Positions 1 to 64,000 of a DNA stretch of 64,000 nucleotides are shown in pieces. The translations under genes and the position numbers were made by a program. Origin of the DNA: Vulcanimicrobiota bacterium (lineage in GTDB: Bacteria > Vulcanimicrobiota > Vulcanimicrobiia > Vulcanimicrobiales > Vulcanimicrobiaceae); NCBI GenBank assembly GCA_963820825.1, contig CAWGBN010000008.1:288001-352000 (forward strand), read 5' to 3'. Each line of letters opens with the position of its first letter. Position 1 is the stretch's first letter. The notes under the pieces were generated by a model. That model saw only the letters and a program-made list of their open reading frames with translations, was not told where the DNA came from and did not search any database.

Positions 1-420
1 AGCGTAGCCGAATGGCCGCAGATGACTCCTCAAACGCAAGCCGCGGTCGAACCCGTCCATCTTGCCGCCGTCAAAATCGGTCAACCAGGCGTCGTGATCG
101 TGTTTCAAGCCGTACGTCGCACCCAGCGAGACCGGTCTGAGCGCGACGCGCTGCCCACGCGAGTCGGTCGCATACTGCGCGATATCCGCACCGGGAATCC
201 CTTGGAAGAGGTAGTCGGGCGTCCGGTTCTCTTGAATGATGATGACGACGTGCTCGATCGGGGTCGGCAGCGCGCCGCCGATGAGCGAAGACTCCGCGGC
301 GCGTTGCGCGGGCGCCCGAGCGCCGGTGCTCCCGGGCGGCAGCATCGTCTGGTGCGGCGACGCACAGCAAGCAAGGGAGGCAACGAGCAGCGCGGCAACG
401 GGGATTTGCCGATAGGTCAT
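1..420 (-). CDS. Phosphoesterase (AcpA/PLC family) lipoprotein, 5' part; runs off left edge
   Basis: Translated by hand (not in ORF track): MTYRQIPVAALLVASLACCAS...PIEHVVIIIQENRTPDYLFQG...GKMDGFD. AAGGAG RBS upstream; same ENR motif as the paralogs. Confidence 0.85.
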   Translation of the reverse strand, partial: MTYRQIPVAALLVASLACCASPHQTMLPPGSTGARAPAQRAAESSLIGGALPTPIEHVVIIIQENRTPDYLFQGIPGADIAQYATDSRGQRVALRPVSLGATYGLKHDHDAWLTDFDGGKMDGFDRGLRLRSHLRPFGYA

Positions 421-493
421 CGCAAACTCCTTGAGCCCGATGCGTTTGCCGTCGCATCAATGGCGCCTGCAGGCTCCCGCCGAACTAGCCGCC

Positions 494-766
494 GTGCGAC
501 TCGACAAGTTCATGAAGGTCTCGCGGCTGGCCAAGCGCCGAAGCGAGGCCCACGAAGCGCTCGAGCACGGGCGGATCACCAAAGACGGAAAGGCGCTCAA
601 GCCGGGGTACCAGGTGCATCCCGGCGACGTGCTCGAGATCCACTATGCGACCAAGTTCGTCACGGTCCGCGTGCGTGAGGTGCCGCTGCGCGTAACGCCG
701 AGCCTCAAGCCCGCAGAGCTCTACGAAATTCTCGACTCGCGCAAGGATGACGCCGAGTGGCTGTGA
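494..766 (+). CDS. S4-domain RNA-binding protein (Hsp15/RqcP-like)
   Basis: MRLDKFMKVSRLAKRRSEA...GRITKDG..LKPG..V.PGD. GTG start at 494 within ORF 431..766. Confidence 0.85.
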   Translation: MRLDKFMKVSRLAKRRSEAHEALEHGRITKDGKALKPGYQVHPGDVLEIHYATKFVTVRVREVPLRVTPSLKPAELYEILDSRKDDAEWL

Positions 767-1629
767 TCTCGGCCGACACCAAAGACGCGCTCGCGCGCGA
801 GCTCCCCAGCGCCGGCCACTGCCGCGAAGCGCTCCTCGCCGGACTCGCCCTCTACGGCGGAGCGCGCGGCGAGTTCGTTACGCATCGCAACTCGGTTGCG
901 CGCCTCTTCTGGTCGCTCCTCGAAGAGCGTAAGTCGCACCCGATCGAGAGCCGCGCCCCGACGCGACTGCATCGGCTCCCGACGTTTGCCGTCGCGCTCC
1001 CCGCGCGTCTGCAGGGGATGCCGCCCAAGCCGGTCCATAAATGCGATCGTCTGATCGAAGTTCGCGCGGCGTTTCTTGCGTGCGGATCGTTGGCTGCGGG
1101 CAGTCACGGCTATCACCTCGAGTTCGTGCTGCGCGACGCCGACGTCGCGCAGCGCTTGAAGTGGATGCTTCGCAGCGCCGGCGTGCCGGCGAAAGAGGTC
1201 CGCCGCAAAGCGCGCAACGTTCTGTATTACAAAGACTTCGACGCAATCGCCGAGGTGCTCACGCTCGTCGGCGCCTTCGCAGCGGTGCTGCAGCTCGAAG
1301 ACGTCCGCGCGTTGCGCGAGACGAAGAATCGCATCCATCGCCTCGTCAACACCGAGGCTGCGAATCTCGAGCGCAGCGCGCAGGCGGCCGCGGCGCAGCG
1401 TCACGTCATCGAATACCTGCGCAGCGCGTACGGGCTCGGCCGTCTCAGCCCCGCATTGCGCGAGATTGCCGAGCTGCGCCTCAAACATCCCGACGAGTCG
1501 CTCGCGGAGCTCGGCCGGCGCTGTAATCCGACGATCCCCAAGCCGACCGTGAGCAGCCGCCTCGGCGCGCTCAACCGCCTAGCCGACCATTTGCGCGGCG
1601 GGCAGGTGAGCGTGAAAGCCGCCCGGTAA
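757..1629 (+). CDS. whiA: DNA-binding protein WhiA
   Basis: AFLACGS...YHLEF, RLVNTEAANLERSAQAA, LRLKHPDESLAELG; lies upstream of gap. Confidence 0.92.
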   Translation: MAVISADTKDALARELPSAGHCREALLAGLALYGGARGEFVTHRNSVARLFWSLLEERKSHPIESRAPTRLHRLPTFAVALPARLQGMPPKPVHKCDRLIEVRAAFLACGSLAAGSHGYHLEFVLRDADVAQRLKWMLRSAGVPAKEVRRKARNVLYYKDFDAIAEVLTLVGAFAAVLQLEDVRALRETKNRIHRLVNTEAANLERSAQAAAAQRHVIEYLRSAYGLGRLSPALREIAELRLKHPDESLAELGRRCNPTIPKPTVSSRLGALNRLADHLRGGQVSVKAAR

Positions 1630-1638
1630 ACGGCGCTT

Positions 1639-2652
1639 ATGCGCATTGGAATCAATGGCTTCGGCCGCATTGGACGGAACTTCACCAAAGCGATCGCGGA
1701 GCGGCATCCCGAGATCGAGATCGCTGCGATCAACGATCTGACCGACGCGCAGCAATGCGCGCACCTCTTCAAATACGACAGCAACTACGGCATCTATGCC
1801 GGCAACGTCGGCGCCGAGGATGGGAAGCTCACGATCGACCGCCAAACGATCCGCGTCTTCGCCGAACGCGACCCGGGCAAGCTCCCGTGGAGCGACCTCG
1901 GCGTCGACGTGGTCATCGAATCGACCGGGCTCTTCACCGATGCGGCCAAGGCGCGCGCGCATATCGATAGCGGCGGTGCGAAAAAAGTCATAATTTCGGC
2001 GCCGGCCAAGGGCGAGGACATCACGGTCGTGCTCGGCGTCAACGACGACCGCTACGATCCCGCGGTCCACAACGTGATCTCCAACGCGTCCTGCACGACG
2101 AACTGCCTCGCGACGGCCGTCAAGCCGGTCGTCGACGCGCTCGGCTGGGTCAAGGGCTTCATGACCACGATCCACTCGTACACCAACGACCAGAACGTCC
2201 TGGACGGCCCGCACAAGGATCCGCGACGCGCCCGCAACGCGGCGACGAATATCGTTCCGACGTCGACCGGGGCGGCGAAGGCGCTCTATCTCACGATCCC
2301 GCAAGTCGAGGGCACGTTCGACGGTTTCGCGCTGCGCGTGCCGACGCCGACGGTCTCGATGATCTATCTCGTCGCTCAAACGAAGAAGCCGGCGACGCGC
2401 GCCGAGCTCAACGACATTCTCCGGCGCGCGGCCGAAGGCGAGATGAGCAAGTACGTCGCGTACACCGAGAACGAGCTCGTCTCCAGCGACTTCAAGAAGG
2501 ATCCGCACAGTTCGATCATCGATTCGAAACTGAACAACGCCAACGGCGATCTCGTCCAGATTGCCGCCTGGTACGACAACGAGTGGGGATACTCGTGCCG
2601 GCTCGCCGAGCTCACCGCGATGGTGCTGGCGACGATTCCCGCAAGAGTCTAG
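1639..2652 (+). CDS. gap: Glyceraldehyde-3-phosphate dehydrogenase, type I
   Basis: GINGFGRIGR, SNASCTTNCL, WYDNEWGYS. Confidence 0.98.
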   Translation: MRIGINGFGRIGRNFTKAIAERHPEIEIAAINDLTDAQQCAHLFKYDSNYGIYAGNVGAEDGKLTIDRQTIRVFAERDPGKLPWSDLGVDVVIESTGLFTDAAKARAHIDSGGAKKVIISAPAKGEDITVVLGVNDDRYDPAVHNVISNASCTTNCLATAVKPVVDALGWVKGFMTTIHSYTNDQNVLDGPHKDPRRARNAATNIVPTSTGAAKALYLTIPQVEGTFDGFALRVPTPTVSMIYLVAQTKKPATRAELNDILRRAAEGEMSKYVAYTENELVSSDFKKDPHSSIIDSKLNNANGDLVQIAAWYDNEWGYSCRLAELTAMVLATIPARV

Positions 2653-2671
2653 CCCAGCTCGAGCCTTCCCA

Positions 2672-3853
2672 ATGCCTTTCCGGCGATTAACCGACCTCGA
2701 CGTGCGGGGTAAACGCGTCTTGGTGCGCGAGGATCTCAACGTGCCGATGAACGGCAATGAGATTCTCGATTACGCGCGGGTCGACGCCGCGATTCCGACG
2801 CTTCGGCGGCTGCACGAGCAGGGCGCGAAAACGATCGTGCTCTCGCATCTCGGGCGCCCCGACGGCAAACCCGACGTGCGCTACTCGTTGCGCCCGCTCG
2901 CCCAAGCGCTCTCCGACCGGCTCGACACGAGCGTGCGATTTGCCGAAGACTGCGTCGGCGAGGCGGCGGCGAGCGCCGTCGCGCAGCTGCACGACGGCGA
3001 CGTGCTCCTGCTCGAGAACGTTCGCTTCCATCCCGAGGAAGAGCGCAACGATCCGGCCTTCGCCAAACGCCTTGCCGCACTCGGCGATCTCTACGTCAAC
3101 GACGCCTTCGCAACCGCACATCGCGCGCACGCCTCGACCGAAGGCCTCGCGCACCTCCTCCCGAACGCCGCCGGCCTGCTGATGGAGGCCGAGCTCGCCG
3201 CGCTCTCGCGTCTGGTCGAGAACCCACGCAAGCCCTTCGTCTGCGCAATCGGCGGCGCGAAGATCAAAGATAAGATCGGACTGCTCGCGCGTCTCTGCGA
3301 GCTCGTCGACGCCTTCTGCATCGGCGGCGGAATGGCAAACACGCTGCTCGCGGCCTCCGGCGTCGACGTCGGCAGATCGCTGCGCGACGACGATCTCGAG
3401 CCGGCGCGTCAGGTTCTGGCCATTATTGCGCGGCGCGGGGTGAAGCTCGAGCTGCCCAGCGACGCGGTCATTGCCCCGAGCCTCGATGCCGAAAGCGCGG
3501 CGCGCGACGCGCCGATCGACGCCGTCGGCGACGAGATGATTCTCGACATCGGCGTCGAGACCGCGCAACGCTATGCGCGCACGATCGAGCAGGCAAAGAC
3601 GATCGTATTCAACGGCCCGATGGGCGTCTACGAACGCGCCGCGTACCGCCGCGGCACCGAGATCGTCGGCGAAGCGATCGCGCGCGCGACGTCGGCGGGC
3701 GCGGTGAGCGTGGTCGGCGGGGGCGATGCCGCCGCGGCCGCTCACATGCTCGGCTTTGCCGCAGAGATGACCTTCGTTTCGACCGGCGGCGGCGCGACGC
3801 TGGAGTATTTGGAAGGGAAGAGACTTCCTGGAGTCGCCGCACTTGAATCCTAA
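2672..3853 (+). CDS. pgk: Phosphoglycerate kinase
   Basis: DLNVP, SHLGRP, LLENVRF, NDAFATAHRAHAS, STGGGATLEYLEG; ATG at 2672. Confidence 0.98.
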   Translation: MPFRRLTDLDVRGKRVLVREDLNVPMNGNEILDYARVDAAIPTLRRLHEQGAKTIVLSHLGRPDGKPDVRYSLRPLAQALSDRLDTSVRFAEDCVGEAAASAVAQLHDGDVLLLENVRFHPEEERNDPAFAKRLAALGDLYVNDAFATAHRAHASTEGLAHLLPNAAGLLMEAELAALSRLVENPRKPFVCAIGGAKIKDKIGLLARLCELVDAFCIGGGMANTLLAASGVDVGRSLRDDDLEPARQVLAIIARRGVKLELPSDAVIAPSLDAESAARDAPIDAVGDEMILDIGVETAQRYARTIEQAKTIVFNGPMGVYERAAYRRGTEIVGEAIARATSAGAVSVVGGGDAAAAAHMLGFAAEMTFVSTGGGATLEYLEGKRLPGVAALES

Positions 3854-4610
3854 GCGCCCGCGCACGATTCTTGCAGGCAACTGGAAGATGCACAAAACGG
3901 TGCACGAGACCGCCGCCTTTCTCGATGCGTTTCTTCCCGCGGCCGCCGATTTGCCCGGCAAGGTCGAGATCGTTCTCGCGCCGCCCTTTACCTCGATTCC
4001 ATTAGCGGCGCAGCGACTCGCCGGTACGCGGGTACGGCTCGGCGCCCAGACGATGCATTGGGAGCTCAAGGGGGCGTTCACCGGCGAGATCAGCGCGCCG
4101 ATGCTGCGCGAGCTCGGCGTGACGTACGTCATCCTCGGGCACTCCGAGCGGCGCGCGTATTGCGACGAGACCGATCGAACCGTGAACTTAAAAGTGCATA
4201 CCGCGCTGCGCGAAGGTCTCACCCCGATCGTCGCCGTCGGCGAAACGCTCGACGAACGCAAGGCGGGCAAGACCGACGAACGCGTCGTCGCGCAGACGCG
4301 CGCGGCCTTTCACGGCGTTCCTGCAAGCGAACTAGCAACGGTCGTTATTGCCTACGAACCGATCTGGGCGATCGGCACCGGAAGCAGCTGCGAAGTGGAG
4401 GACGCCGATCGCGTCATGGGGACGATTCGTGGCTGCCTCGACGGCGTTGAGGCAACGCCGATCCTCTACGGCGGAAGCATGACGGCCGCGAACGTCGCGG
4501 GATACGTCGCGCGTGCGAACGTTAATGGCGGTCTCGTCGGCGGGGCTTCGCTCGATCCCGAAGTCTTCGCGACGCTGATCGCCAACGCGGCATCCGCCGT
4601 GTCATCCTGA
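3843..4610 (+). CDS. tpiA: Triosephosphate isomerase
   Basis: AGNWKM, GHSERR, AYEPIWAIGTG, LVGGASL. Confidence 0.98.
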   Translation: MNPKRPRTILAGNWKMHKTVHETAAFLDAFLPAAADLPGKVEIVLAPPFTSIPLAAQRLAGTRVRLGAQTMHWELKGAFTGEISAPMLRELGVTYVILGHSERRAYCDETDRTVNLKVHTALREGLTPIVAVGETLDERKAGKTDERVVAQTRAAFHGVPASELATVVIAYEPIWAIGTGSSCEVEDADRVMGTIRGCLDGVEATPILYGGSMTAANVAGYVARANVNGGLVGGASLDPEVFATLIANAASAVSS

Positions 4611-4612
4611 GC
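4600..4612 (+). repeat. Half-copy of palindromic repeat; contains the tpiA stop codon
   Basis: TGTCATCCTGAGC is identical to the left arm of the copy at 51399. Confidence 0.5.
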
Positions 4613-4615
4613 CGG

Positions 4616-6178
4616 ATGCAGTACCGTCCGGTCGTGCTTGCGGTGCTCGATGGCTGGGGCTGCCGCGAAGACCTGCACGGCAACGCGATCTCCGCCGCGG
4701 CGCTTCCGCACTGGCACGACCTATTGGCGCGTTATCCGCACACCGAGCTGCAAGCATCGGGAGAGTTCGTCGGGCTTCCGAAGGGCGTGATGGGCAACAG
4801 CGAGGTCGGCCACATGAACTTGGGCAGCGGGCGGGTCGTTCCGCAAGGCGTGACGGTCATCGACGCGGCCATCGCCGACGGCGCGTTCGCCGGGAACGAG
4901 ACGCTGCAGCGCGCTCTGGCGCACGTTGCCCGCAGCGGCGGACGGCTGCACCTCATGGGCCTGCTCTCCGACGGCTGCGTCCATAGCTCGATCGTCCATC
5001 TCTTTGCCTTGATCGACGCCGCGGTTGCGGCGAACGCGCCGCTCGCCGTTCATTGTTTTCTCGATGGACGCGACACGCCGCCGCGCTCGGCGCTCGGCTT
5101 CGTGGAGCGGCTCGAGTGCAAGCTCGGCGACAGCGGTCGAGCGGGCGCGATTGCCAGCGTCACCGGCCGGTACTACGCCATGGATCGCGACCGGCGCTGG
5201 GAACGCACGAAACTCGCCTACGACCTGCTGGCCGACGGGCAGGCCGAGTATCGCGCGGCCGATGCTTCGACGGCCGTGCGCGACGGATATGCTCGCAACG
5301 AGGACGACGAGTTCGTCCGGCCGACGATCGTCGGCGAGCCGCGTCCGATCGAGGACTGCGACGCCTTCATCTTCTTCAACTTTCGCCCCGACCGCGCGCG
5401 CCAGCTCACGACGGCCTTCAACGCCGGAACGAGCATCTATTTCGACGACGGCTTCGGCGTCTTCGCCTCAAAGCCGTATCGCGATCCATTCTTTGCGACG
5501 ATGACGAAATACGACGAGGCCTATACCAACCCGGTGCTCTTCGGACCGCGCCCGCAGTACGATACGTTCGGCGAGATACTCTCGCGCGAAGGGCTGCGCC
5601 AGCTTCGGCTCGCCGAGACCGAGAAGTACGCGCACGTCACCTACTTCTTCAACGGCGGACGCGAAGATCAATTCGAAGGCGAAGAGCGCACCCTCATTCC
5701 CTCCGATCGCACCGTGGCCACCTACGATCTCGCGCCGGCGATGCGCGCGCGCGAGATCACCGAGGCCGCGGTCGGGGCGATCGCCGGCGGCACGTACGAT
5801 GCGATCATCATGAACTACGCCAACGCCGACATGGTCGGGCATACCGGGAAATGGGATCCGACGATCGTGGGCGTCGAGACGATCGACGAGTGCTTAGCGC
5901 GCCTTGCGGATGCAGTGCTCGCGGCGGACGGGCTGCTCGCGATCACGGCCGATCACGGCAACGCCGAAGAGAAGATCGACGCGCGAGGGAATCCGCTCAC
6001 CGCGCATACGACCAATCCCGTTCCGTTCGTTCTCGTGGCGAAGCAGCTTAACGGAACCCTCGCGCCCGGCGGCAAGCTCGGCGACGTGGCGCCGACGCTG
6101 CTCACGCTCATGGGATTGCCGATTCCCGAGCGTATGACCGGACGGAATCTCTTCGTGCCGTTGCCGGCTGCCGGTTAA
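4616..6178 (+). CDS. gpmI: 2,3-BPG-independent phosphoglycerate mutase
   Basis: LDGWG, MGNSEVGH, LDGRD, AETEKYAHVT, DMVGHTG, TADHGN. Confidence 0.98.
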   Translation: MQYRPVVLAVLDGWGCREDLHGNAISAAALPHWHDLLARYPHTELQASGEFVGLPKGVMGNSEVGHMNLGSGRVVPQGVTVIDAAIADGAFAGNETLQRALAHVARSGGRLHLMGLLSDGCVHSSIVHLFALIDAAVAANAPLAVHCFLDGRDTPPRSALGFVERLECKLGDSGRAGAIASVTGRYYAMDRDRRWERTKLAYDLLADGQAEYRAADASTAVRDGYARNEDDEFVRPTIVGEPRPIEDCDAFIFFNFRPDRARQLTTAFNAGTSIYFDDGFGVFASKPYRDPFFATMTKYDEAYTNPVLFGPRPQYDTFGEILSREGLRQLRLAETEKYAHVTYFFNGGREDQFEGEERTLIPSDRTVATYDLAPAMRAREITEAAVGAIAGGTYDAIIMNYANADMVGHTGKWDPTIVGVETIDECLARLADAVLAADGLLAITADHGNAEEKIDARGNPLTAHTTNPVPFVLVAKQLNGTLAPGGKLGDVAPTLLTLMGLPIPERMTGRNLFVPLPAAG

Positions 6179-6241
6179 AAATTCAGAGGAATCACAGGCT
6201 CCTCTACGTCGGTTATCAGGCTCGCATGAGAGAGTACGTTC

Positions 6242-6355
6242 ATGGACGCACACGACGTACTGCTCGTAACGCGAGCCTTAATCTACTTCGTCTTTGCCGG
6301 AACGGCGACCGTTGCCATCGCCGTTCTCGCGCATCTGGTGCCGTCAATTGGCTAG
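6242..6355 (+). CDS. Small single-TM membrane protein (37 aa)
   Basis: MDAHDVLLVTRALIYFVFAGTATVAIAVLAHLVPSIG; GAGAGAG upstream; below the ORF-track cutoff. Confidence 0.45.
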   Translation: MDAHDVLLVTRALIYFVFAGTATVAIAVLAHLVPSIG

Positions 6356-6660
6356 CCATCGGTGCGGTAGCAGCCGCTGGCATCCACCGCGATGCGTCGT
6401 TCCCCGACCACGATCGCACGGATTCGGTGATCCCAGAAGGAGAGAACGTGCACCGCCGCCGGACGCAGCCTTGCGATGATCTCGCGAGCCCGCTGCGAAA
6501 CGGCGACCGCGTCCTTGACCCAGCGCGGTTGATCGTTTGGGAGAAGCGTCGTCTCGAGTTCGGCCTCGGCGACGACCGGGACGACCGCCTCCGAGCGACT
6601 CGCACCGATCTGTAGGGGCAGAGCGGCACTGGGCTCGTCGAGCTCAATGCGGCGCAACAT
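6352..6660 (-). CDS. Hypothetical protein downstream of the sigma factor
   Basis: 102-aa ORF overlapping the sigma gene end; no motif recognised. Confidence 0.45.
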   Translation of the reverse strand: MLRRIELDEPSAALPLQIGASRSEAVVPVVAEAELETTLLPNDQPRWVKDAVAVSQRAREIIARLRPAAVHVLSFWDHRIRAIVVGERRIAVDASGCYRTDG

Positions 6661-7321
6661 GCGCTTGCTGCTTTAGTTTGGCCAGAGCGGTGGTGTGCAG
6701 CTGCGAAGCGCGCTGCGGTGAGATCGCCAGACGCCGGCCGACCGCGCGCAACGAGGTTTCGTGGAAGTAGTGCAGGAGCACCACCTGACGATGACGCCGC
6801 GGCAAGGCCGAAAGCATTTCGGCAAGCTCGGCACGCTGCAAGCGCCGCTCGACGATGCGCGCCGGATCGTCGCTCCAATCGTAAGCAAGCGCTTCGCCGC
6901 GAGGAAGCGGCGCGTCGAGCGAGAGCGGCTGTCCGCGGTAGGCGGCCGCGACCGCGCGGTTATACCCGGGACATCGCCGCTCCATCTCTTGAGGGCTCGG
7001 CACGTCGCCCCGCTGCGCGGCGAGCGTATAGCGCTGATTCTCGCCCTCGCGTACGAGCCGGCGCGCCCGCTCCGAGACCGGATCCATGCGGCGTACGCCG
7101 TTAAGCATTGCGCCGACGATCAGCCGGCGCGCATACTCCGCGAGTTGCGGACCCCGCAATGGGTCGAAGGAGTCGACCGCTCGAATGAGCCCGATCGATC
7201 CGTCACCGACGAGGTCGTCGACGTCGAGACTCGGGACGAGCCGTTTGAGCCGCCGCGCGACCTTGCGCACCAGCGGAAGCAGCGCGCGGACCTGGGCGTC
7301 GCGTTCCGGCGCTTCGCTCAT
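6644..7321 (-). CDS. FliA/WhiG-like group 3 sigma-70 factor
   Basis: Region 2 DLVGDGSIGLIRAVDSFDP.RG; region 4 LPRRHRQVVLLHYF...ISPQRASQLH..AL.KL. Confidence 0.85.
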   Translation of the reverse strand: MSEAPERDAQVRALLPLVRKVARRLKRLVPSLDVDDLVGDGSIGLIRAVDSFDPLRGPQLAEYARRLIVGAMLNGVRRMDPVSERARRLVREGENQRYTLAAQRGDVPSPQEMERRCPGYNRAVAAAYRGQPLSLDAPLPRGEALAYDWSDDPARIVERRLQRAELAEMLSALPRRHRQVVLLHYFHETSLRAVGRRLAISPQRASQLHTTALAKLKQQAHVAPH

Positions 7322-7512
7322 CGCGCCCGCTCCAAGCTCGCTGCAACGAACGCTGCGAAACCGCGAGCATCGTGGCGCGCCATCTCGTTTGCAAGCTGAT
7401 CGAGCTCGTATTCGCCGAGCACGCCGGCGCCGTCGATCATCGGGCGAAGGATCGGCGCGAGCAGCATCGCCTCGAAGAGCTCGCCGGCGCGGCGCGCCGT
7501 CAGGCTATCCAC
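7318..7512 (-). CDS. Small FlgJ N-terminal (rod-binding)-like protein
   Basis: A.ELFEAMLL..IL.PM...LA.EMA....GFA pattern; ATGA overlap with the sigma gene. Confidence 0.55.
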   Translation of the reverse strand: MDSLTARRAGELFEAMLLAPILRPMIDGAGVLGEYELDQLANEMARHDARGFAAFVAASLERAR

Positions 7513-7608
7513 GCTGCCGATCGTCCAGCCCCGGAGAATCCATGCCCCAGATCATATCGGCCGATTGTTGCCGAAGGGTGATCCGGACGTTACGCAAAGG
7601 AGTCGTTC

Positions 7609-8046
7609 ATGAGTGACGCGATAGCCCCGGGTATTCAGGAGACGTTTGACCGGCTAAGCGATGCCTGGAAAAACGGCGACGGGGCGGCCTTTGCTGAGTG
7701 CTGCACCGAGGACGTCGACTTTATCAACTTGCTCGGCATGCACGTCACCGGACGGCGCGCCGTCGCGGAGCTGCACGAAAAAATCTTTCGCGGCCCGTAC
7801 AAGGGCAGCACCGTTGCCTTTACGATCGAGAGCGTTCGCACAATTTCGCCGACCGCATCGCTGGTGATCGCACCATCTCGACTCGACATTCCGTCCGGGC
7901 CGGTGAAGGGAATCGTCCTGAGCATCGCCAGCATCTTGCTCGTGCGCGACGACGAAGGCTGGAAGCTCGCTAACTTTCACAACACGCGGCGTGAGGCGAC
8001 CGAGGCCGACCATCTCGCCATCATGCGTAAGGCCGTCCGCGATTAA
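7609..8046 (+). CDS. SgcJ/EcaC-like NTF2-fold (SnoaL/DUF4440) protein
   Basis: AWKNGDGAAFA..TED.DFIN..G...GR, GWKLANFHNT; AAGGAG RBS. Confidence 0.8.
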   Translation: MSDAIAPGIQETFDRLSDAWKNGDGAAFAECCTEDVDFINLLGMHVTGRRAVAELHEKIFRGPYKGSTVAFTIESVRTISPTASLVIAPSRLDIPSGPVKGIVLSIASILLVRDDEGWKLANFHNTRREATEADHLAIMRKAVRD

Positions 8047-8052
8047 ACGTCG

Positions 8053-8781
8053 TCAACCACGCTGCAAGTTGTTGGCAATGCGCAGCATCTCGTCGGCCGC
8101 CTGAACCCCTTTAGCGTTCGCTTCGTACGCACGCTGGGCGGTAAGAATCTGCATCATCGCGTCGATGATCGTGACGTTCGACTCTTCGAGCATGCCGAAG
8201 CGCAGCTTCGGCCCGTCGTCGCAGCCGGGAACGACCATTCGCGCCCTGCCCGACTGCGCGGTCGCTTCGAAGAGCGCGCCGTCGCGGGCGCGCAACCGCT
8301 CCGGCGCGGCGAATTCGGCGAGCCGAATCCTGCCGATCACGCGCTGACCCTTGGCAAGGGTCGCGCGAACGGTGCCGTCGGCGTCGACCGTCGCCGCGAG
8401 TGCCTCCGCGGGAATTCGTACGCCGTCGAGGCGCAGATCGTGCGCGTCGCGCAGCGTGCCGTCGGCGGCGCGTGAAAACTCGCCGCTGCGCGTGTAGTAC
8501 TGCCGGCCGTGCGCGTCGACGACGATAAAGAATCCCGGACCGTCGATCGCCAGATCGAACGGTCCGGGGCTTCGCGCCAGCTTCCCCTGCGCGAAGAGTA
8601 CGCGCGCACCGAGCGGGACGGTGCCGACGCCGCCTTCGCCCGGCGCGATCAGCTCGGCAAAACTCTGTGCCGAACCTTTGAAGCCGACGACGCCGGCGTT
8701 TGCTAGATTATCCGCGATCGTTTCGAGATTGCGTTGCTGTGCGGCCATTCCGCTGGCCGCAGCGAAGAGCGCGCGATCCAT
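8053..8781 (-). CDS. flgG: Flagellar basal-body rod protein, FlgG-like
   Basis: AASGMAAQQRNLETIADNLAN..GFK, DLAIDGPGFF, YTRSGEF, LEESNV...QRAYEANAK..ADEML. Confidence 0.85.
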   Translation of the reverse strand: MDRALFAAASGMAAQQRNLETIADNLANAGVVGFKGSAQSFAELIAPGEGGVGTVPLGARVLFAQGKLARSPGPFDLAIDGPGFFIVVDAHGRQYYTRSGEFSRAADGTLRDAHDLRLDGVRIPAEALAATVDADGTVRATLAKGQRVIGRIRLAEFAAPERLRARDGALFEATAQSGRARMVVPGCDDGPKLRFGMLEESNVTIIDAMMQILTAQRAYEANAKGVQAADEMLRIANNLQRG

Positions 8782-8793
8782 AGCTCCGGCCTC

Positions 8794-9153
8794 CTAAGCG
8801 ATGCGAGCGGCTTCGGCGGATTTTTGGCGCGCCGAATCGATGGCGGCGACGGACTTCTGTGCGCTTTCGAAGGAGCGCTCGGCCGCGAGCACGTCGATCA
8901 TCTCGGCGATCGCATCGATCCCGCTCGAAGCATCGGGTTCAGCGGCGCGGCGGCCGAGGGCACCGGCGCGGATCCCTCCGGAGCGGTCTCCCGGACGCTC
9001 TCGCGCGATCGTGACGCCCAGCGCGGTCAGGAAACCGCGCGCGGCGATGCGCCGAAACCCCTTCGTCGAGACGTTCGCCAGATTCTCGGTCGCGATCTCG
9101 AGCCGCGTTCTCGCCGCGACCATCGCGCTCGAGGCCCACTCAATGCCGTCCAC
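8794..9153 (-). CDS. Short flagellar rod protein (FlgB/FlgC-like)
   Basis: ENLANVST.GF N-terminal motif and EMIDVLAAERSFE C-terminal motif; only 119 aa. Confidence 0.65.
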   Translation of the reverse strand: MDGIEWASSAMVAARTRLEIATENLANVSTKGFRRIAARGFLTALGVTIARERPGDRSGGIRAGALGRRAAEPDASSGIDAIAEMIDVLAAERSFESAQKSVAAIDSARQKSAEAARIA

Positions 9154-9197
9154 GACCGCATGGTAGCGCGCGAGTGTGGCCGAATCGTCTCCACGCG

Positions 9198-9557
9198 ATG
9201 AACGTCTCGCGCGTCTCCCACGCCGCCCTCGCGGCGCTCCTCGCCGCCTGCAGCTCGCCTGCCCCGCAGCAGCGCGTCGACGATGCCGAGCTCGCCGCGG
9301 TTGCGTCGCTCAAACATACGTATCCCGACGTCGTGATGGGCTTCGATATCAAACCCGAGACGACGCTGATCGTCAGCCTCGACCTACAGCATTACATCGA
9401 CGCCGACGACGATAGCGTCGCCGCGCTCAAGCGCGACGCACTCGCTGCCTGGCGCGCCGCTTGGACCGCCGCTCATCCGCATTCACACGCGATCCTCCGC
9501 GTGCATTTCATCGACTTCATCGGCCGCAGCGTCGCCTCGGAGACGACGACGGTTTAA
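9198..9557 (+). CDS. Hypothetical lipoprotein
   Basis: Lipobox LLAAC after a hydrophobic stretch. Confidence 0.7.
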   Translation: MNVSRVSHAALAALLAACSSPAPQQRVDDAELAAVASLKHTYPDVVMGFDIKPETTLIVSLDLQHYIDADDDSVAALKRDALAAWRAAWTAAHPHSHAILRVHFIDFIGRSVASETTTV

Positions 9558-9585
9558 CTCGGAGCGTTCGCCCGAGCCGATATAT

Positions 9586-10347
9586 TCAGCGCCGCGCGAT
9601 CACTGCCCAGATGCGGTGCAGCACCGGAATCGGTTCGTTGGGAAAATCCCGTCGCACCAAAGCGGCGAGTTCGTCGTCGAAAGCGGCCACGGCGTCCGGT
9701 GCCAAGCTGGCCGCAACCCCCGCGCTCGCTCGAATTCGCCCGCGCCATCCCTCGTGCGTGTACGCAATCGTCAGGTCGAACGAAAAGCTTTCGACGTTGC
9801 CGAAGCCGGCGGTCGCCGCATCCATCAACTCGCCTGCGTGAATGCCGTTGCTGCCGCCCATCTTCCATTGCGGATTGTGCCGCTCGATGAGACGCTCCGT
9901 CGCGTCGGCGACGTTGCCGCGCAGCGGAATCCAGTCGAGATGCGCGAGAAGCAGACGCCCGCCGGGAACGAGCACTCGATGCGCTTGCGCGGCGACGCGC
10001 GGCCGATCGAACCAGTGCCAGCACTGACCGGCAGAGACCACGTCGAAGCTCGCGTCGGAAAACGGCAGCTCTTCCGCGAGCGCTTCGACGTATTGCACCT
10101 CGACGCCGGCGGCTGCATCGAGCTCGCGCGCCCGATCGAGCAACGCGGTCGATCGATCCAAGCCCACGGCCTTGCATCCACGAAGCGCAAAACCGCGCGC
10201 CAGCGTTCCCGTGCCCGTGCCGAGATCGAGCACGCGATCGTTACGGTGCACTGCGGCCAGTGCGAATACCCGATCGAAGAATGCCTCGGGGAAGCCGGCT
10301 CGGTGGCGTCCGTAGTCGCCGGCCGTTTTACCGAAGTCGACGTTCAC
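9586..10347 (-). CDS. Class I SAM-dependent methyltransferase
   Basis: VLDLGTGTG, LPFSDASFDVV, RVLVPGG. Confidence 0.92.
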   Translation of the reverse strand: MNVDFGKTAGDYGRHRAGFPEAFFDRVFALAAVHRNDRVLDLGTGTGTLARGFALRGCKAVGLDRSTALLDRARELDAAAGVEVQYVEALAEELPFSDASFDVVSAGQCWHWFDRPRVAAQAHRVLVPGGRLLLAHLDWIPLRGNVADATERLIERHNPQWKMGGSNGIHAGELMDAATAGFGNVESFSFDLTIAYTHEGWRGRIRASAGVAASLAPDAVAAFDDELAALVRRDFPNEPIPVLHRIWAVIARR

Positions 10348-11408
10348 AGCCGGGCGATAACTGCCTCGGTGAAGGCATCGGTGGAAAGCGGTTCCGACGA
10401 GCCGCCGGCAAGCTCGGCGGTGCGTAAACCGTCGGCGTAGGTGCGTTCGATCGCGCCTTCGATGCGCGCGGCGCTCGGCTCGTCGTCGAGCGAATGGCGC
10501 AGCAGCATCGCCGCGGAGAGAATCGCCGCGGTCGGATTGGCGACGTTTGCGCCCGCGAGCGACGGAGCCGTTCCGCCGATGGGCTCGTAGAGCCCGAACT
10601 GCCGCCCCGGAGCGCCTCGCGCCCCCAGACTCGCGCTCGGCAGCGTGCCGATCGATCCGGTGAGAATCGCCGCCTCGTCGGAGAGAATGTCGCCGAACAT
10701 ATTCTCGGTGACGATCACGTCGAAGTCCCCCGGACGCGCGACGAGCTGCATCGCGGCGGTGTCGACGAGCAGGTGGTCGAGCCGCACGTCGGGATACTCG
10801 CTTGCGAGCGCGTTGACGACGCGCCGCCAGAGTCTCGAGGTCTCGAGAATGTTCTGCTTGTCGACCGAGGTGAGGTGTTTACGGCGCACGCGGGCGAGCT
10901 CGAAGGCAATCCGCGCGATCCGCGCGATCTCCGGCTCGCGATAGATCATCGTATCGACTGCCTCGTCGATGCCGTCGACGTTGCGCTGCTCTTTCGGCCG
11001 GCCGTAATAGATGCCGCCGGTGAGCTCGCGCACCACGAGCAGATCGAGCCCGCGTACGAGCTGCGGCTTGAGCGGCGAGGCTTCTTCGAGGCCCGGGAAG
11101 ACGCGCACCGGCCGAAGGTTCGCGTAGAGCTCGAAATCCCGCCGCAGAAGAAAGAGCGCGTACTCGGGGCGCTCCGGCAGCGGCTTGCCGTCGTACTGCG
11201 GAAGACCGACGCTACCGAAGAGAATCGCGTCGGCGCGCTCGCAGAGCGCGCGGGTCTCGTCGGGAAGTGCGGGCAATCCGGCGGCGAGTGCCGCACCGCC
11301 GACCAACGCTTCGCGCGCATCTACGTCGGGGCGTACGCAACGCAAGACGCGGACCGCCGCGCGCGTGACCTCGGGGCCGATTCCGTCCCCGGGCAGGACC
11401 GCGATCAA
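10344..11408 (-). CDS. leuB: 3-isopropylmalate dehydrogenase
   Basis: LPGDGIGPEV, RELTGGIYYG, NMFGDILSDEA. Confidence 0.95.
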   Translation of the reverse strand: MIAVLPGDGIGPEVTRAAVRVLRCVRPDVDAREALVGGAALAAGLPALPDETRALCERADAILFGSVGLPQYDGKPLPERPEYALFLLRRDFELYANLRPVRVFPGLEEASPLKPQLVRGLDLLVVRELTGGIYYGRPKEQRNVDGIDEAVDTMIYREPEIARIARIAFELARVRRKHLTSVDKQNILETSRLWRRVVNALASEYPDVRLDHLLVDTAAMQLVARPGDFDVIVTENMFGDILSDEAAILTGSIGTLPSASLGARGAPGRQFGLYEPIGGTAPSLAGANVANPTAAILSAAMLLRHSLDDEPSAARIEGAIERTYADGLRTAELAGGSSEPLSTDAFTEAVIARL

Positions 11409-11956
11409 TAGACGGTGATGCGGGTCGTATCGTCCTTGCGCGGCGCTTCCTTCGGAGGCTCGGGCTCGGGCGGCGTCACGACGCTCTGCGGCGCGCCGTT
11501 GACCGCGTTGCCGTCGATGCGTTCGAGCAGCGCCAAATGCGTCATCAGCAGACTGCGCAGTTCGCTGCGGGTCTTCTCCGCGGCTTCGATCGACCGCTGA
11601 TGCTCGCGCCGCACCTCGGCGATCGCGTCGTTATAGCCGGCAATCTCTTTCTCGCCGGCCAGGCGCGCCTGCTCGCGAATCAGATCGGCCTCTTTATGCG
11701 CCGACGCCTTGACCTCGTCGGCGGTGCGCTGCGCAAGCACGAGCGTATTCTGCAGCGACTCTTCCATCGCTTTGAAATGGCTGATGCGTTCTTTGAGATC
11801 GGCGATATCCGCTTCGAGCGCGGCGCGATGCTGCGCTTCGTCCTCGAGCGTCTCGATGATTTCGTCGAGGAACGCATCGACGTCGGCGCGCTCGTATCCC
11901 TGGAGCGCCTTCTTGAAGGTCTTGTGCTGAATGTCGACCGGGGTGATCTTCTGCAT
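11405..11956 (-). CDS. divIVA: DivIVA family protein
   Basis: ITPVDIQHKTF...GY...VDAFL, coiled coil, LVLAQRTADEVK. Confidence 0.92.
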   Translation of the reverse strand: MQKITPVDIQHKTFKKALQGYERADVDAFLDEIIETLEDEAQHRAALEADIADLKERISHFKAMEESLQNTLVLAQRTADEVKASAHKEADLIREQARLAGEKEIAGYNDAIAEVRREHQRSIEAAEKTRSELRSLLMTHLALLERIDGNAVNGAPQSVVTPPEPEPPKEAPRKDDTTRITVY

Positions 11957-11966
11957 CTTTTATATC

Positions 11967-12377
11967 CTACGGGCGGTTGGCCATGAAATCGAACGTACCG
12001 TCGGCCGCCATCGAATCGCGCAAGCCCGCGGCGTTGACGACGATGCCGGCCGGAACGACGAGATAGATCGACTCGGCAAGCTTTTGGATCTTGCCGTCGA
12101 TCGTATACGCAACGCCGGAGGTGAAGTCGACGACGCGCTGCAAGAGGGTGCGGTCCGCGTTCTGCAAGTTGACGATGACGACCTGACGGTTTCTCAAGGC
12201 ATCGGCGATTTCGACGACGTCCTGATAACTCCGCGGTGAGAAGACGCTTACTTGATTGCCGCCGCGCCGCGCTGCGGCCGAGAGCGGCACGACGCGCGAC
12301 GAGGTCTCGTCCTCGTAGAATTCGTCCTCTTCATCGCGGATCGAAAAGAACGACCCAATCTTGCTGAACATACTCAC
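11967..12377 (-). CDS. sepF: Cell division protein SepF
   Basis: PRSY....IADAL...VIVNL, RVVDFTSG..Y..DG..QK. Confidence 0.93.
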   Translation of the reverse strand: MSMFSKIGSFFSIRDEEDEFYEDETSSRVVPLSAAARRGGNQVSVFSPRSYQDVVEIADALRNRQVVIVNLQNADRTLLQRVVDFTSGVAYTIDGKIQKLAESIYLVVPAGIVVNAAGLRDSMAADGTFDFMANRP

Positions 12378-12387
12378 AGCGTAACCT

Positions 12388-12408
12388 TCCTTCGACTCAG
12401 CTCAGGAT
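12388..12408 (-). repeat. Degenerate palindromic repeat at the yggS/sepF junction
   Basis: Minus strand reads ATCCTGAGCTGAGTCGAAGGA, matching the core of the other copies. Confidence 0.55.
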
Positions 12409-13064
12409 CGCGAACCAAAGAGCGCTTCGCCGATGCGTACCATCGTAGAGCCTGCCTGCACCGCTTCGCGCCAATCGCCCGACATGCCGATCGAGAGCGT
12501 ACTTCCACCAATGCGGGCCAACGTCATGGCTGCAAGCTCGAATGCGCGCAAGATTGCATCGCGGTCGGCGCCGAGCGGCCCGATCGCCATGATCCCATCG
12601 AGGCGCAGGCCCGGCTGCTCGCGCAGCGCCTCGGCGAGCCGCTCGGCCTCGGCGGGCGGACAGCCGAAACGCTCGATCGGCGAGATATTGAGTTGCATCA
12701 GCACGGGCAGCTCCTTTCCAGCCTCGACCGCCGCCTTCGCGAGCGCCGCTCCGGCGTTCGCGCGGTCGACGCTCTGCACGACGTCGAATGCATCGACGAC
12801 TGCCTTGGCTTTGTTGGTCTGGAGATGGCCGACGAAGTGCTTACGCACCGGCGGCAGCGATGCAAATTTGCGGCGTGCCTCCTGCAGGTAGTTCTCGCCG
12901 AGATCGGTCAGCCCAGCGTCGATCGCGGCTGCGATCGTCTCAACCGGTTGCCCCTTACCGATTCCGACCAGGGTGACGCCGGCGGGATCGCGGCCGCAGC
13001 GGCGGGCCTCATCGTCGATCGCGCGGCGCAGCGCCCGATACCGCTCGCCGGCGCCCTCAGCCAC
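12402..13064 (-). CDS. yggS: PLP homeostasis protein YggS
   Basis: GENYLQE, HFVGHLQTNK, LSIGMSGD, GSTMVRIG; GTG start overlaps the lgt stop. Confidence 0.93.
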   Translation of the reverse strand: MAEGAGERYRALRRAIDDEARRCGRDPAGVTLVGIGKGQPVETIAAAIDAGLTDLGENYLQEARRKFASLPPVRKHFVGHLQTNKAKAVVDAFDVVQSVDRANAGAALAKAAVEAGKELPVLMQLNISPIERFGCPPAEAERLAEALREQPGLRLDGIMAIGPLGADRDAILRAFELAAMTLARIGGSTLSIGMSGDWREAVQAGSTMVRIGEALFGSRS

Positions 13065-13917
13065 GCGCCGGCTGCGCCGGGACCGGAGCAACTTCGGTTC
13101 GCGGACCCGGGCGCGTCGCGCAGTAGGCGATGCCGATGATGCCGATGACGATCATCGGCAGGGCGTAGAGCTGCCCGCCGGTGAGGCCCATGAAGCTAAA
13201 CGCCGTCTGGCGCCACATCTCGGCGATCGTTCGGGTGATGCCGTAGAGCGTGAACCAGGTCCACGCGACGACGCCGTCCTTGGGCTTGAGCCGGTAGAGG
13301 ATCAGCAGAATCGGCAGCGTCAAGATATCGAGAATCGCCTCGTAGATCTGCGAGGGATGACGGTAGACGCCGACGCCGTTGACCGTCGGCGCCGAAGGGA
13401 AGACCATGCACCAGGGCCGGTCGGGGCTGCAGACGTCGCCCCAGAGCTCGTCGTTGATGAAGTTCACGATCCGGACGAGGGTGATGCCGACCGGCAGCAT
13501 CATCACGACCTCGTCGGCCAGGACGATATACTTCAATCCCGGATGCTTGCGAATGAAGAGCCAGAGCGCCACCACAACGCCGACGAGGCCGCCGTGGAAG
13601 GCCATGCCGCCGTTCCAGACCGCGATAAAATTGATCGGATTCGAAACGTAGAACGAGGCGTCGTGCATGCTGATGATGTCGTTGATGACGAAGAACGTTC
13701 GTCCGCCGACGAGCACGCCGACCAGCGCGTAAAAGAGGAAATCCTGAATCTGCTCCCGGGTGAGCCCGAGGCGCCTGCGCCCGGCCGGACGGCTCATCCA
13801 CAGGTAGACGCAGAGAAACGCAACCAGATAGGCGATTCCGTACCAGTGAATGCCGAAGCGCCCGAGATGGATCGCGACGGGGTCGATGTTTGTCGGATAG
13901 GTAAACCAGTGCTGCAT
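13057..13917 (-). CDS. lgt: Prolipoprotein diacylglyceryl transferase
   Basis: HWYG, GGMAFHGG, R..NFINDELWG, RHPSQIYE. Confidence 0.95.
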   Translation of the reverse strand: MQHWFTYPTNIDPVAIHLGRFGIHWYGIAYLVAFLCVYLWMSRPAGRRRLGLTREQIQDFLFYALVGVLVGGRTFFVINDIISMHDASFYVSNPINFIAVWNGGMAFHGGLVGVVVALWLFIRKHPGLKYIVLADEVVMMLPVGITLVRIVNFINDELWGDVCSPDRPWCMVFPSAPTVNGVGVYRHPSQIYEAILDILTLPILLILYRLKPKDGVVAWTWFTLYGITRTIAEMWRQTAFSFMGLTGGQLYALPMIVIGIIGIAYCATRPGPRTEVAPVPAQPARG

Positions 13918-13936
13918 TACAAACCACTATCGGCGC

Positions 13937-14668
13937 ATGACCGCGACGACGCATATTACCGCCGGCATCGCCTTCCTTGCGGGCCTCGTTTCCTTCGTCT
14001 CCCCGTGCGTCCTCCCGCTCGTGCCGGCGTACCTTTCGTTGCTGACGGGGGAGAGCGTCGAAGATCTCCAGACCGAGCCGACGGCGCAGGCAAGGATTCA
14101 AACGCTCGCACACGCCGTCGCGTTCGTCATCGGCTTTAGCCTCATCTTCATCGCGCTCGGCCTGAGCGCCAGCGCGCTTGGCGGCGCGCTCGCCGCCAAC
14201 CGCGTCCTTATCGCGCAGATCGGCGGCGTGATCGTCGTCGTGCTCGGCCTGCACATGATGGGGATGATCCGGATTCCCTGGCTCATGATGGATGCCCGGC
14301 TGCACCTCACCCACGATCGCGCTACCTTTTGGACCTCCGGCATCGTCGGAATGGCCTTCGCGGCGGGCTGGTCGCCGTGCATCGGACCGATTCTGGCGGG
14401 AATTCTCGCGATTGCGTCGCAGCAGCATAGCGCGCAAGCCGCGCTTCTGCTCGTCTTCTACTGCCTCGGTCTCGCCGTGCCGTTTCTCATTACCGCCGGC
14501 GCCGTCGGTGCCGTGCTGCCCTTGCTGCGCCGCATTCGGCCGTCGTTACGAGCGATCGAGTTCGGCGCGGGCGCATTTCTGATCGTCGTCGGATTGGTAC
14601 TTGTCAACGATGCATTCCTCAACGTCGCCGGATGGTTCTACCAATTTGTCCCGCAACCGAAACTCTAA
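13937..14668 (+). CDS. ccdA: CcdA/DsbD-beta thiol-disulfide transporter
   Basis: SFVSPCVLPLVPAY and GWSPCIGPIL. Confidence 0.92.
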   Translation: MTATTHITAGIAFLAGLVSFVSPCVLPLVPAYLSLLTGESVEDLQTEPTAQARIQTLAHAVAFVIGFSLIFIALGLSASALGGALAANRVLIAQIGGVIVVVLGLHMMGMIRIPWLMMDARLHLTHDRATFWTSGIVGMAFAAGWSPCIGPILAGILAIASQQHSAQAALLLVFYCLGLAVPFLITAGAVGAVLPLLRRIRPSLRAIEFGAGAFLIVVGLVLVNDAFLNVAGWFYQFVPQPKL

Positions 14669-15134
14669 CTTAATCAACAGCCTCGTTATCGCCGCGGTCG
14701 CGGTATTGGTCCTATGGGCCGATCAGGTGACGAAGCGGATGATCGCGAGGGAGTGCGTGCCGGACTTCCCGGCCTGCCGCACGGTCATTCCGCACTTCTT
14801 GCGGATCACGTACGAACGCAACGTGCACGGCGCCTTCGGGCTCTTCGGCAACAATGCCGTGCTGCTGATCGCGATGGCGATCGTCGTTCTGGTCCTCTTC
14901 TGGTACAGCTTCCGCGACGCCGCCGCGCGCTCGCTCACGGTTCGAATCGCCTTCGGCATGATCGTCGGCGGCGCGATCGGCAATATCGTCGATCGGCTCC
15001 ACTACGGATACGTGATCGACTTCATCGACTTTTACCGAATCTGGCCGAACATCTTCAACGTCGGCGATTCGTGCATCACCGTCGGCGTCGGGTTGCTGCT
15101 GCTCTCGAGCCTTGTTACACGTCGTCACCGCTGA
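14646..15134 (+). CDS. lspA: Lipoprotein signal peptidase II
   Basis: DQVTK, N.HGAFG, GGAIGNIVDR, VIDFI, FNVGD; TTG start inferred. Confidence 0.93.
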   Translation: MSRNRNSNLINSLVIAAVAVLVLWADQVTKRMIARECVPDFPACRTVIPHFLRITYERNVHGAFGLFGNNAVLLIAMAIVVLVLFWYSFRDAAARSLTVRIAFGMIVGGAIGNIVDRLHYGYVIDFIDFYRIWPNIFNVGDSCITVGVGLLLLSSLVTRRHR

Positions 15135-16014
15135 CGAAGCGGGCACGCGCACCGACGTCCTCGTCGCCTCGCTCTCAGGCGCCTCACGAACGCAAGCGGC
15201 GCTAAGCGCCAAACGCGGCGAGGTGCTCGTCAACGGCGTTCCGGCAAAGCCGAGCACGCCGCTCGAAGCGGGCGATTCGCTCGAGTTCGACGTGCGCGAG
15301 CCGCCCGCGCTCGTCGCATATCCCGAGCCGATCGCGCTGAAGATCCTCTACGAGGACGACGACCTCCTCGTCGTCGACAAGCCCGCGGGCATGGTCACGC
15401 ATCCGGCGCATGGGACGACGAGTGGGACGCTCGTCAACGCCGTGCTCGCGCACGTTCGCGGAAATCTACCCGGCGACGTCCTGCGCCCGGGGCTCGTGCA
15501 CCGTCTCGATCGCGATACCTCCGGACTGCTCGTCGTCGCCAAGAACGACGAAAGCCTGCGCAAGCTCGGCGCTGCGATGAAAGCGCGGCGCATCGAGCGT
15601 GAGTATCTCGGGCTCGTGCGCGGCGTTCCGCAGAATCCGCGCGGCACGATCGAAGGCCCGATCGGACGCGATCCGCGCAATCGCTTCAAATATGCGATCG
15701 TCGCCGACGGCAAACCGGCGATTACGCACTACGAGCTCCGCGAAGCCTTTGCCAAACACGCCGAGCTTATCTTTCGCCTGGAGACCGGACGCACGCACCA
15801 AATCCGCGTTCACCTCGCCGCCGCCGGCTACCCGATTCTCAACGATCCGGTCTACGGCAAGAGAGAGGCGCGCTTCGAACTTCCGGGACAAGCGCTCCAC
15901 GCGTGGCGGCTCGCATTCCGTCACCCGCGTACGCGCGAGCCGATGGAGTTCGAATCCGCGCCACCCCCCGCGTATCTGCAGGCCCGCGCACTCGTGTCAT
16001 CCGGACCGGACTGA
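15112..16014 (+). CDS. RluA/RluD family pseudouridine synthase
   Basis: S4 domain, VHRLDRDTSG, ETGRTHQIRVH. Confidence 0.95.
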   Translation: MLHVVTADEAGTRTDVLVASLSGASRTQAALSAKRGEVLVNGVPAKPSTPLEAGDSLEFDVREPPALVAYPEPIALKILYEDDDLLVVDKPAGMVTHPAHGTTSGTLVNAVLAHVRGNLPGDVLRPGLVHRLDRDTSGLLVVAKNDESLRKLGAAMKARRIEREYLGLVRGVPQNPRGTIEGPIGRDPRNRFKYAIVADGKPAITHYELREAFAKHAELIFRLETGRTHQIRVHLAAAGYPILNDPVYGKREARFELPGQALHAWRLAFRHPRTREPMEFESAPPPAYLQARALVSSGPD

Positions 16015-16113
16015 AGCTGTGCCGCGGAGAATAGCACATAGTGCAACCAGACGACCCGCTCTTGGACCCTGCGTTTCGCGCGCGCGCACAACGGCGGATT
16101 CGAGGCACACGCG

Positions 16114-16469
16114 ATGGAACTGAACAGCGACTTCAGCGATCTGTTGCGCGCGTTCTTAAGCGCCGGCGTTGAGTTTCTGGTCGTCGGCGCTCACGCGTTG
16201 AGCGTCCACGATCGCGCTCGGGCAACCAAGGATCTGGACGTTTGGATCAGATCGGTGTTGCCCCAATACGCATCGACGTGCTGACCTCGATCACCGGCGT
16301 GACGTTCGACGAAGCGTGGCCGAGTCGAATCGAAGTCGAACGAGATGGAATGATCGTGCCGGTTATCGGCGCTGAAGAATTCCTAAGGAACAAAGAAGCG
16401 ACCGGGCGCGACCAAGACCGCGTCGACGCGAGGCGCGTGCGCCGGCGCCTCGGCCGCGACCAAGACTAG
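16114..16469 (+). pseudogene. Nucleotidyltransferase (MNT-like) with internal deletion and frameshift
   Basis: MELNSDFSDLL...VVGAHA...RATKDLDVWIR in one frame joins QIGVAPIRIDVLT...NKEATGRDQD in another frame at ~16248. Confidence 0.75.
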
Positions 16470-16472
16470 CTG

Positions 16473-17564
16473 GTGACGCCTGGATTTACTCTTCTAACGC
16501 GCGATGGCGGGGCGCGGCGCGGGCGCCTGCGATTCGCACACGGCGACGTCGAAACGCCGTGCTTCATGCCGGTCGGCACAGCGGCGACGGTCAAAGGGCT
16601 GACGCCTGCGGAGCTGCGCGAGGCGCAGGCGCAGATCGTCCTGGCGAACACGTATCATCTCTGGCTTCGCCCGGGTCTCGAGACGCTCGAGCACGCCGGT
16701 GGGCTCCATCGCTTCATGGCCTGGGATCGTCCGATACTTACCGATTCGGGCGGCTTTCAAGTCTTCAGTCTTGAGAGCCGGCGCCGCCTCGACGACGACG
16801 GCGTAACGTTCGCGTCGCACCTCGACGGCAGCGAGCATCGGTTTACGCCGGAGAACGTCGTCGCGTTTCAGCAGCGCATCGGCAGCGACGTTGCGATGGT
16901 GCTCGACGTCTGCGTAAAGTTGCCGGCGACGCGCGAGCAACTCGAAGAGGCGGTGCGCTTGACGACCGCGTGGGCGCGCCGTTGCGCGGCCGCTCCGGCG
17001 CGCGACGCAACGCGGCTCTTTGCGATCGTCCAGGGCGGCCTCGATCGCGCCTTGCGCGAGCGCAGTGCGCGCGAGCTCGTCGAACTCGACTTCCCCGGCT
17101 ATGCGATCGGCGGTCTCTCGGTCGGCGAGACGCGCGAAGAGATGTACGAGACCGCTGCCTTCACCGCCGCGCTTCTGCCCGAGGAGAAGCCGCGCTACTT
17201 GATGGGCGTCGGAACGGTACGAGATCTGATCTCGGCGATCGACGGCGGCATCGATCTCTTCGATTCGGTCTACCCCACCCGCTGCGGCCGCAACGGCCGC
17301 GCGATGACCCACGGCGGCGAGCTGAATCTCTTCAACGCTCGGTTCGTGCGCGACACGACGCAGCTCGATCCCCAGTGCGACTGCTCGACCTGCACCACGT
17401 ATTCACGCGCCTATCTCGCGCACTGCTTTCGGGCGAAGGAGATGCTCGGACCGCGTCTGCTCTCCTACCATAACGTCTACTTCCTCAACGCGCTCATGCG
17501 CGAGGCTCGCGCGGCGATCGAGTCGCGCGGTTGGGAGCGATTCCGCGAAGAAACGGGCGCTTAG
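16473..17564 (+). CDS. tgt: tRNA-guanine(34) transglycosylase
   Basis: FMPVGT, TDSGGFQ, GGLSVGE, YLMGVG, CDC..C zinc site. Confidence 0.97.
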   Translation: MTPGFTLLTRDGGARRGRLRFAHGDVETPCFMPVGTAATVKGLTPAELREAQAQIVLANTYHLWLRPGLETLEHAGGLHRFMAWDRPILTDSGGFQVFSLESRRRLDDDGVTFASHLDGSEHRFTPENVVAFQQRIGSDVAMVLDVCVKLPATREQLEEAVRLTTAWARRCAAAPARDATRLFAIVQGGLDRALRERSARELVELDFPGYAIGGLSVGETREEMYETAAFTAALLPEEKPRYLMGVGTVRDLISAIDGGIDLFDSVYPTRCGRNGRAMTHGGELNLFNARFVRDTTQLDPQCDCSTCTTYSRAYLAHCFRAKEMLGPRLLSYHNVYFLNALMREARAAIESRGWERFREETGA

Positions 17565-17938
17565 GGCGCCGGAGGCGATTCGGCCTCGCCGAGGCGCGGC
17601 GCGACGTTACGCAATATCCTCGCGCTCTCATCGGCTGCCGACTTGGCCGACTCCGCGATCTTGCGCGTCTGCTGCACCTCTTTTTCGAGGCGGTCGAGCG
17701 TCACCGTTACGGAGTCTTTGCCGATCGTCACCGACTTCACGAGTGGGACGATCGCAGGCAAGATCAAGAAGAGGACCGCGACCGCGATATAGACCAGCGT
17801 CGTGCCGTCGATCGTGAGTCCGTTATTCGTCGTTCGCGCCCAGCAGAGATAGATGAGGACGCCTGCGCCCGCCACGAGCCAGAACGTTCCCCAGAGCGAC
17901 AATCTGTGCTGGTCGCCGCCGTTTGCACCATTAGCCAT
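17561..17938 (-). CDS. Hypothetical two-TM protein with C-terminal coiled coil
   Basis: Two hydrophobic segments; start overlaps the ileS stop. Confidence 0.6.
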   Translation of the reverse strand: MANGANGGDQHRLSLWGTFWLVAGAGVLIYLCWARTTNNGLTIDGTTLVYIAVAVLFLILPAIVPLVKSVTIGKDSVTVTLDRLEKEVQQTRKIAESAKSAADESARILRNVAPRLGEAESPPAP

Positions 17939-20733
17939 GTACTGCTCCTCGCACGACCTGCGCGCACTCGGCGCAGATCAAAGGATGATCCGGGTCGGTT
18001 CCGAGCTCGCGGTACTTCCAGCAGCGCACGCATTTCGCGCCTACGGCCGCAGTAAGCTCGAGTGCGATGACGCCTTCGTCCGATTCGTCGCCGGCGGAAC
18101 TCTGTACGAGCTCGAGTTGCGAGACGACGAGCGCTTCGCGAAGGTTATCGCCCAGCGGCGCGAGCCGCTTGTACGCAGCGGGAGTTACCGTTAGGCGAAG
18201 CTGCGCCTCGAAGTCGCGCGGCGAGGAGACGCTCGCGACGCGTGCCCGAAGCGCGCGCAGCTGCTGCCAGAGGCGCAGGTCGCCTTCGGCTGCCGCGCCG
18301 CGGTGGCGCCCGGCGTCGAAGGAGGTGTCGAAGATGCTCTCCGCGTCGCCGCGCAGCGCGCGGGGTACGGCCTGCCAGGCCTCTTCCGCAGTAAAAGAGA
18401 GCACCGGCGCGAGCACGGTGAGAAAGCGGGCGAGCACGTAGAGCAGCGCCGACTGCGCGCTGCGCCGGCGCGGATCGTTCGCGGCGCGCGAGTAGAGCGG
18501 GTCCTTGAGCGCGTCGAAGTAGAGGCTCGACACTCCGCTCTCGAACTCGACGATGCGCAGGTAGGCATCGTGAATCTCACAGGCGTCGTATGCGCTCTTG
18601 ACGTTTGCGACGAAGGCGTCGGCCACCGTACAGGCAAGACGATCGATCGGCTCCATCTTTTCGCGTGCCACGATCTCGTTCTCGGGTAGATCGTCGAGAT
18701 TGGAGATCATGAACCGCATCCGGTTACGCAGATTGCGATAGACGCGCCCGACCTGCTCGACGACGTTAGGCCCGAAACGCACGTCGTCGATCGGCTCGAC
18801 CGATGCCGCCCAGAGCCGCAGCACGTCGGCACCCCAGCGATTCATCGCGTCGATGGCGTCGATGCCGGTGCCGGTCGATTTCGACATCGGGCGGCCTTCC
18901 TCGTCGTTGACCCAACCGTTCTTCAGCACGCGGCGATACGGCGCGCGTCCCTTGATCGCGACCCCGGTGATCAGCGAACTGCGAAACCAGCCGCGGAATT
19001 GATCTCCGCCTTCGAGCACCATGTCGCTCGGCCACGGCAGGCCGTCGCGGCCAAGCACCGCGAGATGTGTTACGCCGGATTCGAACCAGATGTCGACGAT
19101 GTTCTTCTCTTTTTCGAAACGCGTGCCGCGGCACTTCGGGCAGGCGAAACCGGGCGGTAGATAGGTCTCGACGGGATCGCTCCACCACGCGTCGGCGCCG
19201 ATTTCGCCGAATCGCTTCGCCGCGAGCCGCGCGACTCGCGCGTCGAGAATCGCCTCGCCGCAATCGAGACAGACCAGCGAGGGAATCGGCGTTCCCCACG
19301 TGCGTTGACGCGAGAGACACCACTCGGGATGCGTTTCGATCATCTGGCGCTGGCGCGCGCGTCCCCATTCCGGAACGTACTCGACGTCGTCGGTCGCATC
19401 GATCGCACGCTGTCGCAGCAGGTTCTGATCCATCGCGAGAAACCACTGCGCGGTCGCGCGGAAGATCACCGGATTGTGGCAGCGCCAGCAATGCGGATAG
19501 GAGTGCTCGTACTCCGCAGCGCTCCAGAGCGCGCCGCTCGATTGTAGGTCTTCTACGATCTTCACATTGGCGGTAAAGATGTTCGTGCCCGCGTACGGCC
19601 CGGCCTCAGCGGTGAAGCGTCCGGCCGCATCGACCGGATTGAGAATCGGCAATCCGTATCTCATCCCGGTATCGAAGTCGTCGGCGCCGTGGCCGGGCGC
19701 GGTATGCACCACCCCCGTTCCGGTTTCGAGATCGACGTAATCGGCCAGCACGACGACCGAATCGCGATCCATGAAGGGGTGGCGCACCGCAAGGTCGTCG
19801 AGCTGCGCGCCCGTGGCGCGACCGATCTGCGTCGCGCGCGCGAAGCGATCGCCGAGCGCTCGTTCCGCGAGCGCTTCGGCGACGATCACCGCTTCGTCGT
19901 CCACGCGATAGAGGCCGTAGGTCGCTTCGTCGCGGACCGCCAGCGCGACGTTCGCCGGGAGCGTCCACGGGGTCGTCGTCCAGATAAGGAACGAAACTCG
20001 TGAGGGCGGCGCGTCACCAGCGTTGTCATGCTGAGCCTGTCGAAGCATGACACGGTTATAGATCCGCTCAGCCTGCTCGGGGGTCGCGGTGAAGCGGACG
20101 TAGATCGACGGCGAAATGCGCTGCTCGTACTCGATCTCGGCTTCGGCGAGCGCGGTTTCGTCGTGGATGCACCAGAGCGTCGAGCGCAATCCTTTGTAGA
20201 TCTGTTGCCGTTCGGCGAGATCGGCGAGTGCGTTGACGATCGTAGCTTCGAAGGAGGGATCGATCGTGCGGTACGGGCGATCGAAAAGGCCGAAGTTGCC
20301 CATACGTACCCGATGCTCGCGCTGGCGGTCGAGCCAGAAGAGCGCGCGTTCTTTGCAGCGCGCGCGCAGCTCGAGCGGATCGATCGTGTGAAAATCGGTG
20401 ATTCCCAGAAACTTGAGCGTTTCGTACTCGATCGGCAGGCCGTGCATATCCCATCCGGGCACGAACTTCGCGTACTTGCCGTCGAGCAGCGCGATCTTCA
20501 CGAACATGTCTTTGAGCACCATGCCCAGCATCGTGCCCATGTGCGGGTTGCCGTTGGCGTAGGGCGGACCGTCGTGGAGAATCCATGGTCCGTTGGCGGC
20601 GTTGCGTTCCAAGCGCCGCTCGTAGGTGGCGTGCTCCTTCCACCAAGTCACGCCGCTCCGGCTCGCGCTTGGGCAGCTCGGCCTTCATCGGGAAGTCGGT
20701 CTTCGGGAGATTTAAGGTTGCGCGATAATCCAT
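17931..20733 (-). CDS. ileS: Isoleucine-tRNA ligase (type 1), with apparent 1-nt frameshift near 20653
   Basis: MDYRATLNLPKTDFPMKA (ORF starting at 20733) plus HDGPPYANG, WTTTPWTLPAN, WCLSRQR.WG, MSKS and C-terminal CxxC...CxxC (ORF 17931..20651). Confidence 0.95.
20024..20052 (+). repeat. Palindromic repeat inserted in-frame in ileS
   Basis: TGTCATGCT-GAGCCTGTCGA-AGCATGACA, a perfect 9-bp inverted repeat; reads VMLRQAQHD in IleRS. Confidence 0.8.
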
Positions 20734-20741
20734 CGTCTCGA

Positions 20742-21827
20742 TTAGCTTAAGAGTTCGCCCAGCACGTCGAAGTTGCGCTCTGCCGCCGCCGCGACCGCCG
20801 CGCGACGTTGCGCGAGGTGCGCGGCGAGCGCATCGCGTTCTTCCACGAGCCGGTCGACCAGCGCATCGATCGAGCTATCCGTGGGACGCGGTTCGCCCGC
20901 CTTCCAGATCGGTGCGAGTGGATACTCCAAGTCCTCGCAGAGCGACGCGACTTTCGGATCGTAGGAGATGGCGAGAAAGGGCACGGCATAGCGTGCGGCG
21001 AGCACGAGCGAGTGCAGCCGCATGCCGACGACGACCCGCGCGTTACGCAGAATCGAGGCCGCCTTCGGCAACGGGCACTCCGGCAAGAGCACCGGGTTCG
21101 ACGCGCAGGCGCGAATGACGTCGGTCGACGCCGCCGCGTCGCCGGCGCCGCCGAATGGAAGGAAGGCCGAGCGAATTTCGTACTGCTGCGCGAGCCGGTC
21201 GACGACGCGGGCGACGATGGCGGGAACGTCGCGAAAGGCCGGGATCTTGCGCACGCTCGTCACGGCGTAGGAACCGCTCTCCGGTCCGAGCCCTTCGCTG
21301 GCCAAATCGGCCTCCGCGTCGGGCGCGTCGTAGAGAAAGACGGGATCGGCGGTCTGCTCGACCGGCGTCTTGGGGAGCAGCTGCTGCAAGAGCAGCCGCG
21401 ATCGCTCGTCGCGAACGGTCGCGCGATCGAGGCCTTTGCAGAAGTGACGCACGACGAGACGCCCCCAGCGATCGAGCGGTCCGATCGACTGAGCGAAGAC
21501 CATTGTCTTGCGTCGCGCGCGAATTGCTTCGCGCAGAATCCCGGCGTAATAGAGGAGACTGCGCAGGCTCGTCGCGCTCTGCAGCAAGCCGCCCCCGCCC
21601 GAGAGGACGACGTCGGCGCGACCGATCGCGCCGCGAATTGCGCGCCAATCCCAGCGCGGCGTCGCCTCGACGCGATGCAAGCGCGCCGTCGCGGCCGGCG
21701 TCGCGGAGAGCACGTCGAGCTCCACCGCGGGGAAGCGCCGGCGCATGCGATCGACGATCACTTCGAGCAACGCTTCGTCGCCGAGATTGCCGAACCCGTA
21801 ATAGCCGGAGAGCAGCACGCGCGCCAT
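20742..21827 (-). CDS. csaB: Polysaccharide pyruvyl transferase CsaB
   Basis: SGYYGFGNLGDEA, SGGGGLLQ..TS.RSL.YY, AQSIGP, GMRLH, SYDPKV. Confidence 0.92.
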   Translation of the reverse strand: MARVLLSGYYGFGNLGDEALLEVIVDRMRRRFPAVELDVLSATPAATARLHRVEATPRWDWRAIRGAIGRADVVLSGGGGLLQSATSLRSLLYYAGILREAIRARRKTMVFAQSIGPLDRWGRLVVRHFCKGLDRATVRDERSRLLLQQLLPKTPVEQTADPVFLYDAPDAEADLASEGLGPESGSYAVTSVRKIPAFRDVPAIVARVVDRLAQQYEIRSAFLPFGGAGDAAASTDVIRACASNPVLLPECPLPKAASILRNARVVVGMRLHSLVLAARYAVPFLAISYDPKVASLCEDLEYPLAPIWKAGEPRPTDSSIDALVDRLVEERDALAAHLAQRRAAVAAAAERNFDVLGELLS

Positions 21828-23821
21828 CACGCCGTGGCCGGCACGAGCCGGCGATAGATCCAGATCGCGATCGCGCCGACCATCGCACCGACGATCAATC
21901 CGAAGACGATGCGCAGCACGGAGATCTCGATCGGCGTGTGCAGGTGCGAGAAGGTGTCGATGACGTCGCCGACGCCGACCCCGATTCCGAGCGCGAGCAG
22001 CCACCCGACCGCGCGACGGTGCGGCGGCAAGAGTGCCGGAAGCAGCATCATAGCGGGGAAACCGATCAAGAACTCTTTGAACCGGGGCCGCACGCTCAGG
22101 ACGTGGGTGAGTGCGTGGCGCAGGGCGAGTTCGAAGGCCGAGGGTGCGACGTCGCTATCGTTGCCGCTGCGCACGATCATGAGCGCACCGAGCGCAACGA
22201 TGGCGATACCGGCGAGGAGCTGATAGATGAGCACCGGCGAGAGAAAGACGTCGCGCGGCCGTTGTACGCTGCCGAAGCGGCGGTCGAACAGATAGAGCGC
22301 GAGCGCGATCACCGGCGGGAGCGCGAAGAATAGGCGCACGCCGCGAAAGCGCTCGATCTCCTCCATCGTGAGCGGCGAGCTGAGCACACCGACGACGACG
22401 AGCGCGCCGAGCAGTGCGACGCCGGTCGCGGCAAGCGTCCAGCCCAGGCTGCGAAGGAACTGCGTGGCGTCGGCCCGCGCCGGAATCTCGTTCCACGCCG
22501 GAATCAGGACGAGCAGTGCCGCGGTTGCAAAGAGCAGCGCGCCGCCGAGGGCAAAGACCGAGCGAACGAACTCGTCGTGATGGCTGACGAGCCCGCCGCC
22601 GTAGAGCAGAATCGTGAGCGCGTATGCGGCGATCGCGATGCTGCGGCGGTAGATGCCGAAGAACTCGAGCAGGATGACGAAGATCGACGGTACGGCGAGC
22701 GCGGCCAGGCCGACGAGCACGCGATTGTTTCCGCGGTACTCCGGAATCGGCGTCGCGCGGCCGAGCCGGAATCCGGAGGCGCGCAGCTGATCTGCGATCG
22801 CTTTGACCATCTCGACGTTCGTCGCTTCGATCGAGAGGTTTCCGTCTTGATGCGTCCACGGGCGCAGGTAGACGACGCGGACGTTTCGTTCGCGCACCCC
22901 GAGTACGTATCGCGCGACCGCTTCGTCGAGCTTGATCTTGTCGAGCTCGGTCTTCGCGATCGCCTGCACGCGCACGGTCCGCCCCGGAATCAGGCGCGCG
23001 AGCGTGTCGTTGCCTTTCTGCACTTGGCTCGGGTCGTACGTCTCGATCGAACCGAAGTTGAAGACGTGACGCTTGAACGCCGCGGCGGTATCCTCCAACC
23101 GATCGGGGTAGCCGAGAACCTGATTGCCGAGCCCAAAGAAGATCACCGTTGAAACCTTGGGATCGTATTGCAAGACGTCGTCGAAGGTCGCTTCGATCTG
23201 CGGCGCCTTGAGGCGCTCGTCGTTCTGAAAGCGCGGAACGACGAGCAATGCGAGGCGCCGGGCAAGCTCGATTTGATCGGTCGGAATCCCCAGCGCGGTC
23301 GCGTTGAAGTAATCGACCTGCGTGCGCACCTCGATCAGCCACGGCCGCACCGGCCGCAGAACGCGCACCGTGCGAGGGGCGAAGTGCAGCGCAAGCTGCG
23401 TGCGGTAGCGCCGATACGTCGCCGCGTCGGAGACGAGCAGATAGACCGCCCCGTCGCGGATGCGGCCGCTCTTCACCATCGCGGCGAGGAGCGGGTCGCG
23501 GATGGGCGTGACGCGCGCCTGGTTTACCAGCGCGCCTCCCGTGGTCGCGTAGGCTTTCCCGTTATCGCCGACGTTGGTTCCAAGCTCCTCGGTCAGCGCA
23601 AGCGAGGTGAGTCCGGCGCGGCGCAGTGCGATCAAAAACGCGGCCGGATTGTAATCGTACGATCGCGCCAGCGCGTCGAAGTCGGTAAAATCCATCGTCA
23701 GCTCGACGCGGCGCGCGTGCGACTCGGTGCGCACCCGAAAGAACGCAACCGCGAGCGCGGCGAGGAGGGCGACGAGCAAAACGGCGGCGGCGAAGCGCGT
23801 CCGCGGAGTGATGAGATTCAC
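21827..23821 (-). CDS. DUF5693-like multi-TM membrane protein (CsaB-associated)
   Basis: ERNVRVVYLRP, FRGVR, RPRFKEFLIGFP, DTFSHLHTP; coupled to csaB. Confidence 0.8.
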   Translation of the reverse strand: MNLITPRTRFAAAVLLVALLAALAVAFFRVRTESHARRVELTMDFTDFDALARSYDYNPAAFLIALRRAGLTSLALTEELGTNVGDNGKAYATTGGALVNQARVTPIRDPLLAAMVKSGRIRDGAVYLLVSDAATYRRYRTQLALHFAPRTVRVLRPVRPWLIEVRTQVDYFNATALGIPTDQIELARRLALLVVPRFQNDERLKAPQIEATFDDVLQYDPKVSTVIFFGLGNQVLGYPDRLEDTAAAFKRHVFNFGSIETYDPSQVQKGNDTLARLIPGRTVRVQAIAKTELDKIKLDEAVARYVLGVRERNVRVVYLRPWTHQDGNLSIEATNVEMVKAIADQLRASGFRLGRATPIPEYRGNNRVLVGLAALAVPSIFVILLEFFGIYRRSIAIAAYALTILLYGGGLVSHHDEFVRSVFALGGALLFATAALLVLIPAWNEIPARADATQFLRSLGWTLAATGVALLGALVVVGVLSSPLTMEEIERFRGVRLFFALPPVIALALYLFDRRFGSVQRPRDVFLSPVLIYQLLAGIAIVALGALMIVRSGNDSDVAPSAFELALRHALTHVLSVRPRFKEFLIGFPAMMLLPALLPPHRRAVGWLLALGIGVGVGDVIDTFSHLHTPIEISVLRIVFGLIVGAMVGAIAIWIYRRLVPATA

Positions 23822-24028
23822 GAAGCGCCTCTCCTTCGACCGATTCACAGAAGGGCCCGCCAAAGGCGAGCCCTCCTGCCGTCGCGTACGCGCGATTCCC
23901 TTATTTTTCGGGCTCGCGCGTACCGGGTGTGGGCGACGCTTTTCTCTCTTTCACGCGGCGCTCGCCGCCCACCGTCGAACGCCGGGCCGTCCCGGTTCAA
24001 CGGTGCCCACTGATCCCCTCCAGCGAGA

Positions 24029-24814
24029 CTAACGCCGCCAAACCGGTCGCCGCCGCTCGAGAAAAGCGGTGATGCCTTCGGTTGCGTCAGGCTCCATTGC
24101 GTTCGACGTCATCACCGCCTTGGTGTACTCGTACGCCCGCGCCTGATCGAGGTCGATCTGCTTGTAGAAGGCCGCCTTACCGATGCCGACGACGCCACGG
24201 CTCGATTCGGCGATCTTTCGCGCCAGTGCGAGCGTTTCGTCGTGAACCCGATCGGGAGCGACGACGCGATTGATCAAGCCCCACGCCAGCGCCGTCGGCG
24301 CGTCGATCGCTTCGCCGGTGAGCAGCATCTCCATCGCACGCTTACGTCCGATCGCGCGCGTGAGCGCGACCATCGGCGTGCTGCAGAATAATCCGATCCG
24401 CACCCCCGGCGTTGCGAAGACCGCCTCGCTCGAAGCGACGGCGAGATCGCAGGCGGCGACGAGCTGGCAGCCGGCGGCCGTCGCGACTCTGGCAACCTCG
24501 GCGATCACCGGCTGCGCAATCGCGGAGATGCGCGTCATCAGGTCGACGCAGGCCTCGAAGATCGCCTCGTAGGTACCGGCGTCGCGCCCGACGAGTTCGC
24601 GAAGATCGTGACCCGCGCAAAAGGCAGGCCCCTCGCCGCGGAGGATGACGACGCGGACCTCCGGATCCTCGGCGACTGCGGCGAGCGCGGCGTCGAGCTC
24701 GCGCATCATCGTCAACGAGAGCGCGTTACGTTTCTCGGGGCGGTTCATGGTGACGAGCGCGATCTCGCCTTCCCGGCCGATCGTGACTTCCGCGGACCCA
24801 GGCATCGCTTTCAT
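24029..24814 (-). CDS. Enoyl-CoA hydratase/isomerase
   Basis: AFCAGHDL, ATAAGCQLVAACDL, GLFCSTP; ATG at 24814. Confidence 0.93.
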   Translation of the reverse strand: MKAMPGSAEVTIGREGEIALVTMNRPEKRNALSLTMMRELDAALAAVAEDPEVRVVILRGEGPAFCAGHDLRELVGRDAGTYEAIFEACVDLMTRISAIAQPVIAEVARVATAAGCQLVAACDLAVASSEAVFATPGVRIGLFCSTPMVALTRAIGRKRAMEMLLTGEAIDAPTALAWGLINRVVAPDRVHDETLALARKIAESSRGVVGIGKAAFYKQIDLDQARAYEYTKAVMTSNAMEPDATEGITAFLERRRPVWRR

Positions 24815-24864
24815 ACCGAATCCTTGGCCCAGGGGGTAGCGATACCCCCCGGGCCGGCGAGCGC

Positions 24865-25338
24865 TTATGGGGCGGTGACGATATCGGATTTGATCTGGGC
24901 GAAGAGCTGGGCGAGTTGCGCCCGCAGCGCCGGCGGGATGTTGAACTTGTCCTCGGTCTGGCCGAAATCCGCGATGCTCGCATTCCACTCGTCTTCGGTG
25001 ATGTTCAGGCCGGCGTGCGCCACCTTCATGTCGCGTCCGGTATAGAGGCACGGTCCGCCGGTCTTCGCGCAGAGAAACTCGACGAAGTGCTGGCGCAGCT
25101 GTGCCTTGTGCTCGTCGTTGAGGCCGACGAAGAACTTCGCCAGCTTCGGATCGGTCGCGAGGCGCCCGATCGCGTCGTCGGTGACGGCGGCGAGCGCATC
25201 GTAGCCGCCGAGCTGTGCGTAGAGCGTCGTCGCCGGCGAGGGCGGGGGGGATTGCTGGGCGCGGGCGGCGCTCCACGTGCTCGCGACGCCCGTCAGGGCC
25301 AAAGCGAAGACCAGCAGGACGGAAAACCGCATTTTCAT
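24865..25338 (-). CDS. Group 1 truncated hemoglobin with signal peptide
   Basis: LYAQLGG, DP.L..FF, TGGPC.YTGRDM..AH; N-terminal Sec signal (ARA-Q). Confidence 0.9.
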   Translation of the reverse strand: MKMRFSVLLVFALALTGVASTWSAARAQQSPPPSPATTLYAQLGGYDALAAVTDDAIGRLATDPKLAKFFVGLNDEHKAQLRQHFVEFLCAKTGGPCLYTGRDMKVAHAGLNITEDEWNASIADFGQTEDKFNIPPALRAQLAQLFAQIKSDIVTAP

Positions 25339-25523
25339 TCTCAAACTCCCTCTCCAAAGAGTAGCAAGGCTTCGGGTATCCGCCGGAGCAAGCGGGCATT
25401 CCTAGCCCTTCCTGCCTCGCGCTCCCTTAGAGGAATATGGGACCTTTGGCCGCATGTTTCGGCCACGTCCGCCGGTTCGCCGGCGGTCTACTTCGAACAC
25501 CTAGCTATTGAAGGAGTTCAAAC

Positions 25524-26099
25524 GTGCGTTTCAGCCTTCTATGTGCGAGCGCAGCGCTCGCGGCAAGCTTGGTCCTCTCCGGATGTTCGACGAACGGCAG
25601 CAGCTCGGCGATTCCGGGCGGCTCGTCGACTACGTCGATGGCCGGTCACCGCGCCCAACTGCACATGGTGATCACCGGCGTGCACCACGCCTACACCTGC
25701 TCGGGCTCGGGTCTCTACGCCTGCTACCTGGTCAACAACGGCGCGACCGACTTCGAGTGGTGCATCGTCAACGTGACGAGCGGCAACTGCACCAGCGACC
25801 TCGCCCCCGGCAAGTGGTCCTGGACGAACACGGCCCCCATCCCGGGTAAGCCGAACACGGAAAAGATCAGCACCATGAAACCGACCGGCGCGGTCAAGTC
25901 GACGTGGGTTGGCCTCACCAAGAGTGGTCACGTCGCCAATCCGATCAACAACGACATCGTCGTCAAGAACAGCGTCAAGTACACCAAGGGCAAACCCGGC
26001 TACGAGTTCTCGTGGCAGGCCTGCGCGAAGAGCGGCCCCTACAAGGGCAGCTGCGTCGCCCCGCCGGGAGCCATCGGGATCATCGTCGGGAACTACTAA
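25524..26099 (+). CDS. Cys-rich hypothetical lipoprotein
   Basis: Lipobox LSGC, GAAGGAG RBS, six further Cys. Confidence 0.8.
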   Translation: MRFSLLCASAALAASLVLSGCSTNGSSSAIPGGSSTTSMAGHRAQLHMVITGVHHAYTCSGSGLYACYLVNNGATDFEWCIVNVTSGNCTSDLAPGKWSWTNTAPIPGKPNTEKISTMKPTGAVKSTWVGLTKSGHVANPINNDIVVKNSVKYTKGKPGYEFSWQACAKSGPYKGSCVAPPGAIGIIVGNY

Positions 26100-26129
26100 A
26101 TTCCCGCCCTGAATCGTTTATCGATTCGC

Positions 26130-26161
26130 AAGGAGGCTTGGCTTCGGCCGGGCCTCCTTTT
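26130..26161 (+). terminator. Rho-independent terminator
   Basis: AAGGAGGCTTGGC-TTCG-GCCGGGCCTCCTT followed by TT. Confidence 0.7.
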
Positions 26162-27491
26162 GTCGTTCGCGCTTGCATTAGCGAGCTGCGCGGTGACCCT
26201 CGCACTAGTTGGGTGTTCGCGTCTCACTCTGAGCCTGTCGAAGGGCGACACGTTCCTGCCGGACCTCAGTGAGACCGGAGCGGGGAAGATCGCGCACGTC
26301 GTCTACGTGATTCAAGAGAATCGCAGCTTCGACGACATGTTCCAGGGCTATCCGGGCGCCGACACCGTTTCGAGCGGAAAGAACTCTAAGGGCAAGACGA
26401 TCTCGCTGCAGCCGATCTCGCTCAAGACGCAATACGACATGGACCACTCGGCGCACGGCATGTTCGTCGCCTGCGACGGCACCGGAAAACTCCCCGGCAC
26501 GAAGTGCCGGATGGACGGCTTCGACCGCGAGCACATTTACGACGGCGGCCCCCGCAACGGCCAATACGCCTACGTGCCGCACGACGAATCGAAGCCGTAC
26601 TTCGAGATGGCCCACGAGTTCGTCGTGGCCGACCGCATGTTCGCCTCGCAGCTCGACGAGAGTTTCGTGGCCCATCAGTACGCGATCGCCGCGCAGGCAA
26701 AATCGAGCGTGGACGTTCCTTCGATCAAATGGGGCTGCCCCGGCGGCCCGGCGGCAACGGTTTCAACGATTACGAACCTCCGCACCTATGGGCCACGCCA
26801 ACGCGCCTGCTTCAACTACCGGACGCTCGGCGACGAGTTCGACAAAGCCGGCCTGAGCTGGCGATTCTATACGAGCAGCTACACCATACCGTTCAGTGGA
26901 TACTGGTCGGCCTATCAGGCGGTCAAACATATCTTCTACGGGCCCGATTGGAATCAAGACGTCATCACGCCGCAGAAGCAGTTTCTGCACGACGTGAAGG
27001 CCGGCAAACTCGCGAGCTTTACCTGGATTACGCCCGAATGTCCCGAGTCCGACCACCCCGCCTGCGGCCACGGATTAGGACCATCGTGGGTCGCCGCGGT
27101 GGTCAACGCGGTCGGGAAGAGCAAGTTCTGGAACTCGACCGCGATCTTCGTACAGTGGGACGATTGGGGCGGCTTCTACGACCACGTCCGGCCGCCGCAT
27201 CGCGGCTACGACGGCCTTGGATTTCGCGTTCCGCTGATCGTCATCTCACCGTATGCGAAGCAGAACTACGTCTCGCACGTGCAGTACGAGACCGCAAGCG
27301 TACTCCGCTTCGCCGAGGATCTCTTCGGCCTGCCGCAGCTCACTGCCGCCGACAAGCGCGCCGCGTCACCCGCCCTCGACTGCTTCAACTTCAAGCAGAA
27401 GCCGCGCAAGTTCGTGCCGATCAAGGCTCCCAAAGGCGAAGACTTCTTCTTCCGTCAGCCGCACGACCCGCGCATTCCCGACGCGGATTAA
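26160..27491 (+). CDS. Phosphoesterase (AcpA/PLC family) lipoprotein
   Basis: LVGC lipobox, [34 protein letters not shown]. Confidence 0.9.
26222..26250 (+). repeat. Palindromic repeat in-frame just after the lipobox
   Basis: TCTCACTCT-GAGCCTGTCGA-AGGGCGACA; loop identical to the ileS copy; reads LTLSLSKGD. Confidence 0.7.
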
Positions 27492-27499
27492 CGGCGGCC

Positions 27500-28888
27500 T
27501 TAATCTCCCTCAGCCGTATCGTTGCGCGGACGCCCGGCCGACGGCCGGCTCTCCAACTCGCGCCAATAGGACGGCGATTTGCTGCCGCCGATCTCTTTGA
27601 AGCGGCGCGGCCGCTGCTGGAAATCGAACGCGTTGGGGTCGTTCGCGGGGTCCTGCGCCCGCGCATCGCTCTTGGCCAACGGCGCTAGGCCGAAGTTATC
27701 TTCAATGAAGCGCAGCACGCTCGCGGTCTCGTATTGCTCGTGCGTCACCACGCCGCGCTTGGCATAGGGCGAGACGATCAGCAGCGGAACGCGGAAGCCC
27801 AGACCGTCGTAATCTTTGTAGACCGGCTTGACCGGATCGAACCAGCCGCCCCAGTCGTCCCAAATGATGAAGATGGCCGTCGACTTCCAGAACTTGCTCT
27901 CGCCGATCGTGTTGACTAGGCTGGCGATCCACGCCGGACCCTCCTTTGCATCGATGCTCGGATGATCGGAGGTCTCCCAAATCGGCGTGATCCAGGTGAT
28001 TGCCGCGAGTTGACCGCTGCCCACGTCGGTGAGGAACTGCGCCGGTGGATTGATGACGTTCGTGCTCCAGTCCGAGCCGTAATAGATCGCGCGATCGGCT
28101 TGATACGACGACCAGAGCCCGCCGTCGCCCTCGGTCGTACCGGCATAGAACCTCCAGTCGATCCCGGCTGCGTCGGCCTCCGAAGCGATGGTCGGATTGT
28201 CGAAGCACGCCTCGACGCGACCGCTCTTTCGCCGGTCTTTGCTCAGCGTTGGAAGCGTGTCGTGTTTTCCGCCTTCACATCCCCAGCTGCTGCTCGGATA
28301 ATCGACGGCGTGGCTGGAGTACGCAGCAACGGAGTATTGGTGCGCGACGAAGCTGCCGTCGAGATTCGAGGCGAACGTCTCGTCGCCGAGGACGTACTGC
28401 TGTGCGATCGTCCAGTACGGTACGATCTCGTCTTGCGGCACGTAGGCATACGCGAGATCCTTTGGAGCGTAGCGCGGGTTCGCTTGCGTGTCCCAGCCGT
28501 CCATCTTGCATTTCGTCCCACGTAACTTACCTTGACCGTCGCAGGCGGCGAAAAAATCGCTCGACCCGTGCCCGGGATCCCACGAGCTCCAGAGCCGGCG
28601 CGCCATCAGCTTGACTTGATTCCCCTGCGAATCGTAGCCGTACCGTGACGTAACCGCGCCGGGATAATCCATGAAGAGATTGTTGAACGAACGATTCTCT
28701 TGAATCACGAAGACCACGTGCTTAATGGGTGAGTGCGCCGTGTCGCCCTTCGACAAGCTCAGGGTGACACGACTGGGGGCGTCGCTCAGGGTGACGCCAT
28801 TAGGGCTGCAGGCCGCGAGGCATGCGGCACATAGCAACGTAAGCAAGGCTTTCGTCGTCATCGCTGAAGATGGTATCACATTATTCAT
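27500..28888 (-). CDS. Phosphoesterase lipoprotein
   Basis: LAAC lipobox, [29 protein letters not shown]. Confidence 0.9.
28741..28796 (-). repeat. Palindromic repeat plus extra half-copy, in-frame after the lipobox
   Basis: Minus strand TGTCACCCT-GAGCTTGTCGA-AGGGCGACA (28741-28769) and GTCACCCTGAGC (~28784-28795); reads [16 protein letters not shown]. Confidence 0.8.
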
Positions 28889-30212
28889 AGTCCGGCGCGG
28901 AGTAATCGTCGGGCAGCGAGCGCATGAAGAACCTCGGCGGGTGCGGCGCACCGATCTTCACGAACGGGCGCGGCTTCCGGGTGAAGTCGAAGCAATCGAG
29001 CGCGGGTGACCTGGCTCGCTTGTCGGCGGCGGCGAGCTGGTTAAGGCCCCAGAGATCCTCAGCGAAGCGCAGCACGCTCGCCGTTTCGTAGCGCTTGTGC
29101 GAAACGAAGTTCTGCTTGGCGTAGGGTGAGATGACCAGCAGCGGAATGCGGAAGCCCAGCCCATCGTAATCTGCGAAGGGCGGCGCAACGTGATCGTAGA
29201 GGCCGCCCCAGTCGTCCCAGATGACGAAGATCGCCGTCGAGTTCCAGAACCGGCTCTTGCCGACGGTATTCACCAACGCGGCGACCCACGACGGGCCGTA
29301 GCCGCCGCCGCAGTTGATGTGATCGGAGTCGTCGCAGACCGGCGTGATCCAGGTGAAGTTCGCGAGCTCGCCGGCGCGTACGTCGCTGATGAACCTCCAG
29401 TTCGGCGAAATGACGTTCTTCCAGTCGGGACCGTAGCGGATGTGCTTTACCGACTGATAGCCGGACCATTCCCCGCCGTTGCTGTTCAAGCCATGCCCGT
29501 AGCGCGCGGCGTAAAAGCGCCACGAGAGCTTGGCCGCATCGAGCTCGTCTGCGAGCGTCATGTAGTCGAAGCACGGCGGGATGCCCGGGCCGATGCCGCG
29601 CTTGCGCGTGATCGTGGGAACCAGATCTTTCTTTGGTTGGCCGCAGGCCCAGCGCATCGTCGGCAGATTGACGGTCGAATCGGCCTGCGCCGCGATCGCG
29701 TACTGGTGCGCGACGAAGCTCTCGTCGAGCTGCGATTGAAAGGTCCGGTCGGCGAGCACCCATTCGTGCGCCATGTCGAAGTACGGCTTTGAATCGCGGT
29801 GCGGTACGTAGGCGTACTGCGGATTCGGCGGACCGCCGAAGGCGGACTCGTCGTTGAATCCGTCCATGCGGCACTTCGTGCCGGGCAGGGCGCCGGTGCC
29901 GTTGCAGGCCTCGAACATTGCGTCGAGCGAGTGATCGATCTCATATTGCCGGCTCAGCGGCACCGGCTGCAGCGCGATCGTCTTGCCGTCCGACTCCTTT
30001 CCTTTCGAAACGGTATCTGCGCCGGGATAACCTTGAAAGAGATTATCGAAGCTGCGGTTCTCCTGGATGATGAAGACGACGTGCTCGATCTTCCCCGCAC
30101 CCGTTGCATTAAGCTGCTGTAGCGCCGCGCCGCTACGCATGTACGGCATCATCGGCGCCCCGCACGCCGACACTGCCAGCACGAACAGGGCGCTACTCGT
30201 AATCCGGCGCAA
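28881..30212 (-). CDS. Phosphoesterase lipoprotein
   Basis: TTG start (MRRITSS..VSAC) after [28 protein letters not shown]. Confidence 0.9.
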
Positions 30213-31539
30213 AATAATCTCCCGGGAGTTCTCGCATGAAGAATCGCGGCGCACGCGGCGCCGCAATTGGCACGAACAAACGCGGCTCGCGCTTGAAGTC
30301 GAAGCAATCGGCGGCCGGCGAAGCCGCCCGCCTGTCGGCCGCCGCCAAGGGGCTCAAACCCCAAAGGTCTTCGGCGAAGCGTAACACGCCCGCAGTCTCG
30401 TACTGTACGTGCGAGACGTAGTCGTGCTTGGCGTAGGGTGAGATCACCAGAAACGGCACGCGAAAGCCCAAGCCGTCGTAATCCTTGAACGGCGGCGGCA
30501 CGTGATCGTAGAGCCCGCCCCAATCGTCCCAGATGATGAAGATCGCCGTCGTCTTCCAGAACTTGCTCTTGCCGATTGTGTTCACTAGCGCCGCAACCCA
30601 CGACGGGCCGAAGCCGCCGCCGCACTGGACGTGATCGGAGTCCTGGCAGACCGGCGTGATCCAGGTAAAGTTCGCCAGCCTCCCCGCGCGTACGTCGGGA
30701 ATGAAGCGCCAGTTCGGAGAGACGACGTTCTTCCAATCGGGCCCATAGCGAATGTGCTTGACCGCCTCGTAGCCCGACCAGCCCGACCCACCGCCACTCG
30801 AATCGCTGCCGTATTTGCTTGCGTAAAAGCGCCACGAAAGTTTCGCAGAATCGAGCTCGTCACCGAGGGTTTCGTAGTCGAAGCACGGGGAAATGGCCGA
30901 ACCCAGCGTCCGCGCCGGCGTGATCGTCGGCACGGAGTTTCCCTTCTTGCCGCCGCAACCCCAACGTAGCGACGGCAGATCGACGCTCGAGGCCGCTTGC
31001 GCCGCGATGACGTATTGATGCGCGACGAAACTCTCGTCGAGCTGCGACTGGAAGGTTCGGTCGGCGACGACCCACTGATGCGCCATGTCGAAGTACGGTT
31101 TCGACTCGCGGTGTGGCGCGTAGACGTATTGCGGATTTCGCGGGCCGAACGCCGACCGTTCGAGGTTGAATCCGTCCATGCGGCAGTCCGTGCCGGGGAG
31201 AGGGCCGCCTCCGTCGCACGCTTCGAACATCGCCTCCGCCGAATGGTCGATATCGTAGCGGTCGGTTAGGCTCGCCGGCTGCAGCGGGATCGTCTCGCCT
31301 CTGGAGTTCTTTCCGCTCGAAACGGTGTCGGCGCCGGGATAGCCTTGGAAGAGATTATCGAAGCTGCGGTTCTCCTGGATGATGAAGACGACGTGCTCGA
31401 TCTTTCCCGCGCCGGTCGCATCGAGCTGCCGCAACGCCGCGCCCTCCTGCATATACGGAATGCCCGGCGCGCCCCCGGCGCATCCCGCCATCGCCAGCGC
31501 GAGCGCGGCGTTACTCGTAATCCGGAACAGAGTAGTCAC
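30193..31539 (-). CDS. Phosphoesterase lipoprotein
   Basis: MAGC lipobox and the same catalytic motifs; start (GTG 31539) uncertain. Confidence 0.88.
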
Positions 31540-32845
31540 CGGGAAGCTTGCGCATGAAGAACCTCGGCGGGTGCGGCGCATCGATCTTAACGAACGGCCG
31601 CGGCCTCTGCGTGAAATCGAAGCAATCTTTGGCCGGCGACGTTGCCCGCCGGTCGGCGGCCGCCATTTGATTCAGTCCCCAGAGGTCCTCGGCGAAGCGC
31701 AGCACGCTCGCCGTCTCGAACTGCTTGTGCGAGACGACGCCGTGTTTTGCGTAGGGCGAGATGACGAGCAGCGGCACGCGAAAGCCCAGGCCATCGCGAT
31801 CGAGATACGGGGGCGCAACGTGATCGTACAGGCCGCCCCAATCGTCCCAGGTGACAAAGATCGCCGTGGAGTTCCAAAACGGACTCTTGCCGACCGTATT
31901 GACCACCGCCGTCACCCACGATGGGCCGTAACCGCCGGCGCAGTTGACGTGGTCGGAATCGTGACAGACGGGCATGATCCAGGTAAAGTTCGCCAGCTCG
32001 CCGGCGCGCACGTCGGTGATGAATTTCCAGTTCGGCGAGACGACGTTCTTCCAATCCGGGCCGTAACGGATGTGGCGCACCGCCTGGTAGCTCGACCACT
32101 GCGCGCCGTCGCCGCTCGCCCGGCTGCCGTACCAGCTGGCATAGAACCGCCATGAAAGCTTCGATTTGTCGAGCTCGTCACCGAGCGTCGTATAGTCGTA
32201 GCACGGTTTGATCCGCGGGCCGTCCGGGTCGCGCGTTTTGGTGATCGTGGCGACGAGATCGTCCTTTCCGTTTCCGCAGCCCCACTCGTGGGTCGGCAGA
32301 TTGACGCTCCATGCCGCCTGCGCGGCGATGATGTACTGATGCGCGGCGTAGCTCTCGTCGATCTGCGATTGAAACATCCGGTCTGCCAGCACCCATTCGC
32401 GTGCCATGTCGAAGTACGGCTTCGACTCGCGATGCGGCACGTAAACGTACTCCGGGTTCGGAGGCCCGAAGATCGATTTCTCTTTATCGAAGCCGTCCAT
32501 CGCGCAATCGGTGCCGGGTAGCTTACCCGTTCCGTTGCACGCCGCAAACATGGCCTGCGCCGAGTGATCGATCTCATACCATTTCGTCAGGCTGACCGGC
32601 TTGAGACGAATCGTTTCGCCTAAGGAGTTCTTTCCCTTGGAGACGGTATCGGCTCCCGGATAGCCCTGGAAGAGATTATCGAAGCTGCGGTTCTCTTGGA
32701 CGATGAAGATCACGTGCTCGATCTTCCCCGCACCGGTCGCCTTGAGCGCACGCAGTGCCGCGCCGTGCTGCATGTAGGGCAGCGAGCCTTGCCCACACCC
32801 CGTCAACGCCAGCGCGAGCGCGGCGCTACTCGTAATCCGGCGCAA
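31511..32845 (-). CDS. Phosphoesterase lipoprotein
   Basis: LTGC lipobox, [23 protein letters not shown]. Confidence 0.9.
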
Positions 32846-34181
32846 AGTAATCGTTGGGAAGCGAGCGCATGAAGAACTTCGGCGGATACGGCGCCGCGAT
32901 CTTCACGAACGGCCGCGGTTGCTGGTTGAAGTCGAAGCAATCGTCGGCGGGTGAGGCCGCGCGCCGGTCGGCGGCGTGGAGCTGCTTGAGGCCGAAGAGG
33001 TTCTCGGCGAAACGCAGGACGCTCGCCGTCTCGTACTGTTTGTGCGAGACGTAGTCTCTCTTGGCATAGGGTGAGATCACGAGCAGCGGGATGCGGAAAC
33101 CGAGCCCGTCGTAATCTTTATACGGCGGCGGAACGTGATCGTAGAGCCCGCCCCAATCGTCCCAGAGCACGAAGATCGCGGTCGATTTCCAAAACTTGCT
33201 CTGGCCCAGGGTATTGACCAGCGCCGCAACCCATGACGGCCCGTACCCGCCGCTGCAGTTGACGTGGTCGGAATCGTCACAGACCGGCGTGATCCAGGTG
33301 AAGGCGGCGAGCTTTCCGGCACGCACGTCGGTGATGAACTTCCAGTTCGGCGAGATGACGTCTCTCTTCCAATCGGGACCGTAATAGATGTGCTTCACGG
33401 CCTGATAGGCCGACCATTCGCCGCCGTCGCCCTGCGAACGATTCCCGTAGGAACCGGCGTAGAATCGCCACGGAAGATGCGCATCGTCAAGCTCGTCGCC
33501 GAGTGTCTCATAGTTGAAGCACGGCGGTTCCTTGGCTCCGTACTGGCGATTCTTGGTGATCGTTGCAACCGTCTCTTGCGAGCCGCCCTCGCAACCCCAC
33601 GCCAAGCCGAACGGCACGTTCACGGCGGATGCCGCTTGCGCGGCGATAACGTACTGATGCGCCACGAAGCTTTCGTCGAGCTGCGATTGAAACGTGCGAT
33701 CGCTCAGCACCCACTCGTGCGCCATGTCGAAATACGGCTTCGTATCCACATGCGGGACGTAGACGTACATCGGATAGCGGTTGCCGTGCGGCCCGCCGCT
33801 GTGCCCCTCCTGGTCGAAGCCGTCCATCCGGCACTTCGTCCCTGGCAGCGTTCCAGTACCGTTGCAGTCGGCGAACATCGCGGCGGACGAATGATCGAGG
33901 ACGTATTGTTCGGAGAGCGGGACCGGCTGGAGCGGCACGCGGTTTCCATGGGAGTCTTTGCCGCTCGAGACGGTGTCCGCGTGCGGATAGCCCTGAAAGA
34001 GATCGTCGAAACTGCGATTCTCTTGCACGATGAAGACGACGTGCTCGATCTTCCCGGCACCCGTCGCGCCGAGCGCACGTATCACCGCACCGTGCCGCAT
34101 GTACGGCAACACGGTGTCACCGTGGGCGCTAGAACAGCCCACCAGAGCAACGGCGAAAATCCAGAACGGTATCCGGTTCAT
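32826..34181 (-). CDS. Phosphoesterase lipoprotein (first gene of array 1)
   Basis: [16 protein letters not shown]; same motifs. Confidence 0.9.
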
Positions 34182-34273
34182 CGGTCCGGTACTCTTGGGC
34201 GAGGGCCAATGGGACCCTTGCATCTAACCGGCGAAAATATCGGTCCTTCGGACCCGGCAGAAGGGAGGCCGCT

Positions 34274-34475
34274 ATGGTGATTCCTTTCGCTGTTGCTCGC
34301 GGCATTTACGTTCGCGGCGATCCCGCTCGACGAGACCGGCAACCAAGGCAACGCCATCGTCCGCGGCACCGTGCGCGACAATGTGCGGCAACGAAACGTC
34401 GGCGGCGCGGCGGTATACGCAATCTCGAACGTCGACGTTCAAGCGACGCCGAGCGATCAGAAACCGTGTGGGTGA
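34274..34475 (+). pseudogene. Truncated secreted-protein fragment (carboxypeptidase-regulatory-like start)
   Basis: GGGAGG RBS, signal-like LLLAAFTFAA, IVRGTVRD...VGGAAVYA, then an abrupt end. Confidence 0.4.
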
Positions 34476-34576
34476 TGAACGCCTGCCATTGACCGTCGCC
34501 CCATGAGAGCAATTGAAAAAGGGCCCTCAAAGGGCCCTTCCAGGGAGGTGACTCGGCCGCTTAATCGCCGGCCTTT

Positions 34577-35159
34577 TCAACCTCGAAGGTATAATAGCCG
34601 TCGGGACGCTTCCCGCTTTCCGGAAGGTCCGAGGCGATCTCGCGGCTGCTTATGCCCTGGGCTAGTTCCCTGTTGCTCTCTGCGAACCGCTGTCGGAGGA
34701 GTTCCTCGATGCTCATTCTTGAACCCATTATAGCCATCCAGTGCTAGGAACACAACTAACGCTGCTACGGTTACCCAAAGCAGCCACTTAAATGATCGGC
34801 TTTTGCTCGCAACCAGGTCATCATTGTAGTGTATCGCGTTTATCTTCTCGAGAATGACGCTATCTCTGACGCGTTTAGGATTACGAATATAATCACCCGC
34901 GAAGCGTGCGGCCCTTGGGGCGCGCCTATACGGTCTTAGGCTCAGAGAAATTAACGTAAGCACGGTAAGGACCGTAAACGCTAATGCCCCCGCGAAACCG
35001 GGCCAATCCTTTGCCAAACTGTTCTTCCTGAAGCTCGAGCAACGGAAGAACGACCGCGGCCGCCCTCTCGTTATCGGCGTCATCATTGCGTGAGCTCGTG
35101 TCGCGCACCGATTCGAGAACGCTTCTAACCGCTCTTAAAAGCTCGGTGACTCCTTGCAA
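34577..35159 (-). pseudogene. Degraded AT-richer membrane-protein gene
   Basis: Two overlapping ORFs (34926..35159 and 34577..35086), two TM segments, atypical codon usage. Confidence 0.4.
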
Positions 35160-35439
35160 CGTCTCCGGGATGTTACGAATACTTTACAGGACTCCAAGTC
35201 TCAGCGATGGCTCCGGCATATCGTCCGGACCGTCCACGTTCTCAATCATATCATTCTGAAAGATGCTTGGTCCACGAAGTACCCAGTCGCCGGAGACGGG
35301 TAGCGCTATCCCCAAAGCGGCCGATCATCCGATCCCCATCGAGGCTGCCGATGAGTAGAGTCCCTAACAGAATTTAGAGAATCTTGACTTTCGGCGCGTA
35401 GATAGGTTTGAAGGAGCTCTGCTTCGAGGAGGTTTACCG

Positions 35440-35901
35440 ATGCTGCGTAGAGTCGATCTGCTTTCAATGGCCGCCGGGCTTTTGTTATTGGCGGGATGCG
35501 CGTCCGGGCAGACTGCATCTCAAACAGGCGCCCCTGCCGCGCTCCCCATGCAACGAGGGCACTCACCCTCAACAATTCAACCGGACAAAGGTTGCGCCGG
35601 CTCACGTCACGTCGACATGACTCCCTGTCCGGTTCTACTCACGGCCGATACCAAAGATGGCATCGTGGTAACCGTCAAAGGGCGGCATGTCGCCGATTCG
35701 GCGATCGGCAAGATGACTTCGTGTTTTAACGCCGATCACTGCTACAACGTGGCGCGCGTCGGTAGCAGTCGAACGCAGTGGCTCTTCACATCGGGGCCGG
35801 CCTGCGGAGACGCACTCGTCAAGTTCCGCGCGCGCAATGCGGACGGACGCAGGATTGGGATCTATTACCTGGAGGTCTCCAACACGTACTGCCCGAGCTA
35901 G
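35440..35901 (+). CDS. Cys-rich hypothetical lipoprotein
   Basis: LAGC lipobox, GAGGAGG RBS, six further Cys. Confidence 0.75.
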   Translation: MLRRVDLLSMAAGLLLLAGCASGQTASQTGAPAALPMQRGHSPSTIQPDKGCAGSRHVDMTPCPVLLTADTKDGIVVTVKGRHVADSAIGKMTSCFNADHCYNVARVGSSRTQWLFTSGPACGDALVKFRARNADGRRIGIYYLEVSNTYCPS

Positions 35902-35918
35902 AGCCTCCGAAGAGAGTA

Positions 35919-35952
35919 TCGGGGGCGACCCATCGGCATTGTCCGCCCCCGA
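35919..35952. terminator. Hairpin between convergent genes
   Basis: TCGGGGGCG ... CGCCCCCGA inverted repeat. Confidence 0.5.
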
Positions 35953-35963
35953 CCCCAGCTACG

Positions 35964-36125
35964 TTAGAGCGAGCCCGCGACGCCGTTGAACATGCCGTTG
36001 AGGCCGGTACCCAATGCTTTTACACCAACGACGGCAACTAGAGCGATGAACGCGACCAGCAAACCATATTCGACCATCGTTGCGCCTTCGTCGTTGTTGA
36101 TCAGGGACTTGAGGATAGTAAGCAA
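35964..36125 (-). CDS. flp: Flp family type IVb pilin
   Basis: Translated by hand: MLTILKSLINNDEG/ATMVEYGLLVAFIALVAVVGVKALG...SL, with G|xxxxEY motif; AAGGGAG RBS. Confidence 0.92.
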   Translation of the reverse strand: MLTILKSLINNDEGATMVEYGLLVAFIALVAVVGVKALGTGLNGMFNGVAGSL

Positions 36126-36260
36126 GGTGTGTCTCCCTTAAAATGTGAGATGTGACGAAACTTGCCGCTTTCTTAAGCGGCTCGCCGACAATGGTACCAC
36201 GTTGCTATCCAGGCCGCTATGGTGCGTTTGTACCGACTCGTAAACGGCGGGCACTAATCG

Positions 36261-36336
36261 TGGTGGGCGATGACGGGCTCGAACCGCCGACATCCTCCTT
36301 GTAAGGGAGGCGCTCTCCCAGCTGAGCTAATCGCCC
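36261..36336 (-). tRNA. tRNA-Val(TAC)
   Basis: GGGCGATTAGCTCAGCTGGGAGAGC...CTTACAA...GGTTCGAGCCC...TCGCCCACCA, 76 nt with encoded CCA. Confidence 0.97.
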
Positions 36337-36352
36337 TCGCGGATCGCCTCGG

Positions 36353-37897
36353 TCACCACGGGAAATGGCGCCGGTTGGCCAGTTTGAACGTGACGTAGGC
36401 GAGAGCCTTCGTCGCAAGTTCCAATATGAACGGATCGTTGTTCGAGAGATTGTCGCACCAGCGATGCGGATGGTCGACGCAGCCACCGTTAAAGCTCGGG
36501 ATCTTGCCCTCGTAGTTGCCGAGGAAGCCGCCCCAGACGTTCTTCTCCCACGGATGCTTGCAGCAGTCTTGCTCGGTGAGAATGCCCGAGTTGGGAACGC
36601 CGACGAGGCTGAAGGCAAACGAGTCGGTTCCGTCGTTGCCGAAGCGCGCCGGGCGTCCGATCACGCCGCCGGCATGGAAGTAATCCTTGAAATAATCGTT
36701 GCCGATCTTTGAGTCGGGAACGACGTTGGGTGGAAAACGCTTTACCTTGGTGGCGTGCGCCGGATCGGCGATGAGGATGTCGTAGTTCGGCGTCGCCGTC
36801 ACGTCGGCATCAATGTCGAAGACGATATCCTGGAGCTCCGATTTCGCGAGATGCGTGGTGTAGTAGCGCGAGCCCAACAGTCCGAGCTCCTCGCCGCCGA
36901 ACCAGATGTAGCGGAGCCGATTGACCGTGTGCGTCTTTGCCAGGTTGAGCGCGATCTCAAGAATCGATGTCGAGCCCGAAGCGTTGTCGAGCATTCCAGC
37001 GCCGTAGATTGCGTCGAGGTGCGCGTCGACGACCACGACACGCTGAGGATTGCCGTACGGCGAATCGGCGATCACGTTGTAATCGAGATCGCTGCGCGAC
37101 TGCTTCCGGATCTCGATGCGAACGACCGGCGCGCGTCCGGAGAGAGATCGGTGCACGAGATCGAGGCCGACTTGCGACGTGACGACGCCGGCGACCGGAA
37201 CGCGCGCGGGATCGATCAGCCGCGCCTCGTAGGCGCCGCGCCGCGGATCGTCAGCGTAAAGAATCACCGCAGCGGCGCCGGCCGACTCCGCGTTCTCGAC
37301 CTGCGTATCGAAATCGCAATCGCCGGCCTCCAGTAACGCAACGTGACCGCGGGAGAAACCCGCGAGATCGCCCGGCGAGCAGCCGGCCGCAGAGCCTGCC
37401 GGCGCTTCGACCGCAGCCGTCACCGCCCCGGCGCCCGAAAGCCGCGCAACGTACCAATCGCGCTCGAGTGCATAGTTGTTATCACTCGTGCGAAAAACGG
37501 GCACGCCGACGACTTCGGATTTCTTATAGACGTACTGCTGAATCGTTACGTTATAGCCGGCTTTTCGCATGAGCCCGGCGACGTAGGCAACCGAAGCGGC
37601 GTAACCCGGCGTTCCGGTGTCGCGATTGGGATGGCCTTGGCCGCCGGGGTTCTGATCGGCGATCCGCTGAAAATGCGCTAACCGGCGCCAGAGCGAGGCC
37701 CGCGCAATGCACGCTTCGAGCTTCGCCAAGGTATCGTTGACCCGGCGCTCGCAGCTTCGCGGCCCCAGCGCTCGGCCGGCGCTCGGCGCGGCGTCGCCGG
37801 CCGGCACGGAAGGCGCCTGCTGCAGTCCCGCCGGCTGGCAAGCGGTCAATGCGCACAGCAAAACGGAAAGCGCGAGGCGACCGATCAGGTTTAACAT
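36353..37897 (-). CDS. M28 family aminopeptidase lipoprotein with PA domain
   Basis: LTAC lipobox, AHLD, DNASG, GEELGLLGS. Confidence 0.9.
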   Translation of the reverse strand: MLNLIGRLALSVLLCALTACQPAGLQQAPSVPAGDAAPSAGRALGPRSCERRVNDTLAKLEACIARASLWRRLAHFQRIADQNPGGQGHPNRDTGTPGYAASVAYVAGLMRKAGYNVTIQQYVYKKSEVVGVPVFRTSDNNYALERDWYVARLSGAGAVTAAVEAPAGSAAGCSPGDLAGFSRGHVALLEAGDCDFDTQVENAESAGAAAVILYADDPRRGAYEARLIDPARVPVAGVVTSQVGLDLVHRSLSGRAPVVRIEIRKQSRSDLDYNVIADSPYGNPQRVVVVDAHLDAIYGAGMLDNASGSTSILEIALNLAKTHTVNRLRYIWFGGEELGLLGSRYYTTHLAKSELQDIVFDIDADVTATPNYDILIADPAHATKVKRFPPNVVPDSKIGNDYFKDYFHAGGVIGRPARFGNDGTDSFAFSLVGVPNSGILTEQDCCKHPWEKNVWGGFLGNYEGKIPSFNGGCVDHPHRWCDNLSNNDPFILELATKALAYVTFKLANRRHFPW

Positions 37898-37947
37898 CGC
37901 TCGCACGCCGGGAAGGTTCCAAAGTGTACGCACATCCCGAGACGAGC

Positions 37948-38343
37948 TTGAACAAGCACTACCAGGCCGCCTACACCAGCGACATCCGAAACGTGGCGCT
38001 GGCGCGCCAGGAGATTGCTCGCTTTGCGATCGCGTGCGGATTCTCGGAGGAGGACGTCTCGGATATCCGCCTGGCCGCCGGCGAAGCGCTGAGCAATGCG
38101 GTCGAACATGGCTGCGCGACCTCCGACCGCAGCTTCACCGTGAGGTGCGGGTTTGACGGGGAGCGACTCACGATCGTGATTCAAGACAGCGGTCGCGGCT
38201 TTGCCGAGCCGGTCCACCGGGTGAGCGTCGAACCCGACGACCGCGGACGCGGCTTCGGCATCTTCTTGATGCGCCGCTTGATGGACGAAGTCTCCTTCGC
38301 GCGCAACGGGAGCGTCGTGCGGCTTGTCCGCCGACATCCCTAG
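37948..38343 (+). CDS. RsbW-like anti-sigma factor / HATPase_c protein
   Basis: EALSNAVEHG, IQDSGRGF, GRGFGIFLMRRLMDEV. Confidence 0.88.
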   Translation: MNKHYQAAYTSDIRNVALARQEIARFAIACGFSEEDVSDIRLAAGEALSNAVEHGCATSDRSFTVRCGFDGERLTIVIQDSGRGFAEPVHRVSVEPDDRGRGFGIFLMRRLMDEVSFARNGSVVRLVRRHP

Positions 38344-38350
38344 CTCGCGC

Positions 38351-39685
38351 TTAGGTCTTATTCGTCGCGATCTTCTTCTGCAGCAACGCGATGGCGGCGC
38401 GCAGCTGAGCGTCGGTCGCGACGTCACCGAACCGGGCGTCGCGGTTCTCGTCGACGCGAACGTCCGGGTCGATTCCGCGCAGATTGATGTCGCGCCGGCT
38501 CGGCGTGAGATAGTGCGCGGTCGTGATTTTGATTGCGGCGCCGTCGGGCAGCGGCGTGAGCGTCTGCATGACACCCTTTCCGAAGGTCTTCGCGCCGACG
38601 AGCATCCCGATGCCGTCATCTTGCAGCGCTCCGGCGGTGATCTCCGACGCCGACGCGGTGTATTGATTCACCAGCACCGTCACCGGCAAGCTGATCGACG
38701 GATTGCCGTCGGCATCGATCGTGGTGGCGCGTTTGCCGCGCTCTTCGACCGTAAGCAACGCCTTGTTCGCGATGAAGCGCGAGCTGATGTCGAGCGCCGA
38801 GTTGACGTATCCGCCGCCGTCGTTGCGGAGATCGAGCACGAGCGCCTTGGCTCCCAGTGCGTTGAGGCGCGAAACCGCCGTATCGAACTCGTTGGGCGTC
38901 GCTCGGCCGAACTCCATCACCCAAACGTATCCGATGCCGTCGGCAAGCATCTTGAAGACGACGGTCGGCGGCTGCACGTCCTCACGCGTGATCGTGAAAA
39001 CGGCCGGAGCGTTGGCGTGCTGCACCGATACGGCGACGACGGTCCCGGATTTGCCGCGAAGCCGCCCGCTGACGACGTCGACGGTTTGACCCTTCGTGGA
39101 GACTCCGTCGATGGCCGTGACGACGTCGCCGACCGCCATCCCCGCGCGTTCGGCCGGCGTCGCGGGCAATACGTACGTTACCCGTACGCATCCCGTTGCC
39201 TGATCGGGCTCGATCATCACCCCGATGCCGCTGATCTTTTCGGGATCGAGAGCCTGGTTAAACGCCTTGAACTCGGCGGGCGTAAAGAACTGCGTGTACC
39301 GGTCGTTGGTTGCCTTCGCCATTCCCGCGATGGCGGCGTACGCAAAATCGCTCGGCGATGCGTGCGCGGTGCGCGCGGCCGACGCAATCGCGCCGTCGAG
39401 CTCGGCGAGCGTCGCGTCGCGATCGCCCTCCACTTTCAGCGTCGGCGGAGCCATCGTCACGCCGTGCTTGTGCGCGGCATCTGAAAGCGCGTTGGCTGCG
39501 GCCGCAAGCAGCGCTTGCGGATCGACCGTGTCGTAGTAGGTGCCGGTTAGAAGTTGGAAGCTCTCGGTTACGTCGCCGGCGACTTGATACGGAAGCGCGG
39601 GCGGCGCAGACGTCGCGCCCAAGCAGAGCGCGAACAATGCGGAGATGGCAACGGTACGTCCAACGAGCTCAGAAAACGGCTTCAT
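38351..39685 (-). CDS. S41 C-terminal processing peptidase with PDZ domain
   Basis: GIGV, LDLRNDGGG, TASASEI, TFGKG. Confidence 0.93.
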   Translation of the reverse strand: MKPFSELVGRTVAISALFALCLGATSAPPALPYQVAGDVTESFQLLTGTYYDTVDPQALLAAAANALSDAAHKHGVTMAPPTLKVEGDRDATLAELDGAIASAARTAHASPSDFAYAAIAGMAKATNDRYTQFFTPAEFKAFNQALDPEKISGIGVMIEPDQATGCVRVTYVLPATPAERAGMAVGDVVTAIDGVSTKGQTVDVVSGRLRGKSGTVVAVSVQHANAPAVFTITREDVQPPTVVFKMLADGIGYVWVMEFGRATPNEFDTAVSRLNALGAKALVLDLRNDGGGYVNSALDISSRFIANKALLTVEERGKRATTIDADGNPSISLPVTVLVNQYTASASEITAGALQDDGIGMLVGAKTFGKGVMQTLTPLPDGAAIKITTAHYLTPSRRDINLRGIDPDVRVDENRDARFGDVATDAQLRAAIALLQKKIATNKT

Positions 39686-39728
39686 GGGTCCCCTCTTCGA
39701 TTCTTATCGCAATAACGCATAGCAAGCG

Positions 39729-40688
39729 TCAAGCGTTTCGGCTTGCCGCCGCCCGGACGAGGCGGTCCATCATCGCAAGGCCCAACCCAGCCTCGGGTAA
39801 AGGCTGAGCATCGATCCGCTCGAGTCCAAGGGAGTCGAGCTCGTGGAGCGCTTCGAAGAAAGATGCGGCTGCCGCACGCAAGTCCCCTTCCCGGGAGAGC
39901 GTCCGGACTGCCGCGTACCCCTCGCTCTCGTCGCGCAACGCGAGCAGTCCGGCCCGCCGGCGCTGCGCGAGCGGCACCAGGGCCGGATCGATTAGCCGCA
40001 GCGGCGTCCGCGGCGCGTAATGGTGCGGCAACTGCCCCGGGGCCGTCGCCGGACCCGTTCGAGCCCCGCGCTCGAGCGGGCCGGTGATCGACTCGATCGC
40101 CTCGATAGGAATCGCTCCCGGGCGCAGCAGGGCCGGACGGGGCTCGAGGGCGACGATCGTCGACTCGATACCGTGCTCGCAGGGGCCGCCGTCCAGAACG
40201 AGATCGACGCGGTCACCGAGGCCCTCGCTGACGTGCTGCGCGCGCGTCGGACTCAAGTGACCGAACGGGTTCGCGCTCGGCGCGGCCAGCGGCGCCCCCA
40301 GCGTTGCAAGCAACGTGCGCGCGACCGGATGCGAGGGCACGCGTACCGCGACCGTGCTCAAGCCGGCCGTCACCAGCCCGGGAACCGCGGCGCTCTTGCC
40401 GAGCACCAACGTGAGCGCGCCCGGCCAGAAGCGATCGATCAGACGTTCTGCCGACTCCGGAACTCGTGAGACGACGCTTGCGAGCATCGCACGATCGAGT
40501 ACGTGCACGATCAGCGGATCGAAGCTCGGCCGCTGCTTGATCTCAAAGATTCGCGCGACCGCAGCACGATCGAAAGCAAGCGCTCCGAGACCGTAGACCG
40601 TTTCGGTAGGAAACGCGACGACGCCGCCGGAGCGCAACGCAGCGGCCGCTCGCGCGATGCTCTGCGAATCTGCCGGCAAGACGGGCAC
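39729..40688 (-). CDS. L-threonylcarbamoyladenylate synthase (Sua5/TsaC2)
   Basis: FPTETVYGLGA, K.RP..PLIVH, APSAN, APGQ...HYAP. Confidence 0.95.
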   Translation of the reverse strand: MPVLPADSQSIARAAAALRSGGVVAFPTETVYGLGALAFDRAAVARIFEIKQRPSFDPLIVHVLDRAMLASVVSRVPESAERLIDRFWPGALTLVLGKSAAVPGLVTAGLSTVAVRVPSHPVARTLLATLGAPLAAPSANPFGHLSPTRAQHVSEGLGDRVDLVLDGGPCEHGIESTIVALEPRPALLRPGAIPIEAIESITGPLERGARTGPATAPGQLPHHYAPRTPLRLIDPALVPLAQRRRAGLLALRDESEGYAAVRTLSREGDLRAAAASFFEALHELDSLGLERIDAQPLPEAGLGLAMMDRLVRAAASRNA

Positions 40689-40730
40689 GAGGAAGGGATG
40701 GCGCCCGGCCCCGGACGATACCTTTAAACC

Positions 40731-42092
40731 ATGCCGGGTCTTGGGCGCTCCCCGCGGCTTTTACCGCTCGCCGCGCTACTATTGGCCGCCTTCTTTTCCG
40801 TGCTGCTCGAGGGTTGCAGCGGCGGCGGCTCGACGCCGTCGGCTGCGGGCCCGCTCCCGCCACCGCCGCCGGCGAAGCAGGGAAAGTACTTCACGCACAT
40901 CGTGATCGTCGTCCAAGAGAACCGCACCTTCGACAATCTCTTCGCGACGTTTCCGAATGCCGACGGCACGACGCGCGGCAAGACGCATAACGGTAAGACG
41001 TATTTGCTTCGCAAGGCCAATCTCGAGAGTCCGATCTCCCCGAATAACGGCTACCAATACTGGAAGCGCGACTGGAACAACGGAAAGATGAACGGGTTCG
41101 ACACCGTTCCGATCGGCAAGACGCCCGGAACCTACGTCTACCAATACGTCAACCCCGATCAGATCCGCTCCTATTGGGAGCTCGCCTCGCAGTACGTGCT
41201 CGCCGATCACACCTTTCAGAGTCAGGGCAGCGGCAGCTTTACCGCGCATCAAGACCTGATTCGCGGCGGTACGCAGATCGACGCGACGCAGAGCCTCATC
41301 GACTTTCCGAGCAGCGCACCGTGGGGATGCGACTCGCCGACGGGAACGCGAACGTCCCTGATCACCGCGGCCAATCAGTACGAGTTTCTGCAAGGCCCGT
41401 TTCCGTGCCTGAGCTATCGTACGCTGCGCGATCTGCTCGACGGTTCCGGCATATCGTGGCGCTACTACACGCCGGCAGTCGGAAGCTTCGGCGGCAATCT
41501 CTGGAACGCGTTCGATGCGATCGGGGCGGTCCGCAACGGCCCGGAATGGGCCGCAAACGTCATCTCGCCGGAGACGCAAGTCTTCACCGATATCGATCGC
41601 AACACGTTACCGGCAATCTCGTGGGTCATTCCGGATTTCAAGAACTCCGATCACCCGGGAGACAACTCCGATACCGGGCCGTCGTGGGTTGCGCAGGTCG
41701 TCAATGCGATCGGCAAGAGTCCCGCGTGGAAGACGACCGCGATCCTGATTGTTTGGGACGATTGGGGCGGGTGGTACGATCACGTCGCGCCGCCGGGCGG
41801 TCGCCGGTTCGGCGGCTTGGGATTCCGCGTTCCGCTCATCTCCGTCGCCCCGTACTCGAAGGAAGGCTACGTCGCGAGCCGCGCCTACGAGTTCGGCAGC
41901 ATCGTGCGATTCGTCGAGGATAACTGGGATCTCGGACGTCTCGGAACGACCGACCAGCATTCGGCCGATTTCGTGCACGACTTTTTCGATTTCACTCAGA
42001 ACCCGCGCAAGTTCGTCCCCGTCGACTCATCCTATTCTAGAGCGTATCTCCTGGCGCAGCCGCCGTCGAACGAGCCGGTCGACAACGAATAA
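40731..42092 (+). CDS. Phosphoesterase lipoprotein, subfamily B
   Basis: LEGC lipobox, QENRTFD, GSFTAHQDLIRGG, SDHP, DDWGGWYDHV. Confidence 0.9.
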   Translation: MPGLGRSPRLLPLAALLLAAFFSVLLEGCSGGGSTPSAAGPLPPPPPAKQGKYFTHIVIVVQENRTFDNLFATFPNADGTTRGKTHNGKTYLLRKANLESPISPNNGYQYWKRDWNNGKMNGFDTVPIGKTPGTYVYQYVNPDQIRSYWELASQYVLADHTFQSQGSGSFTAHQDLIRGGTQIDATQSLIDFPSSAPWGCDSPTGTRTSLITAANQYEFLQGPFPCLSYRTLRDLLDGSGISWRYYTPAVGSFGGNLWNAFDAIGAVRNGPEWAANVISPETQVFTDIDRNTLPAISWVIPDFKNSDHPGDNSDTGPSWVAQVVNAIGKSPAWKTTAILIVWDDWGGWYDHVAPPGGRRFGGLGFRVPLISVAPYSKEGYVASRAYEFGSIVRFVEDNWDLGRLGTTDQHSADFVHDFFDFTQNPRKFVPVDSSYSRAYLLAQPPSNEPVDNE

Positions 42093-42190
42093 AAGTGACC
42101 AAGATTAGTGACGTTTATCAACCCCTACGCCATACGCGTTCGGTCAAATGGAAGACCGGCTCAGACGGCGAACCGTCGGAAGAGTTCGGT

Positions 42191-43432
42191 ATGCATATTT
42201 TAGAGAAGTCGTGGGGCGCTATTGCCCCTAAACACCGGCTACAATCGGTGCCGGTGATCCTTGCCGACTTCGAGCGGATCGGAGTCACCGAGCCCGTCGC
42301 ACAAGACGAGCTCAAAACGATTCAAGCGCACTTCATGACGCTCGCGCAGTGCGCCGCGCGTGGGATCGTCGACGAGGCCGAGCGCGAGCGCCTGGCCGCA
42401 AACTTACGGGAGCGCATGGCGCGTTACGGCACCTCGTCGGAGTACATCGCGCAACGCCAAGTCAGCGTGCTTACCTCGTGCTTCGTCGAGCCCGACGCCG
42501 CCAATCCGTCGGACCTCGTGCGCCGCTACGGCGACTTGCGCGCGCCGACCGGCGAAGCGCTCGACGAGCGGATGACTCTCTACGAAGAGGTTGCCTGCGA
42601 CGTCTTCGAACGCGTCTATGCCGATTCCGAAGCGCCGCCCGACGAGATCGTGCACGTGAGCTGTTCGGGATACGTTTCGCCGAGCCCGGTTCAGACGTTC
42701 CTATCGCGGCGCGGCTGGCTCAACGTCGGCGTGACGCACTCGTACCACATGGGCTGCTACGGCGCGTTTCCGGCGATTCGCACGGCAGTCGGCCTCGTCG
42801 GATCCTCCTACGTATCGCTGCCGAAGCCGAAGCGGCGCGTCGATCTCGTTCACACCGAGTTTCTCTCGCTCCACTTCGACCTGCTCGGCGAAGAGCCCGA
42901 CAACTTCGTCACCTCGACGCTCTTCGCCGACGGCTTCATTAAGTATCGCGCCTATCCGGAGTCTGAGTTCCCGCAGGGCCGCAGCGGACTCAAGATCCTC
43001 GCGATCGACGAGCACATTCTGCCCGATTCGCTCCCCGAGATGACGCTGCGCCCGGGACCCCTGCAGTTCGACATGTCGCTCTCCAAGCGAGTTCCGTTCA
43101 TGATTCGCGACTCGATCGCCGATTTCGTTCGTTCGATCTGCGCGCAGACCGGTCTCGACTTCGAGCGCGAGAAGTCGGCGATGGTCTTTGCGATTCATCC
43201 CGGCGGTCCGGCGATTCTCAATCAGATACGCAGCCGAATCGGCATCGAGGAGTCACAGATCGCACTGAGCCGCCGCGTTCTCTACGAACACGGCAACATG
43301 GCCTCGGCGACCGCGCCGCACATCTGGCAGCATATCGTGGAATCGCCCGAGATTCCCAGCGGAGCGAAGGTCCTAAGCATGGCATTCGGACCCGGTTTAA
43401 CGGTTATCGGCGCACTCTTCGAGAAAGTGTAG
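42191..43432 (+). CDS. Type III polyketide synthase (chalcone/stilbene synthase-like)
   Basis: Triad Cys (MGCYGA), His (IHPGG), Asn (HGNMAS); also LFADG and AFGPGL. Confidence 0.92.
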   Translation: MHILEKSWGAIAPKHRLQSVPVILADFERIGVTEPVAQDELKTIQAHFMTLAQCAARGIVDEAERERLAANLRERMARYGTSSEYIAQRQVSVLTSCFVEPDAANPSDLVRRYGDLRAPTGEALDERMTLYEEVACDVFERVYADSEAPPDEIVHVSCSGYVSPSPVQTFLSRRGWLNVGVTHSYHMGCYGAFPAIRTAVGLVGSSYVSLPKPKRRVDLVHTEFLSLHFDLLGEEPDNFVTSTLFADGFIKYRAYPESEFPQGRSGLKILAIDEHILPDSLPEMTLRPGPLQFDMSLSKRVPFMIRDSIADFVRSICAQTGLDFEREKSAMVFAIHPGGPAILNQIRSRIGIEESQIALSRRVLYEHGNMASATAPHIWQHIVESPEIPSGAKVLSMAFGPGLTVIGALFEKV

Positions 43433-43503
43433 AGTCAGATGGCTACTGACGCTAAGACACCGCAGAGACATGTCTCCGTGCCTGGGCCCTTCGTACTTGG
43501 AGC

Positions 43504-44607
43504 GTGCGCACCGTACACGCCGCCGCTCCACTCTTCGTAGGCCTGGGCAATCTCGAATCGCTGATGCTCTCGCGCAGCTTGGCGACGCAACGAGTCGATC
43601 GCCCGGTTTATATCTGCGGCCTACCGCGGGCCGGCACGACGATCACGCTGCAGATGCTCAGCGAGCATCCCGACGTCGTCACGCACAAGTACGCGGACTT
43701 CCTGATGCCCTACATGCCGTGGGTCTGGAACAACGTCTTCCCGCGCATCCCGGTCGACGCGATGCGCAAACCGGTGCCGCGCATCCATCGCGACCGCATC
43801 GAGGTGACGCGCGACAGCGCCGAGATGGGCGAAGAGATTCTCTGGGAACACTTCTTCCCGTTCATCCACGACGAATCGAAGTACAGCGTCCTCGATAGCT
43901 CGACGTCGAATCCGGCCTTCGAGCGCTTCTACAGCGAGCATCTGCGCAAGCTGGCGATGGTCCGCGGACGCAGCCGCTACGTCAGCAAAGCGATTCTCTG
44001 CGTGCTGCGCATGCAGTACCTGCGCAAGATTTTCCCCGACGCGCGCTTCCTGCTCTACGTTCGCAACCCGATCGATCACGTCGCCTCGCTGATCAAGCAG
44101 GACCGCATTTGGGCCGAGCTCGAGCGCGACGACCCGCGTCAGATCGAGATCATCGAGCTCACCGGGCACCACGAGTTCGGCACGCGCCAGGTCATGGCGA
44201 ACGTCGGCAGCCCCGGGACTCTGCGCGAGATCCGCCGGCTCTTCGACGAAGGAAAGTGGGCGCAGTCCCGCGCGCGTTACTGGGCCTACGTCTACGGCTT
44301 CGTCGCCGGACAGCTCGATGCCGATCCCGAGCTCGCGCGCAGCGTCTGCATCGTCCGCTACGAAGACCTCTGCAGCGACTCGCCGACGACGATCGACCGC
44401 ATTCTGACGCACACCGGTCTCGACGCGGCGAGCTTTGCCGACGCCAAGGCCAAGTACGACGAGAAGCTCTCCTTCCCCGATTACTACAAGCCTACGTTTA
44501 CCGCCGACGTCATGGACGATATCATTGCCAGCACCTCCGATGTAGCCAAACGGTTCAACTACGACGTCGGCGCCATCGCGCAGAGAGTCGGCGTTGTCGC
44601 GTCGTGA
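43504..44607 (+). CDS. PAPS-dependent sulfotransferase
   Basis: 5'-PSB loop GLPRAGTT, 3'-PB motif RNPIDHVAS, RYEDL; true start may be ATG 43439 across a frameshift. Confidence 0.88.
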   Translation: MRTVHAAAPLFVGLGNLESLMLSRSLATQRVDRPVYICGLPRAGTTITLQMLSEHPDVVTHKYADFLMPYMPWVWNNVFPRIPVDAMRKPVPRIHRDRIEVTRDSAEMGEEILWEHFFPFIHDESKYSVLDSSTSNPAFERFYSEHLRKLAMVRGRSRYVSKAILCVLRMQYLRKIFPDARFLLYVRNPIDHVASLIKQDRIWAELERDDPRQIEIIELTGHHEFGTRQVMANVGSPGTLREIRRLFDEGKWAQSRARYWAYVYGFVAGQLDADPELARSVCIVRYEDLCSDSPTTIDRILTHTGLDAASFADAKAKYDEKLSFPDYYKPTFTADVMDDIIASTSDVAKRFNYDVGAIAQRVGVVAS

Positions 44608-46019
44608 CGCTCCGCTCTCGCTGCGCTCTGGCGATTGCCGCTAGCGTAGCCGTAACCGCCTGCGGCGGCGGAGTAAACGGAACGCCGCCGCTCACCGAAC
44701 TCCCCGGCCGCCATCACCGCTCGGGCAGCTCGCCGATCACGCACGTGGTGCTGATCATTCAAGAGAACCGAACCTTCAATAATCTCTTCGCGGGCTTTCC
44801 CGGTGCGACCAGCTCGCTCACCGGCGAAGAGCTCGTCAAGCAAGGCAACGGATACGTCGAGCAAAAGATCAGCCTCACCAAGACCAAGCTCACCGACAAG
44901 CAGAACATCGCCCATCTCTATAAAGCCTTCTTAACCGCGTGGCAGAAAGGCGCGATGGACGGCTTCAGCCTGGTGAAGTTCACCCGCACCGGACAACCCG
45001 AAGGTAAGACACCCTATCAGTACGTCGACCCGGCACAGATCGTCCCCTATCGCACGATGGCCGCGCAGTGGGGCCTCGCCGACGAGATGTTTCAGACCCA
45101 GGGCAGCGACAGCTTTACGGCCCATCAGGATCTCATCCGCGGCGGCACGTTCATCAACAGCACCCAGAGCCTGATCGACCCGCCGACCTCACCCTACGTC
45201 TGGGGCTGCGATGCCGGACCCGGCGCGAAGACCTCGCTGATCACCACGAAACTCAAGCTCAAAGTCGATGCGGGTCCCTTCCCGTGCTCGAACGCCTTCC
45301 CCAACTACGGATCGGGCGGGTATAAGACGCTGCGCGATTTGCTCGAAGCGAAGTCGCTCTCGTGGAAGTACTACACGCCGCAGTTCGAGCACTCGCAGCC
45401 CAACGGCATGTGGGACGCCTTCGACGTGATCGCACCCGTACGGTACAGTTCGGAGTGGACGACGAACATCTCATCGCCCGAAACGAACATCCTCACCGAC
45501 ATCTCGAACGGCGATCTGCCGGCGATGTCGTGGGTAGTTCCCGACGCGGCGAACTCCGACCATCCCGGCTACGCGCGCAAGGATACCGGCCCGTCGTGGG
45601 TCGCGAGCATCGTCAACGCGATCGGAGAGAGTCAATACTGGAACTCGACGGCGGTGATCGTCGTTTGGGACGACTGGGGCGGATTCTACGATCCGGTCGC
45701 GCCTCCGAAGCAGGATAATGAAGGCGGCCCGGGCTTCCGCGTTCCGATGATCGTCGTCTCGCCGTACGTTAAGACCGGTAGCGGCAGCCAAGGCGGTTAC
45801 GTCTCGCATACGATCTACGAGTTCGGCAGCATCCTGCGCTTCGTCGAAGATACCTTCGGGCTGGGCAGATTGGGAACGACCGACTCGACCTGCACGAGCA
45901 TGGGCGACATGTTCGATCTCGGCCAATCGCCGCGCACGTTCAAACAGATCGGGTCGAAGTATTCCAAGGAGTATTTCCTTCGCGAAAAGCCGTCAAACTA
46001 TCCCGTCGACACCGAGTAA
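44604..46019 (+). CDS. Phosphoesterase lipoprotein, subfamily B
   Basis: GTGA overlap with the sulfotransferase stop; VTAC lipobox, QENRTFN, DSFTAHQ. Confidence 0.9.
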   Translation: MTLRSRCALAIAASVAVTACGGGVNGTPPLTELPGRHHRSGSSPITHVVLIIQENRTFNNLFAGFPGATSSLTGEELVKQGNGYVEQKISLTKTKLTDKQNIAHLYKAFLTAWQKGAMDGFSLVKFTRTGQPEGKTPYQYVDPAQIVPYRTMAAQWGLADEMFQTQGSDSFTAHQDLIRGGTFINSTQSLIDPPTSPYVWGCDAGPGAKTSLITTKLKLKVDAGPFPCSNAFPNYGSGGYKTLRDLLEAKSLSWKYYTPQFEHSQPNGMWDAFDVIAPVRYSSEWTTNISSPETNILTDISNGDLPAMSWVVPDAANSDHPGYARKDTGPSWVASIVNAIGESQYWNSTAVIVVWDDWGGFYDPVAPPKQDNEGGPGFRVPMIVVSPYVKTGSGSQGGYVSHTIYEFGSILRFVEDTFGLGRLGTTDSTCTSMGDMFDLGQSPRTFKQIGSKYSKEYFLREKPSNYPVDTE

Positions 46020-46026
46020 TAGAGTC

Positions 46027-47442
46027 ATGAACCTCGCGTACCGTTCGATGCCGATGCTGCTGTCGGCGAGTCTCGCGCTCTCCGGCTGCGCCGCCGGCGT
46101 ATCCTCCTCGATTCCGAGCATCGAGTCGCCCTTTACCGCGCCGCCGCCGTCCGCGTCGAAGATCACGCACGTCGTGCTGATGATTCAGGAGAACCGGACC
46201 TTCAACAATCTCTTCGCCGGTTTTCCGAATGCGAAGAGCTCGCTTACCGGCGAAGAGCTGGTTAAGCAAGGCGGCAAATACGTCGAGCAAAAGGTTAACC
46301 TCACCAAAGCCGACCTCACGTATAAGGGCAACCTCACCCATCTTTACGACGCATTCTTAACGGCGTGGCACAAGGGCGGGATGGACGGATTCAACCTGGT
46401 CAAGTACGTCCGCAACGGTCAGCCCGAAGGGACGGCGCCCTATCAATACGTCGATCCATCGCAGATCGGGCCGTACCGCACGCTGGCGGCGCAGTGGGGT
46501 CTTTCCGACGAGATGTTTCAGACGCAGGGCAGCGACAGCTTCACCGCCCACCAGGATCTGATTCGCGGCGACACGTTCATCAACTCGACCCAGAGTCTGA
46601 TCGATCCGCCGACTTCGCCCGACGCCTGGGGCTGCGATTCGGGACCGGGTTCGAAGACGCAAGTGATCACGACGAAACTCAAGTTCCTCCACAACGCCGG
46701 GCCCTTTCCGTGCACCAAAGACTTCCCAGGCGGCTCGAGCAGCTATCCGACGCTGCGCGACCTGCTCGATGCGAAATCGGTCTCGTGGAAGTATTATGCG
46801 CCGCCGTTCGAGCACTCGCAGCCGAACGGGCTCTGGAACGCCTTCGACATGATCGCGCCCGTTCGCTACGGCTCGGAATGGACGACGAACATCTCCTCGC
46901 CGGAGAAGAACGTGCTCTCCGACATCAAGAACGGCAACCTTCCGGCGATGTCGTGGGTGATTCCCGATGCCGCAAACTCCGACCACCCCGGATACGCGGC
47001 GCACGATACCGGTCCGTCGTGGGTTGCCTCCGTCGTCAATGCGATCGGCCAGAGCCACTACTGGAACTCGACGGCGATCATCGTCGTTTGGGACGACTGG
47101 GGCGGCTTCTACGACCCCGTGGCTCCGCCGCCGCAAGATAATCAGGGCGGCCCCGGCTTCCGCGTCGCGATGATCGTCGCCTCACCCTACGTTCGCCTCA
47201 ACGGCGCCGGCAAGGCGGGCTACGTCTCGCACACGCTCTACAGCTTTGGCAGCATCCTTCGCTTCATCGAAGACATGTTCGCGCTCGGACGCCTCGGCAC
47301 GACCGATTCGACCTCCAAGAGCATCGGTGATATGTTCAACTTCAAGCAATCGCCGCGCAAGTTTCAGAAGATCCAAACGCAGTACTCGCGCGACTTCTTC
47401 GTCCGGCAGCGACCCTCACGACTCCCCGTCGACACCGACTAG
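46027..47442 (+). CDS. Phosphoesterase lipoprotein, subfamily B
   Basis: LSGC lipobox; close paralog of 44604..46019. Confidence 0.9.
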   Translation: MNLAYRSMPMLLSASLALSGCAAGVSSSIPSIESPFTAPPPSASKITHVVLMIQENRTFNNLFAGFPNAKSSLTGEELVKQGGKYVEQKVNLTKADLTYKGNLTHLYDAFLTAWHKGGMDGFNLVKYVRNGQPEGTAPYQYVDPSQIGPYRTLAAQWGLSDEMFQTQGSDSFTAHQDLIRGDTFINSTQSLIDPPTSPDAWGCDSGPGSKTQVITTKLKFLHNAGPFPCTKDFPGGSSSYPTLRDLLDAKSVSWKYYAPPFEHSQPNGLWNAFDMIAPVRYGSEWTTNISSPEKNVLSDIKNGNLPAMSWVIPDAANSDHPGYAAHDTGPSWVASVVNAIGQSHYWNSTAIIVVWDDWGGFYDPVAPPPQDNQGGPGFRVAMIVASPYVRLNGAGKAGYVSHTLYSFGSILRFIEDMFALGRLGTTDSTSKSIGDMFNFKQSPRKFQKIQTQYSRDFFVRQRPSRLPVDTD

Positions 47443-47461
47443 CGGGGCGCCGCTGCGGCGG

Positions 47462-48799
47462 CTAATCTGCGTCGGGGATGCGATCGTCGAGCGGCTGGTT
47501 GATGAAGAACTGCGCGTCGTGCGGCGCTTTGATCGGCACGAACTTGCGCGGCTTCTGGGTAAAATCGAGGCAGTCTGGTGCGGGCGATCTCGCGCGCTTG
47601 TCGGCGGCTGAGAGCGAAGGGAGCCCGAAGAGGTCTTCAGCGAATCGCAGTACGCTTGCGGTCTCGTACTGCTTGTGCGAAACGAAATCTTTCTTTGCAT
47701 AGGGCGAGATGACGATCAGTGGAACGCGGAAGCCGAGCCCGTCGTAATCCCTAAACGGCGGCGGCACGGGATCGTAGAGACCCCCCCAATCGTCCCACTG
47801 CACGAAGATCACCGTCGAGTCCCAAAACTTGCTCTTCCCGACCGCGTTGACTACCGACGCGACCCACGACGGACCATAGCCGCCGCCGCAATCGAGATGG
47901 TCGGAGTCGGGACAGAGCGGCGTTACCCACGTGAAGGCCGAGAGCTTGCCGGCGGCGACGTCTTTCAGGAACCGGTGCTGCGGCGTGATGATATTCTTCT
48001 TCCAATCCGGGCCGTGGAAGATGTGCTTCACCGCCTGATACCCCGACCAGAGGCCGCTATACGGTTTATTGTACTTGCTCGTGTAGAAGCGCCAGCTCAA
48101 TCCCGCGCCGTCGAGCTCGTCACCGAGCGTGGTGTAGTCGAAGCACGGCGCCTGGGGCTTGCCGTAGGTTCGCTTCATCGTGATCGTCGGTTCGGGGTCG
48201 CCTTTGCCGCCTTCGCAACCCCACCAGCCGCCGGGCACGTCGACGCTCGACTGCGCTTGGGCGGCGATGATGTACTGATGCGCGACGAAGCTCTCGTCGA
48301 GCTGCGATTGGAACATCTTGTCGGCGAGCACCCACTCGTGCGCCATGTCCCAATACGGCTTCGACTCCGAGTGCGGAACGTAAGCGTATTGGGCATCACC
48401 GCCGCCGCCGACGGAGCCCTCCTTGTCGAAACCGTTCATCCGGCATTTCGTTCCGGGAAGCGAGCCGGTTCCGTTGCAGGCAAGAAACATCGCCTCCGCG
48501 CCGTGCGCGATCTCGTAGGTCTTGGTCAGGCTCACCGGACGCAGCGCAATGGTCTTGCCGCGCGAGTCCTTCCCGCTCGAGACCGTATACGCGTTGGGAT
48601 AACCTTCGAACATATCGTTGAAGCTGCGATTCTCCTGGACGACCCAGACGACGTGCTGGATCTTTCCGGCGCCCGTGCCGTTGAGCGTTTCGATGGCCGC
48701 ATCGCCACGCATATAGGGCAGCGCCCCACCGCTGTTACCGCCGTAAGCGCACGCGGTGAGCGCCAGCGCCGTCGTAACTGCAAAGATTCGTTTACTCAT
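47462..48799 (-). CDS. Phosphoesterase lipoprotein (last gene of array 2)
   Basis: LTAC lipobox, QENRSFN, ESFVAHQ, DDWGG. Confidence 0.9.
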   Translation of the reverse strand: MSKRIFAVTTALALTACAYGGNSGGALPYMRGDAAIETLNGTGAGKIQHVVWVVQENRSFNDMFEGYPNAYTVSSGKDSRGKTIALRPVSLTKTYEIAHGAEAMFLACNGTGSLPGTKCRMNGFDKEGSVGGGGDAQYAYVPHSESKPYWDMAHEWVLADKMFQSQLDESFVAHQYIIAAQAQSSVDVPGGWWGCEGGKGDPEPTITMKRTYGKPQAPCFDYTTLGDELDGAGLSWRFYTSKYNKPYSGLWSGYQAVKHIFHGPDWKKNIITPQHRFLKDVAAGKLSAFTWVTPLCPDSDHLDCGGGYGPSWVASVVNAVGKSKFWDSTVIFVQWDDWGGLYDPVPPPFRDYDGLGFRVPLIVISPYAKKDFVSHKQYETASVLRFAEDLFGLPSLSAADKRARSPAPDCLDFTQKPRKFVPIKAPHDAQFFINQPLDDRIPDAD

Positions 48800-50141
48800 A
48801 ATCGGGTGCGAAGTAATCGTCGGGGAACTGCTTCATAAAGAACTTCGGCGGATGCGAGGCGTAGATTTTGACGAACGGCCGCGGCTTCTGCGAGAAATCG
48901 AAGGCATCTTTGCCGGGTGCGTTCGCGCGCGCGTCGGCGTGGGAAAGTTGCTTCAACCCGAAGAGGTTCTCGGCGAAGCGTAAGACGCTCGCCGTCTCGT
49001 ATTGGACGTGGGTGACGTGGTCCGCCCGGGCGTACGGCGAGATGATCAGCAGCGGAACGCGGAAGCCCAGGCCGTCGCGCCCTTCGTACGGCGGTGGAAC
49101 GTGGTCGTAGAGTCCGCCCCAATCATCCCACTGCACGAAGATGACCGTCGAGTCCCAAAACTTACTCTTTCCGACCGTGTTGACCAGCGCCGCGACCCAC
49201 GACGGTCCGAAGGTTCCGGGGCAGTTCACGTGATCGGAATCGTCGCAGACCGGCGTCACCCAGGTGAAATTTGCAAGCTCGCCGTTACGAACGTCGGTAA
49301 TGAACTTCCAGTTGGGCGAGATGACGTTCTTCCAGTCCGGACCGTAACGAATGTGCTTGACGGCCTCGAAGCTCGACCACTCCGCTCCGCCGTCGCTCTG
49401 GCCGCTCCCGTACTTGGCCGAGTAGAAACGCCAAGTGAGCTTCGCGCTGTCGAGTTCGTCGGCGAGCGTCTCGTAGTCGAAGCAGGGATGGCTCGAACGC
49501 ATGTCGATCGTTCGCTGCGCAGTGATGGTGTCGAGCGTATCGTACTTCCCGCCGCCGCAGCCCCAGCGGCCGTTCGGCAGATCGACGGAATAGTCGGCCT
49601 GCGCCGCAATAATATACTGATGTGCGACGAAGCTCTCGTCGAGCTGCGATTGGAACATCTTGTCGGCGAGCACCCACTCGTGCGCCATGTCCCAGTACGG
49701 CTTCACTTGTTTGTAGGGAGCGTAAACATACTCGCGATTCTTCGGTCCGCCGAAGCCCCACTCGTTGTCGAAGCCGTTCATCTGACAGTCGGTACCGGGA
49801 AGCTTTCCCGTTCCGTTGCACGCCGCGAACATCGCCGTCACAGAGTGGTCGATCTCAAACGGGTGGCCGAGCGGATAGGGCCGCAGCTTGATGACGTGCC
49901 CTTTCGAATCCTTGCCGCTCGAAACGGTGTCGGCGTTCGGATAGCCTTGGAAGAGGTTGTCGAAGCTGCGGTTCTCCTGGACGATGTAGACGATGTGCTG
50001 GATCTTTCCGGCACCCGTATCGTTGAGCGCGCCCAGCGCTGCGTCGCCGCGCATGTACGGCAAGGCCCCGCCGGCGGTGGAGGATGAAGCACAGCCGGCG
50101 AGCATCAGAGCCGCCGCGATAAAGACGATATATTTATTCAT
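48792..50141 (-). CDS. Phosphoesterase lipoprotein
   Basis: LAGC lipobox; same motifs. Confidence 0.9.
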
Positions 50142-51501
50142 AATCCGGTATCATGTCGTCGTTAGGGAGTTGGTGCATGAAGAATCTCGGCGGTTTCGGC
50201 GCCGCAATCTTCACGAACGGGAGCGGTTTTTGGCGAAAGTCGAAGCACTCACGCGCCGGCGAGTTTGCACGCGCGTCGGCCGCCGCGAGCTGCCCCAAGT
50301 CCCACAGGTTCTCGGCGAAGCGCAGCACGCTTGCCGTCTCGTACTGTTGGTGCGCGACGGTGCCGCGCCGCGCGTACGGTGAGACGACGATCAGCGGGAC
50401 TCGGAATCCGAGCCCGTCGTAATCTTCGTATGGCGGCGGAACGTGATCGTACATTCCGCCCCAATCGTCCCAGGTCACGAAGATCGCCGTCGACTTCCAG
50501 AACTTGCTTTCGCCGACGGTATTGACGAGCGCGGCGACCCACGAAGGCCCGTACCCGCCGCCGCAGTTCGAATGATCGGAGTCGGCGCAGACCGGCGTGA
50601 TCCAGGTGAAGTTTGCAAGCTCGCCGTTGCGTACGTCGGTGATGAACTTCCAGTTCGGCGAGACGACGTTCTTCCAGTCGGGACCGTACCGGATGTGCCG
50701 GACGGCTTGGAAACTCGACCAGAGACTCGCATTGCCGCTCGACGGGCTACCGTATCGCGACGCGTAAAACCGCCAGGAGAGTTTTGCCGCGTCGAGCTCG
50801 TCCGCGAGCGTCTGATAGTTGTAGCACGGATGAATGAGCTGTCCGTACGTCATCCGGTTCTTGGTAATCGTGAAGATGACGTTCTGCTTTCCACCGCCGC
50901 AGCCCCAGAAGCCGCGCGGCAGATTGACGCTCGCGGCCGCCTGGGCGGCGATAACGTATTGATGCGCGACGAAACTCTCGTCTAGCTGCGACTGAAACAT
51001 CCGGTCGGCGACCACTCCTTCGCGCGCCATGTCCCAGTACGGCTGTGAGTCCTTGCGCGGGACGTAGACGTACTGGTCGTGCGTCGGACCTCCGAACGAC
51101 GTCTCTTTATCGAAGCCGTCCATGAGACAGTCGATTCCCGGCAGTACCTGCTTGCCGTCGCACGCGCGAAACATCGCCGTGGTCGAATGATCGACCTGGT
51201 ACTGCAAGGCGAGACTCGCGGGCCGAAGCCGGATCGTCTCTCCCGCGGAGTCCTTGCCTTTCGTTACCGTATCGGCCCCGGGATACCCCATGAAGAGGTT
51301 GTCGAAACTGCGATTCTCCTGCACGATGAAGATGACGTGCGAAATCTTTCCCGCGCCGGTCTCGCCGAGCGCGCGCATTGCCGCGCCGCTTCGCATTCTG
51401 TCATCCTGAGCGGAGCGACCGGAGGGAGCGAAGTCGAAGGACTGCCGTACGCAGCCGGCGAGCATCAAACCCGCCGCGATAAAAACGATCCGCTTACTCA
51501 T
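50134..51501 (-). CDS. Phosphoesterase lipoprotein
   Basis: [17 protein letters not shown] from ATG 51501; same motifs. Confidence 0.9.
51399..51446 (+). repeat. Long-loop variant of the palindromic repeat, in-frame after the lipobox
   Basis: TGTCATCCTGAGC-GGAGCGACCGGAGGGAGCGAA-GTCGAAGGA; reads [15 protein letters not shown] on the minus strand. Confidence 0.75.
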
Positions 51502-52837
51502 AATCCGGTGCGAAGTAGTCGTCGGGGAGTTGCTGCATAAAGAACTTCGGGGGCAGCGGCGCCGCGATCTTAACGAACGGGCGCGGTTTCTGGGTGAAAT
51601 CGAAGCAGTCTTTGGCCGGCGAGGCCGCGCGCCGGTCGGCCGCCGCGAGCTGATCGAGCCCGAAGACGTCTTCGGCGAAGCGCAGCACGCTTGCCGTCTC
51701 GTACTGGACGTGCGAAACGTGACCGTGCTTTGCGTAGGGTGAGATGACGAGCAGCGGAACGCGGAAGCCGAGGCCGTCGCGACCGACGTACGGCGGCGCA
51801 ACGTGATCGTAGAGGCCGCCCCAGTCGTCCCAAATCACGAAGATCGCGGTCGAGTCCCAGAACTTGCTCTTGCCGACGGTGTTGACCAGCGCCGCGACCC
51901 ACGACGGACCGTACCCGCCGTAGCAGGCGACGTGATCGGAATCGTCACAGACCGGCGTGATCCAGGTGAAGTTCGCGAGCTCGCCGTTGCGAACGTCGGT
52001 GATGAACTTCCAGTTCGGCGAGATGACGTCTTTCTTCCAGTCGGGGCCGTAACGGATGTGGCGGACGGCTTGATAGCTGGAATACGCGGAGCTCTGTCCG
52101 CTCTGTTTGCTCCCGAACTTCGCGGCATAGAAGCGCCAGGTAAGCTTCGCTTTGTCGAGCTCGTCGCCGAGCGTTTGATAATCGAAGCAGGGCGCGATCT
52201 TGGGACCGTGGGTGTCGCGGTCTTTGGTGATCGTCGCGACCGTATCTCGCTTGCCGCCGGTGCAGCCCCAGTCGTAGGTTGGGAGATCGACGCTCCAGGC
52301 CGCCTGCGCCGCGATGATGTACTGATGCGCGACGAAACTCTCGTCGAGCTGCGACTGAAACGTCTGGTCGGAAACGACCCACTCGCCGGCCATGTCCCAA
52401 TACGGCTTCGAATCGCGGTGCGGCACGTAGACGTAGGCCGGATTCGTCGGGCCGCCCGAATCTTGCTCGTTGTTGAAGCCGTCCATCCGGCAGTCGGTTC
52501 CCGGCAGCTTCCCGGTTCCGTCGCATGCCGCAAACATCGCCGCCGACGAGTGATCGATGTCGTAAGGAAAGCCTTTGAGATGATAGGGAATCAGCTTGAT
52601 CGTCTTACCGTAGGAATCTTTGCCGCTGGGGACCGTATCGGCGTGCGGATAGCCCTGGAAGAGATTGTCGAAGCTGCGGTTCTCTTGCACGATAAAGACG
52701 ACGTGCTCGATCTTTCCCGCACCCGTCTCGTTGAGCGCTTGCAGCGCCGTCCCCGCACGCATGTACGGCAATGCGCCGGCATGCGAACACGCAGCGAGCG
52801 CGAGGGCAAGCCCCGCGCAGGCCAAGCGCTTATTCAT
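51494..52837 (-). CDS. Phosphoesterase lipoprotein
   Basis: LAAC lipobox; same motifs. Confidence 0.9.
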
Positions 52838-54167
52838 AATCGGGTATCTGGTATTCGCCGGACCCGTGCATGAAGAAACTCGGCGGCTTCGGCGCCGCGA
52901 TCTTCACGAAAGGCCGCGGTTTCTGCGCGAAATTGAAGCAGTCTTTAGCCGGCGACTTCGCCCGCCCGTCGGCCGCGGCCATCTGGGGTAAGCCGAAGAG
53001 ATCCTCGGCGAAGCGCAGCACGCTGGCCGTTTCATAATGGATGTGCGAGACGTGCCCGTGCTTGGCGTAGGGAGATATCACGAGCAGCGGAACGCGAAAA
53101 CCGAGGCTGTCGCGGTCGAGATAGGCGGGGGCGACGTGGTCGTAGAGACCGCCCCAATCGTCCCACTGCACGAAGATTGCGGTCGAATCCCAGAACTTGC
53201 TCGCGCCGACGGTATTGACCAGGGCCGCGACCCACGACGGGCCGTAGCCGCCGCCGCAGTTGGTATGGTCGGAGTCGCTGCAGACCGGCGTGATCCAGGT
53301 GAAGTTCGCGAGTTCTCCCTTACGGACGTCGGTGATGAACTTCCAGTTCGGCGAGATGACGTCTTTCTTCCAGTCGGGACCGTAGCGAATGTGCTCGATC
53401 GCGTCGTAGCTCGACCATTCGGCGCCTTGTCCGCTCGAGCGACTGCCGAATTTGCTCGCATAGAAGCGCCACGTGAGCTTTGCCTTGTCGAGCTCGTCGC
53501 CCAGCGTATCGTAGTCGTAGCAGGGCGCGATCTTCGGGCCGAGCGGACTGCGGTCTTTGGTAATCGTTCGAACGTAATCGTAACCTTTGCCGTCGCAGCC
53601 CCACATTCCGAGGGGAATGTTGACGCTCCAGGCGGCTTGCGCGGCGATGATGTATTGGTGCGCGACGAAGCTCTCATCGAGCTGCGATTGGAACATGCGA
53701 TCCGCCAGCACCCATTCGCCGGCCATGTCGAAGTACGGTTTCGACTCCTTATGCGGGACGTACACGTACTGTCCGTTGAGAGGGCCGCCGTAGTTCTTCT
53801 CGTTATTGAAGCCGTCCATTTTGCAGTCGGTTCCGGGAAGTTTTCCGGTGCCGTCGCAGGCAGCGAACATCGCCGTCGTCGAGTGATCGATATCGTATTT
53901 CTGGCGCAGGCTCATCGCCCGCAGCTTGATCGTCTTGCCGTCGGACATCTTCCCCGTCGAAACGGTATCGGCGCCCGGATATCCGTGGAAGAGATCGTCG
54001 AAGCTGCGGTTCTCCTGGACGATGAAGACCACGTGCGAGATTTTGCCGGCTCCGGTCTCGCCGAGCGCAGTAAGGGGCGCCTCGCCGCGCATATACGGCA
54101 GCGACGACTGGGCCGCGGAACAGCTCGCGAGCGCAATCGCCGCAGCGACCGTCGTAAATCGTTTCAT
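52830..54167 (-). CDS. Phosphoesterase lipoprotein
   Basis: LASC lipobox; same motifs. Confidence 0.9.
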
Positions 54168-55489
54168 AAATCCGTGTCGGGCATCCGCGGGTCGACCGGC
54201 TGATTCATAAAGAAGGCCTCACCTTTCGGCGCCTTGATCGGCACAAAGTTGCGCGGCTGCTGGTTGAAGTCGAAGCAGTCTTGCGCCGGCGAGGTCGCTC
54301 GGGAATCGGCATCCGCAAGATGACCGAGTCCGAAGAGATCCTCGGCGAAGCGCAGCACGCTCGCGGTTTCGTAGGGCACGTGCGAGACGTAGTTCTGCTT
54401 GGCATAGGCGGAGATCACGATGAGCGGCACCCGAAAGCCGAGACCGTCAAAATCCTTGAACTTCGGCGGAACCGGATCGTAGAATCCGCCCCAATCGTCC
54501 CACTGCACGAAAACGACCGTGGAATCCCAAAAGTTGCTCTTGCCGACGGCGTTGACGACCGAGGCGACCCAAGAGGGCCCGAATCCGCCGCCGCAGGCCG
54601 GGTGGTCGGAATCGGGACAGGTCGGCGTAACCCAGGTAAAGGCCGCGAGCTTGCCGGCCTTCACGTCGGTGAGAAACTTCTTCTGCGGCGTGATGACGTT
54701 CTTCCAGTCGGGGCCGTTAAAAATATGATTGACTGCCTGATAGCTCGACCAATACCCGCTCGTCGGCACGGTGTACGCGCTGGTGTAAAAGCGCCAGTCG
54801 AGATGCGCGCCGTCGAGCTCGTCGCCGAGCGTCTGGTAGTCGAAGCAAGGCTGCTGTGAGGCGCCGATCGTGCGCTGCGCGGTGAGCGTCGCGACGGAAT
54901 CGGTCTTCCCGCCCGGGCAGCCCCACGGCGCGATCGAAGGAACGTTGACGCTCGACAGCGCCTGCGCCGCGATGACGTATTGATGGGCGACGAAACTCTC
55001 ATCGAGCTGCGACGCGAACATGTGATCGGCGACGACGAACTCGTGCGCCATGTCGAAGTACGGCTTACTCTCCTTATGCGGCACGTACGCGAACTGACCG
55101 TTCTTCGGCCCGCCCATCAGAAACTCGAGATCGAAGCCGTGGTTCGTGCACTTGGTTCCGGGCAGCTTGCCCTTCCCGTAGCAGGCTCGGAACATCGCAC
55201 TCGACGAGTGATCGATGTCGTACTGCGTCGCGAGCGAGACCGGCTGGAGCGCGATGGTCCCGCCGCGCGAGTCGATCCCTTTCGAAACGGTCTTGGCTCC
55301 CGGATACCCTTCGAAGAGATCGTTGAAGCTGCGGTTCTCTTGAACCACGTAGACGACGTGCGCGATCTTCCCGGAGCCTGATGAGCTCAGCGCTCGCACC
55401 GCCGCGCCGCCTCGCATGTATGGCAGCTGCGGGGCGGTAGAACAGCCCGCGAGAGCCAGAGCGGCAACCATCGCGGCGGTCCGGATCAT
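54164..55489 (-). CDS. Phosphoesterase lipoprotein
   Basis: LAGC lipobox; same motifs. Confidence 0.9.
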
Positions 55490-56838
55490 TGCGCGTCGGG
55501 AATCCGCGGATCGACCGGTTGATTCAAAAAGAAGGCTTCGTCCTTGGGCGCCTTGATCGGAACGAACTTGCGCGGCTTCTGCAAGAAATTGAAGCAGTCT
55601 TTGGCCGGAGAGAGCGCGCGCGCGTCGGCGGCGGAGAGCTGATTGAGACCGAAGAGATCTTCGGCATACCGCAACACGCTCGCGGTCTCGTACTGCTTGT
55701 GCGAGACGAAGTCTTTCTTCGCGTACGGTGAGATGATGATGAGCGGAACGCGGAAACCCAGGCCGTCGTAATCTTTAAAGGGCGGCGCAACGTGATCGTA
55801 GAGCCCGCCCCAATCGTCCCACTGCACGAAGACCACGGTCGAATCCCAGAACTTGCTCTCGCCGACCGCATTGACCAACGACGTCACCCACGACGGTCCC
55901 AAGCCGCCGCCGCAGTCGGAGTGATCGGAGTCGGGACAGGTCGGCGTGATCCAGGTAAACGCCGCAAGCTTTCCCGACTTCACGTCGGTGAGAAAGCGCT
56001 TTTGCGGATTGATTACGTCCTTCTTCCAATCGGGTCCGTAGAAGATATGCTTCACCGCCTGATAGCTCGACCAGAAGCCTCCATACGGAACCGTGTACTT
56101 GTTCGTGTAGAACCGCCACGCCAAGCCGGCCTTGTCGAGTTCGTCGCCGAGCGTCTGGTAATTGAAGCACGGGACGAGGGAATTGCCGTACTGCCGATTC
56201 TTGGTGAGCGTCGAAACCGAGTCGGCGCGTCCTCCGCCGCATCCCCAGTAGAGGTCGGGAACGTCGACGGCCGAGTTCGCCTGCGCGGCGATGATGTACT
56301 GATGCGCGACGAAGCTCTCGTCGAGCTGCGAGGCGAAGGTGCGATCGGAGAGCACGAACTCGTGGGCCATGTCGAAGTACGGCTTCGACTCGTCATGCGG
56401 AACGTAGGCGTACATTCCGTAGTAGGGGCCGCCGTAGGAGCGCTCCTTATTAAAGCCGTTCATCCGGCACTCCGTTCCGGGCAGCTTTCCCTTGCCGTTG
56501 CACGCGAGGAACATCCCTTCGGCCGAATGGTTCATCTCATAGGCCGTCGTCAACGAGATCGGTTTGAGCGGAACTTTGAAGCCGTCGGAGTCCTTGCCCT
56601 TCGAGACCGTGTCGGCGCCAGGATAGCCTTGAAACATATCGTCGAAGCTGCGGTTCTCTTGAACGATCCAGACGATGTGTTTGATCTTTCCCGCGCCGCT
56701 CGTGAGCATCGTTTCGACCGTCGCGCTCCCGCCGGCTCCCGCCCCGGCGTATGGGAGTGCCGGCGCGTTCGATGCGGTACATCCGGAAAAGACGAAGACG
56801 GCGGCTGCTACCGCCGCGACTGAAAAAAGCCGGCCCAT
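55486..56838 (-). CDS. Phosphoesterase lipoprotein (first gene of array 2)
   Basis: FSGC lipobox; same motifs; ATG 56838 preferred. Confidence 0.9.
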
Positions 56839-57037
56839 GATGGTGCCCAATGCCCCAAGCACGGGCGCCTTCCCTCCGTTCGTTTCCGGAAGAGGCTGAG
56901 CAGGCGTCCGCCTAGCCGCCTTGAGATTATTCCCCTGGTTCGCGCGTTCCTTAAATGTCCCCCTCGGGGGAGGTAGGCGGACCTACCGGACCTAAGTCAC
57001 ACCCTCCCAGATTAGGCCTACGTTATAAGGAGCTTTT

Positions 57038-58234
57038 GTGAACGCACCCGTGAAACTTGTGGTGCCGCTTCTTGCGACACTCGCATTCGCCGCATGTAAT
57101 GCCGGCGGCAGTTCAAATTTGCCGGGCTCGCCCGGCCAGAGCATCTCTCAAGGCCACTCCGTTGTTCCGGAGTGGCAAGCTAAGCATCTCGCCCGGCGCG
57201 CCTGCCCCGACGTACCGCCGGGTTACGCGCGTTGCGACGCGCTGATCATCAACGGCGGCAACAAGATCGGCCCCGATTACCCGGGCTGGAAGCCCGCCGA
57301 TTTTCAGGCGCGCTACAAGCTGCCCATCACCCAGGGCGCCGGGCAGATCGTCGCGATCGTCGATGCGTACGACAATCCGAACGCAGCGACCGACTTGGCC
57401 ACGTACCGCACCGCGTACGGGCTCGGAACGGCGAACTTCAAGAAGTACAACCAGACCGGGCAACAGAGCAACTATCCCAAGGGCAGCCAGGGCTGGGGCC
57501 TCGAGGAAGACCTCGACATCGAAATGGCCTCGGCCTCGTGCCCGAAGTGCACGGTCTATCTCGTCGAAGCGAACGGCGCCGACACGAACGACCTCGAGAC
57601 CGCGGAAGCCGAAGCGGTAACGCTCGGCGCGCACATCGTCAGCAACAGCTGGGGATGCCCGGGCTCGAACTCCTGCGTCAGCAGTTCGTACTTCAGTAAG
57701 TCCGGCGTGGTCTTTCTCGCATCGGCCGGCGACAGCGGCTACGGCACGCAGGCACCTGCGGCGCTCGCTAGCGTCGTCTCCGTCGGCGGAACGGTCATGT
57801 CGAAGAGCGGCTCGCCGCCGGTCTACAACGAGACCGCCTGGAACGGCAGCGGCTCGGGATGCGCGACGGGCATCGGCAAACCGTCGTGGCAGCACGACAC
57901 CGGCTGCTCGTCTCGCACGATGAACGACATCTCGGCCGTGGCATTCCAAGCCTCCGAGTACGACACCTACGGTTACGGCGGCTGGTTTACGGTCGGCGGA
58001 ACGAGCGTTTCCTCGCCGTTGATTGCCGGCGTCTTCGGTCTGGCCGGCAATGCCAGCTCGCTCGATGACGCTAAGAAATTCTGGACCCTCAAGAAGAAGG
58101 CCCGGAAGAAAGCCTACAACGACATCATCAGCGGCAGCAACGGTTCGTGCGGCGGAGGCTATCTCTGCACCGCGGGCAAGGGCTACGACGGACCGACCGG
58201 TTGGGGAACACCCAAAGGCGTCAAGGCGTTCTAG
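57038..58234 (+). CDS. S53/S8-like peptidase lipoprotein
   Basis: FAAC lipobox, EEDLD, SNSWG, SAGDSG, GGTSVSSP, GYDGPTGWGTP. Confidence 0.9.
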   Translation: MNAPVKLVVPLLATLAFAACNAGGSSNLPGSPGQSISQGHSVVPEWQAKHLARRACPDVPPGYARCDALIINGGNKIGPDYPGWKPADFQARYKLPITQGAGQIVAIVDAYDNPNAATDLATYRTAYGLGTANFKKYNQTGQQSNYPKGSQGWGLEEDLDIEMASASCPKCTVYLVEANGADTNDLETAEAEAVTLGAHIVSNSWGCPGSNSCVSSSYFSKSGVVFLASAGDSGYGTQAPAALASVVSVGGTVMSKSGSPPVYNETAWNGSGSGCATGIGKPSWQHDTGCSSRTMNDISAVAFQASEYDTYGYGGWFTVGGTSVSSPLIAGVFGLAGNASSLDDAKKFWTLKKKARKKAYNDIISGSNGSCGGGYLCTAGKGYDGPTGWGTPKGVKAF

Positions 58235-58246
58235 AGAGGAGTATTT

Positions 58247-59449
58247 GTGAACGCAACCTTCAAACTCGCAGTGCCGCTGCTTGCGGCGCTCGCAATGACC
58301 GCTTGTAACGCAGGCGGTTCGAACGGCGTGCCGGGAATGGCCGGCACGTCAACTACGCAAACGCAATCACGCACCCTCCTACCGGATTGGCAAGCGAAGG
58401 GTCTGGCAAAGCCGGCCTGCCCGCAAGTCACCGGTAAAGCGACGTGCTTGGCGCTGATCCAATCCAAGAGCGGCATCCGGCCCGACGTTGCCGGTTGGGC
58501 GCCCGCCGATTTCCAGGCGCGCTACCACCTGCCGTCGGGGACGAACGGAGCCGGACAGATCGTCGCGATCGTCGACGCCTACGACAATCCGAACGTTGCT
58601 ACGGATCTCGCGAACTATCGCAGCCAGTTCGGGCTGGGAACTGCGAACTTCTTCAAGTACAACCAAGTCGGGCAACAGAGCAATTACCCAAGCGGAAGCA
58701 CCGGTTGGGGCGTCGAGATCGATCTCGACGTCGACATGGTCTCGGCTGGTTGCCCGAAGTGCACGATCTACCTCGTTGAAGCGAACAGCAACAACACCAG
58801 CGATCTAGAAGCAGCCGAAAACGAGGCTGTTGCACTCGGTGCGAAGATCATCTCGAATAGCTGGATCTGCTACGACTCGTCGTGCGGAACTTCGCAGTCG
58901 TACTTCGACACGCCGGGCATCATGTATCTGGCCGCCTCGGGCGACGCCGGCTACAACAACAACGGCCCGCCGATGTGGTTCCCCAGCGTCGTCGCGGTCG
59001 GCGGCACCGTGCTCTCGAAGAGCGGTTCCACCTACAGCGAATCGGTGTGGAACGGCGCGGGCTCGGGCTGCTCGCCGGGTCAGACGAAACCGTCGTGGCA
59101 GCACGACACGGGCTGCACCACGCGCACGGCTGCCGACGTATCGGCAGTTGCGTGGCAGGTCGCGGAGTATGACACGTATGGTTACGGCGGCTGGTTCACG
59201 GTCGGCGGCACGAGCGCGGCTTCGCCGATGATCGCGGCCGTCTACGGTCTGGCCGGCAACGCCAGCAAGATGGACGCGGCCAAGAAGCTCTGGTCGCTCA
59301 AGAAGAGGCACCGCAAGCACTGGCTGAACGACATCACGACCGGTCAAAACGGCTCGTGCAGCGGCAGCCAGGCCTACCTCTGCCACGGCGGCGCCGGCTA
59401 CGACGGACCGACGGGTTGGGGAACGCCCAAGGGCATCAAGGCATTCTAA
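58247..59449 (+). CDS. S53/S8-like peptidase lipoprotein
   Basis: MTAC lipobox, EIDLD, ASGDAG, GGTSAASP, GYDGPTGWGTP. Confidence 0.9.
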   Translation: MNATFKLAVPLLAALAMTACNAGGSNGVPGMAGTSTTQTQSRTLLPDWQAKGLAKPACPQVTGKATCLALIQSKSGIRPDVAGWAPADFQARYHLPSGTNGAGQIVAIVDAYDNPNVATDLANYRSQFGLGTANFFKYNQVGQQSNYPSGSTGWGVEIDLDVDMVSAGCPKCTIYLVEANSNNTSDLEAAENEAVALGAKIISNSWICYDSSCGTSQSYFDTPGIMYLAASGDAGYNNNGPPMWFPSVVAVGGTVLSKSGSTYSESVWNGAGSGCSPGQTKPSWQHDTGCTTRTAADVSAVAWQVAEYDTYGYGGWFTVGGTSAASPMIAAVYGLAGNASKMDAAKKLWSLKKRHRKHWLNDITTGQNGSCSGSQAYLCHGGAGYDGPTGWGTPKGIKAF

Positions 59450-59476
59450 TTTAGAGACGCCTTACGCCTAACAATG

Positions 59477-59504
59477 AGAGGCGGCGCATCGCGCCGCCTC
59501 TTTT
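59477..59504 (+). terminator. Rho-independent terminator between convergent genes
   Basis: AGAGGCGGCGC-ATC-GCGCCGCCTCT followed by TTT. Confidence 0.8.
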
Positions 59505-60846
59505 ATTGTTCGTCGGGAATGCGCCGGTCGGCGTGCTGCAGATGGAGGAACCATTCGATGCCTTTGGGCGCGCGAATCGGAACGAAGGCGCGCGGCCTCT
59601 GATTGAAATCGAAGCAATCGGCGGCCGGTGAGGTCGCGCGCGCGTCGGCCGCGGCGAGCTGCGGCAGTTTCCAAAGGTCTTCGGCAAACCGCAAGACGCT
59701 CGCCGTCTCGTACTGCACGTGCGAGACGTAGTCTCTCTTCGCGTACGGCGAGATCACGAGCATCGGAACGCGGAAGCCGAGACCGTCGTAATCCTTAAAC
59801 GGCGGCTTGACCGGATCGTAGAGGCCGCCCCAATCGTCCCACTGCACGAAGATGACGGTCGAATCCCAGAACTTGCTCTTGCCGATCGTGTTGACGATCG
59901 CGCTGACCCACGAGGGACCGAAGCCGCCGCCGCAGTTGGTGTGATCGGAGTTCGCGCAGAGCGGCGTGATCCAGGTAAAATCGGCGAGCTTGCCCTTCGG
60001 AACGTCGGTAAGAAACCGTTTCTGCGGATAGAGGACGTTCTTGGCCCAATCGGGGCCTTCGTAGATGTGCTTCACGGCCTGATAGCTCGACCAGACCGCA
60101 CCGAACCCGCTCGAGGGCGTACCGTATTGGCTCGAGTAGAACTTCCACGAGAGCCCGGCCTTGTCGAGCTCGTCGCCGAGCGTCTGATAGTCGAAGCAGG
60201 GTATCTGTCTTGGCCCGTACGTGCGATCGGAGTTCAACGTGTTGACGAAGTCGCTCGGGCCCGGCGGGCAGCCCCACGGGCCGTACGGCAAATCGACGCT
60301 CGTTTGCGCCTGCGCCGCGATCGCGTATTGATGGGCAACGAAACTCTCGTCGATCTGCGATTGGAACATGCGATCGGCGAGCACCCATTGGTGCGCCATG
60401 CTGAAGTATGGCTTCGAATCCTCGTGCGGCACGTAGGCGTACTGCGGAAACTTGATGCCCGGCGGGCCGTCGGCGAACCATTCTTTGTCGAAGCCGTCCA
60501 TCCGGCAGTGCGTGCCCGGAAGCCCTCGCGCGCTATTGCACGCCGCGAACATCGCCGTTGAGGAATGATCGATCGTGTACTTAAAGCGCAGCTTGATCGG
60601 CTGGAGCACGAGCGTCTTTCCCTTGGAATCCTTTCCGCTGGTGACCGTGTACGCTCCGGGATATCCGTAGAAGAGATTGTTGAAGCTGCGGTTCTCTTGC
60701 ACGACGAAGACGACGTGTAGAATCTTGCCGGCGCCGGTTGGAGCGGCCGGCGGGACGCCGTGCATCGGAAGCGATGCCGGCGTGCCGGACGAGCAAGCGC
60801 TTAGCACGGCTGCGGCAAGGAATGATCCCGCCAAAGGCGTCTTCAC
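59503..60846 (-). CDS. Phosphoesterase lipoprotein
   Basis: LSAC lipobox, QENRSFN, ESFVAHQ, DDWGG. Confidence 0.9.
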   Translation of the reverse strand: MKTPLAGSFLAAAVLSACSSGTPASLPMHGVPPAAPTGAGKILHVVFVVQENRSFNNLFYGYPGAYTVTSGKDSKGKTLVLQPIKLRFKYTIDHSSTAMFAACNSARGLPGTHCRMDGFDKEWFADGPPGIKFPQYAYVPHEDSKPYFSMAHQWVLADRMFQSQIDESFVAHQYAIAAQAQTSVDLPYGPWGCPPGPSDFVNTLNSDRTYGPRQIPCFDYQTLGDELDKAGLSWKFYSSQYGTPSSGFGAVWSSYQAVKHIYEGPDWAKNVLYPQKRFLTDVPKGKLADFTWITPLCANSDHTNCGGGFGPSWVSAIVNTIGKSKFWDSTVIFVQWDDWGGLYDPVKPPFKDYDGLGFRVPMLVISPYAKRDYVSHVQYETASVLRFAEDLWKLPQLAAADARATSPAADCFDFNQRPRAFVPIRAPKGIEWFLHLQHADRRIPDEQ

Positions 60847-60912
60847 GAGGGACGCCTTCCGCGCGGGCCTAACCTAGCCTTCCCAAGCTCTACTCGCAAA
60901 AGGAGCACACCA

Positions 60913-62142
60913 ATGAACGCATCGTTCAAACTTCTGGTGCCGCTCGCCGCAACGCTCGCAATCGTTGCATGCAATTCGGGCGGCTCTTCCAACATGCCGG
61001 CCTCCGCGGGAACCTCGACCTCGAACGGAACGTCGTCGCAAGTGCACTTCCCGCTGCACGGGCCGACGCCGTCGTGGATTGCAAAGGGCCTCGCCAAGGC
61101 CGCCTGTCCGCAAGTGACCGGTAAGCCGACGTGCCTCGCGCTCATTCAATCGAAGAGCGGAATCAATCCCATGGTCGCCGGCTGGGCACCGATCGATTTC
61201 CAGACGCGCTATCACCTGCCGTCGTCGACGAACGGCACCGGACAGATCGTCGCGATCGTCGATGCCTACGACAATCCGAACGTCGCATCCGACCTCGCGG
61301 CATATCGCAGTGAGTTCGGTCTGGGAACGGCCAACTTCTTCAAGTACAATCAGCTCGGTCAACAGAGCAACTATCCGTCGGGGAGCACCGGCTGGGGCGT
61401 CGAGATCGATCTCGACGTCGACATGGTCTCGGCGGTCTGTCCGAAATGCACCATCTATCTGATCGAAGCGAACGGTGCCGATTCGAGCGATCTCGAGGCC
61501 GCGGAGGCCGAAGCGGTAACGCTCGGCGCGCACATCATCAGCAACAGCTGGATCTGCTACGGCTCGGTGAGCTGCGTCGACTCGTCGTACTTCGATACGC
61601 CGCACGTGCTCTATCTGGCCGCGTCGGGCGATGTCGGCTATGACGAGAACGGCGCACCCGAGGCGCTCGCGAACGTCGTTTCGGTCGGCGGAACCGTGCT
61701 CGCGAAGAGCGGCTCGACCTACAGCGAAACGGTCTGGGACGGCGCGGGCGGCGGTTGCGCAACGGGCGTAACGAAACCGGCGTGGCAGCACGATCCGGAT
61801 TGTACGTCGCGTACCGACTCCGACGTCTCGGCGGTCGCGTGGCAGGTCGCCGAGTACGACACCTACGGCTACAGCGGATGGTTCACCGTCGGCGGCACGA
61901 GCGTCGCTTCGCCCTTGACCGCTGCGGTCTACGGGCTCAACGGTAACGCCGAGCACCGCCAGGCTGGGCGCCGCTTCTGGAATCTCACCAAGAAACGCCG
62001 CGCCTTGCAGCTCAACTACATCAGCAGCGGTAGCGACGGAAGCTGCGGCGGTGAGTATCTCTGCCAAGCCGGTACGAATCAGTTCGGAACCTACTCCGGC
62101 CCGGCCGGTTGGGGAACGCCGCTCGGCATCAAAGCCTACTAA
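60913..62142 (+). CDS. S53/S8-like peptidase lipoprotein
   Basis: IVAC lipobox, EIDLD, ASGDVG, GGTSVASP; AAGGAG RBS. Confidence 0.9.
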   Translation: MNASFKLLVPLAATLAIVACNSGGSSNMPASAGTSTSNGTSSQVHFPLHGPTPSWIAKGLAKAACPQVTGKPTCLALIQSKSGINPMVAGWAPIDFQTRYHLPSSTNGTGQIVAIVDAYDNPNVASDLAAYRSEFGLGTANFFKYNQLGQQSNYPSGSTGWGVEIDLDVDMVSAVCPKCTIYLIEANGADSSDLEAAEAEAVTLGAHIISNSWICYGSVSCVDSSYFDTPHVLYLAASGDVGYDENGAPEALANVVSVGGTVLAKSGSTYSETVWDGAGGGCATGVTKPAWQHDPDCTSRTDSDVSAVAWQVAEYDTYGYSGWFTVGGTSVASPLTAAVYGLNGNAEHRQAGRRFWNLTKKRRALQLNYISSGSDGSCGGEYLCQAGTNQFGTYSGPAGWGTPLGIKAY

Positions 62143-62149
62143 TAGGAAC

Positions 62150-63109
62150 TTAACGCTGCGGAGGGCCGCTGATCGCGACACCGTAGAGCGTCTCTCCGCG
62201 AATCCCCTGAGCGTGAAAGATCTTGACCGGCTTGCCGCCGTCGGGATAGGGCCAGCGTCCGACGAGCGTATCTTGTTGACCCGCGGTCGTAACGACGTCG
62301 CCGCCATCGAGCCAGAACGTAACGCCGCGATTTGCAAGTCCCTTGAGATGCGTGGTGCCGAGAACCGTCGCGCCGCTCGCCGTGACCCGTACGCGGTCGA
62401 TCGCGGCGAAACGCCGCGCGAACCCGCTATCCTCGATCGCGAGATTCGTTCCGTCGAATTCGACGCCGCCCGGGCGCACCAGCGGCGGGCTGAGCGTGAG
62501 GTTCGTCAGCGCGCTCGCGCCCTTCGCGAGCTCGGCGAGCTGGTAGCTCCCGTTCCCGTCGACGAAGAGATTCCCGTGCGTGTCGTAGCCACAGTACGCG
62601 ACGCTCATCTGCGAATCGAAGTAGCGCGTCGGCGAACCGCTCGCGTGCTTATAGACCGCGACGTTGTCGGCACCAGTCGTTCCTTGGTCGTAACTCGTCA
62701 CCGCAAGATCGCCGGTTATCGGATCGCTCGAACAGTCGGCGGCAACGTAGCCGTCGTCGCGCAGCGTCGCGATCGGGGTCGTGCCGCCGTGCGCGTACTC
62801 CTCGATGCGCGACGACGTCGCGCTCTCCTCGACCGAAAAGAAGACGTTGCCGTGCGTGTCGGCGCAGGCGCCCCAAACTTCGGCGGCGTTGGCGATGGTG
62901 AAGCTCCCGACGATGCCGCCGTGCGGGTAGTCAAAGACGAACGCGTGGCCCGCAATCGTGGCGACGTAGAGCAGCTGCGAATTCTTAACCTGCGTCCTCG
63001 TGTGGTCCGGCGGCGCGGCCGGCGACCGGGGGGTCGCCGCGATCGCGCCGCAGCCCGCGACCGTAAAAGCGAAAAGGGCCGCCGCAATGCGGTCGAAATT
63101 GCGAATCAC
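62150..63109 (-). CDS. Hypothetical lipoprotein, probable beta-propeller
   Basis: VAGC lipobox; repeated C.D..GN(V/L)F / D..TGDLAV / YD..GNLFVDG blade-like units. Confidence 0.75.
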   Translation of the reverse strand: MIRNFDRIAAALFAFTVAGCGAIAATPRSPAAPPDHTRTQVKNSQLLYVATIAGHAFVFDYPHGGIVGSFTIANAAEVWGACADTHGNVFFSVEESATSSRIEEYAHGGTTPIATLRDDGYVAADCSSDPITGDLAVTSYDQGTTGADNVAVYKHASGSPTRYFDSQMSVAYCGYDTHGNLFVDGNGSYQLAELAKGASALTNLTLSPPLVRPGGVEFDGTNLAIEDSGFARRFAAIDRVRVTASGATVLGTTHLKGLANRGVTFWLDGGDVVTTAGQQDTLVGRWPYPDGGKPVKIFHAQGIRGETLYGVAISGPPQR

Positions 63110-63181
63110 GTCGAGGTTATTGGCACTGGGCTCCGGGAAGCCTTCGCAAGTCCCCGAAGTCTCTTCCTAAAGGGAGCTTCC

Positions 63182-64000
63182 TTGAGCCTATCCTCAACGC
63201 GCGGAGCGTTGCTCGTTGCGACGCTCGCGGCGACGGCTTGCAGCGCCGGCCAAACCACCCTGCCGCTTGCAAGCGTTCAATCCTCCGGGGCGACGCGCGC
63301 CTGCAATGGGGACCGCGTGCACCTCGCGCAATGCGATCTGCTCCTCGAGCGACGGGGCGTCGGCCCGCGGGTCGCGGGCTGGACGGCAACCGATATCCAG
63401 ACCGCGTATAATTTTCCGTCGTCGCGAAAGGGCTACGGTCAGATCGTTGCAATCGTCGACGCGTTCGACAATCCCAAAGTGGCCTCGGATTTGGCCGCGT
63501 ATCGCTCCTATTTCGGGATGCCCAAAGCAAATTTCGCAAAGTACAATCAAGAGGGGAAGCAGAGCCACTATCCGCAGCACGCCAAAGGATGGGGCCAAGA
63601 GATCGATCTCGACGTCGACATGGTCTCTGCGGTCTGCCCGAATTGTACGATCTATCTTATTGAGGCGAAGACGAACTCGCCCACCAATCTCTATGCCGCC
63701 GAGCAGACGGCGGTGAAGCTCGGTGCGACGATCGTCAGCAATAGCTGGGGAGCCGGTGGCGGCTTTCCGTCGGGCGGCGCCTTCGATACGCCCGGCGTGA
63801 CATACGTTGCCAGCGCCGGCGACGATGGCTACGGCATGCAGGATCCGGCCGATTATGACGACGTCGTCTCGGTCGGTGGAACCGTTCTATCCAAGCACTC
63901 GGGAAAATACAGCGAGACTATCTGGGAAGATACCGGCGGCGGTTGTTCGGTTGAAAAGAAGCCGATTTGGCAGCACGATCCGCGTTGCCTGTATCGCACC
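63182..64000 (+). CDS. S53/S8-like peptidase lipoprotein, 5' part; runs off right edge
   Basis: Translated by hand from TTG 63182 after AGGGAG: ..ATAC..GQIVAIVDAFDNP..GWGQEIDLDVDM..SNSWG..ASAGDDG. Confidence 0.88.
   Translation, partial: MSLSSTRGALLVATLAATACSAGQTTLPLASVQSSGATRACNGDRVHLAQCDLLLERRGVGPRVAGWTATDIQTAYNFPSSRKGYGQIVAIVDAFDNPKVASDLAAYRSYFGMPKANFAKYNQEGKQSHYPQHAKGWGQEIDLDVDMVSAVCPNCTIYLIEAKTNSPTNLYAAEQTAVKLGATIVSNSWGAGGGFPSGGAFDTPGVTYVASAGDDGYGMQDPADYDDVVSVGGTVLSKHSGKYSETIWEDTGGGCSVEKKPIWQHDPRCLYRT

Follow-up and report, generated by a model that had tools for sequence, protein, structure and literature searches.

In-frame insertion of palindromes into genes is already known as a phenomenon. 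In the consulted part of Di Nocera, De Gregorio and Rocco 2013 (PMC3733652), CGTC-tagged REPs are described as dispersed, mainly intergenic and in part intragenic units, in which a mostly unpaired 5' (C/T)GTC tag precedes a covarying stem. They form head-to-head pairs, reach tens to hundreds of copies without a RAYT, and include in-frame units within genes, also in tRNA synthetase genes. No transposase was reported beside the CGTC repeats in that text, and how they spread was an open question as of 2013. The Ssn system, as given in the consulted sections of Chenal et al. 2025 (PMC11893778), has a single-domain GIY-YIG gene of ~95-100 aa with catalytic Tyr/Tyr/Glu residues and a C-terminal EK..K.W.R/K..K motif, placed between tagged hairpins; the mobility of such hairpin-nuclease-hairpin units was put forward there as a hypothesis only. 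RPE are frequently inserted in frame into unrelated housekeeping genes, and RPE-1 is ~150 bp long with a conserved peptide (PMC10969869 and PMC3733652, consulted parts). In REP/REPIN-RAYT systems, the enzyme gene lies between inverted copies of its own hairpin and non-autonomous copies are dispersed.

The repeat described here was found in a window of 64 kb. It shares all of the above features of the CGTC-tagged REPs, the gene arrangement and both protein motifs of Ssn, the in-frame insertion habit of RPE, and the layout of REP/REPIN-RAYT. Relative to the CGTC-tagged REPs it belongs to a new phylum, and it is set apart from them by its stem and loop and by its peptides, as VILS, LRQAQ, CHPE, LSLSK, and PFDK are absent from the consulted supplements of PMC3733652. 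Unlike RPE-1, it measures 22-60 nt, is read in several frames and both orientations and encodes no conserved peptide, and its host is a free-living soil lineage. REP/RAYT combines a GTAG tag with an HUH (Y1) tyrosine transposase, whereas here a TGTC tag is combined with a GIY-YIG nuclease.

The preliminary description had placed four hairpin copies in the window, and their coordinates, frames, and predicted peptides all check out, together with a half copy beside the third (Table 1). All four are in frame. The core CTGAGCYTGTCGAAG gave three matches in the window with at most one mismatch, where shuffled sequence gave 0.01 on average. The ileS element (DNA fold −9.4 kcal/mol) sits in a variable loop, with SIYVRF on one side and IWTTTPW on the other; a frame shift near 20650 of this gene is likely an assembly error. 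As was noted earlier, three of the four copies follow a lipobox Cys: in the three PF04185 hosts the element stands directly after a lipobox-like Cys, and it is absent from most paralogs in the window.

Table 1. Copies of the repeat and their host genes in the 64-kb window.
Feature	Position	Strand	Remarks
Left-arm half copy	4600..4612	+	directly upstream of the gene starting at 4616; additional to the preliminary description
Host gene ileS	17931..20733	-	TIGR00392 above cut-off
Short-form hairpin	20024..20052	+ (tag strand)	predicted peptide VMLRQAQHD, antisense reading in ileS
PF04185 phosphoesterase lipoprotein-like host gene	26160..27491	+	start codon uncertain
Degenerate short-form hairpin	26222..26250	+	predicted peptide LTLSLSKGD, sense reading
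PF04185 phosphoesterase lipoprotein-like host gene	27500..28861	-	
Short-form hairpin	28741..28769	-	predicted peptide VTLSLSKGD, sense reading
Left-arm half copy, tandem	28784..28795	-	27-nt period; predicted peptide VTLSDAPSR
PF04185 phosphoesterase lipoprotein-like host gene	50134..51501	-	
Long-loop form with internal sub-hairpin	51399..51442	+	antisense reading, predicted 14-residue peptide

The family follows the pattern TGTCAYSCTGAG-(variable loop)-TCGAAG. The element is a 5'-tagged hairpin whose tag is mostly unpaired and in which two stem pairs covary. The base before GTC is T in 236 of 240 copies, and the tag positions are paired in 19-62%. About four stem positions are reliably paired, beyond which come mismatches at GAG...CGA and an insert of variable length, 2-27 nt, compared with the 8-9 bp stem and 4-5-nt loop given for CGTC-1 to 4 in the consulted text of PMC3733652. 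A left stem base other than the modal one retains its pairing in 29 of 33 and 86 of 90 copies (shuffled maxima 7 and 45), which bears out the earlier claim that the arms covary at the DNA level. The 29-nt hairpin consensus proposed before stands in part: the repeat and its arms are real, but a perfect palindrome is ruled out, as the tag is mostly unpaired and its A faces C in 176 of 261 copies. The copy at 26222 is two bases off that consensus (TCTCACTCT), and neither this copy nor the long-loop copy forms a long hairpin as DNA. Half-copy duplications account for 93 of 172 tandem pairs. Their breakpoints are concentrated behind GAGC (38 of 93 at 12-14 nt); since the loop is variable at this point in any case, we do not read this as a sign of the cut site. 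Five repeat-rich loci gave no match to Rfam families at the gathering score.

A search for further copies in the genome and in relatives, and a count of coding against intergenic copies, had been proposed. With sequence patterns in place of a covariance model, a stringent census of the source genome (85%-complete assembly) gave 62 loci, versus none in the control. Seventeen of these lie inside ORFs and 45 outside ORFs or merely overlapping them, in a genome that is ~82% coding. Gene calls came from a codon model built in the present analysis, and C6:69071 and C6:705367, two of the 17 coding copies, may fall in ORF extensions past the real protein. The degenerate copy at 26222 and some genuine ones (acnA, fadB, hpnE-shc) escape the stringent census, which supersedes a relaxed one (109 clusters, 43 inside ORFs) containing many chance one-mismatch matches. 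Two-armed matches genome-wide numbered 72, against 5 in a 4th-order Markov simulation. The repeat was present in 36 of 36 genomes of the same genus, likely Ca. Cybelea, and in 1 of 24 outside it, where four copies but no nuclease gene were found. It is a dispersed, genus-wide repeat made up of an invariant TGTCA tag, a stem that covaries, and a loop that varies. The literature search found no work joining Cybelea with repeats and palindromes, and among the matches listed for GTCATCCTGAG all were unrelated by title.

The element occupies the ileS loop in 12 of 36 genomes, scattered on the tree, the leuS site in 5 of 31, and the fadB-type site in 4 of 6. Empty orthologous sites, which the preliminary description had suggested looking for, were found among orthologs of ileS, leuS, fadB, and the lipoprotein tethers; for hpnE, the anchors were located in 1/5 and 0/5 relatives. 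Gains and losses in ileS are not exactly countable, since several 'empty' loops look like decayed elements. In alaS, 13 aa stand against 8 in three of four relatives. The alaS and ileS junctions show no evident target duplication of the MITE kind between orthologs ~80% identical, and look like replacements. Among the tethers, 13 of 58 paralogs carry the element, and the tree of these paralogs has 11 changes; the count was made with a relaxed pattern (at most two mismatches) and may include chance matches. In relatives it is 25 of 95. A single ancestral tether insertion followed by paralog duplication is unsupported as a whole (11 changes versus 11.9 when shuffled, at least 6 forced). One tether subclade is enriched for the element. 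The same protein loops and tethers have acquired single or paired hairpins time and again, in either orientation and in several frames.

The preliminary description implied that the repeat was domesticated, that is, targeted or positively selected for diversifying surface-lipoprotein tethers. Tethers, ~1.3% of coding DNA, hold 8 of the 17 stringent coding copies, of the 17 tethers sampled in one relative 13 carry elements, and the Neisseria NTS repeats likewise cluster at membrane-protein genes. However, the bias is concentrated in one tandemly amplified paralog family (PF04185) and not in lipoproteins generally, and recurrence is equal in loops of the cytoplasmic IleRS, LeuRS, and FadB. Peptides are not conserved between orthologs, one tether ortholog at 83% identity having the opposite orientation, and several relatives have no elements in their sampled tethers. 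We therefore regard domestication as very unlikely. The idea that the repeat usefully creates peptides or diversifies linkers as a function finds no support: 45 of 62 loci lie outside or overlap ORFs, and the coding copies occupy loops of already variable length. Many copies decay, and the in-gene copies look like a result of tolerance, not adaptation.

A GIY-YIG nuclease had been suggested as a partner of the hairpin, and relatives of the source genome bear this out. A stand-alone GIY-YIG gene of ~95-105 aa, with PF01541 as sole domain, occurs in 25 of the 36 genomes of the genus but in 0 of 22 genomes from outside it, a range matching that of the repeat. The repeat lies within 300 nt of 23 of 24 genus loci of this dedicated gene, compared with one of six other GIY-YIG loci. 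For the best 80 relatives in a genome-contig search, the repeat was found on at least one side in 68, on both sides in 51, and inverted in 50; they span Vulcanimicrobiota, Bacteroidota, Acidobacteriota, Verrucomicrobiota, Ignavibacteriota, and Peregrinibacteriota. In several phyla, the dedicated gene lies between head-to-head copies of the repeat. An alignment of 16 copies of the nuclease shows Tyr7, Tyr17, Gly19, Arg27, and Glu65 without variation, and the Tyr/Tyr/Glu spacings are close to those of the tested Y6, Y17, and E64 of SsnA (PMC11893778, consulted part). No NCBIfam model covers the nuclease, and its PDB matches are UPF0213 proteins only.

In the 85%-complete source assembly, tblastn with four dedicated proteins did not find the gene and matched only an unflanked YhbQ-like gene. 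Two PF01541 matches there were rejected as partner, one lying in a UvrC-sized frame of 792 codons and the other being the YhbQ-like gene. Twelve of 37 genus genomes, the source genome included, carry 8-129 repeats with the nuclease not found, and the source genome appears to be an orphan host. Copy number is weakly higher with the gene (median 70 versus 40.5, one-sided p 0.047, kin not independent). Mobilization in trans by a RAYT/Y1 or another transposase, as with GTAG REPs, would fit an architecture resembling REP-RAYT-REP. Yet no PF01797 match occurs in the same assembly, the gene between the inverted copies is GIY-YIG, and CGTC repeats also occur without a neighboring transposase in the consulted text of PMC3733652. 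This explanation, and with it the RAYT/Y1 partner raised earlier, is extremely unlikely.

Judged by sequence, the repeat works like the CGTC-REP and Ssn systems, yet it fails the SRM motif and its nuclease appears to form a separate group. The SRM pattern, taken from the consulted part of PMC11893778, was found in 0 of 63 full copies and 0 of 80 nuclease loci here, whereas 75 of 80 NTS controls pass. CTGAGC and GTCGAAG are absent from 12 of the 14 supplements of Chenal et al. (PMC11893778). The dedicated nuclease is 33% identical to an SRM-flanked protein. In an unrooted three-group tree, SRM-flanked proteins stand apart by a long branch (1.59, 100/100), and the 30 rows of the present family fall between them and unflanked YhbQ-like rows; only 9 Ssn-like rows were included, picked by resemblance and SRM flanks (8 of 9). 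The in-ORF share also differs, 27% of stringent copies here versus 2% for NTS in N. meningitidis. The earlier view of a non-autonomous, RPE/REP-like hairpin family is supported by the DNA covariation, the empty sites, and the GIY-YIG partner.

The nuclease cassette falls into nine context groups among 24 genomes. It occupies nine different sites with matching, cleanly empty sites in the source genome, and opposite cassette orientations occur at one site.

No strand-transfer chemistry is known for GIY-YIG nucleases. It is probable, in our view, that the repeat is a selfish tagged hairpin whose inverted pairs bracket the small stand-alone nuclease gene in related genomes, and that the nuclease cuts the hairpin as single-stranded DNA and drives copying of hairpin and cassette by break repair. 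By analogy to SsnA (PMC11893778, consulted part), cleavage would be ssDNA-specific and fall a few bases 5' of the tag. Copies would arise at the break through recombination or template switching and insert with little preference for site. Purifying selection would then remove all but those that are in frame and lie in flexible loops or in tethers behind the Cys, and these would decay afterwards.

Alternatively, the nuclease may be a resident SsnA-like filter on incoming ssDNA, with the hairpins spread by host recombination, slippage, and gene conversion. Lowering transformation is the only role demonstrated for SsnA in the consulted sections of PMC11893778, slippage could make the half-copy duplications, and up to 129 copies occur in genomes where the nuclease was not found. 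But slippage moves neither a hairpin into unrelated genes nor a whole cassette to nine sites, and repeat and gene have a common taxonomic boundary and are adjacent across six phyla. A resident filter is therefore rather unlikely. A wider reading is a transposase-free mobile class, in which a second, cross-phylum GIY-YIG lineage outside the SRM set would move its own cassette between hairpins, seed hairpins into genes and, in Ca. Cybelea, have been harnessed to generate tether variation continually in a 59-member surface phosphoesterase family; we consider it clearly unlikely.

Compared with Ssn as presented in the consulted part of PMC11893778, the cassette is here observed at nine sites with empty counterparts, and the genus thus gives comparative evidence on mobility. 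The genus also amounts to a naturally repeated scan by insertion, covering essential enzymes and lipoprotein tethers, and its nucleases are a candidate family of ssDNA-cutting enzymes whose recognition hairpin differs and which are open to direct assay.

All four hairpin copies and encoded peptides of the preliminary description were recovered on re-reading the window, which spans positions 288001-352000 of contig C8; the 26222 copy was degenerate. They are hosted by ileS (TIGR00392) and three PF04185 phosphoesterase genes, and their chance occurrence within the window is negligible. The remaining features are collected in the table.

Positions of the hairpin copies and of neighbouring features (window coordinates unless stated)
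Feature	Position	Observation
Half copy	4600-4612	Additional to the four copies
Segment between pseudouridine-synthase-like and tgt-like genes	15857-16715	Cassette flanks of the relative G026 map on either side
Broken short gene in this segment	16114-16284	Presumably nucleotidyltransferase-like, by eye
Hairpin copy	20024-20052	In ileS
ileS start region	20640-20733	Start at 20733 (-), MDYRATLNLPKTDFPMKAELPKREPE; frame change near 20650
26160 gene, N-terminal coding part	26130-26165	Overlaps terminator-like hairpin of neighbouring region; no ATG
Hairpin copy	26222-26250	In PF04185 gene
Hairpin copy	28741-28769	In PF04185 gene
Hairpin copy	51399-51442	In PF04185 gene
PF04185 arrays	26160-60846	Tandem genes, overlapping stop/start
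Cluster of PF04185 tethers with the element (L078)	C8:352000-370000	Just past the window

Across the genome under study (G000) the family consensus was TGTCAYSCTGAG-C-[CT or a 12-27-nt sub-hairpin]-GTCGAAG-G. Two-armed matches numbered 72 against 5 in simulated sequence. Further copies, on which the preliminary description depended, were present genome-wide: 62 stringent loci were directly observed, compared with 0 in the reversed genome, and contig C8 carried 24 of them on 23% of the genome. A strict pattern gave 38 copies in G000 and was positive in 36/36 same-genus genomes (8-200 copies each), in 0/5 same-order genomes and in 1/19 same-class genomes, the last including the unpublished G048 and G059. 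Rfam gave 0 matches in the five hairpin loci searched.

Conservation at the DNA level was confirmed, as two variable stem positions covaried. Non-modal left stem bases were still paired in 29/33 and 86/90 copies (shuffled maxima 7 and 45), counts which come from related copies and are not probabilities. The TGTCA tag was invariant yet mostly unpaired, its A facing C in 176/261 copies. Because the tag is invariant but largely unpaired while stem positions covary, the element is a tagged REP-type hairpin. The proposed 29-nt palindrome holds for the ileS copy, which is perfect, but this is a special case within the family.

With genes called by our own codon model (~82% coding), 17/62 stringent loci lay within ORFs (9 sense, 8 antisense; 2 of the 17 may fall in ORF extensions). 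Copies are therefore depleted from genes. Further hosts by Pfam included alaS, leuS, aconitase, a fadB-type enzyme, an amidohydrolase, a ZnuA-type protein and an amine-oxidase/squalene-cyclase ORF. As read from the sequence, TGA closes one reading frame per strand in the common hairpin form.

Orthologous sites proved unfilled or differently filled in ileS, leuS, fadB-type, alaS and tether sequences, and recurrent in-frame gains were seen directly. The ileS loop matched the pattern in 11/31 orthologs (12/36 with five genomes added) and then measured 28-47 aa, versus 25-29 aa in 19/20 orthologs lacking a match; among the short loops, some resemble decayed elements. By eye, the inserts fell into about eight configurations that differed in position, subtype, frame and orientation; their bearers were scattered over the gene tree. 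The loop is naturally variable in length, since a solved IleRS structure has ~14 residues there. The element occupied the leuS loop in 5/31 and the fadB-type loop in 4/6, and the aconitase loop behaved similarly. The alaS site had 13 aa in G000 versus 8 in 3/4 readable relatives; this insert looks like a replacement, with no evident duplication at its junctions. The frame change in the window's ileS is likely an assembly indel, because in relatives the gene stays open over ~900 aa or more. Frame changes also coincide with element copies in leuS of G014 and G011 (L390, L391) and are probably assembly errors at hairpins, because element-free frameshifts also occur.

PF04185 phosphoesterase/phospholipase-C-like lipoproteins are extremely expanded, with 17 in the window and 59 in 3 Mb of G000; arrays in relatives are similar. 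A relaxed hairpin pattern matched 14/59 paralogs, one match probably by chance. On the paralog tree (n=58), 13 element-positive tips needed 11 changes versus 11.9 when shuffled. Among 20 stretches sampled from relatives, 25/95 tethers carried the element, 13/17 in one genome. The 26160 gene has an ortholog at 83% identity in which the hairpin is of a different subtype and lies in the opposite orientation. Adaptive diversification of the tethers is, in our judgement, an improbable driver. The 26160 gene itself either has a non-standard start or is degraded, because its G005 ortholog shows the same terminator overlap, likewise lacking ATG.

The partner enzyme anticipated beside the repeat, a RAYT/Y1 transposase or small GIY-YIG nuclease, was encountered in relatives as a single-domain GIY-YIG gene (~95-105 aa) between inverted hairpin copies; no Y1 transposase and no dedicated nuclease of this type were found in the G000 assembly (2.98 Mb, 85% complete). 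The lack of a Y1 match in this assembly counts against a RAYT acting in trans, which we consider very improbable. Linkage of repeat and gene was direct: 23/24 dedicated nuclease loci in the genus had a repeat within 300 nt, compared with 1/6 other GIY-YIG loci. The nuclease profile A1 scored >115 bits in 25/36 genus genomes (one gene broken); in the 22 genomes from outside the genus it did not exceed 61 bits. Of 583 nuclease relatives in genome_contigs, the best 80 span six phyla; the repeat lay on at least one side in 68 of these, on both sides in 51 and inverted in 50. Putative catalytic residues were invariant in aligned copies. The C-terminus often extends into the downstream repeat, gaining PSTGSG and a stop codon (loci L004, L010, L014, L017, L024, L030). 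Nuclease proteins of L013 (same genus) and L110 (labelled Ca. Acidoferrum) were near-identical (branches 0.02 and 0.01), which may reflect recent transfer, mis-binning or mislabelling.

The cassette was directly observed at multiple sites, in 9 contexts among 24 genomes. Two of these sites in G000 were clean short gaps between convergent genes, and at one of them two relatives carry the cassette, each in a different orientation. Another of the sites has two repeats in G000 and no nuclease DNA. That the nuclease is a bystander is unlikely given this linkage and the multiple sites of the cassette in relatives, but 12/37 genomes had repeats and no nuclease gene found, and copy number was only weakly linked to the gene; both count against a nuclease role. 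A real, nuclease-linked selfish hairpin family is well supported, and we regard nuclease-driven spread followed by selection as the probable mechanism. By analogy with SsnA, the nuclease would cleave single-stranded DNA just 5' of the tag. Break repair would copy the hairpin, and selection would remove all inserts but those that keep the frame and lie in a loop or a post-Cys tether.

The system probably works like CGTC-REP/Ssn systems. Di Nocera 2013 (PMC3733652) records intragenic CGTC units, some in tRNA synthetase genes, and no transposase for these repeats. In Chenal 2025 (PMC11893778), hairpins of this kind are connected with Ssn nucleases of the GIY-YIG type, and mobility is suggested. 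The coding share in G000 is far higher than the 2% given there for Neisseria NTS. The SRM pattern of Ssn systems matched 0/63 full copies of the present hairpin versus 75/80 NTS loci. In an unrooted tree, in which one row came from the unpublished G059, a long branch set the SRM-flanked proteins apart; one such protein was 33% identical to the present nuclease. Within the text and the supplements searched, no publication on this repeat or genus was found. The phenomenon itself is already published. What makes the spread of such repeats directly testable is the distinct repeat/nuclease pair, together with empty sites that point to a mobile cassette and with loops that were each invaded repeatedly.
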